A stretch of 64,000 nucleotides of DNA, taken from assembly GCA_028023455.1 (NCBI GenBank), contig JAQFVV010000002.1:18290001-18354000 (forward strand), in the 5' to 3' direction. Under the pieces are notes generated by a model. It worked only from the letters and a program-made list of their open reading frames with translations. It was not told the DNA's origin and did not search any database. Origin of the DNA: Epiperipatus broadwayi (lineage: Eukaryota; Animalia; Onychophora). Below are positions 1 through 64,000 of this stretch, piece after piece. Positions within the stretch are counted from its first letter, which is position 1. Every line of letters begins with the position of its first letter. Both the position numbers and the translations under genes were made by a program.

Positions 1-320
1 TTTATTATTATTTGAGAACACCTTTGGGTATGTAAGTATATATGCTTTATATAAATTGTTAATATATATATCTGTAATTAAACTGCTTATAATGTTTGCA
101 TTAATAATCTATTAAATCATAATCCTAAGTTGTTGCAGTATTATTATTGTTACCAGATGAGTTTTATATAGGCTTACATTTGTTTGATAGCACATGGATC
201 ATTTCCAGATGTAGCAATTGATGCAATCATAAGTCGAACTTGAAACAAGCTAAAAAGAGATAAACCATCAGAGTAATAGGCATTAAACAATCTGCTAAAA
301 TATAATCATCAATTGATAAA

Positions 321-840
321 TTTGACATCAATGCTGTCAGTAATTTGCCTCTTTATGTTCAACATGTAAAGAAATATCTCTTCACTAATAAAATTGAGGA
401 TGAGAAAATTAGTTACATAACTGTTGTATTTTGCAGGAAAAGAAGTAATAGAGATTGCTAATAGGCTCTGTGAACCTGATACTCCAGAGGATTATCTGTA
501 TGATCAAATAAAAGATCACTTGGCAAATTATTTTAGTCCATGTTCATCTGGGTACACCACCAGACTTCATTTCAGAAATAGCTATCAGGCCAGAAGTGAA
601 AAAATTAAAGATTACAAATTAGCTCTTTGTGATCTAGCGAAAATTTGTATATATGTCTCATTTTTGGATAAGCCACTCCTTGTACAATTTCTGTGGGTGG
701 AGGGGGTGAGCAGTGACAGTTTAAGACAACAGCTGTTAGCTGATGATGAAATTAAATATAGCAAAGCTATAAAACATGACATAGCTCATGAATCAGTTCT
801 TGAGCAATCAAGAATTCATGGAGGTAAAAATCCAGGATAA
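321..840 (+). pseudogene. Frameshifted Ty3/gypsy (Mag/K02A2.6-like) gag remnant
   Basis: Frame from 321 reads FDINAVSNLPLYVQHVKKYLFTNKIEDEK. It shifts into ORF 424-840 with LANYFSP..TTRLHFRNSYQ..EKIKDYKLALCDLAKIC..FLD..L..QF..G..SDSLRQQLL, the pattern typical of this gag class (recognised from memory). Confidence 0.7.
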
Positions 841-1250
841 AATACAAAAGGACATTTGTAAGACATTTAAAGTAAAGTTTAAAAACGAGAAACAACAGAT
901 CTAGAGCTATGATCTATTGGCTTTGAGATCCAGAGTATCTCATTCTACTACTGTACTAAATCTGCAGGAAATTAATTAATAAATATGTTTATTGATTATT
1001 GAATATTTTTTATTGTTGTAACTATCTACCATTTTGAATCTATTATATAATCATTAAATATAAATTTCTATAATTTTGTTTTAAATTATATATATATCTC
1101 CAAAAGATTGTTGAGAAAGATTATTTACAATTAACTAGGGTTTTATTTTACCACATATATCAATCGAGTTTTTTAAAAAATAAAGTGAGTATTCTTGTTT
1201 TTCACCTAATTTGTAAATTCCAGTTTTATTCACATATATAAATTCAGCTA

Positions 1251-1356
1251 GTCAAGCGTTGTTAGCCGAGAGGTCATCGCACCCGCCTTGCAAGCGAGTA
1301 GTTGGTTGCAGAAGGGTGTGGGTTCGTGTCCCGGCCGATGCTATGACATATAAGAT
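1251..1356 (+). mobile_element. tRNA-Gly-derived short SINE, long form
   Basis: A-box-like TAGCCGAGAGG and B-box-like GGTTCGTGTCC. 14-bp TSD TATAAATTCAGCTA at 1237-1250 and 1357-1370. The 3' end plus TSD is tandemly duplicated at 1371-1409. Homologous copies at 15448, 20173 and 22959. Confidence 0.8.
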
Positions 1357-3639
1357 TATAAATTCAGCTACGGCCGATGCTATGACATATAAGATTATAA
1401 ATTCAGCTATGTTTTAGGAAGCTTGAAAAGATTCTTGAATGACGTTAGAAAGTTATTTCAGAAATGACCGTATTTACATTTATCTGTACATGTATAACTG
1501 CGTTTATGTCAACATGGGATCAATTTATTCTTCTGCAAATTTGACTTTTTTTATTATCAGAAACTAAAAATATTTAAAGTTGATACATCAGTGTCAAACA
1601 ACCATTAATCTTAAAACTTATTAAAGTTAATTTAGAGCATCTATTTTAATTTTATTTACATATATTTTTAAAAAACTATTTCTTCATGAAAGTAAACAAG
1701 CCTTTGATTAAATTCGTAAATAAATAACGAAATCAATGATTTAAAAATAATCATATTTGTTTTAATTTAAAAAAAATATATATATTATGGTGGTGACTTC
1801 TATCAATTTATATATTTTTTGGTTGCTATAACCTTAAATTTTTTTTTCAATTTTTAAGAAAAATATTAACATTTTATTACATAAATCATTAAAAAAAAAT
1901 TAAATTATTTCTTTTTTTTATTTAAAGGTGGCATTTTTAAAAGAAGTCTTTTACAACACACGCATACAAAAGAAATATATTTACACAATTTCCAGATCTT
2001 TTCCCGAAACTTTCTACTTTTTTAACACTTTTATGACATTAGTCAATTTTCTTGTGCTGTTAATCCTCATATTATATTTCTATATATCTTTCATATTTTT
2101 TCCATTTCTAAGTATATATCCAACTTCATTCTTCATCTTTGCATTCTTTTTTTTTTTTAAAAAAAAACAAAAACAATTTCATTTCATTTACTCTGTTCAA
2201 CACTTTTTGTCTGATAATTTTCTTCCAACTTATATTTTTCTATTATCTTGCAAATCCATTTTACTTAAACACTTTTTTTACTCTTTTTCTAAATCTTTAA
2301 GTATCTGCTTTATATAAAGTTATATTCCAAATAAAAAACAAATGAAAATTTTTAAAATTTGAAAAAAGAACCTATAAAATTTAATATTTGTTTGCAGGTG
2401 AAAAATTAGAATTTTAATAAGATATTACTATTTTTTAAAAATTTTTAAATTTTGGAAATATAGTTTTATTGAAAAACAAATACCATTTACAAAAGCATCA
2501 ATAGCTTGTGATTAATAGATCTCAAGAAAAGGATGCATATGAAATTGATGAATAACAGGGCAAAATTGACTGTGCAGTGTGCAAATGCTGTATAACCAAT
2601 TACAGTTTATAAATAGCTTATGGAAAAACAAAAACATCCACATTTCTCTACAAATAAAACATGAAAGATTAGGTAATAGAATAATGATTTACAGTTTTTG
2701 TTTTAAACATTAATTTTTATTAAGTGCATAGTCAGCACATAAATACATATAAGGTTTTAACCATAACACTATGCACCTTGAGTGCTTAATTTTACCACTA
2801 GAGGGACCTCTCCAAATTTAACTTTATAAAGATAACCTGTAAAAATCTTAACACAAGAACATGCCTTTATAAAAATAAGAGCAGTTGTCTTATCTTCAAT
2901 CTACTTTCTAATTATATAGGCAATTATTTTATCTTCTAGCTAAACCAGGTCAGATATTCATTTAATAAATAATAATTAGATTACTAGCTATACTGGCAAT
3001 AGTTTATTTAAAAAAATCTTGGGATTAAAATCTGAAGAGCATGACTATACCCTGAGAAACGTTGTACTTTCTTTTATATATTGACATATATACTTTTATA
3101 TTGACACTATATTCTTTATTTATGATTTTTTAAATTAACACATTTCTTTTTAATTTATGTATAGAAAAATAAAATAAAACCAAACAAAAGATAAATATTA
3201 AATAAATTAAAAATTTACAATAGTTGAAATCATTTAAGAAAGCAGTTTGTTCATATAATTTCATTTAATTTGCAATTTTATTCTGGATTAAAATTACAAA
3301 AGTCATTTTGGAGAAAAAATTGAAAACATTTGAGATATAAGTTAAAGTTTATTGCTTTAACATATCATTAATATAATTTTCATTATTTTTATCAAAATAT
3401 TAAGTGATTCCATTTTTTGTTTGTTGAAGAAATACCTATAATGAAAGTTATATTTTCCCCCAAAAGACTTCATTAATTGAATGAAAAAATGAGGGTATAA
3501 ATTTTGCAAGGCAAACAGAACTTATAAAATTAATTACATATATTTAAATTTTCTTTAATGAATATCATCAAAAATCCAATTTGCGGTGGGCACTAAACTT
3601 TGTGTCAAAAAAGGCTTTTTATGTATGATTAATATATAT

Positions 3640-4384
3640 TAGCTGTTGTATAATGCTTCAGAGCTACAGGAAATGTTGCAGGAGTTATCAGATGAAAGTA
3701 AGAAAGTAGGACTAAAGATAAATGTTAAAAAGATGTTTAATCAATTTGCTCAAAATATGAAAATAAAAATTGATTATGATGAAATAGAAGAAGTTAACAA
3801 TTACAAATACCTTGGCCAGATTATTAATACAGATGGAAACATAATGGATGAAATTAATCATAGAATTAAAGAGTGCTTTTGGTAGAAATAACTTGATACT
3901 AAAAGGAAATATGCCTATGTGTTTGAAAAGGAAGGTTTTTAACAAATATGTTTTACCAGTTCTTACTTATGGATCTGAGACTTGGACACGTAATAGATGA
4001 GCAGTACAGAGACTTCACACCACTCAAAAAAGTATGGAGAGATGCATGTTGGGAGTAACAAGAAGAGATCGAAAATGCAATGTATGGGTAAGAGAACAAA
4101 CAGGTGTTACTGACCTCATTGAAAAAATTAAAAGATTGAAGTGGAGTCAGGCTGGACATATTGCTAGAAAAGATGATAATAGATGGACAATTGAAATCTT
4201 AAACAGGATTCCAAGAGATTGTAAAAGATCCAGAAATAGACCACATGGGAGATGGGTGGATGAAATAAGAAAGTGTGTAGCGGTGATGTGGAAAAGAGAA
4301 GCTAAAGATCAGAAAAGATGGATTGAACTTGGAGAGACCTTCATCCTCCAGTGGATTGATAATGGTTGATGATGATGATGATGT
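3640..4384 (+). mobile_element. 5'-truncated RTE-clade LINE (RT C-terminus and 3' end)
   Basis: ORFs 3646-3885 (LQEMLQEL..ESKKVGLKIN..YKYLGQ) and 4034-4369 (ERCMLGVTRRD..KW..AGHIAR..RW..W.D) followed by a (GAT)n tail. Confidence 0.9.
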
Positions 4385-4928
4385 GATTTTTATTTGTTAT
4401 ATTTAATTAATATATGTCTATATATATTAATCACATGAAAATAATTAAATTTGATCTAATTTCAGATTTTCTTTTTTTTTAAAAAAAAAAATATATATAT
4501 ATAATAAATCTTAAATATCACAGATAATATTTAAGCATTTATAAAGAAGGGCCTCATGTTGCAGTACTCAGTCATGCCCAAATGGCACTACGAATTCAGA
4601 CCAGATGAAGCATAAATTTTTTCAAATTACAAACTGGTTTGAATTTTTCTCTTAGGTAGACTGCGATTCCTAGCTAATCCAGCCAGACATTCAACATACA
4701 ACAAAAAATATCAAAATTAAGTATAATGCCTTTAATTATCTTGTAGTAATTTTATACAAGTATTCAAGAAATTCAAAACTTCCAAATAATTTTCTAATCT
4801 TTACCCTGTTCAAGTAATTTGATTGTAGAAATTCTAGTGATAAAGTGGCCTGCAAAAAAATTTTTATGCTGTAATTAATAAAACAAGACACAAAATTGTG
4901 TAACTTGCTTTTAAGCTTGTATTAAAAT

Positions 4929-5169
4929 GTTCACTAGAGGGCGCTTACCACTAACTCCAATCAAGCTTTAATTTATAAGTGCTGAAAGAGAAAGAATTCA
5001 AAATCTCTATAAGGACATGCTCCAATCAAGCTTTAATTTATAAGTGCTGAAAGAGAAAGAACTCAAAATCTCTACATGAACTTTCTGATAGAGATTTTGA
5101 ATTCTTTTTCTTTCAGCACTTATAAATAAAAGTTTGATTAGAGCTAGTGGTAAGCTCCCTTTAGTGAAC
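4929..5169. repeat. Fold-back inverted repeat (~80-bp arms) with an internal direct duplication
   Basis: GTTCACTAGAGGG...AAAATCTCTAT is the reverse complement of ATAGAGATTTTG...CCCTTTAGTGAAC. A ~55-bp segment is repeated at about 4955 and 5020. Confidence 0.85.
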
Positions 5170-7861
5170 TTTCTTATGCAGTCCTTTAAAGAAAGAGGTC
5201 ATTGATCTCTACTCTACAAATATCGATGTAGAGGAGCATTAAAAATATAAATTAAAAACAAATTATTAGAACAGAGTTGTTAAAAAAGTTAAGGGAAAAA
5301 TTTATTCATTTAAGAAATTAGTAAGAGAAAAAAAGAATTAGTCAAGTTTATATTTAAAAGTACATGAATATTGTGGGGAAAAAAGCTTTGGAAAATAAGA
5401 AAAAAAAGTTAACAGATAAGTGAAGATATTGTGAGCTTTGGAAGGACAGAACATATAAGAAAAGCAGGAAAAATAATTCAAGTTGCTCTTTGGTGGGCAT
5501 TTTTGCCTTTACACGGTTTTTTCAAAATATTTTTTGGTTATTATTTTCAATCATTTCCTAAAACAATTATTTTTTTCAATAATAATTAATATTTTAAAAT
5601 AAAATAGTAATAACTTTTCATAATTACACTTTCATTTCTTAATAAATAACTATTCTCATGTAAGTCTGATCATCTAAACTATTTCGATCTCTAAATCATT
5701 CTTAGTTCCATTTTGGATAAGCAACATTTTACTACATAAATATGGATATGCATTAAGTATATATTTACATTTTTTTTGGAATTAAAATGGGCAAAAAACA
5801 TTTTTTTTAAATTTATAAATAGAAATTAAATAAATTTGTTGAAAAGCAACGAAAAAAATGTATTAAAAAAAAAAAGTATGTTAAACTCTTTGTCCAAAAG
5901 TAGATTGAAGTAACAAAGGAACAATGTTTTGCAGGTAGTAAGTAATACTTGATCATTTTCAATGGTAGCGTCCCTGTTATTTATAATCTTTAAAACAATT
6001 TATTCTAGCATTACAAATTCAATGTGTGCCATGAAATAATAAAATCATAGCAACTAAATGTCACAAACCAATGAAGATTAATATGTAGTATCACAAAACA
6101 ATAAGCTGTTACTTGTAATGAGTTAGTCTCGAGGACGCGAATGAATGAACTTGTTAGTTTATTTTGCTCAAATGTCACATGACATCCTAAGCAATTCTTC
6201 TATACGATTAAATATATTGAAGATTTAATCAAAATTTCATACAGATTTTCAATATTAAAAAATCTGTTTTGTTTTTATTATTGTTCTTTAAAATAATCTG
6301 AAGAAGTCGAGTTTAATATCTCTAAGAGTATTTTAAGCATACTGAAGATTATTATTGGAGCTAGATTTAAGATTGCTCTTAAGAAATATTACACATTTAC
6401 TTTGTATTAAAGATTTATTATAAAGTATTGTAGTCGTAAGACTTAACCTTTTTTGATTCTAAATAGAAATAAATGAAATTTAATATAAAAGAGACATGCC
6501 CAACTATTATTATAAATACAAATGATAAATCTCGGTTTAAAACTATTAATTTACCTTTTTTTTTCAATTAATATCATCACAGCAACAACTTTATAATTGT
6601 CTTTGTATTTTTAAATGACAATAATTTATTAGTGTCAGTTAATTTGAAAGGGGAGGAGTATTCGGTTGTTTTACAGGAATTTTCCAACAGTTTAAGCCAC
6701 ACATGGAGCAGGAAACCCTTTAGTGATAAAATCTATTTTTAAAATTAATTTTCATTATTACTGCGATATTTAAAAATACAAAGTACTAACGTGAATCGGG
6801 AAAATGGACGATTGCTTTTTTTTTTTTGACAATCCTTGGTTAAGATAAAATTAACAAATTACTAAATAGAAATAAAAATTAACATTCCAGTCGTTTGGAT
6901 CATTAGAGTAAAATGGTGGCTAAATGAGGATCTGCTTGGGCAACCATGTATGTCGTTCTCATTCTTCTAACACCATATATTTTAAAGTCACATTTTTAAG
7001 ACTCAGCAGAGCAAGTGCCGCTAGTTACTCAACTAAACAGATAACAAGTCATTTTTGAAAAACTTATTTTTTAAAAAAAGATCATTGAAATGTAAAAAGA
7101 ATTGGAGGGAATTTTTAATATTAATGTACTGCACATATTGCTAAATAATAAAACGATAAGATTTGTTAAATTTATGACAACGATGCTAGCAAATGGTGCA
7201 TTTCTTATGTTTTTCATATAAAATAAAATAAAAATGAGTGGTTCAATTCAAATATCTTACCAATGAATAAAAACACAAATATTTTTAAACATATACTTAT
7301 ATCAATTTATATGTTTAAATGTGTTTGATTGTGTATACAGTAGTTGTCTTTCATTATCTTCCCAATAACTTATAAATAAATTAACATAACCAGCTATTTT
7401 TAGCTAGAAGGTAAAACAATCTATAGAAAACTGCTTAATTTCTATTCACTTGGCATCTAGCAAGCCCAGTGATACCTTCATAACAATTTTTCAAAAGGGT
7501 CCATTGGAAACGTTTTGCTCAACAGATGCTATATTTGATGTTTTTTTTTATTTTTACCAGTATCAATAAATGTTATCACATGAAGCAAAGGTATGTTAGT
7601 CACTTCATGACATTTGTCATAGCACCAATGATTTTTTTTTTTTGGTTCTAGTCGACTAGCCATTGCACACTGCTTGATGGCTCTGTTGCTAGTCAAAAAC
7701 CAATAGATATAACATTACTTGGCTGATTTACAATTTTGTTATTATTTATTCAAAAACAAATAAATATAAAGTTTTCATCGGGTTTTTTTTTATTATTATA
7801 GGGATTTACATTTATTTTTCTTTAAAACATTTTTTTGGGGGAAAACATTAGTTTCTAAATT

Positions 7862-8090
7862 ACATTATACATGTCGAGTGTGTAGCATGGGAATGTGCAG
7901 GGAGGGGAGCCAATGGTTTTTCCAATCCAAAGGATTGGCCAAAAAATGCACTACTCTGATCAAGCATTTTAAAATTACAGTATACATGGCAGCATGTAGT
8001 GCTGGAATGTGCAGGGAGAGGGAGTGATGATTTTGACAATCCGAAGGATCGGCCAAAACATGCGCTACTCTGATCAAACAAAAATATATA
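7862..8090 (+). repeat. Two diverged tandem 114-bp units with a degenerate hammerhead-like motif
   Basis: GGAATGTGCAGGGAG at 7890 and 8004. The second unit reads GAG-TGATGA-TTTTGA-CAATCC-GAA-GGATCGGCC-AAAAC-ATGCGCTA-CTC. Confidence 0.55.
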
Positions 8091-10614
8091 AGAAACATTC
8101 CACGATGACATTTTGAAAACTATTTTACAAAAATTTACGAAACAACATTATTTAATAAAATGTAAGAATTCCATTTTAAAATTACCGTTTGATCAAACCA
8201 AGCTTATGCTTTTAAAAACAACGACAAAACACAGCTATTTTAGTAGTCTCATAGCTGTTCTTGTGCAAAATTCCTTTTTTGCATGAATTCTGTAAAATGG
8301 TGGTGGGCCGTACACTTTTGCAATTTGTTTCATCTTAAAAAGATGTGTACGGAAGCATGGTAATGGGTTTACAATTATTACTATCTAAAACTATGTCAAA
8401 TCATGTGAAAAATCATTACTTCGAATGCACATGAACAGAGTTATAGCCACTTGAATTTTATAACCCTCACATCATACCTTGGTGATCTGTGAAGTGTGCA
8501 CTATTTGCATAGTATCGTGAAGCACAAAAGTGGGCTGTAATATTTGTGTGCAATGCCATCTAGGCCTGCTTAATGGTGAATATGAACAGAACTGTTCTAT
8601 AGGCCATGTAAATGGCATATTTCTGTACTTTTGCATGAAATCAGTGACATCAAGTGGCATGTGGCAGCTAATCGACGAGTACCTTTTTTTTACTACAACA
8701 AGGATCAGCATGATCAATATGAAATCTAGACCAAGGATTGTTCAATTCACATCAACAACTGATTTTGCTTTTTCGCTTATGTGTTCTGTGTTGCCAAGCA
8801 ACATGTATTCATAAGTTTTGCTAATTGCACAATAGTTATAGTTTTCCATCCATCATTTTACTCTCTAGATAAGAAATAGCTGCAAAATATTAATTAATTT
8901 AACACAATTGGAAATGTAATTAAATATATGATAAACAGATATAATATTTTGATATCTTATTATTGGCAAGCCATTTTAACAAAAACATTGAATTCAATAT
9001 AAAAACACTTCCTTTTACACAAGTGCAATATCATTAATCCTGCATTTCTTCTTGATAATGATTTTTTATTAATTAAATAAACATGTAATAATAGTTCAAC
9101 GAAACATTTATTTTCATGACAAACCATTCACATTCACAAAGTAGCTGTATATTACTGAAACGTTAACTGATCATTATAAACTACTAATTTTAAAATCTAA
9201 GATTATATTAATAATATAAAGCTGTTTAAAATATTTACTTATTTTTATAACACTATAGAGTTTTTATATTGTAGGATAATAAATACAATTATCAACTGGT
9301 CATATCCAGACATCCTATCATTGTACTAAGTACCCTGCAGATATGATAGTGACATATTCAAAACAAAAGATCCATGGTTTGCAAGTTTGGCTCTGTCCTT
9401 CCAGTGCTTAATAAAACATTTGATTATTATATTATAATAACAGAAATGTAACCACTAATTTGTATATATCACATTAAACACTTTTATATCATAATAATAA
9501 AAACATTTAGTCAGAACTCTCCCCACATCATTATTTTTCAGTCTGAAATTCAAGATATCTTATTTAGCAATTTAACCATCCTCTCGTACTGTTGGAAGGT
9601 TTTAAAGCTGTGTCACTTAAATGTATTATTTGCTATGGCAGACAAATATAATTGACAACAGTGTACATAAAATATAAGTATTACAAGCTATATGAGAGCG
9701 AATCATAAACCCAATCACATTTTCTACTCATGTGCCCCATGTTTAATAATATCCAGTGTGATATCCCCAAAATATTTAAAAATAAAGATTACAATATGTA
9801 TACACTTTTCAGTACATTTAATAAAGGTATTTATGCATGCATTTGGGCCAGTATATTTATACTATTCTCATTGTAGTGTACCAGATGTATATTTATGTAT
9901 GATTCAAACACAAGAACACACTCTAACACATTTAGAAACAAAATGGATATTATATGTGTAAGGGATGAAACATTTTCACCAACTAACATTTATTCAAACA
10001 CATAGTCACTAATGTGACTTCACTAGAATTTGGCATTATTCAGTATTATAAAATGATAACTAGATAATAGCAAAAAAAGAGATTAATGCAGAGATGTACA
10101 TAGAAAGATGTTAATATTATATAACAATCAGAAAATGTTAAGCTGCTTTCAAGATTGTATTTTTTTTTTGTTACAAATAAATTTGTAATTTTCCCATCTC
10201 TAATATGGGTTGAAGATACAGAGTATATGATGTAAATCACATATCTTCCTTTGTTTAAAATCTCATACTTTTTTCTTACTCTATCCTATGTATGTGGTAC
10301 TAAGTATTGTTTTGTAAACATAATTATAGTTCAATAAAGCTTTTTGAAAGTAATAAAATATAAATATTAAATCTGATTTAAAATTTTTTTAAACTAAGAT
10401 AAGATTAGTTGAAATCAAATTAAATTATAATTAAATAATTTATTTTTGTTATATTCACCTTCTTACTTTTAGTAATAATTATTACTAAAATTTATGACCA
10501 AATTAATGATCATTATTTTTATTATATTAATCTTCAATTTGTTTTACTTTATTGAATTCACTCTCTTAGAGCCTCTTCATTTCATTGGTCATCTTTTCTA
10601 CATTAACTTTGACA

Positions 10615-11116
10615 TAGTTAAGATTTTACTTCATTAACGCTTAAAATAAATTAATATATATATATGTGCTCTGCACACAGATAATGAAGCTATTAATTGT
10701 CAGTGAATTATTAAAATTTACTGCCAAGCGCTTTCAGGACAGTTTACAGTCCCATATTCATGGCGACTTATTCTATTATTAACTGTAAAATTATGCAAAT
10801 TTTATGCAAATTTATTTGCAGATGTTACGTGGACCATTTACAAGATAGGGAATAGCAGGCCTCTCTTCTGTTGATTGTCGATGGGTCACCTGCAATTAAC
10901 AGAAGAGAGGCCTGCTATTCCCTATCTCGTAAATGGTCCACGTAACGTCTGCACATAAATTTGCATAAAATTTGCATAATTTTACAGTTAATAATAAAAT
11001 AAGTCACCATGAATATGGGACTGTAAACTGTCCCGAAAGCACTTGGTGGTAAATTTTAATAATTCACTGACAATTAATAGCTTCATTATCTGTGCGCAGA
11101 GCACATATATATATTA
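10615..11116. mobile_element. Palindromic Penelope-like 3'-end insertion (~220-bp arms)
   Basis: Arms of about 10649-10872 and 10898-11119. The right arm begins with INRREACYSLSRKWST* (10895-10945), similar to INRRDTCFVISKRWTI* of the GIY-YIG remnant at 30462. 13-bp TSD ATTAACTTTGACA at 10602-10614 and 11117-11129. Confidence 0.85.
11003..11050 (+). ncRNA. Minimal type I hammerhead ribozyme, A3-U8 core variant
   Basis: GTCACC-ATGAATA-T-GGGAC-TGTAAACT-GTCCC-GAAA-GCAC-TT-GGTGGT, giving 6-bp stem I, 5-bp stem II and a tetraloop stem III. The mirror copy at 10720-10767 (-) keeps the palindromic GCGC loop. Confidence 0.75.
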
Positions 11117-11427
11117 ATTAACTTTGACAATGGAATTGGATGTTTCTTCAATCACATATCTATTCTTCAATTGCACATACATCAAGTCTGACTCCAATTT
11201 GTTTTTGTCTTTTTTAAGAATCTAGTAATGATCAAATTCAATTAGATCTAATGACCAATGGTAATAAATGATAGTGATTTCTTTATTTTTTTTTTAATTT
11301 GAATTTCTGTGTTCATTTTTGAAATGTTTATTCAAAATTAATGAAAAACCTTACTTAAGTAAATTTTAATTAATGTTAAATAATGTAATTTTAGGAATTT
11401 AGTGAACTTTATCTCAGAAAATGCAAC

Positions 11428-11640
11428 AAAATATATATACAACCATATTAGAGATAAGCTTTATATTGCATAATTAGCGAAGTGTACCTAACATGCTTTC
11501 GACCACTTAACCATAATAGTTTTTCTTCTTACCATCAATACCATGATTATATTATTATTAAATGGTCGAAAGCATGCTCAGCATACTTTGTTTATTATAC
11601 AATATAAAGCTTATCTCTAATATGGTTGTACATATATTTT
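11428..11640. repeat. Inverted repeat (~75-bp arms) containing the 3' half of a hammerhead motif
   Basis: The arms carry TGGTCGAAAGCATG(C)T(C). No intact CUGANGA-type core is seen. Confidence 0.7.
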
Positions 11641-11732
11641 GTGTTATTGTTAAATAATAATGTTTGATTAAAGAATTGCTTCTAATTTTATTCCAGAATG
11701 TGGGAAATAGTAGTTCTAATATCAGTATACAT

Positions 11733-11850
11733 TATCATCATCATCAACCATTATCAATACACTGCAGGATGAAGGTCTCTCCAAGTTCAATCCATCTTCT
11801 CCGACCTTTAGCTTCTCTTCTCCACATCACCCCTTTCTTATTTCATCCAT
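11733..11850 (-). mobile_element. RTE LINE extreme 3' end
   Basis: Reverse complement of 4255-4384, including the CAT repeat tail. Confidence 0.85.
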
Positions 11851-12488
11851 GATTATTAAACAGCAAGTTTTTTTTTTAAAAGATACTTCTGTTTTTGTTT
11901 TGCTTTTTTGTAAAAACTTTAAAATAATTTATTATTTATCAATATTTTAATTTTTAATTTTAAAAAATATTTAGACTTTTTATGCTAGATCAATTTATGT
12001 CATTTTATATTTATTTCTTTATAAATGTTAAAAGACATACTGCATAAAAGGAACATCACGACATATAGCAATAAAATCAAAAGAAATTTCCAAAAAAAAT
12101 TTAAAAGAAAAAAGTAAAAGTTATAAATAAGATTTGAAAGTTGAAAGACATAGATTAAATATTAGCGCACGCACACACACATACATCCTTACAAATGCTA
12201 TCATAATTTTCAAAGTCAATGAAACTTTTATACAAATTAAAGATTGTTTCTTTTCTGATTCAGTGTATGTGTAAGGCAATAAAAATATGTTATTATATTC
12301 AAAATAAGGATACCGGTTGAGCAATGACAAATGCCATAGTGTTTTTAAAAAATATAGTTAATAAGGACACTTTATCTAAAAAAATATTTTGGGCTTTTTT
12401 CCAAAAAAAATAGATGGCTAAAACTATCAAAATATGGTTAGTAAAGTAAGAATTAAAAACTGTCTCTGCATTATTGAAAAATGTGTTT

Positions 12489-12587
12489 TCAATACATTGG
12501 TGGTCTAGCGGTTAGAATGGCTGTGTTCCAAGCAGCTGGCCTGGGTTCGCTTTCTAGTCAAGGCATTTGACATCGGAAAAAAAAAAG
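12489..12587 (+). mobile_element. tRNA-Gly(TCC)-derived SINE, short form
   Basis: CATTGGTGGTCTAGCGGTTAGAATGGCTGTGTTCCAAGCAGCTGGCCTGGGTTCGC..., followed by TTTGACAT and poly-A. Homologous to 33229. Confidence 0.75.
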
Positions 12588-12593
12588 TAATGA

Positions 12594-13349
12594 GATGTGA
12601 TTTTTACTTTTCTCATCAGAGGTAGATTTCTGTTTTGTAACATGCTCATTCATTTGTCATAAAAATGGAAATGTATCTACCACTTAAACAAAGAGACAAG
12701 TATTGAGCATTTTACAGTTGAGTCCAAAATTCATATGGCTTACTATCATTCTACCTTTTTTCTGAATGAAAATTCTTGATTGTCCACCATAGATGTGATT
12801 TTTACTTTTCTCACCAGAGGTAGATTCCTGTTTTGTAACATGCTCATTCATTTGTCATAAAAATGGAAATGTATCTACCACTTAAACAAAGAGACAAGTA
12901 TTGAGCATTTTACAGTTGAGTCCAAAATTCATATGGCTTACTATCATTCTACCTTTTTTCTGAATGAAAATTCTTGATTGTCCACCATAGATGTGATTTT
13001 TACTTTTCTCACCAGAGGTAGATTCCTGTTTTGTAACATGCTCATTCATTTGTCATAAAAATGGAAATGTATCTACCACTTAAACAAAGAGACAAGTATT
13101 GAGCATTTTACAGTTGAATCCAAAATTCATATGGCTTACTATCATTCTACTTTTTTTCTGAATGAAAATTCTTGATTGTCCACCATAGATGTGATTTTTA
13201 ACATGCTCATTCATTTGTCAGAAAAATGGAAATGTATTTACCACTTAAACAAGAGATAGGTATTGAGCATTTTATGGCTGAGTCCAAAATTCCTATGGCG
13301 TATTATCATTCTACTTTTTTTCTGAATGAAAATTCTTGATTCTCCACCA
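12594..13349. repeat. Tandem array of a 198-bp unit: three near-identical copies and one diverged, deleted copy
   Basis: GATGTGATTTTTA starts at 12594, 12792, 12990 and 13188. Confidence 0.95.
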
Positions 13350-14278
13350 CATCAAATTATGTGTGTGCGTGTAATGTTTTCTATCATTAAAAATACATTA
13401 ACACTTCTTAATCATCATAAATATCAGATTAAAAAAACTTTGCCCCTGTATGATAATAATTACTCAGCTTTATAATTTCACATTTTCCTTAACATTTGCC
13501 TAGATTCTATTTAGATTATAAAAGGCATTACATATCTAACACCTAATTAGTTTATTTTACCAATAGTACATTAGCAAGCCTGATTAACTATATTATCTTT
13601 CCCCCATCATAATGGAGCAGCATTAAAACATCAATCATTCTGGTATACTTTTTTCCACTTATAATATGATCCAATCTATAGCTTTCAATCTATAGTATTC
13701 AATCTATAGCTGATTATAAGACATGAAAAAAGTTTCAGAAAGAAAACCTTCATACGAATCTGTTTAATTATTGATAATTCAAGAATTAATGTCATTATCA
13801 TTATTATTGCAGTGATAAAATAATCACTAGAATCTAATCCTATCAGTATGAATAAATTCTATTTTCTGATGAAAACATAATACGTAATGAGAGTATTCAG
13901 ACATATCTTATCTTCAACTTTTCCAGAATATTTCTGATAAAATGGATGTCATTATTAATATTAAGATTAACATATTGCTATAATCCCATGTTATATTTGA
14001 TTGCAAAAGTATATATTAAACTTTCATAAAGATAAGTTTTTCAGAAGTTTTATGCAAAAATATTATATATTATTAAAAAAAAAAAAAATTCCCTAAAAAA
14101 AGTTTAAAAACATTTGTTAGTATGAAATTGAATTTAATGTACTTATTTTCAATGACATGGATGGCTGAAAAGCTGGAGAGTGGAGAAGATTGAAGCTTGT
14201 CTATTAAAGTGTGAAGATTTCCTATTTTAATATAAACTGAGCACTGATTATGTATACATGTGGAATATGGTGATTTGG

Positions 14279-14321
14279 ACCAACTAATAAATGCTGGTTC
14301 AGCACGAAATATGTATATTGG
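14279..14321 (+). ncRNA. Decayed hammerhead motif (same family as 25920-25963)
   Basis: ACCAA-CTAATAA-A-TGCTG-GTT-CAGCA-C-GAAA-TATGTA-TA-TTGG. The stems are kept but the core G5 and G8 are mutated. Confidence 0.65.
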
Positions 14322-14394
14322 AAATCATTTGTCTTTTTCCTGTATATGTAGTTAAATATTAATTCTTATTAAGTGTGATGTCAGCATGTAATAC

Positions 14395-14600
14395 TTATAT
14401 AACGCTAAAACCTCAGTACATGCACCTTGAGTGTTCCCAAATCAAAATGCTTTAGATTATATAATTAAGAAAATAGGTTGAGAGATAAGAGGGGTCCCTC
14501 TTATCTTTATAAAGTTGAATCTTGCGTTACGATTTGTAGAGGTCTCTCTTGCTAAAAGTAAGCACTCAAGGCACATGTACTGAGGTTTTAGCCTTATATT
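14395..14600. repeat. Fold-back element (~38-bp arms)
   Basis: GCTAAAACCTCAGTACATGCACCTTGAGTG pairs with CACTCAAGGCACATGTACTGAGGTTTTAGC. A related fragment lies at about 2745-2837. Confidence 0.75.
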
Positions 14601-14699
14601 ATATGTGGTTAAGGGTATAGATTGTATAAGATGGATTGAGTAGATTTAGAGAACTTGAAAGTCTGATTTCAAGTTCTTATATATATATATATATATGAG

Positions 14700-15445
14700 T
14701 TGCTATTATGGTTTGGATATGCAAATTATGAAAAGGCATTTGATTCTATAAATATTTATATTAAAACATTGGATCATCAAGATATTTACCTGGAATATTG
14801 TAATATTTTGAAGAATATTTATCAAAAGGCAAACAGTAGTCTTTAGATTACATGATGATATTATAAAGATTAACATTAAGAAGAGTTTATGACAGAGTTA
14901 TTTTATATACCAAAACTTTTTATAGCAGTTTTGCAAATTAAGCTTCCGGAATAAAAGTAAATAGAAATTATTAAATTAATTAGATTTTGCAAATGATATA
15001 ATTGTTTTGAAAACAATATTTCAGGGCTTTAGGAAATATTGCAAGTGTTTTCAGATAAAAGTAAGAGTAAGATCAAAGGCAAATGTTTAATGGATTTTGA
15101 TAATCATGAATTAAAAGAAATTAACAGACATTATTACCTTGGTCAGATTATTAATACAGATGATAACACAATAGATGAAATTAATCACAGAATTAAACAT
15201 GGATGGAATGCTTTTGATAAAAATAACTTCATTTAAAAGGTATACCTATGCTTTGAAAAGGTAGATTTTTAATAGATAAACTTTATTAATTCTTACTTAT
15301 GAGTTTGAGACTTAGTAAGAAAAAATTAAAAACAAAATACATGAGTGAGAGAACAAATAGGTATCACTGAGATCAGTGAAAAAATTAAGAAACTGAAAAG
15401 CAACTAGAATTGACATATGGCAAAAAGAGGTGATAATAGATAGGT
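14700..15445 (+). mobile_element. Degenerate RTE LINE fragment
   Basis: A YEKAFDSI-like RT motif near 14725, then ORF 15039 (YYLGQIINTD..DEINHRIK.GWNAF) homologous to 3646-3885. Confidence 0.8.
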
Positions 15446-15447
15446 AG

Positions 15448-15562
15448 TTTTTTTTTCCATATGTTATAGCATCAGCCAGGAGGCGAACCCACAACAACTG
15501 TCTGCAAGCAACTGCTTGCTTGCAAGACAGCTGCGCTGACATCTCAGCTAACAACGCTTGAC
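15448..15562 (-). mobile_element. tRNA-Gly-derived SINE, long form
   Basis: Reverse complement of the 1251 and 22959 family. Flanked by TAATAGATAG(G/A)TAGTT direct repeats. Confidence 0.8.
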
Positions 15563-16431
15563 TAATAGATAGATAGTTGAAGTCTTAAATTAAATTCTAG
15601 AGATTATAAAAGACTTAGAAAAAGACCACATTTGAAATAGATTGATAAAATAGAGAATTTCACTGGTGTGTAGAGAAGAGAAGCTATATATCATATAAAC
15701 CAGATTAAACTTGGAAGACCCTTCTTTTTTAAATTGTGAATCAATCCAGGAACTTTTAATCCTAAAAATCCTTCCTTATAATATAGAGCTAAAAAGCATA
15801 AAGCACACTTTAAAGTTTTATTAATAATCTAAGATAAATTTGCTATGATTTCTATAGAGGAATGAAGGATAAGCTTATAAAAGCAATGTTGCGTCATATA
15901 TGACTTGCTTTATTGATAATTAGAAGAATGAAGGAATTGCGCATTTTCAACTGGGAAAAGAATCATCTCATTTCCCATATCGTAATCCAAATGTAAGTTA
16001 ACTCAGTATAATCCGCTGCCAAATTATTTCACAGTTTTATATGTATTAATTTAAAAAAAAAAAATTATAAAACACTAAATATTGATCTGTATTCAATAAA
16101 AAGAACTTTAAAATATTTAAATTATTTAACTTATTCAAATAATTTGTCATAAACAATATTAATAATTACTTGTAAAACAATAGAATCAGTTCCAGCTGTA
16201 ATAATCTGAAGAATATGTTAAATACAATAATTATAATTGTTTTAAATTCACTATTAAATTTTTCAGCCTGTTGTACTAATTATTTTATCGTATTTCTTTC
16301 TGATAAAATTAACTTTTAAGGAAAGTTAATTTCATATATATAATAAGCAATTTATAATATATTTTTTCAAAAACTTGGATAAAATAATGAAATAAACACA
16401 CACATGTTTAAACATAAAAAACTAACATATC

Positions 16432-17130
16432 ATCATTATCATCCAAAAACAGTGCATTGTGGTTGTAATTACATCATTCTATCTTCATCAATTTATTTCA
16501 TATCTGCACATGAAAAACATTTCAATTTCACTGATCACATTTACATAAAAGAATATTATTGTTCTACTTCTTAATCTTCCTCCTAAATTTTGCATCAAAA
16601 TATTTTGTAAAAACCTATCATGTCTTAAAATATGATGAAAATTTTAATATTTTTCATTTTTATCATATTCAATTGTTCTCTTTTCACTCCAAGTTCTCTT
16701 AATATTTAATCATAAGTCTTCTTGTTCATCCTACTTATTATAGTTAATCTTTTTCAAAGCCACATTTCCATTCCTTCCATTTTTTTTCTTTTCTTATGGA
16801 CCATGTTTCACAACCATATATCAACATATTTCAAATACAGGTTTTAATAAATTTCATTCTATTTTTGGAATTGATATTTTTATTTCGCTGTAAAGCTTTT
16901 TCCTTTGGAAAAGCATGTTTTGCTAATATTATTATCCTTTTAATCTTCACAGTACAACCATTGCAATGATAAATATTTTCCAGATAAAATTCTTAAACTA
17001 GTTCTAAAAATATATTATTTATCTGCACATATAATCAGACTTTTCGTCTTCTGTCTAGTCTTATTAATAATCATTTTACTTTATTTTAAAAGACTCTGTC
17101 TCTGTAAGCACATGCAATATCTTAAGCAGT
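16432..17130 (-). mobile_element. Degenerate 3' part of a second RTE-like LINE family
   Basis: The minus strand gives AK.AFPKEK, GCETWSIRK and EMWL motifs, plus a GAT-rich tail near 16432. Confidence 0.65.
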
Positions 17131-17633
17131 AATAGATATGGAAAAAATAAAAATGAAAATATTTCTTTTATTATATGCTGTATTTAAAAACTATAATTTT
17201 AATATTTTCAAGAAAATCTAGTTAGATCACAATGCTATAGATTGTTTATAAAATTATATATCACTGCATTCACTCTTCAATTTGATAAATTTTATTCACT
17301 TTTTTTTTCTGTTGGGTTTTAATTCCTTTTCAATTCATATACTGAATGTGCATATTAAACTTGGCCAATTTCTGTGACAGTACATCTTATTGATTAATTA
17401 TATGCTCATTAATAATTTTATTAACTAAAATTACTTTTCAATATTTTAATAAAACCAGAGCAATTCTGTGTTTTAGTAGTTCTTTAGTAAACAACCAATA
17501 AGTAATTTTATATAATGATTTAAAAAATGAATGGGTGAAAAATTATTTTATTTTTCATCAAACTATAACTTTTGTCTTAACAAATTTAAAGATGAATGTG
17601 GTTATTTGCTAACAATAAAACAAAAGTGTAATT

Positions 17634-18025
17634 AAACCACTAAACATCACATGATCACTATCTCATACTAGCACAATAATTGTTATTAAACAATTCAAAA
17701 CAAAACATATGACTATATAAGCTATTGAGCTTGGATTGAAAATATTAATAGTGTTTTCAATTTCATTCTCATAGTTTTGTAGTTAAATAGAGTTAAAAGG
17801 TGGGTGCTGGAGGGTTGCATTAGATCCTAAGATCTAGGTGCAGTGCTCTCAGATCCAAGGCTCCTCACTGATGAAGGCCACAAGCCAGAAACTAGTCTGG
17901 GGATATTGGATGAGTAGGCACTAGATAGGGATTTTATGCACAAGCCTTCTGGCATCCATTGATTGCTCTTGTTAGCACAAGATGGCACTACTATATGGAG
18001 AGTGTTGTTTTGTTTTGAATTGTTT
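17634..18025 (+). mobile_element. Hammerhead-bearing retrozyme-like element (family F) with an inverted 3' segment
   Basis: 12-bp TSD AAAAGTGTAATT at 17622-17633 and 18026-18037. 17634-17707 is the antisense of the family 3' end. Confidence 0.8.
17853..17911 (+). ncRNA. Type I hammerhead ribozyme with extended stem I
   Basis: ATCCAA-GGC-TCCTCA-CTGATGA-A-GGC-CACAA-GCC-A-GAAA-C-TA-GTC|TGGGGA-TA-TTGGAT. Predicted cleavage is after C17897. Confidence 0.75.
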
Positions 18026-18234
18026 AAAAGTGTAATTGTAATAAATATAATTTTCATTACTGATGAGTGAATTGTTATACACCTAGATGAATTGAACCAT
18101 CATGTTTTAACTTTATCTTACAAATAGTTAAGCATCTTTCCTCAGCTTTAAAAAAAATAATTACTTAATATTATTTATAAATTTATTTAGCACATTAATT
18201 ACGTGAGTAATATTTACTAAGGCTATAACTTCAA

Positions 18235-18450
18235 GAATATGCACGTAAAATGTGATAGTAGGGACCTCTACAGGTCTTACAAGCTTATGTTTTGTAATAA
18301 ATATGCGTGTAAAATGCGATAGTAGGGACCTCTACAGGTTTTAACCACAAGCTCACGTTTTGGAAGAAAAGAGTTTTTTCTTCCAAAACATAAGCTTGTG
18401 GTTAAGACCTGTAGAGGTCCCTACTACCACATTTTATGCGCATATTCTTA
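18235..18450. repeat. Near-perfect palindrome (~75-bp arms) with a duplicated left arm
   Basis: ATGCG..TAGTAGGGACCTCTACAGG..TTTTGGAAGAA is mirrored at 18378-18446. An extra partial left arm lies at 18236-18293. Confidence 0.85.
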
Positions 18451-19059
18451 ATATTATTTAAAAAATTTTTTCCAAATTGATTTCTACTAAATCAAAAAAG
18501 TTCCCAAATAACTGATACTTGCATGCCACCACTATTAAAATTGTATAGAATATGAATGTATTGTTAAAAAGTAAATAATAGCAAATGATTAAATTTTTGT
18601 ATTAATAGTGCAATAACTGTTATAATCACAATAATAATGATCTAGCTGTGACTAATAAATATTGAAATAATAAATAATTTTATATGATTTTTACATTCTT
18701 TCATTGTGAAGCCTTGAAAATTGTGGCTCTTGTTTACATCAGATAAAATTGGGCTGGTTCATAATTGAAAAATGTTGCTTATCAGCCCTTTGAATAATTT
18801 AAAAATAATTTCCTTTGGTGATAATTTATACAATGCTGTCTAAATTTAAACTAATTATTATTATTATTTTAAAAAAGTATTATTAGCAAGAAATATCAAT
18901 GAAAAATTAATCCACAATAATATATAATTCAGGATTTTTGCAAATAGAAAAAGCTAATAATTAAACATATTTTTTTGTGAAATTAATTGTTTGAAATTAT
19001 AATTATAATTAATGTTTGTGAAAAATCGTTTTCAAACTATTTACACACTCAGGAAACAC

Positions 19060-19258
19060 GAAGTAACGAATAGGAATCTTCATATTATTATTTCCAATTT
19101 TTATTAATAAAGAACAAATAGGAATCGAAGTAACAAATAGAAATCTTCATATTATTATTTCCATTTTTTATTAATAAAGAACAAATAGGAATCGAAGTAA
19201 CAAATAGGAATCTTCATATTATTATTTCCAATTTTTATTAATAAAGAACAACTTCGTT
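19060..19258. repeat. Three tandem 67-bp units
   Basis: GAAGTAAC starts at 19060, 19127 and 19194. Flanked by the short inverted AAAC(AC)GAAGT / ACTTCGTTT. Confidence 0.9.
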
Positions 19259-20172
19259 TAATAGAGCTTAAATATATAAAATTAAATAGTATTGAAATAT
19301 AATAAAACCTAATTATTATTTTTTATTAGTCATTCATTAGACTAATGATTATCCACTTAATAAATAATATTTCTGTAGTGTAATTCTCATTATAGAAATA
19401 TTATTCATTAATAATGAAACGTTGTTTCATTTGTTCCTAAATATATTGTTTTTTTCGCAGTACTTATTTGTTTCTATTGTTCTGGAATTATATTTACATC
19501 AATAACATTGTTTTGTCTTAGATCCAAGTTGTCATTTCATAGCGATTATTGAAAAATCATATTCCTGACTCAAGATAACATTTTTCACATGAATATTTTT
19601 TTAAAAAAAAAATTAAATACAGTACAATATTTTTTGCTTTCCATTCTTTCTTTAGATAAAATGGAAGACTTAAAGAAACTGTTGTCAAGAATAAAACATT
19701 CACTTTTACATTTTAATTCACTGCGAACACTTCTGATTGTAATTGTGTGCATAATTTTTATGTTATTCTTGTTTATTATTTTGTATTCCTGTTAATTAGT
19801 TTGTCTGTTACATTAACAGTATTTATGAGATGAATTTAACGTTGTACCAAACTTTTCCAAGAATCATGAAACATTAATAAAAGCTTCTATCACTCCTTAT
19901 GTTTTATGCACACATCATGGTGACAGTGAGCATATTTTAAAAAGATCATACTTTGAATTGAGATATAAAGTTTTTACAAAAGAAATATCAAAGATTTTAT
20001 TCCAGTGAGGATTGTTTTAAACTTTTCTCAAAATATATAAAATCTTAAATCATAATTTTGAAGATCTTTTTACTCATGTTGCTGTAATTGTTGAACCTTC
20101 CTTCTGAAAAAGCACTTAGCTTTTACTTATTAAAATACTATACATCATGTGTTTTCATTAATTTGCATTGTT

Positions 20173-20284
20173 TTTTTTCCATATATCATAGCATTTGCCG
20201 GGAGGCGAACCCGCATCAACCGTCTGCAACCAACTGCTTGCTTGCAAGGCAGCTCCACTGACCTCTCAGCTAACAACGCTTGAC
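20173..20284 (-). mobile_element. tRNA-Gly-derived SINE, long form
   Basis: 13-bp TSD AATTTGCATTGTT at 20160-20172 and 20285-20297. Contains AGCTGCCTTGCAAGC..AGTTG. Confidence 0.85.
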
Positions 20285-20776
20285 AATTTGCATTGTTGTA
20301 TATCGATTCAAAAAATTATCCACTTAATTCAGTTTATCATTCAAATAATTATTCATTAAAATAACTTTTTTTATGTAAATATACAAACTCTCTGTTAAGG
20401 TGAAATAACTTCTAAATATGGTACCTGCGTAACACATTGCAACTTGCGCATAAAAATTTGCTTATTTATTGGTAACTACATTGACCCCATAAATCATTTA
20501 GTATAATTTTTTTCAAGTTTGGTATAAATTATTGATTACTTTTGTCTTCAAAAACAAATACTATAATTGTGCAATCATTGATATATTACAAACTTTATAA
20601 AACTGTCTGATCCAGTTTAGTGGTAACATTAAGAATAAAATATTTACAACTGATTTCTAACAAAGAAAAGAAAAAAAATCTTTTGATTAATCAAATAAAA
20701 TAGTTATGCTTAAATGGCATTTTTGTACTCGAATGTCACATGATTTTAGAGCATCATATAATTAAATAATATATAT

Positions 20777-21003
20777 ATCACATGATCACCAATTTCTATG
20801 CTTGCACAAACTGTTAAAATAGTAGCAAATTCTCCAATACAGCAGATCTATCAAGTGCAAGCCTTAGTAATCAATAGATGCAAGAAAGTTTGTGGATTGA
20901 ATGAGTAGGTGCTAGATAAGGATTTTATGCAAAAACCTTCTTGCATCCATTGATTACTAAAGTTTACACTGGATGGAACTACTGGATAGACAATTTTCTG
21001 TTT
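20777..21003. mobile_element. Diverged palindromic family F fragment (3' half only)
   Basis: ATCACATGATCACC.. antisense arm plus a GAGTAGGTGCTAGATAAGGATTTTATGC..CATTGATTAC sense arm. Confidence 0.7.
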
Positions 21004-21006
21004 AAA

Positions 21007-21394
21007 TCATCATCATCAACCATTATCAATCCACTGCAGGATAAAGATCTCTCCAAGTTTGATCCATCTTCTCTGATCTTTAGCTTATCTTCTCACATCA
21101 CCCCTGCATACTTTCTTATTTCATCCATCCATCTCATGTGGTCTCTTTCTGGATCTTTTACAATCTGTTGGAATACAGTTTAAGATTTCAATTGTCCATC
21201 TATTATCATTTCTTCTAGCAATATGTCCAGCCCAACTCCACTTCTGTCTTTTAAATTTTTCAATGAGGTCAGTAACACCTGTTTGTTCTTTTACCCATAT
21301 ATTGCATTTTCGATCTCTTCTTGTTACTCCCAACATGCATCTCTCCATACTATTTGAGTGGTCTGAAGTCTCTGTATTGCTCTTCTATTAAGTG
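21007..21394 (-). mobile_element. RTE LINE 3' end
   Basis: ORF 21121-21348 is near-identical to 4034-4369. CAT repeat tail at 21007. Confidence 0.9.
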
Positions 21395-22958
21395 TTTAAA
21401 TATATATGTTAAAATAAAGTTTTCATGACCATCAGATATAAAGGATATATTAACTGGGTTTATTCATGTATAATTAAAAAAAGTGTTATAACACTATTTC
21501 AGCTGAATCACCCTTGCCATTAACTAAGTTACATTACCCATTTTATGGCAGGTGCAATCCAATAAAAACAGGGGTGTAATAGTACAGTTAACCTTACACA
21601 GATTAACTTGGACAATTTATATTTTGTATAATATACTTAGATAGAATTATGTATGAATAGTGAAAAGCCTCATGATGCAAAAATGAGTTCAAATCCTGAT
21701 GGTCACATTCAATCCAAATAATCATACAATACTTGTCAGTAAGTGGGTATTTTAGCTACAAATTAATAAAGAATGAAAATTCATGTAAATCCTCTCTAGT
21801 CACTAACTGCCAAGTTTTGTGCTAATCGTCTACACTTTTACCATCTCTCTATGATGATCCGGTGAAGAAGCCTATGCTCTAAAGTATCTTTATAGAGGCT
21901 GTTTTTATATACGTATACATGATGATTAATAGTTTAATAGAATAGCTTTATGCTAATCAATAATTTCTTGGTTCAATCAAAAATGAAATATCCAGGTCAT
22001 AGTAATCATAATATATATTAAATACAATTCCAAAGCTAAACATATTTCATGTTAAAATTAATCAGGGAACAGAACAAAACTCAGACCATTATTACTATTA
22101 AAAATGAACTTCAATGAATAAGTTTCACTGAGAAAGAGAAAGATCATAAATGTGGACAAAATTTCTTTAATGATTATTATAAATATGCGATTTTTTCCGC
22201 ATGTGTTAGTGAAGCTGTAATTATAAGGTTTAAGTTAATATGCCAGCTTAGCACTTTCAAGATTTGGTATTCAAATCTCATACTCATTGCTTTACTGAAT
22301 GAATACTGATGTAATTTATTGTACACATATGCAAATGAGCTTGAATTTTTAATTAGTTAATCCATTGTTTGGAGAGACCAAAGCATAGCTCTCTTCTATT
22401 AATGGCACTGAGATCATTTGCTATGTAAAAAGCTTCTTTGACATTTCTTTTGGCATCACTCTTCTCTGTGCAAATGATTTGGGCAGAACTGGGTTCAAAT
22501 ACATGGCCTGTAGCTGCTTGGTGGCCCCAAAAAATTGATGTTCCTTCATTTTTATTTTTAACCCTGTTACTATCTACAATTATGGTCTATTGATTTTAAG
22601 TAGTTCTAATTTTAAAAAAGTTAATGTGTAGATATTTTTCTATAAATTTCTCCTTTTGTCATTTTATACTACTAAATAATTGTGGATAAAAGTCTTTAAT
22701 TTTTGTTGTTGTTGTTGATACAGAAATATGAGAGATTTTTTTCCAAAGTTAGCTTCAATGTATAATCATGATGTTACAATTCTAAGTGCTAAAAATAGTT
22801 ATCATGAAATTAAAAATATCAAATTCAAATCTTTCAGTAATATAATTTAGTTTGACAGAGGAAATAGATTAAATATTTTTTATCTCCATTGATTGTAATC
22901 TTAGTTACTGTATTTTTATAAATTGTATGGTTTTCATTTAATTTTATTTTTGTGAGCT

Positions 22959-23071
22959 GTCAAGCGTTGTTAGCCGAGAGGTCATCGCATCCGCCTTGCA
23001 AGCGAGTAGTTGGTTGCAGACGGTTGTGGGTTCGCGTCCCGGCTGATGCCATGACATATAAGAAAAAAAAA
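22959..23071 (+). mobile_element. tRNA-Gly-derived SINE, long form
   Basis: Near-identical to 1251, with a poly-A tail and short TGAGCT direct repeats. Confidence 0.85.
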
Positions 23072-23272
23072 TATCATGAGCTGTGAAGGATTTTTTATAA
23101 CTTTCAGATAAAACAATCTCTTAATTGCCATTTTAAAAAATTTCTAATGTTTTGACGAGTTTATGAAAAAAATGTAATTTTGATATAATTTTGCAGGGAA
23201 TAAAAATTTCAATACTTATTAAATCCTTAAATGTATTTTTGGTGCAAAAAATCTCTGTAAAATGCATCAGAG

Positions 23273-23458
23273 CAGCGGTTCTCAACCTATAGGTCACGAC
23301 CCCTTTGAAAGTCGAACAACCCTTTCACAGGGGGCGCCTAAGACCATTGCAAAACACATTTTCGATTCATAACAGTAGCAAAATTAAAGGCTGGGAGTCA
23401 CCACAACATAAAAAACTGTATTAAAGGATTATGCCAATAGAAAGGTTGAGAGCCACTT
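23273..23458. mobile_element. hAT MITE, URR1-like
   Basis: TIRs CAGCGGTTCTCAACCT / AGGTTGAGAGCCACTT and 8-bp TSD CATCAGAG / CATTAGAG. Internal motifs resemble rodent URR1 as recalled from memory. Confidence 0.85.
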
Positions 23459-25073
23459 CATTAGAGTAACAATTCATTAGACCATCAAATGAACTACTGA
23501 AAATAACACAATTCAACTGACAATGGTTACAATTGACGTGACATTATTATAAATTTTAATATGTCTTAATTTCACAGGATTTTTAAAAATTGAACTAGTG
23601 TTCACCTTAGTACTGTACATTTTATAAAAATCAAATTAGTTTGAATTTAGCTTGCACAGTATGAGTTTTATGTATCTTTTTTGGCTTTAGTGTCTCTTAT
23701 ACTGCTAGTGGTCTAACCCTAAGAAATTTTTTTCTATTTTTTGCAATCTATGGCTACTTTTTGTTCTATTTTTTTTATACACAAATATTATAATACCTAT
23801 TGTAAATAATGATTACAATAATAAAAAGCAAATTTATTTCATAATAACTGATTTAAGAAACAAAACAAATGACTGTAGTTAGAACTATTAGTAATTTTAT
23901 TTCTCCATTTTTTTTTTTGCAATTTTATGATTATATTTTTTAATTTTTTTACATAAATATTTTAATACCTAATGTAAATAATGCTTATAATAAAAAAAAA
24001 AACAAATTTGAAATGATAATTATATAAAACAAATATTCTTTTAAGAAGCAGTATGAGATCTTGGTTGTAGCATTTAAATTAAATATCATGTTATGGTTGG
24101 TTTAGAGTTAAATTTACTTAGAACTTCTCCAAGCCATATAATTACATATAATACATATAGTGGCACTATAAACAATGTTGTATATAACTACATAATTTTA
24201 ATATCCAAACAAAATGAAATGCAACTAAATAAACCACAAAAAACATCAAAATTAGCAAATTTTAAGATATTTGAGCAGTCATATTTTCTTTTCTGAGTAC
24301 CTAATATGATTACATTTTTTTTAAAAAAGATACAATTTGTAAATAAATTTTACAACATGCCAGTAGTTAATTTTCCATCTCGGAGCACTGTATACAATTA
24401 TATATATTAATAAAATTTCTTCAGATTACGTTGAATGTACATATATTTTATTCTTCCTTTGTCATACTTTCCAAATTTGATGTGTGGTATTTTGCATAAT
24501 AAACTATTTTCTGAATGAACAATACTAAAAGTTTTACAAAATTTTAGAATATACTAAATGTTGATATTGACTTTTAAAAAATCAAACCAAGTAGAGAGAT
24601 TTTAATTTATTGATAACATTTATGTTTTTATAAAATAAAAAAGTTATTGAAAAAAAAAGACTGGCCAATGTGCACTTTATTTTAAAAATAAAAACAGGGT
24701 AATTATCCCCCCCCCCCATTCTTATTGCTTCGGTAAAAGCATGAGGTAATACACACAATAAAATGATGTAAATGTGTTATCTCAATTTATTATTAATAAA
24801 TACATTATTTTTACAATTTTGTCTATTGTATAATCTTAATATATAAATACATGCTATACATATAAAAACATCTCATTATATATATATATGTGGGTGTTGA
24901 AAAGCACTATACACTTGCAATTCAATAAACAGCATATCAATGCTTCACATACATTTATATACAATGGGCCTTGTAACAAAATATGGTATAATTTGCAGCT
25001 TCACTATAATTACATATTACAGTACAAATATCAAAGTTTAATTTATAATTTTGATATAATAATTTAATTACTT

Positions 25074-25537
25074 CTTCTTAGAAGTATATTTTTATTTTTC
25101 TCCTTTTGCTTTCTTTGTATTTCTTCATATATTCATATATATTGCTTACAATAACTCCTCTCATATACACTTCAATGCAATTTTTTAAAAAAAAATCATT
25201 TATTTTCCTGACAGTTTCAAGTGCCCTGCAGTCTTCATCAGAGCAATCTCAATCTCCTCTATATTCCTTTATTCTCCTGACAGTTTTTTGACTGCCCTGC
25301 AGTCTTCATCAGAGTGATCTCAATCTCCTCTATTCTCTAGAAGAGATTGAGATCACTCTAATGAAGACTGCAGGCCAGTCAAAACTGTCAAGAAAATAAA
25401 GGAATAAATAGTAGAAGAGATTGAGATTGCTCTGATGAAGACTGCAGGGTAGTCAAAACTGTCAGGAAAATAAAGGAATCATTAAAAAAAATTTGCATTA
25501 AAGTGTATATGAGGGGGGTTATTGTAAGCAATATATA
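25074..25537. mobile_element. Palindromic element with four hammerhead motifs (family H1)
   Basis: Cores at 25207-25241(-), 25276-25312(-), 25358-25392(+) and 25432-25466(+), of the type CTGATGAA-GACTG-CAGGG-CAGTC-(G>A)AAAC-T-GTC. 14-bp TSD TAATTTAATTACTT at 25060-25073 and 25538-25551. Confidence 0.85.
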
Positions 25538-25919
25538 TAATTTAATTACTTAAGAGAATTTTTTTACTTGCAATATATGATTGATATCTTTTTTTTGTAA
25601 AAGTATTAGACTATAAAACAAAGTGAAGACTCATACAATAAAGAAGTGACCATATTTATTAACCTTTTTTTTTTTTTTTAAGGTACTTGTGAGTCTTCAA
25701 GTAAACTAAGAATGGCAGCCCATATTTTTGATAAATATACAGTTTCGGGGCCCCCAAAAAATGCCTGCTAAAAAATTTCATATTCAATATTTACATTTTA
25801 TTTTTTATTACTGTTATTTTAAAAAAAGAAATCATTGTGGAAAAATTAATTATAATATTTATAGTTTATTTTCTTTTGGGGGGGGGGGGATTAACTTATT
25901 AACAGAAAAATAAATAATC

Positions 25920-25963
25920 ACCAATATACGTATTTCATGCTAAACCAGCAATCATCAGTTGGT
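25920..25963 (-). ncRNA. Minimal type I hammerhead ribozyme (family H5) inside a short inverted repeat (25908-26030)
   Basis: Minus strand ACCAA-CTGATGA-T-TGCTG-GTT-TAGCA-T-GAAA-TACGTA-TA|TTGGT, giving a 5-bp stem I and a palindromic stem III loop. Confidence 0.75.
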
Positions 25964-26673
25964 CCAGATTATCATCTCCCACACATATATACTATAAGCA
26001 TGAAATACGTATATTGGTGATTATTTATCTTTTCAGCATATATGGGCTTGAGTGTATCAGTGTTATTAGATAGAGTGGAAAGTGGTGGGTCATGTGAAAG
26101 TCTGTGCTCATATACCCTATATTACATATATAGACACAGGTATATAATAAGCCTGTGTTTCAGTTATAATAGAAAAATGAAAAAAATATAAATACAATAT
26201 CTATACATTATTCATGTTAGCGATGTGCAATCATATCGTGACCATTAGTGGGCACTTTCTGAGATGACAGGATATGTGCAAATAGTCCACTGCATCATAT
26301 TTTATGAGAGGAAGATCCCAAATTTTATCATTATGACAATTTACAAAAAAAAACAAAAAACTGCTGGCCAAAAGAAAGATGCTGAATTGAACCAGAGTAT
26401 GATAATGTTAAGAGCATCTTGTCACTTCCCACATTATAGGTAAAAAGAAATTGAAATAAAGCTTTTAATGAAATTTATGGGAATTTATTCCTATTTTTAA
26501 ATTTAATAATTGATTTATTAATTTTGTTTTAATTTAACACTAATCATCTTCATTAAATTATAAGCCTTCACAACTTGAAAACTCACAAATACCTTTTTCT
26601 TTATTATTTATAAAAATTTTGAAACCTTATCATTTTAAAAATTACTTAGCATATGAACAGTTGATCAAGTAAA

Positions 26674-27420
26674 ACAGGCAAAACTCTCTATATACATATT
26701 GCCACTCAGTACAAGAGCCTTGGATCTGAGAACACTGCAGCTACATCTTAGGATTTAATGCAACCCTCCAGCAGCCCCCTTTTATCTCTACTTAACTACA
26801 AACTATGAGACTTAAAAAATTGAAAACACTATAATATTTTCAATCCAAGCTCATCAGTTTATATAGTCATATAGGTCTGAATTCAGACCTATATGCACAA
26901 GCCTTCTGGCATTCATTGATTACTCTGGCTTGCACTGAGTGGCAACATGTATATAGAGAGTTTTGCCTGTTTTAATAACAGTTAAGAGCAAGCATAAGAA
27001 ATGGTGATCATGTGATGTTATTGGCTTAAAACCAATCCTGCCTAATAGGATAGTGGTGACTATGGTCATTAAAGAACCAAAGACCCCAAAATGTATAGGT
27101 ACTGAGTTCAGATCTATATGACTATATAAGCTGATGAGCTTGGATTGAAAATATTATAGTGTTTTCAATTTAAGTCTCATAGTTTTGTCCTAAGATCTAG
27201 GTGCAGTGCTCTCAGATCCAAGGCTCCTCACTGATGAAGGTCACAAGCCAGAAACTAATCTGGGGATATTGGATGAGTAGGCACTAGATGGGGGACTTTA
27301 TGCACAAGCCTTCTGGCATCCATTGATTACTCTGACTTGCACTGAGTGGCAGTACGTATATAGAGTTTTGCCTGTTTTAATAACAGTTAAGAGCAAGCAT
27401 AAGAAATGGTGATCATGTGA
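26674..27420. mobile_element. Compound family F insertion: antisense 5' half, then sense 3' half, linker and a full sense monomer
   Basis: 13-bp TSD TTGATCAAGTAAA at about 26662 and at 27421. ATGCACAAGCC recurs at 26893 and 27300. HHR at 27216-27274. Confidence 0.85.
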
Positions 27421-28302
27421 TTGATCAAGTAAAGTTGACTCTACTAATATTTTATTTATGTTTATCATCTATTAATCGTTTCAGGAACTTTTATCTATTT
27501 AAGTCTACCACTCTTACCATTAGCTAAACAATGTGGGACAATATTTTTAATGATGTAATACAATAAAAGTCTAGATAATAATTCAAGATATATGAATGAG
27601 GAAAAATATATACTTTATAAAGAATAATGACTATAATATTGATCCAAATTGCATTTCAAAAAGTTTTATATTGTGCAGGATCATTTATAATTTTTATATA
27701 TTTTCTAAAATTTTATCACTAAAATGTTTGATGACTGCTATTTCACTATTTGCACCTGAAGCAATCAAGACGACTTGAACTCATCTTTTATTTCTTACAA
27801 TAGTATTATTATAAAAAGAGAGATTATATTTATATTTTTTCTTTAAATTCAAAAATTATTAGAAAAAATATTTTTTTTTGTACAGTAGTCTGGCACCATT
27901 TCGTTAATCCTTTAGACCCTGAAGATATCTAGAGGCATAAAAAATATTTTTAAAAATCCTGAAAAATAGGTCATTTTTGTCCTAAAATAAAAAAATATAT
28001 GTATTAATTATTTGTCCCCAAAATTTTCCAAAAAATATTATTTCTCGTTAAAAAAGAGAGACTTAATTAGTAAAATAAAAAATTAAAATTAGAATTTGAG
28101 ATTTTGTTAAAAACACACAGACACATTTAAAAAAAACTTCTTGCTTATATATAGTCAAAATAAGAGTCATAGATCACATGACCCTATTTTCTTAAGCTTG
28201 TAAGTTATAAATAATGAGGATTGCCAATTCCTGAACAAGCTTTGTGATAAATGCTTAGCCAGAGCCAGCATTTAAAATATCTCTGTCAGGAACCCCCCCC
28301 CA

Positions 28303-28345
28303 ACCCCTGACCATGATTTCGTGCTTTGGCACTCCTCAGAGAGAT
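28303..28345 (-). ncRNA. Apparently intact canonical minimal type I hammerhead ribozyme
   Basis: Minus strand ATCTCT-CTGAGGA-GTGC-CAAA-GCAC-GAAA-T-CATG-GTC|AGGGGT: complete core, perfect stem II, 6-bp stem I (with G-U pairs) and a GUC site. Confidence 0.85.
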
Positions 28346-29454
28346 GTTTTTCATTAAGACTATACTGATCAACTATTAAACAAATTATAATGTTGTGAAT
28401 GTTTCTTTAAAAATTTGATACTAAATCTTTTTTTAAAAAAAAAAAACTAAAAAGTTAAGCAGTTATTTTTAAAATATATGTATTTAAAATTATAATGGGA
28501 ATGTTTATGTTTCTTTAACTTTCTAGGGACTATATGGAAGAAATAGCTCTGTGTAAATTAGTGCACTAGTAGATTGGTGGACTTTGGAGCTCACCGTCTA
28601 TGGATCATGGACAAGCTCTGTCACTTGTAATGCTCAAACATCTTATAAAATCCTTCCCAACAATAAATCATCTGATTCTTTTTATTCAATAAATATTCTA
28701 CTTTTTATTTGTTGAGAGGGATGGTTGGCAAAGATTTTGCAATTTACTTGTCCGTCATGATTTACTTTTTCTTTAGTTTCTTTTGCAGATATCAAATTGC
28801 TATGTTTCATTTTCTTTATGATAATTTCCTTTTTTCTATTTCATACATTCATCACCATATATTTACAACATAATTATGGATTTGTAGTATTATGTCTGAG
28901 TTTAGAATTTCACCTGTGACTAACAAAATATCATGTGACCTTAGCTTATATATTACATTCATTAGCAAATTCTTCTATTCTTATTACTTTTATGCTATAA
29001 GTTAGAAATCAATCTGGAGATATTTGGATATGGCAACATTGGATAAGAATTTGTTAAGCATTACCATCTGGCATCTATTGATTACTAAAGTTTACACTAG
29101 ATGGCATAAATGTAGTGAGATTAAAAAATTTGCTAATTTCTACTGTGATGAAAAAATATAGTCTTAAGTGTATTCATGTAATCAAAACTTTATTATCCAG
29201 AAAATGTTTAGCATTTAAATTCTTGCATTCTAAAATACTTAAATACTTGATCAGATAATTGCTGTTTCTGTGTGAACTCCATAACTATAGATTCCAGAAT
29301 CAATTCTCAGTTGAATGAAATAAAAAAGAAACTAAATTTAATTATAAAATATATTTTTATGAGTAGGTATTGTAATCAATCCTACTGAATTTATTACATA
29401 AAGTTTCTGCTTCTTCTTATTTTTTCTTAAAAAATATTAACTAATCTTTTTTTA

Positions 29455-29770
29455 ATAATCTGAACAGGCACTAACCTGTATTCAATGCGCTTCAAAATTC
29501 GCAATAATCAAGCATATTTTTCCGATAGAGGGATCTTCCAAACCACAACACAGATAGTGACTTTTATAAAGTTAAGAGTGGCCATCTTATCTTTAATCTA
29601 AATGTCCATTTATATAGGTGAATCTAAAGCATCTTGTGTCATGGTTTGGAAGATCCCTCTATCAGCAAAATATGCTTGATTATTGCGAATTTTGAAGCAC
29701 ACTGAATACAGGTTAGTGCCTGTTCAGACTATTTACATAAGCTCTCTGCACATGCTATAAATTAATTACT
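29455..29770. mobile_element. Asymmetric fold-back element (~100-bp arms)
   Basis: Arms of about 29459-29556 and 29633-29728. 15-bp TSD ACTAATCTTTTTTTA at 29440-29454 and 29771-29785. Confidence 0.8.
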
Positions 29771-30339
29771 ACTAATCTTTTTTTAAAAAATAAAAATGTT
29801 TTGATAGTCATTTCAAAATTCTAGAAGATCATATTGTAGAATTCATTATCCTTATTATTTGCAATTTTGGGTTCTCATATGTTTAGCAAGATATTTAAGA
29901 CTGTGATTAAAAGACCCAGATATCTTTTAATATCTTAAGATATTATGATTAAAAAAAAAGTCGACTTAATTTTCATAGTGTGTAATACAATCCTATTTTT
30001 TTCTTCAAAATAATCTTCACCTCTTAAATTAGCTACACACATTATATCATGAATTTAAAGAAAATCAGACCTATTGATAGTTTTCTGATAGTAAACTATT
30101 AAAAATAGTTAATAAACAAATTCTTATTCCTAAACAATATTTCTAAAAAAAAGACCTTGGGATTTGAACTCTGTCAAATGTCTGATTGTAAAACTGATTG
30201 TGATATAATGAATTTCCTTCAGAAAGTAGATAAAAATTCATATTTGTAAAATATTAAAGATTTTAAGACTTCTCATTCGATAATTTAATATACAAAAATT
30301 AACAAAGCGTATGACACACTTGAATGAGAAGCTATAAAG

Positions 30340-30725
30340 ATACACAGAAATTATTACAAGCTAAGCGCTTTCGAGGCCTTTTGCCTCATATTCATAGTGG
30401 TAGTGTGAGCTGCAGAACGAAGAAAGGAAACAAAACAGTATGCAAAGCGTATGCAAATGAACTAGATAGTCCAACGTTTGGAGATGACAAAGCAGGTATC
30501 TCGTCTATTGATGGAGTTATTATTGCCATTAATAAAATATGCTTCTCTGATTTTCCGCTTGATGTCATTTTTCTCAATACAGACTATTTTAGGGCTGGAG
30601 GGTTCAAACAAATGTCCTGTCTTCTTGGAATGCTCTAAAAATGTTGATGAATTATCATTGTTTTTCATAGTTCTATTATATGTATATCTGTGTTGTGATA
30701 TAATATTTATTAGTTTATTGTAAAT
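30340..30725 (-). mobile_element. Penelope-like element 3' end: GIY-YIG C-terminus, 3' UTR and hammerhead
   Basis: ORF 30462-30668 SSTFLEHSKKTGHLF..KIVCIEKNDIKRKIREAYFI..INRRD..W fits the GIY-YIG C-terminal pattern of PLEs. The HHR starts about 60 nt after the stop. Confidence 0.85.
30355..30403 (-). ncRNA. Minimal hammerhead, A3-U8 core variant
   Basis: Minus strand CCACT-ATGAATA-T-GAGGC-AAAAG-GCCTC-GAAA-GCGC-TT|AG. Stem II is perfect; stem I is only 2 bp in this copy. Confidence 0.7.
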
Positions 30726-31446
30726 ATTAATTTTTGAAATTCTTTTCTATAGCAATTGTAATGAATTTTTTAAAAATTCTCGGAATTTTGTAGAAAGTTT
30801 GAAATGGAAATTGCAACTTAAACTAATAAAATGTAGTGATAATTTAAATGGCAAAAATAAAAGTATAAAAATGGTGACTGGACAGAAAATAAACAATAGT
30901 TAATGCTCTTAAATCTCTAGAAAATCAGCTATTTACTAATGTGTGAATTTTTCTTGATACAAATATTTAAAAAGCAGAATAGAGACCAACACTGGTAGTT
31001 AAAGAACTGTCAAGATTTAAGATAATATAGCTGCTTTTAGTGAAACATCTTTCAAAGAAAGGAATTTTAATGGAATAGTTATATGGTTACAAGTTTACTT
31101 GAAAGATCAGATTAATATGAGAAAAAAGAATGCATAGTATTGGATTTGATGTAAAGTCTGATTTAGTATTTTTTATTCTTGAGAATAAATAACTCATTAT
31201 ATCTTTTATTCTTGAGAATAACTCATTATATCACTGAAAGGTTAATGGTGCAAAAACTTGGCTTGCATAATATTTTAAGGGCATATTTGATTAGACCATA
31301 TGTTCCAACATTACACTTGAGAGCTTATTAAAAGGTCAAACTATTTTTCTTGGTGACTTTAATGTATATGTTGATGAAAATAATAGACTTTGGGCAAAAG
31401 TTGTTGGAAATAATAGTAATAAAGCTAAATATTCAAACAAAACTTA

Positions 31447-31662
31447 TTAAACAGGCAAAACTCTCCATACAGTAGTGCCACTCAGTGCAAGCCAGAGTAA
31501 TCAATGGATTCCAGAAGGCTTGTGCATAAAATCCATATCTGCCTTCTGGCATCCATTGATTACTTTGGCTTGCACTGAGTGGCACTACTGTATTGAGAGT
31601 TTTGCCTGTTTTATCAGACTGAGCAAGCATAAGAAATGGTGATCATGTGATTTAGTGGTTTA
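31447..31662. mobile_element. Palindromic family F 3'-half insertion
   Basis: AAACAGGCAAAACTCTCC..GAAGGC is mirrored by GCCTTCTGG..GCCTGTTT, then the family 3' end. Confidence 0.85.
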
Positions 31663-31972
31663 AAACTATTGGTATTGAATGGTTGCATATTATATGGCTT
31701 GAGTATCATAAATAAGTTGTTCAGGCAAAAAAAAATCACTTTAAAAGAACATGGATGAATCCATAATTATAACAATAACATTTAAAAATTACATTATAGT
31801 TAGGAGTTGGAATATAAGAGAAATTGCAGATGTTTGTTGAACAGATCATAGATTAATGGACTCCAAGAGTAAAATGATAATTGCATCAAAAAATAGGTCT
31901 TACTTTAATAATATTCCTAAGAAAATTGATATTTATTCTTTAAAAGTATCTATTATACATACTAACATTAAT

Positions 31973-32297
31973 TGCTTATAACTCCCCTCATATACATTTT
32001 AATGTAAAAAATTTTTTTAATATAATTCCTTTATTTTTCTGACAGTTTCAGCTGTCCTGCAGTCTTCATCAGAGCTACAGTATTGAATAATATAAACATA
32101 TAGAAAGGTTATATATTTATATCATTCAATATTGTAGTTCTGATGAAGACTGCTGTACAATCGAAACTGTCAGGAAAATAAAGGAATTATATTTAAAAAA
32201 AATTTTGCATTAAAGTGGATATGAGGAAAGTTATTGTAACCAATATATTTGAACATATGAAGAAATGGAAAAAAAGTAAAGGAGAATAATAAGAACA
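31973..32297. mobile_element. Palindromic H1 element with two hammerhead motifs
   Basis: Cores at 32039-32072(-) and 32140-32174(+). 10-bp TSD TAACATTAAT at 31963-31972 and 32298-32307. Confidence 0.8.
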
Positions 32298-33228
32298 TAA
32301 CATTAATCATATTAATAATGATTTGATCAAAAGAAAACATATAATACATTTCTTAGAAGAAGAATAAATTAAATGTGGAGTTTCATAATAAATGTTAGAG
32401 ATTTAAAGGTAGAAGATCAATGACTACCAAAGAGGTTTAAAAATGACTGGTGAATTAAAATAGCAAAAAAGATACAGATATTAATTGATTGGGGTCATTT
32501 TAGATGTTTTTTACTGCAGTAAAAGCAAAGACACTCTTTTATAAGATGACAATATTCTAAATAGGCAGGAAGAATATTTTGATTACTTTTTTGAATAATG
32601 ACTTTTAGTAATATATTCATTTAATCTATTTTAGGTTTGTAATCTTAAAAATAAAAACATTGTAAATCCTGATAAATGTCTGAGGAAAGTTTTAAAATAT
32701 GGTAGAAATAAATTAGCTTTAAAAAGATAGAAATAATTATCACGGCATAACATTACTATCCATTGCAGCAAAGATATTTTCAAGAATTTTATTAAATAAG
32801 TTACCTACAGTCATAAATGAATGGCTACTAAGGATTCAATGTGATTTTAGAAAACAATAAGCACTATAGACATTGTTTTCATTCATGGAATTGAAAAAAA
32901 AAAAGTGATTTATATATTGCTTTTACTAATTTGGTCTAAACATTTGATTCATTTATAGAATAGGTTTATGGCATTATTTGGAATGGATCTAACAAAGTTT
33001 ATTCATACTATATAGCTTCTACATGATGGAATGACAGAAAGTGAGTATTATTAACACAGGTAAAAAATCTGAAACAATTGAAATGAAAACTTATATTAAA
33101 CAAAAAATTGTAGTTGATTAATGTCAGTGGTTTTTTACAGGTAGCTTAAGAAAGTAAGGGTAAAGATGTGATACAGGTTTGATAGTGGAATTGTTAATAT
33201 GAATCAAAAGCAAAACAAGAACTAGTTC

Positions 33229-33327
33229 AGTCAAACGTTGGTGGCCTAGCGGTTAGCATAGCTGTCTTCTAAGCAGCTGGCCCAGATTCGCTTCCCGGTC
33301 AGCGCTTTGACATATAAAAAAAAAACC
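33229..33327 (+). mobile_element. tRNA-Gly(TCC)-derived SINE, short form
   Basis: CGTTGGTGGCCTAGCGGTTAGCATAGCTGTCTTCTAAGCAGCTGG..TTCGCTTCCCGGTCAGCGC closely follows tRNA-Gly(TCC). Poly-A tail and 13-bp TSD CAAGAACTAGTTC at 33216-33228 and 33328-33340. Confidence 0.85.
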
Positions 33328-34431
33328 CAAGAACTAGTTCTTGGATTCTGGATTTTACAATATTCTGATGACTATACATTTTGGTCATTATTAAAATTAA
33401 TGTTTAAAAAAATAAGAATAAAAGTTCTTTATCAAACAATTAGGGGGAAAAAATGTCCTGCAAATTTTAATTTATATGATTATCAACATAATAAGGTACA
33501 CCAATTTAAATATATTGATACTCTTATAAATAAAAAAGTGGATTTAGATGGTGAGGTGAAGCACAGACTACAATGTTCCATGGCTGCTTTTAATAAGTTA
33601 AAAGATATGTTCTTTCATCATAAGGAAATAACTAGTATAACTAAATTAACTATATAAAGAGCTTTTATTTTATCTAATTTATTGAATGAAAATGAGACTT
33701 GCCAGCCTATTGATAATTATATTAGAAAAAGATGCTCTGTAAAATTTTAAAAATACACTAACAAGATGATAAAACCAATCATATTTTTAATATGCTAGAT
33801 ATGATATTATAATGTCCACAAGGCAGACTTTCATTAGATTGTATATATATAAACTGAAAGAACAATACAAGGTGTTTTAAAAAGATAAACTTAAGCATGA
33901 TATTGTGGAAGAGATAGATACCGTTTATGCCATAAGGACTACCATAAAGACATTCTAAACAAGTGTAATCTATCGCAAAGACATTATTAAATATGATTTT
34001 GATTGTTTCCCCTGGGAAATTATAACAGAGAATAGAATATATTGAAAATATACAATGATCCATGATGATGAAATATTTCAGAAAAAGCTTGAAGACAACA
34101 TTCCAAAATATCAAATATACAAAAAAAATTGGCCAGCATGTTCTACATGTGGACATATTTGTAGTTTGTTGAGTTGTTTGGAATTCTAAACCTCACTTCT
34201 AGAATATTTTTTTTCTTTGTGTTACAACAACAATAGTTATTTATGAATGGTAACTGTATATATGAATGTACTGATGAAGAAAGAGGTGACAAAAACTCAG
34301 AATGAGATTTAATGATTGATCAGCATTAAAAGTTCCTGGATGAAATCTCAGTCAAACAAAGTAAAATATAGAATTCAATATGGTAAAGTAAATGGAATCA
34401 CTGTCAAATGTCACATATCAACCACATAAGT

Positions 34432-34716
34432 TAAAACAGGCAAAACTCTCCATACTGTAGTGCAACTCAGTACAAGCCAGAGTAATCAATGGATGCCAGA
34501 AGACTTGTGCATAAAATCTCTATCCAGTGCCCACCCATCCAATATCCTCAGACTAATTTCTAGCTTGTGGTTTCATCAATGAGCCTTGGATCCAAGAGCA
34601 CTGCACCCAGATCTTAGAATTACTCTGGTTTGCACTGATTTGGCACTACTGTATGGAGAGTTTTGCCTGTTTTAATAACAATTATGAGCAAGCATAAGAA
34701 ATGGTGGTCATGTGAT
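34432..34716. mobile_element. Palindromic family F insertion with a degenerate antisense HHR
   Basis: The minus strand near 34537-34595 reads TTGATGAAACCACAAGCTAGAAATTAGTC. Confidence 0.8.
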
Positions 34717-35754
34717 CAACAGAAGTTCAGTAACTGATTGAAATTGGATATAAAAAAGGGATTGTTAAATATTTTATTTGAAAGAGGTAGATTTATATGA
34801 AATTAGAGACTTAACCATTTTTGAGATCTTAAAATCACTGAAAAAAATGAGGAAATTGGAAGAAGATTATAATTATGATGAAAATACAATAATTATTGAG
34901 GAAATCACTAATAATAATAAAAAATGAAAACTTAGAGTGAGCTGCTCTGAAGGAAAGAAATTATTAAGAAATTGTAAAATGGCAAAAAAAGAAAAAAAAA
35001 GTCAAATGATCTGAAAATAATGGTAGCTATGAATTTCTTACAAGAAAAGTAAGGAATAAAAAATTCCAAATAAAAACAATGTAAGATTTAACTTTTGATA
35101 TATAGTCTTCAAAATGAGTTAGTAATTTATAATAAATATTATGTATTAACATTTTAATAATGCTATAAACTTAAGTTTAAGTAATAGCATGCCTGGTAAC
35201 AGTAATTTTGATCTGAGTTATAAATGAATTAATATTTTCATGGAAAAGTTTCAATACCACATCTTTTGATAGTCTATAATTGCAGGCACAAAATGCTAAG
35301 AGTAATCATTCAATATTATAATGAGTTATCAGATTTCATATTTTTATTATATGTTCAGAAAATTCTATAATCTGTATAAAATTAAAAGTATTTAAATTTT
35401 TAATGACAATTAGTCTCTTATATTTTAGCCCAGTTAAGATTTATTCAAATAACTTTTTTTAAATTCTATCTTGAATAAATGAATGCAAATATATATTTTT
35501 TAAAAATAAATAGATAAATTAAGCCTGTTATCATGTTTGTCTTTTTTTTAATTATGACTATGAAATGCTTTTTTCCTAAAAATATCAATTTAAAAATGAA
35601 AGTGAATGGAAATGCCAGTTTAGTGGATTGTGTTCTGTTTAGATGAATGTTATTTAAAAGATAGTAGAAATCTTTACTGCACAAAGATATATATATATAA
35701 AGTAATTTTACATTGAACAAATTACTTTTCATATTACTGTTACAATGCTTATTT

Positions 35755-35812
35755 TATTAAAATTAATCAACTTCACAGTTTCGATTGACCAGCAGTCTTC
35801 TTCAGAGTTATA
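35755..35812 (-). ncRNA. Hammerhead motif (family H2)
   Basis: CTGAAGAA-GACTG-CTGGT-CAATC-GAAACTGTG. The downstream flank matches the copy at 41601. Confidence 0.65.
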
Positions 35813-37404
35813 AGATACATATATAAATACATGAATACACAAATAGTTTATCATTTAAACAAACAACTTAACATTATATTTCCTTACAAATTGACTATTT
35901 TTTTATATTTTATTCCATATATTCATATATACTTATACATACCAAATATATACATTCATCAATTAAACACAGACACATATATATTATGCTCCATTTATAT
36001 ATAATACCACATACAATATATATATAACAAATATATATATATGGTATATACACATATATATATATATTGTGAATTTTAGTTTTGTCTGTAAAGCTAAATA
36101 TCCATGCTTAATATTAAAAAAAAAAATTTCGCATAATCTTATTGCTTAATATTTTTATGTTGATATATTCCTTGAGCCAATTTATAATAACTATTATAAT
36201 TCTTAATAGCTTTAAAAGTTAATTTAATAGTTTATGTGTAATGCTTTAAATTCATGAGTAATTATGTATGATTTTAAAATGCTTAGTTTTAGGGATATCA
36301 TTACTCTGAAATGATAGTAAGTTAATTGTAAAAAAACATTAAGAATAAAACCACCTTAATTTAACTATTAATGTGCTAAAAGTCAATATTAGAGTTGAAA
36401 TCTAAGCACAAGTTTAAATCTTTAATGTTAAGTTATTAATATTTAAATTATCTATTAATAAAAGTGCATTTTTATTTAAACAATTTGTTAATAAGAAGTA
36501 TGCCTTATCTAATGATAATTGTGATAAAAATTAGTTTAATTAAATAATTTTTAAACTAGTTAATTGAGGAAGGTAAACAATTAATTTTATTACTTAACCT
36601 ATCTATTTTTAAATAAAAGAATGCATTAGTGTGTGTGAATGCATGAGGTATAAATCTTTATTTTAACATAGTTTAATTTTTAAATTTAAAAAAATATTTT
36701 TAAATCTTTATTTTAAAAAGTATTACTTAAAAATGTTCTGGGAGCTTAAATCAGTTAAAGAATGTTAATATGCTAATGTAATAATATAAAATAATATTTT
36801 ATTTGAAATAATGTAATATTTTATTTTTTATTATAATATATTCTAGGTTTTTCACGATAATTTATTTTTAAGTTGTAATAATTAATTAATGTCTAGACAG
36901 ACATATAAATTAGTTTATTTTTAGTAATTTTCCCAGGATACCAATTAATTTGTAAAGTTTTCATTCATTAAAAAATCAGTCACATGATGTCTCATAAATA
37001 AAACTAGTGAAAACACTAACACACACTTGGTTACTTGTTTTTCAGTTACTTCCTTATTCATTTACTCGTTAAATTTTATTAAGTTTTAATTGCTTTTAAT
37101 AATTTTTTTTTTATTTTAAAAGTTAAAATATGAATTACTCAATAATTTTATCCCGGCTCAAAAGATTTAAACTGAAACTTCCAATACTCAGAATTTACAT
37201 TGCAAGGAAATACGATGGAAAGATCAACAAATTTAATAACAATGAAATTATTTTTATGTAACATGTATTTTGATGGATTTCTGTATAAAGCATCATTGTT
37301 GTGCAAGAACTTTTATTGATTCTAATTTATTTGTTACAAATAATCAATATTATAAGTTAAATTTACTATATACAGAAATATTAAGATTGCTAATAACCTT
37401 AGAC

Positions 37405-37899
37405 CAGGGGTGGTCAAATAGCAGCCCCAGGGCCACATGTGGCCCTCTAAGAGTTTTTATGTGGCCTGCCAAGACAATCAGAAAAATCCACCTTGAACTG
37501 AGATTTCCTTCCCATGTGCAACCAAAGATTCATCTCGTATTTTTCACTAGGATGGCCATGTCAATACACATGCACAGTGTAGATACAATGTGCAGTGCTT
37601 TTCCAGTTGATCTGTTTAATTTCAATTTTGTCTTTGCATTAGCAAATATATACATTTCCAACTTTAGTGAAACCATGAACCCTCCGAAAAAATGTAAAAT
37701 AAGTGATGAATGTCATGTGTTTAATGAAGAATGGACAAAACAAATATTTTTTTGGTAAAACAGGGAATAAAGCAGTGTGTTTATTGGGTCATGAAAAAAG
37801 GGTGCAGCCTCCACTAACCTTTACTTCCACAAAATGACCCCCAATGTGGCTCTCCGCCAACCTATGCAGTTCCCAAGCCAAAACAATTGCCCACCCCTG
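37405..37899 (+). mobile_element. Internally deleted hAT (Charlie/SPIN-like) transposon
   Basis: TIRs CAGGGGTGGTCAA / TTGCCCACCCCTG and a perfect 8-bp TSD CCTTAGAC (37397-37404, 37900-37907). Transposase N-terminus MNPPKKCKISDECHVFNEEWT..KAVCL. Confidence 0.95.
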
Positions 37900-40800
37900 C
37901 CTTAGACTATTTAAGTATTATTAAGTAATTTTATTTAATAATAACAATATTTTTGCCTAAAAGTTCATCCAACGAAGGTTTTCTTTGGATTTATCATTTT
38001 GAAATGATAGAAATGATAGACTATTAAATTCCAGATTGCAGCACCTGCTTTATAATAGCAAGAATTTATAAATGTATTGATTGAATTTAATTATGCTCTG
38101 ACAAGGAAATATTTAATTTAGTCTAAACTGATATTTCTTTGAATCATTAAAATGTATTTTAAATATACATTAAAGATGAATGACTTTTTAAAATTATTAT
38201 GATGTTTTATTATTCAAATACATTGATTTTAAAAAGAATAATATTCATTTATTTAACAAAATAAATTATTTTAAATGCTATTACGCGTAAAAATGTCATT
38301 TTCTATTATTGATATCAGTGGGATAGAAGCTATTCACTCACTAAATATCATTATTGTATTGAATTCAACAAACCCAAGAAAAAAATTTTAAATTAATAAA
38401 GTTAAATATATTGACTTGTGCTACTTTATAAAAGCTTATTCATTTATAATATAAAATGGAAGGATAATATTTCTGAATATTAATGACTACAGAGGTCCCT
38501 AGTGACGATTTTTTCAGACGCTCATTGCTAAGGTTTACAGCCTTGTTAAAACTATTATTATCTTTAAATTAATTGCTCATCTCCACAGCAACTAGAATAA
38601 GTTGTAGCGCAGATAATTTGAATATGAATGCTTCTAAACTACTTTCATTCAAGTATTATAAACTTATTTTATTATAAATGTCTACTCTATTCTTGTGTCA
38701 TTATTATTAGTCAAAAATCTGCTCTATTACAGAATACATTATTTCTCAAAGGAACATATACTCCTTAATTTTATCATCAATGTGCTTTCAAAAAGATAAG
38801 AGATTAATATAATATTGTATGAAATTGTTTATTTAAAACATATTTCATGAATGTTAAATTGCCATAAATATATTCTTGTGCTAGTGTTATATGAAAATTT
38901 AGTGCTTAACGCTCATGTTAAAAGTACTTTACATGTAATTTGAATCTTAATGTATTTAAATAAGTTGGAGAAATCTTCAATGTTTTCAGAATGGCATTTA
39001 CACTACCTGTATCCTGTTGAATGGTTATAACATCAAGGATGAAGGACTTTTATTTGATTTGATTATAAAGAATATAGTTTTAAGTTTCAATATTTTTTAT
39101 GCATTGTTATTTGGTATAATTTTATAAATTGTTATAAGCTGCATTTATCCAAAAGTTCTCAGAATATTTCTATTATATCATGTTGTAATTTAAAGGCATA
39201 TTTAATCCCTTTTTGTGGAGTTATTTATTTGAATGTATATGCTAATGAAAAACATAATAGAAGCTGATGTATATTTAATTGCTTATTTTTATGTCATAGT
39301 TTATTTTATTAAGCTATATTTGGAAATAATTATTTGTTATTGGCTTTACACATCAGTTTGTAGTTGTATTTAAGAGATTGTAGCATTAGATTTTCTCTTG
39401 TTTTTTACATATATTCCTATCTTACCAGTATTTTTGAAGAGAATGTAGCATCTCTCTCTCATGACATATTTTCCATGAATTATATTATTTTTTGTCTCAT
39501 ACTTAAGCATAAAATATATTATTTAAGGCTAATATTCTTATTAGCCTTTTTGATGGTTCTTTCTCACTGTGTATATATGTCTAGAGATAACGACTTAGCT
39601 TATATATTAACCTCAGATGCAGGTTTTTCTTTTGAGTTCATGCCATTACTTGCTGTTCGCTTTGCTTTATTATTCCAAATGTGGATTTATTTATAATGTA
39701 TTTTTGTATAAACCCATGTGTAATGTACTGCCCCAACTTCATCCTGGAAATCTGATTGGCTAACGCTTGAGAGGTTTGCACTTTCTCAGTTTGATTTGTT
39801 AGTGTTGATAAATGTTATATCACTTTCAGTTGCATTCTTGGTTAATCAGAGTTTAGGTTATTAGTGATTCCATGTGTAGATCTTGTTTGTTGTGCTTTGC
39901 CAGTATTTTAGAATGTAAACCCAATAAACATTTAATTTAGAAATGAAAGTTCTATATTTGGCTTTAATAAATAATATACCTCTCTGACAGTTATTTCATC
40001 GCTGGATTGGTAAGTAATGTTTAAAAGGTGTTAAATACATTCATTTAGGTGATATAATGAGATATAAGGTTTGATGTGTAAAGATTGAAAACTAATTATA
40101 ATTATTAATATTGCAGAATAGGCTTTCATATACCTGACCAAATGAATATATGGATTTATATTTACTTCCATGACTTTGATTCTTATTCTCATTCATTCAT
40201 CTGTAACCATACATCTGTCAAAACGATAAGTTATACTATTTCCTTCATAATAGGATTGAACAGTTGAGTCAGTTTAAATCATCTATTATGATAATTCATA
40301 AGATATCAAAGTGTTTATGTGTAAAGTGTATTGTCAAAAATAATAAACATTATTTTTATTGTTAATTTTATTTTTGAGTATTTATCATTCACACACATAT
40401 ATTATTCAAAAAATCTAATTATTATAAAATTTTATTATAAATTTATCCTTAATTGGATGTATTGAGAGTATATGAACATATCCTATTTGAAATGAGAGTC
40501 ACTTTATTATAATTACATCTCAGATGTAATAAAGAAAGCATCTAAGAAATAGATTATTTTATTTGCTCATTATTAAAGGAGCACTATAACCATTATTAAA
40601 GGAGCACTATAACCAAACTTATTTGTTAAAAGATCACTGATTTTGTATGAAAATGTTTTAATTCACTTAGAAAATTGCTCGATTCTTCATCATAAATTTA
40701 AATGATGTGATGGTTTAATTTGAGTTCAAAAGTAGTTGTATACGATGTATTAGTATGGTATTCCGAGTGACCATAAAATCTCTTATCTACTCATTATATA

Positions 40801-41594
40801 TGAATGCTTTCCTAGTAAGTTACTTAATTCTAAATTAAAAGTGTATGCTTTATTTTAATTGTTAAAATTATTATTATTGTAAGTTAGAGAGATATTACCT
40901 TAAGGTAAGAGTATATCTCACTATGTTATTACTAGAACTTCATTCTTTGCCTAATAATCAATCCTAAATGGAAAGAGAAAAATAAAGTTCACATTATTTA
41001 AACTATTATTTAAAAGAACCCAGAGATATTAAATCACAGAAAAGTGTTAACAAAAATTATTTTAATTCAAAGCAAAATTTGTTTTAAGAAATATCACTGT
41101 AGTAAAACATAATAAGATATAATTTTGTTTTATGAAAAGAATTTAATTGTAGATCTGATCATGGTAGTAAAATGCTTGTCATGTTTGCTAGATGTGTTAT
41201 GATTGGAAGAAGTGTTGTAGATGGAAAATTTTTAATATAACCTAATCCTTTAATGGCATATTCTTCTGATAATATGTTATAATTCATAAGAGTATGAGAA
41301 GTCTCCTCCACTTAAATTTTACTAAATGTTGCATTTGCTTTAATATTTATTCATTGTTGTTATTTACCCTTATTGTTCTTATTGTTGAGGCATATAGAAT
41401 TTTGAAATCCTCTGAATTTAGCCAGTAGTGTCACTTAATTTATCACATATTTATTTTGATGGCTTATTGGGATGATTAATGATGGATTGTCTTTCGTAGA
41501 TGTAATATAAGATAGTAAATTTATAAGAAGATATAATGTTAAGTTGTTTATTGAAATAATAAACTATTTGTGTATTCATATATATATATATCTT

Positions 41595-41665
41595 GCAACT
41601 CTGAAGAAGATTGCTGGTCAATCGAAATTTGTAAGATTGATTAATTTTAATAAATATGCATTGCA
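41595..41665 (+). ncRNA. Hammerhead motif (family H2)
   Basis: CTGAAGAA-GATTG-CTGGT-CAATC-GAAA-TTTG-TA|AG starting at 41601, with a perfect 5-bp stem II. Confidence 0.65.
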
Positions 41666-41749
41666 ACAATAGTATTAAAGATGGATTTGTTTATTTTTTT
41701 ATTAATGCATAAAGGGTAAGTTGATAGTAACTTTAAATTGCTAAGAGTC

Positions 41750-42320
41750 ATTAAAAATTGCCCCTAAAGATTAAAGCAGGGATAGAGTGGTGAGTTCAAG
41801 AGGAAAAATTCCTAGATCAAAGCTCATTCTCATAATTTTCAGAGCTTGTATGCAACTTAATCTGTGCCAAGTGACAACAGTTTAATTTGGAGAATCTCAT
41901 ACCAATAGCCACAAGAATTGCGCAAGATAAATATCAATACAATCAAGCTAAAACTAATACAGACATATCTTCCTCAAACATGAGTCCAAACACAGTCATA
42001 ACTTTAAACCCACTGGTACTGTCATCTCTGAGAGAAAGAATGCTAAATGCAAAGTTAAAGAGGCCTGACACATTACAAATATCATACATGCAATCAACAA
42101 CAAAATATCCTGCCTTCTTCGGTCAAAGAAGTGTCTTAATAAATTAATTTACACCTTTTTTTTCCATGACAAAATTTACATCTTGTAACCAAATTTTATG
42201 CCAATCACTACTTCTGTAAAACTTCTAAAAATCTTACAATTCTCTTGAATAATAATGATTATGAGTATGACTGCAAGTTGGTCAAAAGCTTGTTGCGCAT
42301 ACTATCTCCATGTATTTAGC
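41750..42320 (-). pseudogene. Possible highly decayed non-LTR reverse transcriptase fragment
   Basis: Frameshifted QAFDQL, RRQDIL and RDD motifs appear in the expected order on the minus strand. Confidence 0.3.
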
Positions 42321-43377
42321 ATATTTAATTTAAAGTATTAAATAAGTTTTTCTTCCTATACATTTTGTATTTATATTGAAAACATTCGTGTGTTTTTGCC
42401 CTAGATGATTTAACACGTGACAGATTCAGATATTAAGGATTCAAGATTTATTTTTAACTGAACAATGCAAAAACAAAAATCACTAGAGTTGTTAAATGCT
42501 CAATCGGCCATTAGAGTTCTAGCATTAAGTCATATGCCCTCTCAGGTGACTGATCATATGATTATTTATTAAAAAGCTGTCAAATGGGGGGGGGGGGAAC
42601 CTGTTTAAATTTTTACTTTTTTATTTTTGTAAAAAATGTTTAATATAATATACAGAACACATTATAAATGTATATCAACTTTGTGTATATTCATAATTAT
42701 ATTAAATTTAATATTCATGACTATTTGTTAATTTCAATGTATTTTATTATTTTAAAGTAGTTGTGAATGTATACGCATCAATTTATTTATTTATTTCATA
42801 ATTATTGTAAATAAATTGTTATATAATGTTACCAAATATAGTTATTTTGCACTTTGAACTCTTTTTGAACTTACACAGTTAATCTACCACTAAATATAAT
42901 AAGTCATGCAATTCCTGGAAAACAGTGTGGGGATGAATGTACACCAAAATAGTGATGATAATAGATAGTGATTTTCCTAGTATCTTTTCTATAAATAAAG
43001 TGGCACCTAAAGCTAATTTAGATTAAATCTTGAAAAGAAAAACCTTTTGAAATAATTAGGAAGACTTTGACTTTCTGAATGCTGAGTCATACTTTTAAGA
43101 TGAACCTTACATTTTGATATTGCAAATATTATATTGATTATAACTGTTACAATAATAAGACTCTAAAATATCAAAAGTCAAAAGCTAAACTAGTCATTAC
43201 AATAAACACACCAATTCAGAATGAAACAACTATGAAAATTTAAAATTAAAATTTCATAACCATTGTTTTTACTGCCAAGGCATATTTCTCAAATACACAC
43301 AACAAAAATATATACTAACTTAATTTCCAATGATTCCCACATTACAATTACTTTAATATCAAAAGAAGTCTTAAACA

Positions 43378-43752
43378 ATATAAATGTAATTCATCTACTC
43401 TACTTTGAACATTTTTTAGCAAAACCTTTTATTGTACATATCTGTATATACAAACTTATATTTAGACTGTCCTGCAGTTTTCTTCAGAGCCATATTTATC
43501 ATGTTTTAAAAATAACAAATCTTTTATTGTACATATCTGTGTATACAATCTTATGTTTTGACTGTCCTGCAGCCTTCTTCAGTGCCACGTTTGCCTTAAT
43601 GTTTTAAATATAAAAAATTTAAAACATTAAGATAACTGTGGCTCTGAAGAAGGCTGCAGGACAGTCAAAACATAAGATTGTGTATACAGATATATACAAT
43701 AAAAGGTTTTGTTAAAAAGTGTTCAAAGTAGAGTGGATGAATTGCATTTATA
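43378..43752. mobile_element. Palindromic element with three hammerhead motifs (family H3)
   Basis: Cores at about 43455-43487(-), 43548-43582(-) and 43644-43678(+), reading CTGAAGAA-GGCTG-CAGGA-CAGTC-AAAAC. The two antisense copies are 95 nt apart. Confidence 0.8.
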
Positions 43753-44829
43753 TAAGATATTGCAGCAAAATGAAAGTGGTGAATTTGGTAATTTTTCTGA
43801 AAACTTGAACAAATTCATAGCTTCAGAATTATACATTTTCAAGATAAAGATTCTTTTCAAAGAAGACAATAAAAGCCTGCTCAAACTTATCCAATGGTTT
43901 GTATTTCTCTCCTGGTATATAGAGCAGAACTATGAATCTAATTTTTAATCTACTTCTATGAACTTTTATTATATATCCATAAAAGAAATATAGACCATAA
44001 TATTAAATTTAAGTACACTAAGATTGTCTTCTTTGAAAATAATCATTATTGAATGTTTGTGATTCTCAAGCTATTAATTTGTTTAAGAATTCTTTTCAGA
44101 TTAAAGGTCATTGGAATATAAGTGAGAATTCTTTTGCACTTCCTCTTGGCAGTGAAACCAATGCTTGTGAAAATTTTGTAAATTTTAAGTGAGTCTTTCA
44201 GTAGTATGCCCATACATTTTTACGCTAATTACATGACATCTTCAAATCCAGAGAGGCTTATGTTTATGTATTCTATTGAGGTCTTCAGTATTGGTGTGTC
44301 ATCTAAATTTACAGTAAATTTGAGTGTTTCCAAATCTAAATCTCTAAGAATCTTCATAAGTGTGTGAGTTAATTGAAGACTTTCATCTTATTTCATTTCT
44401 GAAAGTCAACATACACATCTTAAATAGTGCAGCTTAGCAGACTCAAGGACTAAAGATTTCTTATCAATTTCTAGCAGTACATTAAGTTTCTGACCTAAAA
44501 GCAAATAGAGTAACTAAGCAATAAAGTATTTATAATTAAGCAATAATACTTAATTGTTATTGGTAATAATTTGCAAATGTTTACTACTCTTTTATCACAA
44601 GTTTATTTCAGTATCTCAGTTTTAATTTACAATGAGCTCTTACATTACTTTTTTCCAGAAGAGAAAAACAAAAGATAATAAATAAATGCTTGTTTAATCA
44701 GGTGAATGAAACTGACACGCTCAACCAGCAATCAGAAGCTTGAATCTCATATAATCAGCTTATCAACTGATCATAGTTTATCAGTTGACTATTTAATTAT
44801 TAAACATACATACACAATAATTAAAAAAG

Positions 44830-45004
44830 GGGGATTTGAACACAGAGTTCCAAGTTCCTTTCAGCTATCCACTCCATTTTATATAACCAATGCACATAAC
44901 TACATACTTGTGAAAAAGATAAATGATCTCCACTATAGTATATCAATTAAATAAGATGGAGTGAAGAGCTGACGGGAGCTTGAAAATCTGGGTTCAAATT
45001 CCTT
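44830..45004. repeat. Inverted pair of ~50-bp tRNA B-box-like fragments
   Basis: TGGAGTG.A.AGCTGA..GGA.CTTG.AA.TCTG.GTTCAAAT occurs in both orientations. Confidence 0.5.
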
Positions 45005-46644
45005 ATAATTACATCTAAAGTTTATTGTATACATTATATTGGTATTCAAATATTAATAATTAAAAATATACATTTCATCCAATTTTTTTCTCATTTGTTA
45101 TAAACTTCCGATAGCTGCTAGTAATCAAAGGTTACAACAATGTCAACTCCTCTGCTAAAAGACAAGTTAAATAATGAGGCAAGAGATTATTACGACTAAG
45201 ATTGCATCTTAAATTTATTCTAGCAACTGAAATTTGGAGCTAAATCCTGCATGATTAAGATATACACCCAATAATTCAAAATATTTTTACATAGATATTT
45301 GAATTAGCCTCATAAATGGTGGGGGGGGGGGGGGGCTAAGTATATATAATATGACTAAATGAGGAAAAATATACATATTCAGTATAATAAACTTGTCAGT
45401 GTGGATGGTTAATTTAGAAATTGAATTTTATTGCATTTATTGAAAAATATTTAAATATTAAAATTATAACCTCTGAATATATTCTTATACAAAGTAAGCA
45501 TATACAGTTGGACACTGTGATTTAGTGCAGTGATGAGAGTCAGACTCGATACAGTATAAGGTCCTCGAATCGATTCTATCTGGCATTTTCGTTTCGAACT
45601 ATTTAATAACTCTTAAACAATAAAGCGATTGGATTATTTATTTTTACTTACAAATTCATTATAAATAATAATTTTAGTTTTTGCAAATAATAATATTCTT
45701 TTTTTAATTCAATTCAGTTCACACTTTTTTTTTACAAAAAAAAAAGTGTTTTTTTAAAGTGTATTTGCTAAGATGGTTTTTTGTAAGTATCAAGATTAAT
45801 AGTTGGTAAACAAATCTTATAAATACGCCACCTGCATAAGATAATTTGTACTATAAACAAATACTCACCGGAAGCAAAATTACTACAAATTTTATGCAGT
45901 TTTATTAATAGAAAGTATAATCGCAGTAATTTATTTCAAAAAACAATCAAAATGACAGTACGTTTAATTTAGAATATTTCATTTATCATAAATATCAGTG
46001 TTAAAATTAACAAAAATATTATCCTTTACTTTATTTTTATAGAGGAATTTAAAATAACATCAATTTATATTGACGAACACATGTGTGAGAGAAATAAAAG
46101 CAGAATATATAACTGTACACATATACATTCATGAAATATATAACGCAGCACATTATTTGTAAGAATATAAAACAATTTATATACAATTGTCTTTAAAAAT
46201 CTCATTTATATGAATATTAAAATTCATTAACTTATATAATTTATTTATTCTATCGGATTGATTTATTCTTTACTCTTCAGAAAAGTTGGATCAAATTAAG
46301 TGTTGATACATTCAAAACCTTATTTAGTAATGAAATGCGTTAACATCTAAATGTCTACCTAATATTTTCAAGCAGGAAGAGAGAAAAAATCACGATGCTT
46401 TCCCCCATTAACGCAATTTAACTCTCTATTCTTCTACTCGTCAAACTTGCTGCTTGAGTGAACTACAAAGAGTCGTTTTTACATTAATAACGCTAAATCA
46501 ATTAAACAAATAAACAACATTGTCACGCTGCTCTAACATGATTTATAAGAGTCTAGTGGGAAATCATTCCTCATCAGTTATCCATTAAAAAGAATTAACG
46601 AAATTAATTAATAATATATATATAAATAAATGTTCTATAAATAT

Positions 46645-47418
46645 TTAAAGTAGTGAGATTACCTTACGCCTCCTCGCTCGTCCTTCAGTTTGAATGGTTC
46701 GCGTACACATGTCAACATATTCGGCAAAGCTTCTTCCTTCCTGATTCTCGCTGTAGTCCAAATTGTTCAACCTTGCCAATGCTAAAATATAACTACAAGC
46801 AATCCTTAATATAGCTAATTTGGAAAGTTTTTGATCATATGAATAAGAAGGTACGGCCCGCCGTAAACTTTCAAATGCAGCACTAATAGTATGTACACGA
46901 GTCCGTTCTCGAGCGTTAGCTTCTATCCTCCTTTCCCGTGTCATATTTTTATAATTTCTCTGTTTTGGTTTAGATAAACATGAATTTGTATGTGATATTG
47001 TAGTTTCCACTCGCAAACCGGAAGCACTGCAGCTATCAGAGGTATTTTCCCTATTTACTAACGTAGTAGAATTATTACGTTTGTTGTGAAAACGAGGACT
47101 GGAAAGGTCATTCAAATTAGCAGTATTTTCTACATCCTCGTCAATGTCATCAATTTCATTACTCATAAGATCTAAGTCCGGACTGGGGCTATGAAACATG
47201 CTTCCCGACTCACTTCCACTTTCCCAATCCCACCGGTACCGTTTTTCTTCGACTACTTCCTTTAATTTCCGGGGTTCTGATGATTTTCGTTTATTTCTCC
47301 GTTGCAAATGATCTCTAACAGGTTTGACTGAAACTTCAACACTATCCTCACTTAAATCAGTTCCTGAATTCGGCGAAAGTTCACCCTCAGATTCGCAAGT
47401 GGATGTACGCGCCGCCAT
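46645..47418 (-). CDS. net (ATOH8): Net / Atonal homolog 8 bHLH transcription factor (main coding exon, or whole CDS)
   Basis: bHLH RRIEANARERTRVHTISAAFESLRRAVPSY..QKLSKLAILRIACSYILAL followed by the family-typical DYS..CTRTIQTEGR. N-terminal KRKSSEPRK. Probable splice donor AAG|GTAATC after 46663. Confidence 0.95.
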   Translation of the reverse strand: MAARTSTCESEGELSPNSGTDLSEDSVEVSVKPVRDHLQRRNKRKSSEPRKLKEVVEEKRYRWDWESGSESGSMFHSPSPDLDLMSNEIDDIDEDVENTANLNDLSSPRFHNKRNNSTTLVNRENTSDSCSASGLRVETTISHTNSCLSKPKQRNYKNMTRERRIEANARERTRVHTISAAFESLRRAVPSYSYDQKLSKLAILRIACSYILALARLNNLDYSENQEGRSFAEYVDMCTRTIQTEGRARRRKVISLL

Positions 47419-47960
47419 ATCTCCGTCTGCACTCTAGTAGCGCACGGATCAATTCTTGGCGTACAAACACTCTCCGTCGCAGCTTAGCCACAGCTGTTGA
47501 ATGCTCAAGAATCCACGAGACGCTTTGCGTTTACTCGCTAATCTAATGCAGATGCTTATCTTCCAATTGATATGAAGATTTGCCACTTTAATTCAGTGCT
47601 GTATCATCAGCTATAAACCCTGCGATTAAAAGGAATCTCATCTAACAGTATTTTTCATTCGTTATTCTTTTAATTTCAGACTATTTATTTTATACCATAT
47701 GTAAGCTCAGAGGCCAAAAAGCCCGGCTTTTTTCGCTATCAGTTGCTTGCTGTGCCAGGTGACTTACAATCTAAAGCAAACTTAATGTGTGATCTTAGGG
47801 GCAATAGTTTGTTAAGTGGGCTCGACGAGTTGATTTTTAAATAAAGGGGGAGTTTGGTTTTATGAATATGGCGCATAGTGGCACAGCTGTGAGCGGAGCA
47901 TTGTTTACTATAGCAGTTATTAACATTACTAACCGACACCTGGTCTGGATCAACGCACAC
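47419..47960 (-). promoter_or_regulatory. GC/CpG-enriched 5' UTR and proximal regulatory region of net
   Basis: Local GC and CpG enrichment. E-boxes CAGCTG (~47490, ~47884) and CAGGTG (~47757). The TSS cannot be determined from sequence alone. Confidence 0.4.
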
Positions 47961-50593
47961 TGCAGTCAATTGTAATAGGTTGATAAAGAAAATAGGAAAT
48001 TAGAGATTTTAATTTTTTTTTCTTCTTTCAAAAATGTTAAATATTAAATACAATTTTTAAAAAATCATTACATTTCAAAACGTAATGCGGTGTGTTTTTT
48101 TTTTTTGCAATTTGAAATTATGAGGGGAAAATCATGTTTTCTCCCATCCTTCCCTTCTCTCTGTACACAATATTTGCGTGCCCTTGCGGTAATCTCGAAT
48201 TCCTTTCATAAGAAAAAATGCATGTAAATATGAAAAATAGTTGATAAAATCTCATAAAAAAATTAAGTCAGTAATATAAATCAAAAAATAACATTTAAAA
48301 TATCAGGACGATAAATGAAAGGAAGAAATAAGTTTAATTTTGTATATTGCTCTAATTAGAATCGTAACAATTAAAACAATAACAAGTTGTTGTTTTTTTT
48401 AAAAAAAATCATATTTGTTGAAAATTTTGACAATTTAAATTTCGGGAGGGACCGTTATTTGAAATGTTTTAAAACAGCCATCTTTAAATGCAAATAATAA
48501 TCAGAATAATAAAATAGCCGCTGCCAAAAACGTACTATTAATACTTGACTTGATTAACATAGAAATCAGCACCTGTGACTGCGAACAAAAACCGTTTAGT
48601 ATTTGACGGCCGCATGGTACGCTGTCTGCCTCGTCTTTTTATTTACTAAAAAAAAAAGAGAGATGAGAATAGTCGATTATAAGATAGAAGGGAATAGCAT
48701 CTCACGTACACTCTAATTAAAACCATTTGCATGAAAGGCTTATATATATAGGCCTATAGTAAAATCAAACAATATTTGCATGAACGTTAAAGCGGAGTTT
48801 CTCCAGATGGATTTCTTCTCTCACCTGTTTCCTTTAACATCTATTGAAAATGTTCTTTTCAATTTTCTTACATTTAGATAGTATTTATAAATGAAGATTA
48901 AGAAGGAGATCTTATAACTGTTCATTCTAATAATAATATTTTAAAATTAAAATCAATAATTTAATAATTTATTTTTTAGAATTAAATATTTTGAATTGCA
49001 TATAAAATTTCAATGCTCTTTCAGCGTTCACTTTGTCTATTGTTATTGTTTTTTTTTTTTTGGGGGGGGGGGATATCCTGAATGTTTTATTATATTTCTT
49101 AGATATATAATTAAAATCTTTAATTTTTTAAATATTTCAAATCACATGCATCTCAATCATAAATATGACTCTTATTCTTAGCATATTATCATAACGCAGA
49201 GATGACCAAGTATTACTGCTGGTTACCTAGTCACTTCAATTACCCTTTAAGCAGATAACTTAATATACATTATGTATTAATATATTTCTTGTGTGCATAA
49301 GATACATAATTAAGTTTTCCCAAATCACACATTTTCCTAATGCCTTGTTCAAAAGTTACATACCACTCCACAATGGTAACATTTATTCTATCTACTTAAA
49401 CCTCTCTTCAGAAAAAAAATTAACACACATATCTAGTTCAGCAAATTATCTCCAATTATGATAATTTTGCAGCTTGATAAAAATAAAAATACCTTTCAGG
49501 TATTCAACAGAAAATTATTTAGATTTCAGGATGTCATATAAAATAAATAATAGTATACGATGCCAGTCTATTAAATAACAATCCTATACAATATAGAAAT
49601 TTTTTTAATATGAATACTATTTTAGTTGTTTAAATAACTATTAAAAACAATACAGGATTGCCATAATATGTTAAAGTAGCAACATGGAAAGGTTAGGGGA
49701 TACTATGTGCACATAATTTTATTATTTTGAATTAATTTGTAATATGCTGCTCACACCAATCTTGCAATGGGGGAGGAGGATCTGTGTTAAAGCACATCAA
49801 ACCTGAATCACTAATAATGTTCCTTAATCAATTACTATGCGTATACAGTAAGATATTGTTATAGTATGATTAAAGGAAGGCATATAATTATTTTTTTTCC
49901 AATTTAGTGTTTGAAGTTATATGCTAAACTTGAGTTCCCAATTGAATCTGCAGTGGTGAATAATGGATTTTCAGATAAGAGTGTTTAACATAAATAACCT
50001 ATAAGCATTGGATTGGTAACATCAAAATATATGCTGCTTTAAAGAATAATATATTGACTCAGAAAAAGAGAGATATGTATTTCCAATACAAGCATTCTTT
50101 TTTTTAAATTGTATTTATACTTTCTCTTTCATTCACTGCATTATTTTTTATTTTACTTTTGCCTTATTGTATTCAGTTGATTGAGAATAAATTCTCGTGT
50201 CATTGGACATTTCTTTGTACTATCTGTCACAATGAGATTGTATGTTTGTGTATTCATAAACTATATGAATGGTGTGTAGTTTAAAAAGTAAAATAGATAC
50301 AAATTTAACTTATTATTGATTGTTATACTTCATACAAAATCAAAACTAAGAATGAAAATTCTTAATTGTTATTTTGTATGGAATTCATAGTTGTAAATTT
50401 TGTATGCAGCAGTAGAGTTAAATAAATTAGTTTCAAATAAGAGTTTAACTTAGGAAATGATTGTATTCATGAAAGTCTTCTACTAAATTTGAGGATAAAT
50501 GACTATAGCAATAGAAAGTGATTTATTTTTAGAACAATCTATAAATTATAAATTTTAAAACACTAGAGGAATAATCTAATAACTTTTGATTTC

Positions 50594-50974
50594 AAACCTC
50601 ACATGATCACGATATCTTATGTTTACAGGCTGTTAATAACAATAGCAAACTCTCCATACAATAGTGCCACCAAGTACACACCTTCATAATCAATGGATGT
50701 AGGAAGGTTTTGAGCATAAAATCACTACATATTGCCTATTCATCCAACATCTCCAGACTAGTTTCTAGCTTGTAGATGGTTGAATTAGATCCTAAGCTCT
50801 AGGTGCAGTGCTCTCAAATCCAAGGATCCTTACTGACAAAAACCACAAGCTAAAAATTAGTATGGGGATAGGCACTAGATAGGGATTTTATTCAGAAACC
50901 TTCCTCCATCCATTGATTATGATGTCTTACAGTTAGTGGCACTACTATATGAAGAATTTGCTGTTGTTGTTAAG
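50594..50974. mobile_element. Old palindromic family F insertion
   Basis: 10-bp TSD TTTTGATTTC at 50584-50593 and 50975-50984. Decayed HHR near 50818-50870. Confidence 0.75.
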
Positions 50975-52650
50975 TTTTGATTTCCTGAATAATTTCAAAT
51001 ATTGACATCATTAATCTTTTTTTAAAAATCTTTTTGTCCCATGTTTTTAGAAAACAATATTTCTTGATTTTAGATATTGATGCATTATAAATAAATATTA
51101 TTAATTAATTATGTATTAAACACATGAATAAAAACTCAATAACATTGAAATGACATCTGCCAGTAATTCTGATATTTGTTACTGGTAGATGCCAATTTAA
51201 TTTCAGGCTCTTTATTATTTGAGAAATAATTTTCTCAAAAACTATTTCAGCTTTTGATGACATTATTAGGAGAGTTTATACATATAGCATGGATGTTGCT
51301 ATTCTGTGGCAAATATTTTATGCATAATTTATCTGCCAAGATTATTTTTTTATCATTTAATATGTAGTCCATTTGTCTTAAGAATATGGATAAGTTTTAT
51401 GCAATGCTGTAAATTGATTGAATTTCTTTCTGTCACTTAATAGAAGATACTTTAGTAAAATTAGACAAGCTCATCATGAAGATTGTTAGTGTATATAAAA
51501 GAGTCATATATCAAGAATGGTCAGGTAAAAGAGTTGATATAAAAGATCAGTGGATGGTAGCAGTAGATATCAGCAAAATGTTTTAAAATAGCAACAAATG
51601 GCAAACATTAGTTAATGTCAAATGCAATCTAAGAATAATAAGATACAAACCAGATAGAAAATAGATGAATGAAGTAGGTATGAGCAATAAATTGAATAAT
51701 CTATTCTAAATATAGCTTTTGGCTATTGTTTTGCTTTGCTTACAGTTAGACTCATTAAATATATTCAGGATTATAAAATAATAGAAATTAAAACAAATCC
51801 TGATTCTAATAATATGTTACAAATGAGAGGGAAAAAATTATTTTATCATCTGTCGACAATCAAGAAATTATTTTAAAATAAATTCATTAGCAGACAATTA
51901 ATTATTTGCAACAATTGTTTTCATTGAAACTTTGGTTACATTCAATGATATAGCTAGAAATGCTAGGATTGCATAAAACCAGGAGAGAATTTTTTTTTTT
52001 TTCCAAATTCATAAGGAAGACTTTTTTGGTTGAATTAGAGAGCCTTTTCTGGCTAAAAAGCTAAGTAAGATTTTTGTAAATATTTTCTATGCACTGAACA
52101 TACACCTGGAAATAAGAAATATAGCTATGGAAAGGAACATGATGTATCATTTTTCTAGGCTAATAATTCTATACCTAGTAATATCTATTTATAAGCATCA
52201 ACATCTAATAATAAATCTTTTGAAAAAAAGACTGATTTTTGAAAATATAAAGCAAGAAGATAAAAAAAGTAATAATATCATTAAAAATTAAATTCCCATT
52301 TTGAAATTTTATTATGCAGATAGAAACCCTTTACAAAAACTGGATTTTTTCTTTAGCACTCTTAAAAATGTAAAATCTGGAGAAGATTCTGCTTTAAAAA
52401 AAAATTAATTACTACAAAGAATAAAAGCTTACTACAATAATAAAATCCATCTCACAAATGGTCACTTTTGTTTACCATCAATGTTCATACAAGCCTCTCA
52501 GATAATTCTAATGAATTTGTAGTAAACATGAAAAAAATAAGACTAACAATCATGAAGCTAATAAAGCAGATTGAATGCATAAATCACTCAGACTAATAAA
52601 AAAATCAACCTAAATCAGTAAGTAATAAATTTAATCCTAATCATTATATA

Positions 52651-53204
52651 CGATCTGTGATAATTTAATTCTCAGAATGGTCATGTGATATCAGCGTTGG
52701 ATTAATTGTATTAAAATTACATGAGTATTAAACATTCATGTTTAAACATGCTTAAGCTGACATGTGTGTAGAATATCAGCTGAAAGAGCTAGTTGTTAGC
52801 TGTTGAGAAGATAATAAATATTCATGCATACCTTTTGGTGTAAAAATGAATCATAGTGTACTCTTGTGAGAGAGTTTTTTGCAAAAAATCAATTATACAA
52901 CTAGACCACCCTGTGGGTTCATTTGATTTAGCTTCCTGTAATTTTTGGTTATTTCCAAAATTAAAAATTGCATTGAAAGGACAAAGATTTTGTACTATAA
53001 CTGATATCCAAAAGAATGTGAGACAGCCGCCCAACAGTATTCCTGCAAGTGTGTTTCAGGTGTGTTTCAAAAAATGGGAATGCCATTTTAATCAGGTATG
53101 GAAGAACAAGGGTACTACTTTGAAAGCAATAGTAGCCATTAATGTACATGTCCACATGCATATTTTATGAAGGTGCATTCCAGTAATTAAACTATCACAC
53201 TTTA
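52651..53204 (+). mobile_element. Internally deleted mariner element
   Basis: ORF 52856-53170 has LDHPVGSFDLASCNFWLFPKLK..LKGQRF (a degenerate HPPYSPDLAP motif). Imperfect ~28-bp TIRs with TA flanks. Confidence 0.85.
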
Positions 53205-53652
53205 TAAGTTAAACTAATTTCAAATTAAAATGTCTTGTTTGTAAAGAAATTGTTTATTTATGCAAAATTAAATAAAGTATAACCCATTAATTTTGTCAAT
53301 ATTCTTAACATTTTGTTCACTTCTAAAAATGAGTATTTATTTGTAAAATCAGTAACTTTTTGTGTGCATTGGAGAAGGTCAGCATTGCACATTTATTAAT
53401 TTTATTCCTTTAGTATTATCTAAACAACTTATTTGAACTTAAATATATGATGGTCAAACAGAAGCATGATTTATACACAGAATAGTGACAAAATCTATAT
53501 TAAAAGAATATAGTCCTATTATGTTTAGGAAGATCATAGGCATATATGTGATTTAATTTACCAATGCCCTCTGACACTGAAAAACATTGCATTTGTATTC
53601 AAAATTAATTATTTCAAAATCACATAATATTAATATCATCTGTATTCCTTAT

Positions 53653-54140
53653 TACTTTTTACAATGGTTTTTTACAACTCACTACTGACAGTTTTAATTG
53701 CCCCAGCAATCTTCTTCAGAACTTCTACTATATCTTCTTCTTTACTTTTTTTGCATTCCTTTACATATATATGACTTATAATCAATCTCCACTTTAATGC
53801 AATTTTTTTTTATATAATTCCTTTAATTTCCTAAAAGTTTTGACTGTCCTGCAGTCTTCATCAGAGCACTTGCATAACCTTCCTCACAATTCAATGCAAT
53901 TTTTTTTATATAATTACTGTTATGTGAGTGCTCTGATGAAGGCTGCAGGACAGTCGAAAGTGTTAGGAAATTAAAGGAGTTATATAAAAAAATTTGCATT
54001 AAAGCATATATGTGGAGATTGATTATAAGTAATATGTATATGAATAACTTCTACTATATAAGTAGAAGTTTTGAAGGAGATTGTTGAAGCAATCGAAACT
54101 GTCAATAGTGGGTTGTAAAAAAGCATTATAAAAATAGTAA
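53653..54140. mobile_element. Nested palindrome with two different hammerheads per arm
   Basis: H2-type cores at 53685-53719(-) and 54071-54104(+). H1-type cores at 53830-53864(-) and 53933-53967(+). Confidence 0.85.
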
Positions 54141-55349
54141 ATGGATTTGGCAATGAAATAAGAAAGATAAAGTTATAATACTTCATGAAGAAGATATTTC
54201 AAAATCACATAGAGTAAAAAAGATGATCAAAAGTAATAGTTTCCATCTAATATTAGCACAAAGAAAAATAGTTGATAAACCATATATTAATACTAGAGCA
54301 AATTCTAAGTACATTGTATTTGAAAAGTAGACATTTTGTTTGTTTTGTTGCTGTAGATAGTTATATGTCTGTTAGCTGCCATTCTGAAAAAGCTCGATGT
54401 GAACATGATAGTTGGAATAAAAGAAAAGAAAAATTGGTAATACCAGGGGAGGGGGGATTTCATTTCAGAGAAAATTGTTAGAGTATATTTATTGATGAAA
54501 ACAATAAAAGTGAAAGTGACCCCCTCCCCCCCAGTTAATGAGATAATTCTAGCTTCATTTAACTTGACATTCTTAAATATTCAATTATCAAACAAAACTA
54601 ATCTAGTTTTCCGTTGGAACAATGGTTTTTCATTGAAGAAGAAAACTATTTTACTCACCAGAAGTCAGGTTTGAAAATCAAAATCTCTTTAATAATTCTA
54701 TTAAAAAAAATACACAATGATAAGAACGCAGATATTTTAATAAAAAAAAGAATCTCTGCAAAAGCTGTTTTCCAAAATAAATGCATACATTAATACAATA
54801 CTGATGAAATTTTTAGTAAAATGACTTTATTTAAAAATTATAACTCTGGAACTTTAGCAGTCACTAAGATTTTTGCAATTTTACTTCATATCTATATTTA
54901 AAAAAATAATTACTTGATTGTTCCCATACTATAAATATTATAGACCAGTAAATAAGGAATAAATTGTGTCCAAAACGTCCAATAAGATAAGACAAAAGAT
55001 GACTAGTGGGTTTTTGGATAAGAACTAATTTTTAACATCAACAAGTTTGACTATAAAAGAATTAAAGTTATCTAAAAAATGTCATCTAATATGTGATTAG
55101 TAGAGTCATGCTCACAAAAATACTTTCTAAACCTCAATTTAAATACAACTATTTTATTTTATCAACAAAAGTCATGTAGATTGTTAATTCAAAAACTAAA
55201 TAAATATATTTAAAAATTTTAAAAAAACCCAATAAAATGACAATTGATATGGAGATTAAATATTTGTGTATATATATAAATTTAATATATTAAAAATAAT
55301 AATTCAATAAAAATTATTTATTTAATCAGACAACTTTTATAATAATATA

Positions 55350-56016
55350 TTTAATTTCACCAACCCGGATTTCGCCCTATACTGGAGCCTTATCAAGATG
55401 TAAATACACTTAGTTACTATACAATTCTTTCTTTTCTACAGCATCTCCACCTACAGGCTTCATTTTATATTACAATATCAAAGATAAAACAAATCTTCTA
55501 TTTCCTATTCATCACATACATAAACAATTATACATAATATTTACATATAATATTTATACATAATATTTGTCTAAATCATAATCATATATTTACATTATAC
55601 AATCACACATTTATACCTTAATATCATTCATAAATTTCCCAATCTTTCTTTCCTTATATACATATATAACCATATTTAATATTTTAAACCCAACATAATT
55701 ACAATGATAATCATCCATATAAATATATACACATAATTTACTTATAATTATACCAAACTTAAATTAAATTTTCCAGCTATCTAACAACACCCATTTTCCA
55801 GCCAACTTTACAGGACCTTTAACCATATTCATACATTTTTCAAAATTCTCCTGTATATACAAAGTTTCATAACATACCCTCCCACTATACTTCTTTATAT
55901 ATTTAATCACTCGAATGTTTTTTTCACAACTCATTCTATGCCAGTATTCAAAAAATGTACATAAATCCCTGATCTCATATCCTTCCTCCTAATTGCCCTA
56001 TCATGTTCTTTACCTC
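55350..56016 (-). mobile_element. Second Penelope-like 3' end (GIY-YIG C-terminus, AT-rich UTR and hammerhead)
   Basis: Frameshifted KEHDRAIRRKDMRSGIYVHFLNTG..RVCYETLYIQ..CMN..G...W, with the stop at 55764-55766. Confidence 0.75.
55358..55400 (-). ncRNA. Minimal type I hammerhead, U3-A8 core variant
   Basis: CATC-TTGATAA-G-GCTC-CAGTATA-GGGC-GAAA-T-CCGG-G-TT|GGTG: 4-bp stem I, 4-bp stem II and a palindromic CCGG loop. Confidence 0.75.
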
Positions 56017-56849
56017 TTTTTTTTTTGATTATTTTTTGGTATATATAAATTTATCTGTATAAACATGGGTCAGTTTTTTGGATTAATTACACTATTTTAA
56101 ATAAATTACACTTGATTTTATTAATCTAAATGTATTGTTAATATTTTATAATTTAATGTAAAGTGTATTATGTATTTTTATAATATGTTTTACTATATAT
56201 AATTTTTTTTTGAATACAAATAAATGTTTTTAAAACACAAACTTTATAAAGTTAATTTATCCATTGATGGCAATTGAATTTACAATATTACTAAAAATAG
56301 ATTTTATAAAGTAGTCGCTTAAGTAGTCAAAGTAAATTTTCTGGCATACTATGCCCTTCCTGATTTAAACTGGCAAAGAATATTGGTATTTTATTTTATT
56401 ATTCTTTGCTTTTTGTATTCTGTTTATCTCATTATTACATTATTATCTCAATCAACAGAAATCCAATGTATATCAATTTATTGTAGAACCTAACTATGGC
56501 AACACTATTCATATAGAAATTAGTCTGGGAATTCAATTGACGCTTCTATTTGGTGTTTAGTGTTTCTTTGATCTTTCCTGCTTACATGAAAATCTTAAGT
56601 TATGTAAAATGAATTGATTATTACAGCTTACTATATATATATATATGTGTGTGTATTATTTTATTTTGGAGTTACAAATTTATTACAAAATATTATTTCT
56701 GTTGTACACAAAGAAAAATTGTAGGTAGTTTTATTACACTAACAGTATTAATATTAATATAGTATTTTAGTAAAAATGACTTAATATTAAAAGGAAATAT
56801 GTTTATATGTATGAAAAAAATTTTTAGATATATTTTACCAGTTTTTACT

Positions 56850-57210
56850 TGGGATTCTGAAAAACTTAACAGAAGAGCAATTCAGAGATTTTAAACTATG
56901 GAAGAATGTATGTTAAGAATAACAAGAAGACTTCAAAAACAAAATACATGGGTGAGACAACAAATAGATATCACTGACATCATTGAAAGGCTTAAGAAAC
57001 TGAATGGAGATATGCCCTACACATTTCTAGAAAATATGATAATAGATGAACAGTTGAAGTCTTAAATTGACTTCCAAGAAATTGTAATAATCTAAAAAGA
57101 GACTATATATGAGATGGATGGATGAAATAAAGAAGTTTGCTAATATGTTGTGGAGAAGAGAGGTTAAAAATTGGAGAAACTGAATCTTGCAGTGGATTGA
57201 TAGTGTTTGA
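56850..57210 (+). mobile_element. Degenerate RTE LINE 3' fragment
   Basis: Homologous to about 3960-4370 (CATGGGTGAGACAACAA..ACTGACATCATTGAAA..CAGTGGATTGATA). Confidence 0.75.
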
Positions 57211-58417
57211 AAAAAATGTTGATTATTATTAAATGTATAAAGAAGATAAAAATGACTTAAACATACCAAACTACTATAAAAATTTTATATTACTGAACTA
57301 CAGTATAAATTTATAACTTCTTATAGTAGGTTTGAATCATACTAAAGCCTACTCATATACACCTTTTTTAATGATTTAATAGTATAAGTTTACTAGAACT
57401 ATTTAACTAAGTGAAATTCTATATAATTAATTTTATTGCAGTCATAATGCCAAAATGCATTTTATATATACAGACCAGTACAAATATTATATACCAATTA
57501 AGAGCTTTAGAATTGAACAACAAATGTTGAGAAGTTGAAATTCACAGGCAAATGCTATTTTACATTTTCGGTAATTGTTTACTTGATGACATATAATACT
57601 AATTATAAGAGTAATTCAGTTTATTAAAATCCAATGCATTTTATAACATACATTAGAGTCTAATTATACACTGCATTATAGATAAAAAAAGAAGAAGCAA
57701 TATAATAAGGACAATCATAATATATATAAATATGACCTTAGAAAATTGAATCACATCACTTATTTATAAATAAATCATACAAAATTGCATACGGTTAAAT
57801 AAATCAGCAAACTTTAGTAAATAGGATTAGAAATATTAAGGTTGAGTCTGGGTTAAAGTAAAATAAAACAAAAAATTGAATATACATTATGTGCAGTATA
57901 TATCCTCTATATATGTTTAAGAGTCTATGCATAAATGTGCATTGTGTCACAGCCTTCATGTTAATTTATAGTACTTATTACAGCAAGCCTTGAATATCTC
58001 TGCATTTGTTTTTTTAAATATATGTTACAGATATCACTAGACCAAAAATATAGTAGTTTGATTACAGAACAGGTGTGACATTATTTGTAACAAAAAATTC
58101 ATTATGCAAAATATAATTTAGTTTATAAAATACAAATTTTCAAACTTCTATGTCAAATGGTACAGTTTTAGCATTAAAATCATCAAAGTCATTGTCAGTA
58201 TTTAAATAATAATAATTTTGATTAGACATTCACTAGACTAGAGATCCAATAATAAATGTTTCTGTAGTGTAATTTTCACTCTACCACTCTCACATAAGGT
58301 AGGGATTGGTCTTTGGTCTTATGTTTATGAAAGCAGACAGAAACTAGATCCTATATTGCATATAAGTAATGTAGTGAAAATTACCTACAAAAATATTATT
58401 CATTAATACGAATACTG

Positions 58418-58709
58418 ATATCTTCTCCTTTACTTTTTTTGCATTCTTTCATATATATATATATATATATATTACTTATAATCAATCTCCACATATACAC
58501 TTTAATGCAAATTTTTTTATATAATTCCTTTAATTTCCTACCAGTTTCGACTGTCCTACAATCTTCATCAGAGCACTTGCATAACCTTTCTTTTCCTTGC
58601 TCTGATGAAGACTGCATGACAGTCGAAACTGTTAGGAAATTAAAGGAATTATATAAAAAAATTTGCATTAAATTATATATGTGGAGATTGATTATAATTA
58701 ATATATATG
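58418..58709. mobile_element. Palindromic H1 element with two hammerhead motifs
   Basis: Cores at 58537-58571(-) and 58602-58636(+, CTGATGAA-GACTG-CATGA-CAGTC-GAAAC-T-GTT). Flanking AATAC(G/T)AATACTG direct repeats. Confidence 0.85.
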
Positions 58710-59399
58710 AATACTAATACTGTTTCATATAAGGAAAATATTGAAAACATTAATATATGATTGTTTTCAATCTTTTTTTCATACTTGAAACAATATTAGT
58801 ATTACGTTTATCAAATTTTAGTAATAGAGTTATTACAATGCATTTAGATAAAAATGTGTATTTTTATTAAAATCTATTGTTAAGCATAAAAAAAAGTCTA
58901 TCATATAAAAATCAACATGACATGTTTTAATGGACAAATGTAATTAACTTATTTGTTGTTTTAATAAAATGCTGTAGTTAAATCATTTAATAAATATTGT
59001 TAAATCATTTATTAATAGTAAGATATTTATCAATAATATCCTGGAGCAAAATTGTCCAAAATATTGCTCATAGGCCACATTGACCCCCTATCATTATCAT
59101 TGTCATCTATAAGAATAGAATTTGCTATAAACAGTTAGTAACTGAAACCAAACTATTGCAAAAATCTCTTTCTAAAATGATATATTATAAACAATTATTT
59201 TTATCTTGTCTATTGTTTCCGTAAAAAAATTTATAATCAGCATAACTTTTTCTTTTTTTATATTTTTGAAAAGACCCCTAAACCTAACAATAGAGGGACA
59301 TTTCGATAATTTAATATATGTAACTGTATTTAATATTTTGAATATGACCCTTGGATATATATTTTTTAAGGTGACTTTTTAATTACTTAAAGTTGGACG

Positions 59400-60200
59400 G
59401 CCTTGATGTGAGTAGATAAAAAGGCTACTGTTGAATTTTGAAAAACATGTTATTTTGTCCAACAGATGGTTTGTCTACAAAATTAGAAAGAACCTATTTA
59501 TCAGATATTTGTTAGAAAATTGGAAATGTGGTATTTAGTTGGAAAAGGGTTCTTAAAATATTGTGAGATTACCAAGCTACTAGGTTGAAATTCTGTTGAA
59601 ACTAGAAGAATAATCCTATGATAGCAACTGTAAGATTATTGGCTGATTCTAATATTATGAATTGATCATGATGATTGGAAGGTGATTAGTTAACCTTGAA
59701 AAAATATTTATTTATTATATTATTATGCAAATTTAGGAAATCTCTTATTGAAAGGGTTATGAACTACAGGCTTCTAGAAGAGTGCTAACTATTAGTCTCA
59801 TGTTATATGATTACTAAAATGTGAAAGAATGCCATGCTAAAAGAACTTACCAAATTAATCCTTGAAATAATACACTCCTATTTGTATAAGCAATTGATGT
59901 GTTACCCTAAACAAGGTCTGGAATTGTAAATTGTCTGCCTAAAAGTAAAACTGGGAATCAAACATAATGATAGATTCATAAAACAACAAATATATAATTC
60001 GACAAAAAAACTGTACAAGCAATACGAGATGGCCCTATGGAAAATTTAAATATTCTATTTAGATAGTCACAGCCAACAGAGGGAGCTTGTGCTAACTAAA
60101 AGAATGTTATTTGATTCCTCCTTGAGATCTTAATGGGATTAAGCAAAACATTTTTTAATGATCCCATGCAGCTGTTATTATTATATGATTATTCATATAG
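59400..60200 (+). pseudogene. Possible decayed gypsy integrase remnant
   Basis: Fragments KECHAKR, AIDVLP*TRSG and LGIKH occur in integrase-like order, with many stops. Confidence 0.3.
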
Positions 60201-60859
60201 TAAAAAATGTAGATGGCCTGTTCACGAACATACATTAGCCAGCATTATTTATTTGTTGGTTTTTCACATCTGAGTTTAAGATCAAAAAACATTTTCTCAG
60301 ATGCCTGATAGTTCTTAACTAAAATATTAGTTGAGATTTTTTGAAAGCAGGACAAATGTGGATGTGAATAAACTTTAAGCTATTTACAATCACAGCATAC
60401 AAAATTAAATTATAACTCTTATTCCTAAGAGGCTGTAAAGTCACTGACCAATGCAGTTGATAGTGAAAGACAGAGCATGCTAAGAATTCTTTTTATTGCT
60501 AACCTGGGCTGCCATTCGATGATGACTTTTTAATTACAATTGTGTATCATTTTTAAATAAGTAAATATTGCATGAATTGAAAAAGGAAGTGACAAATATG
60601 TGGATTTTATGAAGTTAGAAGAAAAGTTGAAGAGATAATTTAAAAAATAGACATATATTTTATTACAAAAAAAACAACAAATATTTGAAGTGTAGATGGA
60701 GTAGGATTCATTATAAATAAATAAAGAAGAACAACATTGTGAAGATTGATAGTGTATTAGATGGAATGGAAACATTAATTATTTAAATTATTATTAAGAT
60801 ATGAAATGCAGATAATTCAAATTTATGCCCAACAAGTTCTTATTGTAATAAAAAAATAT

Positions 60860-62445
60860 AGGAATTTTATACGAATATACAAAATGGTCTTGATCAAACT
60901 ACACAACATTTACAAATTCTCATGAAAAACTTTAATGTCAGAATTGGTATGTGATTGATAATAAAAATACCATGGGAAAATTTGGTTCTGGTAATAGAAA
61001 TGAGTGATGTCACAGATTTGTGGAGTTAACAAAGAGAAAAGATGTATTTTAAGAGGATAATGTTTTTAATAGATTAAATAAACAAAATGATCATTGATTA
61101 ATGAGATGTGAGATATATGGTAGTGCAAAATGAGGAAACAAAAATTATTAAGAAAGATAGTATTAAAGTTGATATTGTTAACCATTAGAAATGCTCCAGT
61201 GAATTTAAATTAGAAACTTATTATTGTTGATTTTGAAGATGGGTCAGTTCTGATTTAAATCAATAATAAGAAAACTGATACACTATTAAGAACCACAAGA
61301 AAGAGAGCTGATATATAAAAGTAGAATTTTATCAGTAAATTTTCTACTGAGAAAAGATAATGTATAAAGAAAAGAATGGATTTGATTTTTTTTTTAAAAA
61401 AAAAAAAAAAAATCATTTAAGAAAAAAATTGTTGCACGAAAAAAAATTAATAATTATATAAGATGATTTGGCAAGGAAAGCTATAAAAGGGAATAAAAAT
61501 CTCAAAAGTGTAAAACAATATCTTAGTATTCGAAGAAAAGTTATTTCTAATAAGAAGACAGAAATGACATCATGTCTATAAGAATTATATATATCACATG
61601 ATCATTATTTCTTATGCTAGCACATTACTTTTATTAAACAGTCAAAACTTTCCATATAGTAGTGACACTCAGTGCCAATCAGAGTAATCAATGGATGCCA
61701 GAAGGCCTGTGCATAAAATCCCTATCTAGTGCCTACTCATCCAATATCCCCAGACTAGTTTCTGGCCTGTGGCCTTTGTCAGTGAGGAGAATCGTCCAAT
61801 ATCCCCAGACTAGTTTCTGGCTTGTGGTCTTCATCAGCGAGGAGCTCCCCACTGATGAAGGCCACAAGGCAGTCTGGGGATATTGGATGAGTAGGCACTA
61901 GATAGGGGTTTTATGCACAAGCCTTCTGGCATCCATTGATTACTCTGGTTGGCACTGAGTGGCACTACTATATGGAGAGTTTTGCCCATTTAAGAATTAT
62001 ATTGTAATAAAAAAACTAAATAAAAAATAAAGTATCTGCTACAGTTGTTACATTTTCTGAATTGCCTAGTATTTTAAATAAAAAGGTGAAATATACAATT
62101 ATACTTATAAAGAGAATAAAAACTTCAGGAAGTGACGAAATTGTGATTGATATCTTTAAAAAAAGCAGGTAAAAAATATTTTATTTTTTTGGTAAAGTTA
62201 TATATCAAATATCTAAATGATAAAGATGTATCAGATGATTAGACAAATACAGTAGTAATCTTGTAATCTTGATATTCTTTTATCAGTTCTATACAAAATC
62301 TTTATTAAGATGATTATAATTCATTTACATCAAACTTGAGGTTTTAACTAATTACCAGAACAAGATGGATTTAAAAGTACTTTTAGCACATTAGATCATA
62401 TCCAAGTATTGAGAGAAGTTTTAGAAAGAACCAATAAAATATAAG
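60860..62445 (+). mobile_element. Degenerate RTE LINE 5' and central part (endonuclease to RT), interrupted by family F
   Basis: FNVRIG..MGKFGSGNRNE near 60930, KTSGSDEIVID near 62120 and PEQDGFKSTFSTLDHIQVLREVLER near 62355. Confidence 0.75.
61591..61990. mobile_element. Young palindromic family F insertion with a tandem-duplicated HHR module
   Basis: 12-bp TSD TAAGAATTATAT at 61579-61590 and 61991-62002. Antisense HHR modules at 61741 and 61796 (55-nt period). A deleted sense HHR lies near 61852. Confidence 0.85.
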
Positions 62446-62473
62446 TTATAAAAAAAAAGAGTACTGAGATTTA

Positions 62474-62515
62474 AAGCTCTGATGATGACTGCTGGACAGT
62501 TGAAACTGTAAGGGA
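62474..62515 (+). ncRNA. Solitary H1-type hammerhead motif
   Basis: CTGATGAT-GACTG-CTGGA-CAGTT-GAAAC-T-GTA|AG starting at 62479. Confidence 0.65.
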
Positions 62516-63269
62516 ATAAAATAGATCATATGTTAAACTGCATTGTAAAGTATCATTTAAGGTGTATATGGTGTATTATATTAAAATATATGCTGTTAGT
62601 ATGCTTTGGATTGGTACATTATGAGAAGGAGTTTAATTGATGAGCTTTCCTACTATGATTAAAGAATTGTTTATCTGAGATAATTCTTTAATGTAAAGCA
62701 TTAAAAAAAAGACACACCGAAAGAGCTTCATTTTTGCTAGTTGACCTACCTCTATTCTTGCATGCAGATGTCTTCTGGCAATATGTTTCTAATAAAAATG
62801 TTTTTTAAAAAATTATTGTAAATCAAATATTATGCAAGAAAAACTTTCATAAATTATAATTTATCAAAAATAAAAATTCATTATTAAATATTAATTCATT
62901 ATTATATTATTCAAAAATGAAGGGTAAATTTAAAAATGTATTCTTTTCAAGTAAAAGAGTTTATTTACGAAGTCAAGTATCAAGCAAATGGAAAGTTACT
63001 CTGAAGCTAAATGAATAAAGACAAACAAATCAATAAGCAATATAAAAAGATTTATTTAGAACAACAGCAAAAAAAAATTAATACACAATATAATAAAAGA
63101 TGAAAGATAATAAATGATACATGATATTATAAAAACATTCTTGATTTTTGTGTATTGTATCTGTTGATAACTAAACGGGGGGGGGGGAGTTTTTCTTTGA
63201 ATTAGTGCAATATAAAATATTAATGAGAATGGTCATAAAATACTGACACTCTTTCTTATCTGTCCTACC

Positions 63270-64000
63270 TTTTACTTTGTGGAATCACAAAGATTTGTCT
63301 TTATTTATGGTACTGATTTCAACAATTTGTGCCATTGTCTTGTCCCATGCTGAAAATGTGTGATGTGGAAATATATGGAGAAATGCTATATCTATAGTAC
63401 TTTTACTGTGATAAGCTAAAAAGAAATCTATCTTTGTTTCTGCATAAAAAAACTAAGCTACCCTCCAGGAAACTGAAAGAAGTATAGTGCCTTGTGTTTT
63501 TGTCATGCATATAGTTTATCTCTTATTTTTGGAATATTGTGATGCCACGGATCCACTAGAGTATGATAATCCAATAGCCAAATGAAATATAAAATGTGAA
63601 GAGGTTTGAGCTTCATCTTCATAGAGGAAAAGTCACCTCTAAGGTTAAAAACATTTCAAAACTCTAAATTATCTCTAGGCCTTTTAGTGTTTTTGTGCCA
63701 TATGCAATGAATAAGCTATGAAAGCATTTGAAATAGATGTATCAAATCAATTCCAGAATAAATATAATCAGCATTTGTATTTTCTATTCCAGCCATAGTG
63801 AACTCATTTCTGATTGTCCAAATCAACATCACCCATGAAACAGTTGTATATTTTGATTGAAGGTAGATATTGTTATAAATGTAGTGTACCCTTTTTATCT
63901 TTCTATAAACAATATCATCTCTAAATGATGTATAAGCATTATTGGCCATAAGAATTGGCTTCTTATTCATCCAAATTATAAATTCAAGACCACTGTCTTT
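63270..64000 (-). pseudogene. Decayed piggyBac-like transposase C-terminal half
   Basis: WMNKKPILM..VYRKIK, then after a frameshift KIYNCFMGDVDLDNQK*VHY..RKYK..LYLFW..FD..ISNAFIAY, which matches the piggyBac YN..MGGVD..DQ pattern. Confidence 0.75.

Follow-up and report, generated by a model that had tools for sequence, protein, structure and literature searches.

Hammerhead-type motifs with an exchanged 3-8 core pair at the 3' ends of probable Penelope-like elements in Epiperipatus broadwayi

Can the sole Watson-Crick pair inside the hammerhead core, between positions 3 and 8, be exchanged at the 3' ends of Penelope-like elements (PLEs), whose minimal hammerhead motifs were reportedly treated by Lunse, Weinberg and Breaker in 2017, and in which orientations is it naturally kept? 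The question is raised by a 64,000-nucleotide stretch of the Epiperipatus broadwayi assembly (contig JAQFVV010000002.1; hereafter the window), in which PLE 3' ends carry, on our reading of the sequence, small hammerhead motifs whose core C-G pair is swapped for A-U or U-A. The swap to U-A is already known from nature: U3-A8 hammerheads were described by Perreault et al. (2011, PMC3088659), and a covariant of this kind occurs in the Cercyon elements of Schistosoma mansoni, with about 1,300 hits (Cervera and de la Pena 2014, PMC4209133), so that the natural U3-A8 variants mentioned by a first-pass annotation of this DNA are borne out by both papers. Ribozymes with covarying 3-8 nucleotides are active in vitro according to work cited in PMC3088659, and engineered swaps of the pair are credited to Przybilski and Hammann 2007 (via PMC3088659) and to Martick and Scott 2006 (via PMC11167929). 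Natural and engineered cases follow the same principle as the motifs presented here, namely that the 3-8 Watson-Crick pair is exchangeable if both sides change; however, the natural cases of PMC3088659 are U3-A8, unlike A3-U8 here. U3-A8 in Penelope elements has been in print since 2014 (PMC4209133), and what is added here is the A3-U8 orientation, which is absent from that paper and marks at least three diverged families in our data, one of them very high-copy. Among the papers covered by a full-text literature search, none has "hammerhead" together with "A3-U8", and none was found that reports an A3-U8 hammerhead from nature.

We consider it likely that the window holds PLE 3'-end fragments in which the endonuclease stop is followed, some 60 nt further on, by a minimal type I hammerhead motif with C3-G8 replaced by A3-U8 or U3-A8. 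As far as sequence can tell, the variant is genuine, is present in many copies and belongs to a ribozyme type already known. The replacement is A3-U8 in three diverged families (sites 1, 2 and 4) and U3-A8 in one copy (site 3), and at all four sites an endonuclease ORF tail of Penelope-like kind (at site 3 a possible remnant) has its stop 57-67 nt before the motif. Site 1 is a head-to-head insertion with the following parts:

10605-10614, no strand: left target-site duplication AACTTTGACA, 10 nt, identical to the 10-mer at 11120-11129
10615-10642, minus: "tail" of about 28 nt that extends the inverted arm outwards, on this side only, between duplication and arm
10643-10877, minus: inverted arm, the 3' end of a 5'-truncated Penelope-like copy, with ORF tail (10825-10875), spacer, hammerhead and 3' tail
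10720-10767, minus: A3-U8 minimal hammerhead motif, mirror copy with loop 3 GCGC, predicted cleavage 3' of 10726
10893-11119, plus: direct arm, the 3' end of a 5'-truncated Penelope-like copy, with ORF tail (10895-10945 including the stop), hammerhead and 3' tail
11003-11050, plus: A3-U8 minimal hammerhead motif, predicted cleavage 3' of 11044
11120-11129, no strand: right target-site duplication AACTTTGACA, read from the sequence

The two arms form an inverted repeat of 222 nt that is 95% complementary, with the arms 15 nt apart. An inverted 5'-truncated partner, a one-sided tail and a target duplication (here AACTTTGACA) together make up the insertion footprint of PLEs (Craig et al. 2021, PMC8557442; PMC11167929), of which site 1 is a textbook example, alike throughout; its extension of about 28 nt fits the 30-40 bp tail of the same two papers. 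The ORF tail of the direct arm comprises the last 16 codons (INRREACYSLSRKWST, then the stop), that of the inverted arm translates as INRREACYSLSCKWST before its stop, two ATTTGCAT octamers lie at 10959-10977 in the direct arm, and loose contig ends place the 3' boundary of the family at 11112-11119. The plus-strand motif reads GUCACC AUGAAUA U GGGAC-loop-GUCCC GAAA GCAC UU↓GGUGGU (the arrow marks the predicted cut), with A3 at 11009, U8 at 11014, an extra U at 11016, stem II at 11017-11021/11030-11034, GAAA at 11035-11038, the loop at 11039-11042 and U16.1-U17 at 11043-11044. The other motifs and ORF tails of the window, all on the minus strand, are these:

22243-22293, minus: site 4, A3-U8 motif (AUGAGUA U, stem II GAGAUUUG/CAAAUCUU of 8 bp, GAAA, loop GUGC, UA↓), predicted cleavage 3' of 22249
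22353-22586, minus: site 4, endonuclease ORF tail of the third A3-U8 family, ending in AINRRELCFGLSKQWIN and the stop
28303-28345, minus: canonical C3-G8 type I motif (CUGAGGA, stem II GUGC/GCAC, loop 3 UCAUGG, UC↓), predicted cleavage 3' of 28309
30357-30401, minus: site 2, A3-U8 motif (AUGAAUA U GAGGC-AAAAG-GCCUC GAAA GCGC UU↓), predicted cleavage 3' of 30363
30462-30653, minus: site 2, endonuclease ORF tail of 63 codons plus stop, ending in SINRRDTCFVISKRWTI
55356-55402, minus: site 3, U3-A8 motif (UUGAUAA G GCUC-loop-GGGC GAAA UCCGGG UU↓GGUG), predicted cleavage 3' of 55362
55470-55508, minus: site 3, possible ORF-end remnant (GNRRFVLSLIL, then stop) with weak resemblance to INRR..C[FY]..S

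The copies being 5'-truncated, only the last 16-63 codons of the endonuclease ORF are kept; the window contains no reverse transcriptase sequence, and the short tails (16-63 codons) at the variant sites obtain no Pfam score. Longer proteins suggest a putative affiliation. Over 71 aa, the site-4 tail, which ends 59 nt before its motif with AINRRELCFGLSKQWIN, shares 37% identity with P0006, aligning to residues 355-424 at the end of this protein, in which Pfam places a GIY-YIG domain at 324-396 (31.1 bits; cut-off 22.6). A profile built from the ORF tails also recovers P0019, a protein of 868 aa with RVT_1. The tails of sites 2 and 4 are 48% identical. At site 3, a single degenerate copy within the window, the putative remnant lies 67 nt from the hammerhead, a spacing similar to that at the other sites. 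Upstream of the canonical copy at 28303-28345 there is no recognisable endonuclease tail; this copy scores 28.6 bits (E = 0.0066) against Rfam Hammerhead_1 and stays under the gathering score of 34 because its stem III is minimal and loop-loop contacts are absent.

All variants have type I topology: helix I is left open, helix II (4-8 bp) ends in a loop, and of helix III there is only A15.1-U16.1 with a palindromic loop. Helix I counts 6 bp in the plus-strand copy of site 1 (G-U pairs included), 4 bp at site 3, a poor 3 bp behind a terminal mismatch at site 4, and a weak 2 bp in the copy at site 2. The variants depart from the CUGANGA-type core consensus at positions 3 and 8, which are A and U at sites 1, 2 and 4 and U and A at site 3, the remaining core bases being present; the dinucleotide at the cleavage site agrees with the U16.1-H17 rule everywhere (UU at sites 1, 2 and 3, UA at site 4, UC in the canonical copy). 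The minimal hammerheads of PLEs have an additional base separating 9 from 10.1, keep the pair G10.1-C11.1, are palindromic at 15.2-16.2 or in loop 3, and show weak activity that depends on dimers (PMC4209133). The present motifs resemble them in lying behind the reverse transcriptase-endonuclease ORF in the terminal repeat region, in their open helix I and long helix II, in the extra base after A9 (U at sites 1, 2 and 4, G at site 3), in G10.1-C11.1, and in the reduced helix III with its palindromic loop (GCGC, GCAC, GUGC or (U)CCGG(G)). So short a helix III implies action as a dimer, and cofolding of two copies favours the dimer (e.g. -40.7 vs. -28.6 kcal/mol for the minus-strand motif of site 1). 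The first-pass annotation had put three hammerhead sites where the motifs can indeed be read directly, together with canonical C3-G8 copies, one of which we located at 28303-28345, but it overlooked the fourth motif at 22243-22293. It had the core letters, GAAA and palindromic loop right, but left the extra base, present in every variant, unmentioned, and the well-paired stem II it described has just 4 bp at site 3; helix I has 2 bp at site 2. Likewise, the "GIY-YIG C-terminus" it saw before each motif corresponds to ORF tails that do exist, but that amount to only 16 codons at site 1, a short remnant at site 3 and 63 codons at site 2.

To consider constraint on the core, we compared 12 motifs, namely those of the window and six relatives from other assemblies, in which PLE ORFs are followed by a like motif 83-350 nt after the stop (three C3-G8, three U3-A8; the extra base after A9 present in all six). 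Positions 3 and 8, on which the scans imposed no pairing, pair in every one of the 12 (A-U, U-A and C-G four times each), U4, G5, A6, A9, G12-A15.1 and U16.1 are invariant, and 10.1-11.1 is G-C, or G-U where a CpG has decayed, while N7 may be A, G or U and position 17 U, A or C. The three A3-U8 families, whose ORF tails are 67% alike or not alignable by BLAST, have all essential core bases in common and show compensatory double changes at three of five stem II pairs. The covarying 3-8 pair and the persistence of an A3-U8 core through stem turnover, both claimed beforehand, thus hold up, as does the expectation that consensus-based searches overlook such variants: they share topology and cleavage-site rule with Rfam RF00163 (Hammerhead_1, type I) and have no match to Rfam hammerhead models at E ≤ 10.

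We propose that, in the RNA of a source element, the motif would fold only as a pair of copies whose palindromic loops 3 (GCGC) join and so lengthen helix III; the dimer would then cleave 3' of U17 (UU↓G or UA↓A). The structural job of C3-G8, that of holding nucleotide 8 in place, would pass to the A-U pair. Any cleavage is likely to be slow and conditional. Przybilski and Hammann reportedly made A3-U8 and G3-C8 versions as laboratory constructs in 2007, and one hammerhead under test is said to have favoured a pyrimidine at 3 and a purine at 8, a preference by which A3-U8 may be a slow variant. Moreover, the inserted copies run about 75 nt beyond the predicted cleavage site, and the RNAs that were reverse-transcribed must therefore have been uncut there. 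This last point would equally suit a hammerhead-derived motif that is selected without cleaving, as a structured RNA of the PLE 3' region recognised, for example, by the element's own protein in reverse transcription. The weak in vitro cleavage of PLE minimal hammerheads (PMC4209133), PLE insertion in vitro that is independent of hammerhead cleavage and unaffected by catalytic mutants, an Anolis PLE devoid of RNA-seq ends at the cut site (PMC11167929) and the failure of Rfam to recognise the variants all lend it some credit; we nonetheless judge it unlikely, as it leaves unexplained why U4, G5, A6, A9, G12, A13, A14 and H17 stay constant while N7, stems and loops vary, and why 3 and 8 are complementary in 12 of 12 motifs. 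In a PLE hammerhead, the single changes C3G or G8C abolish cleavage and the double change restores it in part (PMC11167929).

Chance and copy number bear on a further explanation. A descriptor scan of the window that left positions 3 and 8 free, without requiring them to pair, returned four matches with a Watson-Crick 3-8 pair, against a mean of 0.17 and a maximum of 2 in 200 dinucleotide shuffles. In public run data, available as contigs assembled without read ends (four runs, two organism labels), summed contig depth reaches 0.15-1.27 million in the site-1 family region vs. about 33 in the single-copy flank, which would make the copy number of this family very high, perhaps around 10^4. At 11007-11033, positions 3 and 8 included, all variants stay below 5% in these four runs with two labels. 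That the variants are meaningless, as ordinary C3-G8 hammerheads wrecked by mutation or as sequences that resemble them by chance in AT-rich DNA, is accordingly most improbable and was rejected for A3-U8: although the copies are old with CpG decay under way, site 3 is single and degenerate and differs from C3-G8 by two transitions (C3→U, G8→A), and the window (27% G+C) holds AU-rich look-alikes such as a U3-U8 match at 32083 with stems of A and U alone, A3-U8 needs two transversions, is the state of a very high-copy family, recurs in three families that BLAST aligns barely or not at all, exceeds the shuffles and lies equally far behind an ORF stop at each site.

Returning to a hammerhead that cleaves as a dimer, A3-U8 (purine 3, pyrimidine 8) might be a naturally selected, catalytically competent core that defines a deep, very successful PLE sub-lineage, a suggestion that we put forward tentatively and with some doubt. 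Were it true, PLEs or whole clades "lacking canonical hammerheads" may hold covariant cores invisible to CUGANGA-based descriptors, and the choice of the 3-8 pair might tune the cleavage rate so as to leave enough uncut RNA for reverse transcription. If an A-U pair has been kept across several diverged, very high-copy families, nature would have performed a double-mutant rescue in the orientation opposite to the known U-A swap. Hammerheads are under-counted by CUGANGA or Rfam searches, and some Penelope-like lineages may be wrongly scored as ribozyme-free; the A3-U8 variants leave the current picture of hammerhead and Penelope-element mechanisms as it was.

As for the inserted copies themselves, those in the window are dead, lack their 5' parts and are losing their CpG sites to decay, and selection can therefore be argued only for the source elements, through the comparison of families; independent variation of 3 and 8 across genomic copies is a poor test when copies decay neutrally. 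In the copies of the site-1 family, loop II varies no more than the core does, and the conservation of this family therefore reflects a recent burst rather than selection. The run contigs show no pile-up of ends at the predicted cleavage site, which, with assembly without read ends, is uninformative both ways. Decay in site-1 family copies is also seen at G12 and C11.1.

The window (AT-rich animal DNA, 24-32% G+C) contains numerous transposon remnants, and the first-pass annotation had singled out three places in it where hammerheads with a non-canonical base pair between core positions 3 and 8 follow the coding end of Penelope-like elements (PLEs). Read directly in the sequence, all three places match that description, and a fourth motif with an A3-U8 pair, absent from that list, is present at site 4, so that the observation is both confirmed and extended. 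The motifs were parsed explicitly by a script that left positions 3 and 8 unconstrained (MAFFT misaligned stems II of unequal length), and are given here with a slash at the predicted cleavage point, 3' of position 17.

11003-11050, plus strand, site 1, first arm of the insertion (A3-U8): GUCACC AUGAAUA U GGGAC-UGUAAACU-GUCCC GAAA GCAC UU/GGUGGU
10720-10767, minus strand, site 1, second arm (A3-U8): as the first arm, but with loop GCGC
30357-30401, minus strand, site 2 (A3-U8): ACCACU AUGAAUA U GAGGC-AAAAG-GCCUC GAAA GCGC UU/AGCUUG
22243-22293, minus strand, site 4 (A3-U8): AUGAGUA U GAGAUUUG-AAUAC-CAAAUCUU GAAA GUGC UA/AGCUGG
55356-55402, minus strand, site 3 (U3-A8): UACAUC UUGAUAA G GCUC-CAGUAUA-GGGC GAAA UCCGGG UU/GGUGAA
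28303-28345, minus strand, canonical CUGAGGA hammerhead motif
32072 (minus)/32140 (plus), 58571 (minus)/58602 (plus), 25241 (minus), 35805 (minus), 41601 (plus), 53933 (plus) and 62479 (plus), copies of a second minimal hammerhead family

This second family is C3-G8 (CUGAUGA A GACUG..CAGUC GAAA CUGUC). Of its roughly nine copies, several form head-to-head foldbacks, to which Rfam gives sub-threshold matches as "miRNA" hairpins of plants or animals. One further candidate, "AUGAUUA" at 11543 on the plus strand, was rejected as a full motif: it sits at the centre of a further foldback (11426-11518 / 11550-11642; 93-nt arms, 86% complementary), whose arms carry the hammerhead 3' half only (..GGUC GAAA GCAUGC UC/), truncated inside helix II, and it is probably fortuitous.

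Chance accounts poorly for these motifs. A descriptor leaving the 3-8 pair free returned four motifs with a Watson-Crick pair there, versus a mean of 0.17 and a maximum of 2 in 200 dinucleotide-preserving shuffles; because both arms of site 1 stem from one event, this strict-descriptor count stands for three independent matches. Sites 2 and 4 fall outside the strict descriptor and were picked up once helix I was relaxed. Searched over the whole window, Rfam gave zero matches at the gathering threshold, and at E<=10 it left the variants unseen, the canonical copy (28.6 bits versus a gathering score of 34) being the only hammerhead found; the many "miRNA" rows of that search were set aside as hairpins of foldback insertions.

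The link to PLEs comes from what precedes each variant, which starts 57-67 nt past the stop codon closing a recognisably related peptide: INRREACYSLSRKWST in both arms of site 1, ...SINRRDTCFVISKRWTI at site 2, ...AINRRELCFGLSKQWIN at site 4 and, as a weak remnant, GNRRFVLSLIL at site 3. The tails of sites 2 and 4 share 48% identity over 63 residues. The 94-aa tail of site 2 had no match in a word-indexed protein search, and Pfam gave no useful score on the short ORF tails; a profile built from the site-2 and site-4 tails and run against 1.84 billion representative proteins reached two related database proteins, P0006, with a GIY-YIG domain (31.1 bits versus a cut-off of 22.6), and P0019, of 868 aa and with RVT_1. 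The very end of P0006 aligns with the site-4 tail (37% over 71 residues). Site 1 itself consists of two head-to-head 5'-truncated 3' ends of 222 nt, 95% complementary and 15 nt apart, with an extension of ~28 nt at one side; 10605-10614 and 11120-11129 hold its 10-bp target duplication, AACTTTGACA, and it is a complete insertion bearing the published Penelope footprint (PMC8557442, PMC11167929).

Among the contigs encoding eight related proteins in other assemblies, a minimal hammerhead motif follows the stop at a distance of 83-350 nt in six, with a CUGAUGA core in three (L002, L005 and L006) and U3-A8 cores in the others (UUGAGAA, UUGAUAA and UUGAAAA in L001, L003 and L007, respectively). 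When these are taken together with the motifs of the window, positions 3 and 8 can pair in 12 of 12 (AU in 4, UA in 4, CG in 4), although none of the scans required pairing; the variants of the window fail the literal core consensus but satisfy the 3-8 pairing rule. U4, G5, A6, A9, G12, A13, A14, A15.1 and U16.1 are invariant in all 12, the 10.1-11.1 pair is G-C, or else G-U where the C belongs to a decayed CpG, an additional base follows A9 in 11, and loop 3 is palindromic. N7 can be A, G or U, position 17 U, A or C, and the positions that vary are exactly those that a hammerhead would tolerate.

An origin of A3-U8 by decay of a canonical core is contradicted by the comparison between families. 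Across the three A3-U8 families, pairs 2, 4 and 5 of stem II are altered on both sides (G-C/A-U, A-U/G-C, C-G/U-A), and the coding tails of sites 2 and 4 share 67% identity over 177 nt, and site 1 is unalignable to either by BLAST; the families are thus widely diverged. Since passing from C-G to A-U takes two transversions, A3-U8 is a state inherited and retained through long divergence rather than a product of decay.

Selection is harder to argue from within a family. Contigs from four public runs, which carry two organism labels, were placed on 10893-11420 at a likeness of at least 82%, and the summed word depth over the site-1 element, which is not a copy number, reached 0.15-1.27 million versus ~33 in the single-copy flank (DNA run), which indicates that the family has very many copies, perhaps on the order of 10^4; its 3' boundary lies at 11112-11119. 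The stretch 11007-11033 takes in A3 to U8, A9 and the extra U together with loop II and most of stem II, and throughout it every alternative letter stays below 5% in the four runs. Frequent variation in the motif is confined to four CpGs (11006, 11034/35, 11040/41 and 11047/48) and the outermost helix I base (11003), with rare variation at 11042 and 11045; as most members have G at 11041, the family loop 3 is the palindrome GCGC. Yet we rejected this conservation as evidence of selection, because loop II varies no more than the core does, and the uniformity therefore reflects a recent burst; once CpGs are excluded, the family contigs show no clear drop in variability from the flanks to the hammerhead. 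In the copies C11.1 and G12 decay as well, as dead insertions would be expected to do, and for both reasons selection can be argued solely from the between-family comparison. Over the last ~45 nt of the element (11073-11119) the summed depth rises to 0.9-1.27 million, above that of the remainder, and contigs tie this segment to differing upstream sequences, which makes it a 3' tail common to several families.

As for cleavage, the eight public runs are stored as assembled contigs, in which no pile-up of ends was listed at the predicted site, a result uninformative in either direction. Depth dips at 11037-11072 were rejected as a cleavage signal because equal dips occur in the DNA run, making them mapping effects, and the site-1 family in the "RNA?" runs is indistinguishable from DNA carry-over at such a copy number. 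The inserted copies extend ~75 nt beyond the predicted cleavage site, so that their template RNA was uncut there, in agreement with published findings that insertion mainly uses uncut RNA as its substrate and, in vitro, is unaffected by hammerhead mutants (PMC11167929).

Catalysis by the variants is plausible. Przybilski and Hammann reportedly found in 2007 that cleavage is kept with any Watson-Crick 3-8 pair, pyrimidine-3/purine-8 being said to be preferred in one ribozyme context. In an Anolis PLE hammerhead, cleavage is lost with C3G or G8C and partly regained with the double change (PMC11167929), and earlier proof of in vitro activity of covarying 3-8 pairs is cited by Perreault et al. 2011 (PMC3088659). 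Minimal hammerheads occur in the terminal repeats of every PLE examined by Cervera and de la Pena 2014; they have one base between 9 and 10.1, conserve G10.1-C11.1, are palindromic at 15.2-16.2 or in loop 3, and cleave weakly and in a dimer-dependent way (PMC4209133). Our motifs group functionally and historically with them. U3-A8 is already known, as natural covariation (Perreault et al. 2011, PMC3088659) and in Schistosoma mansoni Cercyon elements, with ~1,300 matches (PMC4209133). As a natural variant, A3-U8 seems not to have been reported before; in this genome it marks at least three families and reaches a very high copy number. A full-text search for "hammerhead" with "A3-U8" returned no paper, Lunse et al. 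2017 and Przybilski and Hammann 2007 lying outside its coverage. JGI metagenome contigs, a collection poor in animals, were scanned for the narrow pattern ATGARTATG...CGAAAGCGCTW and gave 95 matches, in 7 of which stem II reaches 4 bp or more, about the chance expectation; helix I is absent in all seven (contigs of 45-53% G+C), which leaves this exact subtype without evidence outside the genome.

In each of the three A3-U8 families an octamer, ATTTGCAT, also sits in the ~60-nt spacer between stop and hammerhead, with two occurrences in site 1 (10959-10977, plus, and 10793-10811, minus; 22329-22336 and 30451-30458, both minus), and a resembling TTGCAT repeat occupies the same location in L005 (about 1040-1075), a relative from another assembly. 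The octamer has 19 matches window-wide versus 11.6 expected. It could act in the terminal repeat as a conserved promoter or as a conserved site of protein binding. Other features of the window are as follows.

46648-47433, minus strand, longest ORF in the window (262 aa), resembling bHLH factors of atonal homolog 8 type with a very high feature score and probably a host gene exon
17830-18099 (minus), 31436-31642 (minus) and 61638-61898 (plus), three copies of a coding remnant (peptide ..SNQWMPEG..) of one repeat family
4001-4366 (plus) and 21124-21384 (minus), C-terminus remnants of a non-LTR (LINE) reverse transcriptase (..MERCMLGVTRRDRKCN.WV.EQTGVTDLIEK..)
12494-12565, plus strand, sub-threshold tRNA-like match (27 bits, the gathering score being 29), which may be left over from a SINE or a tRNA
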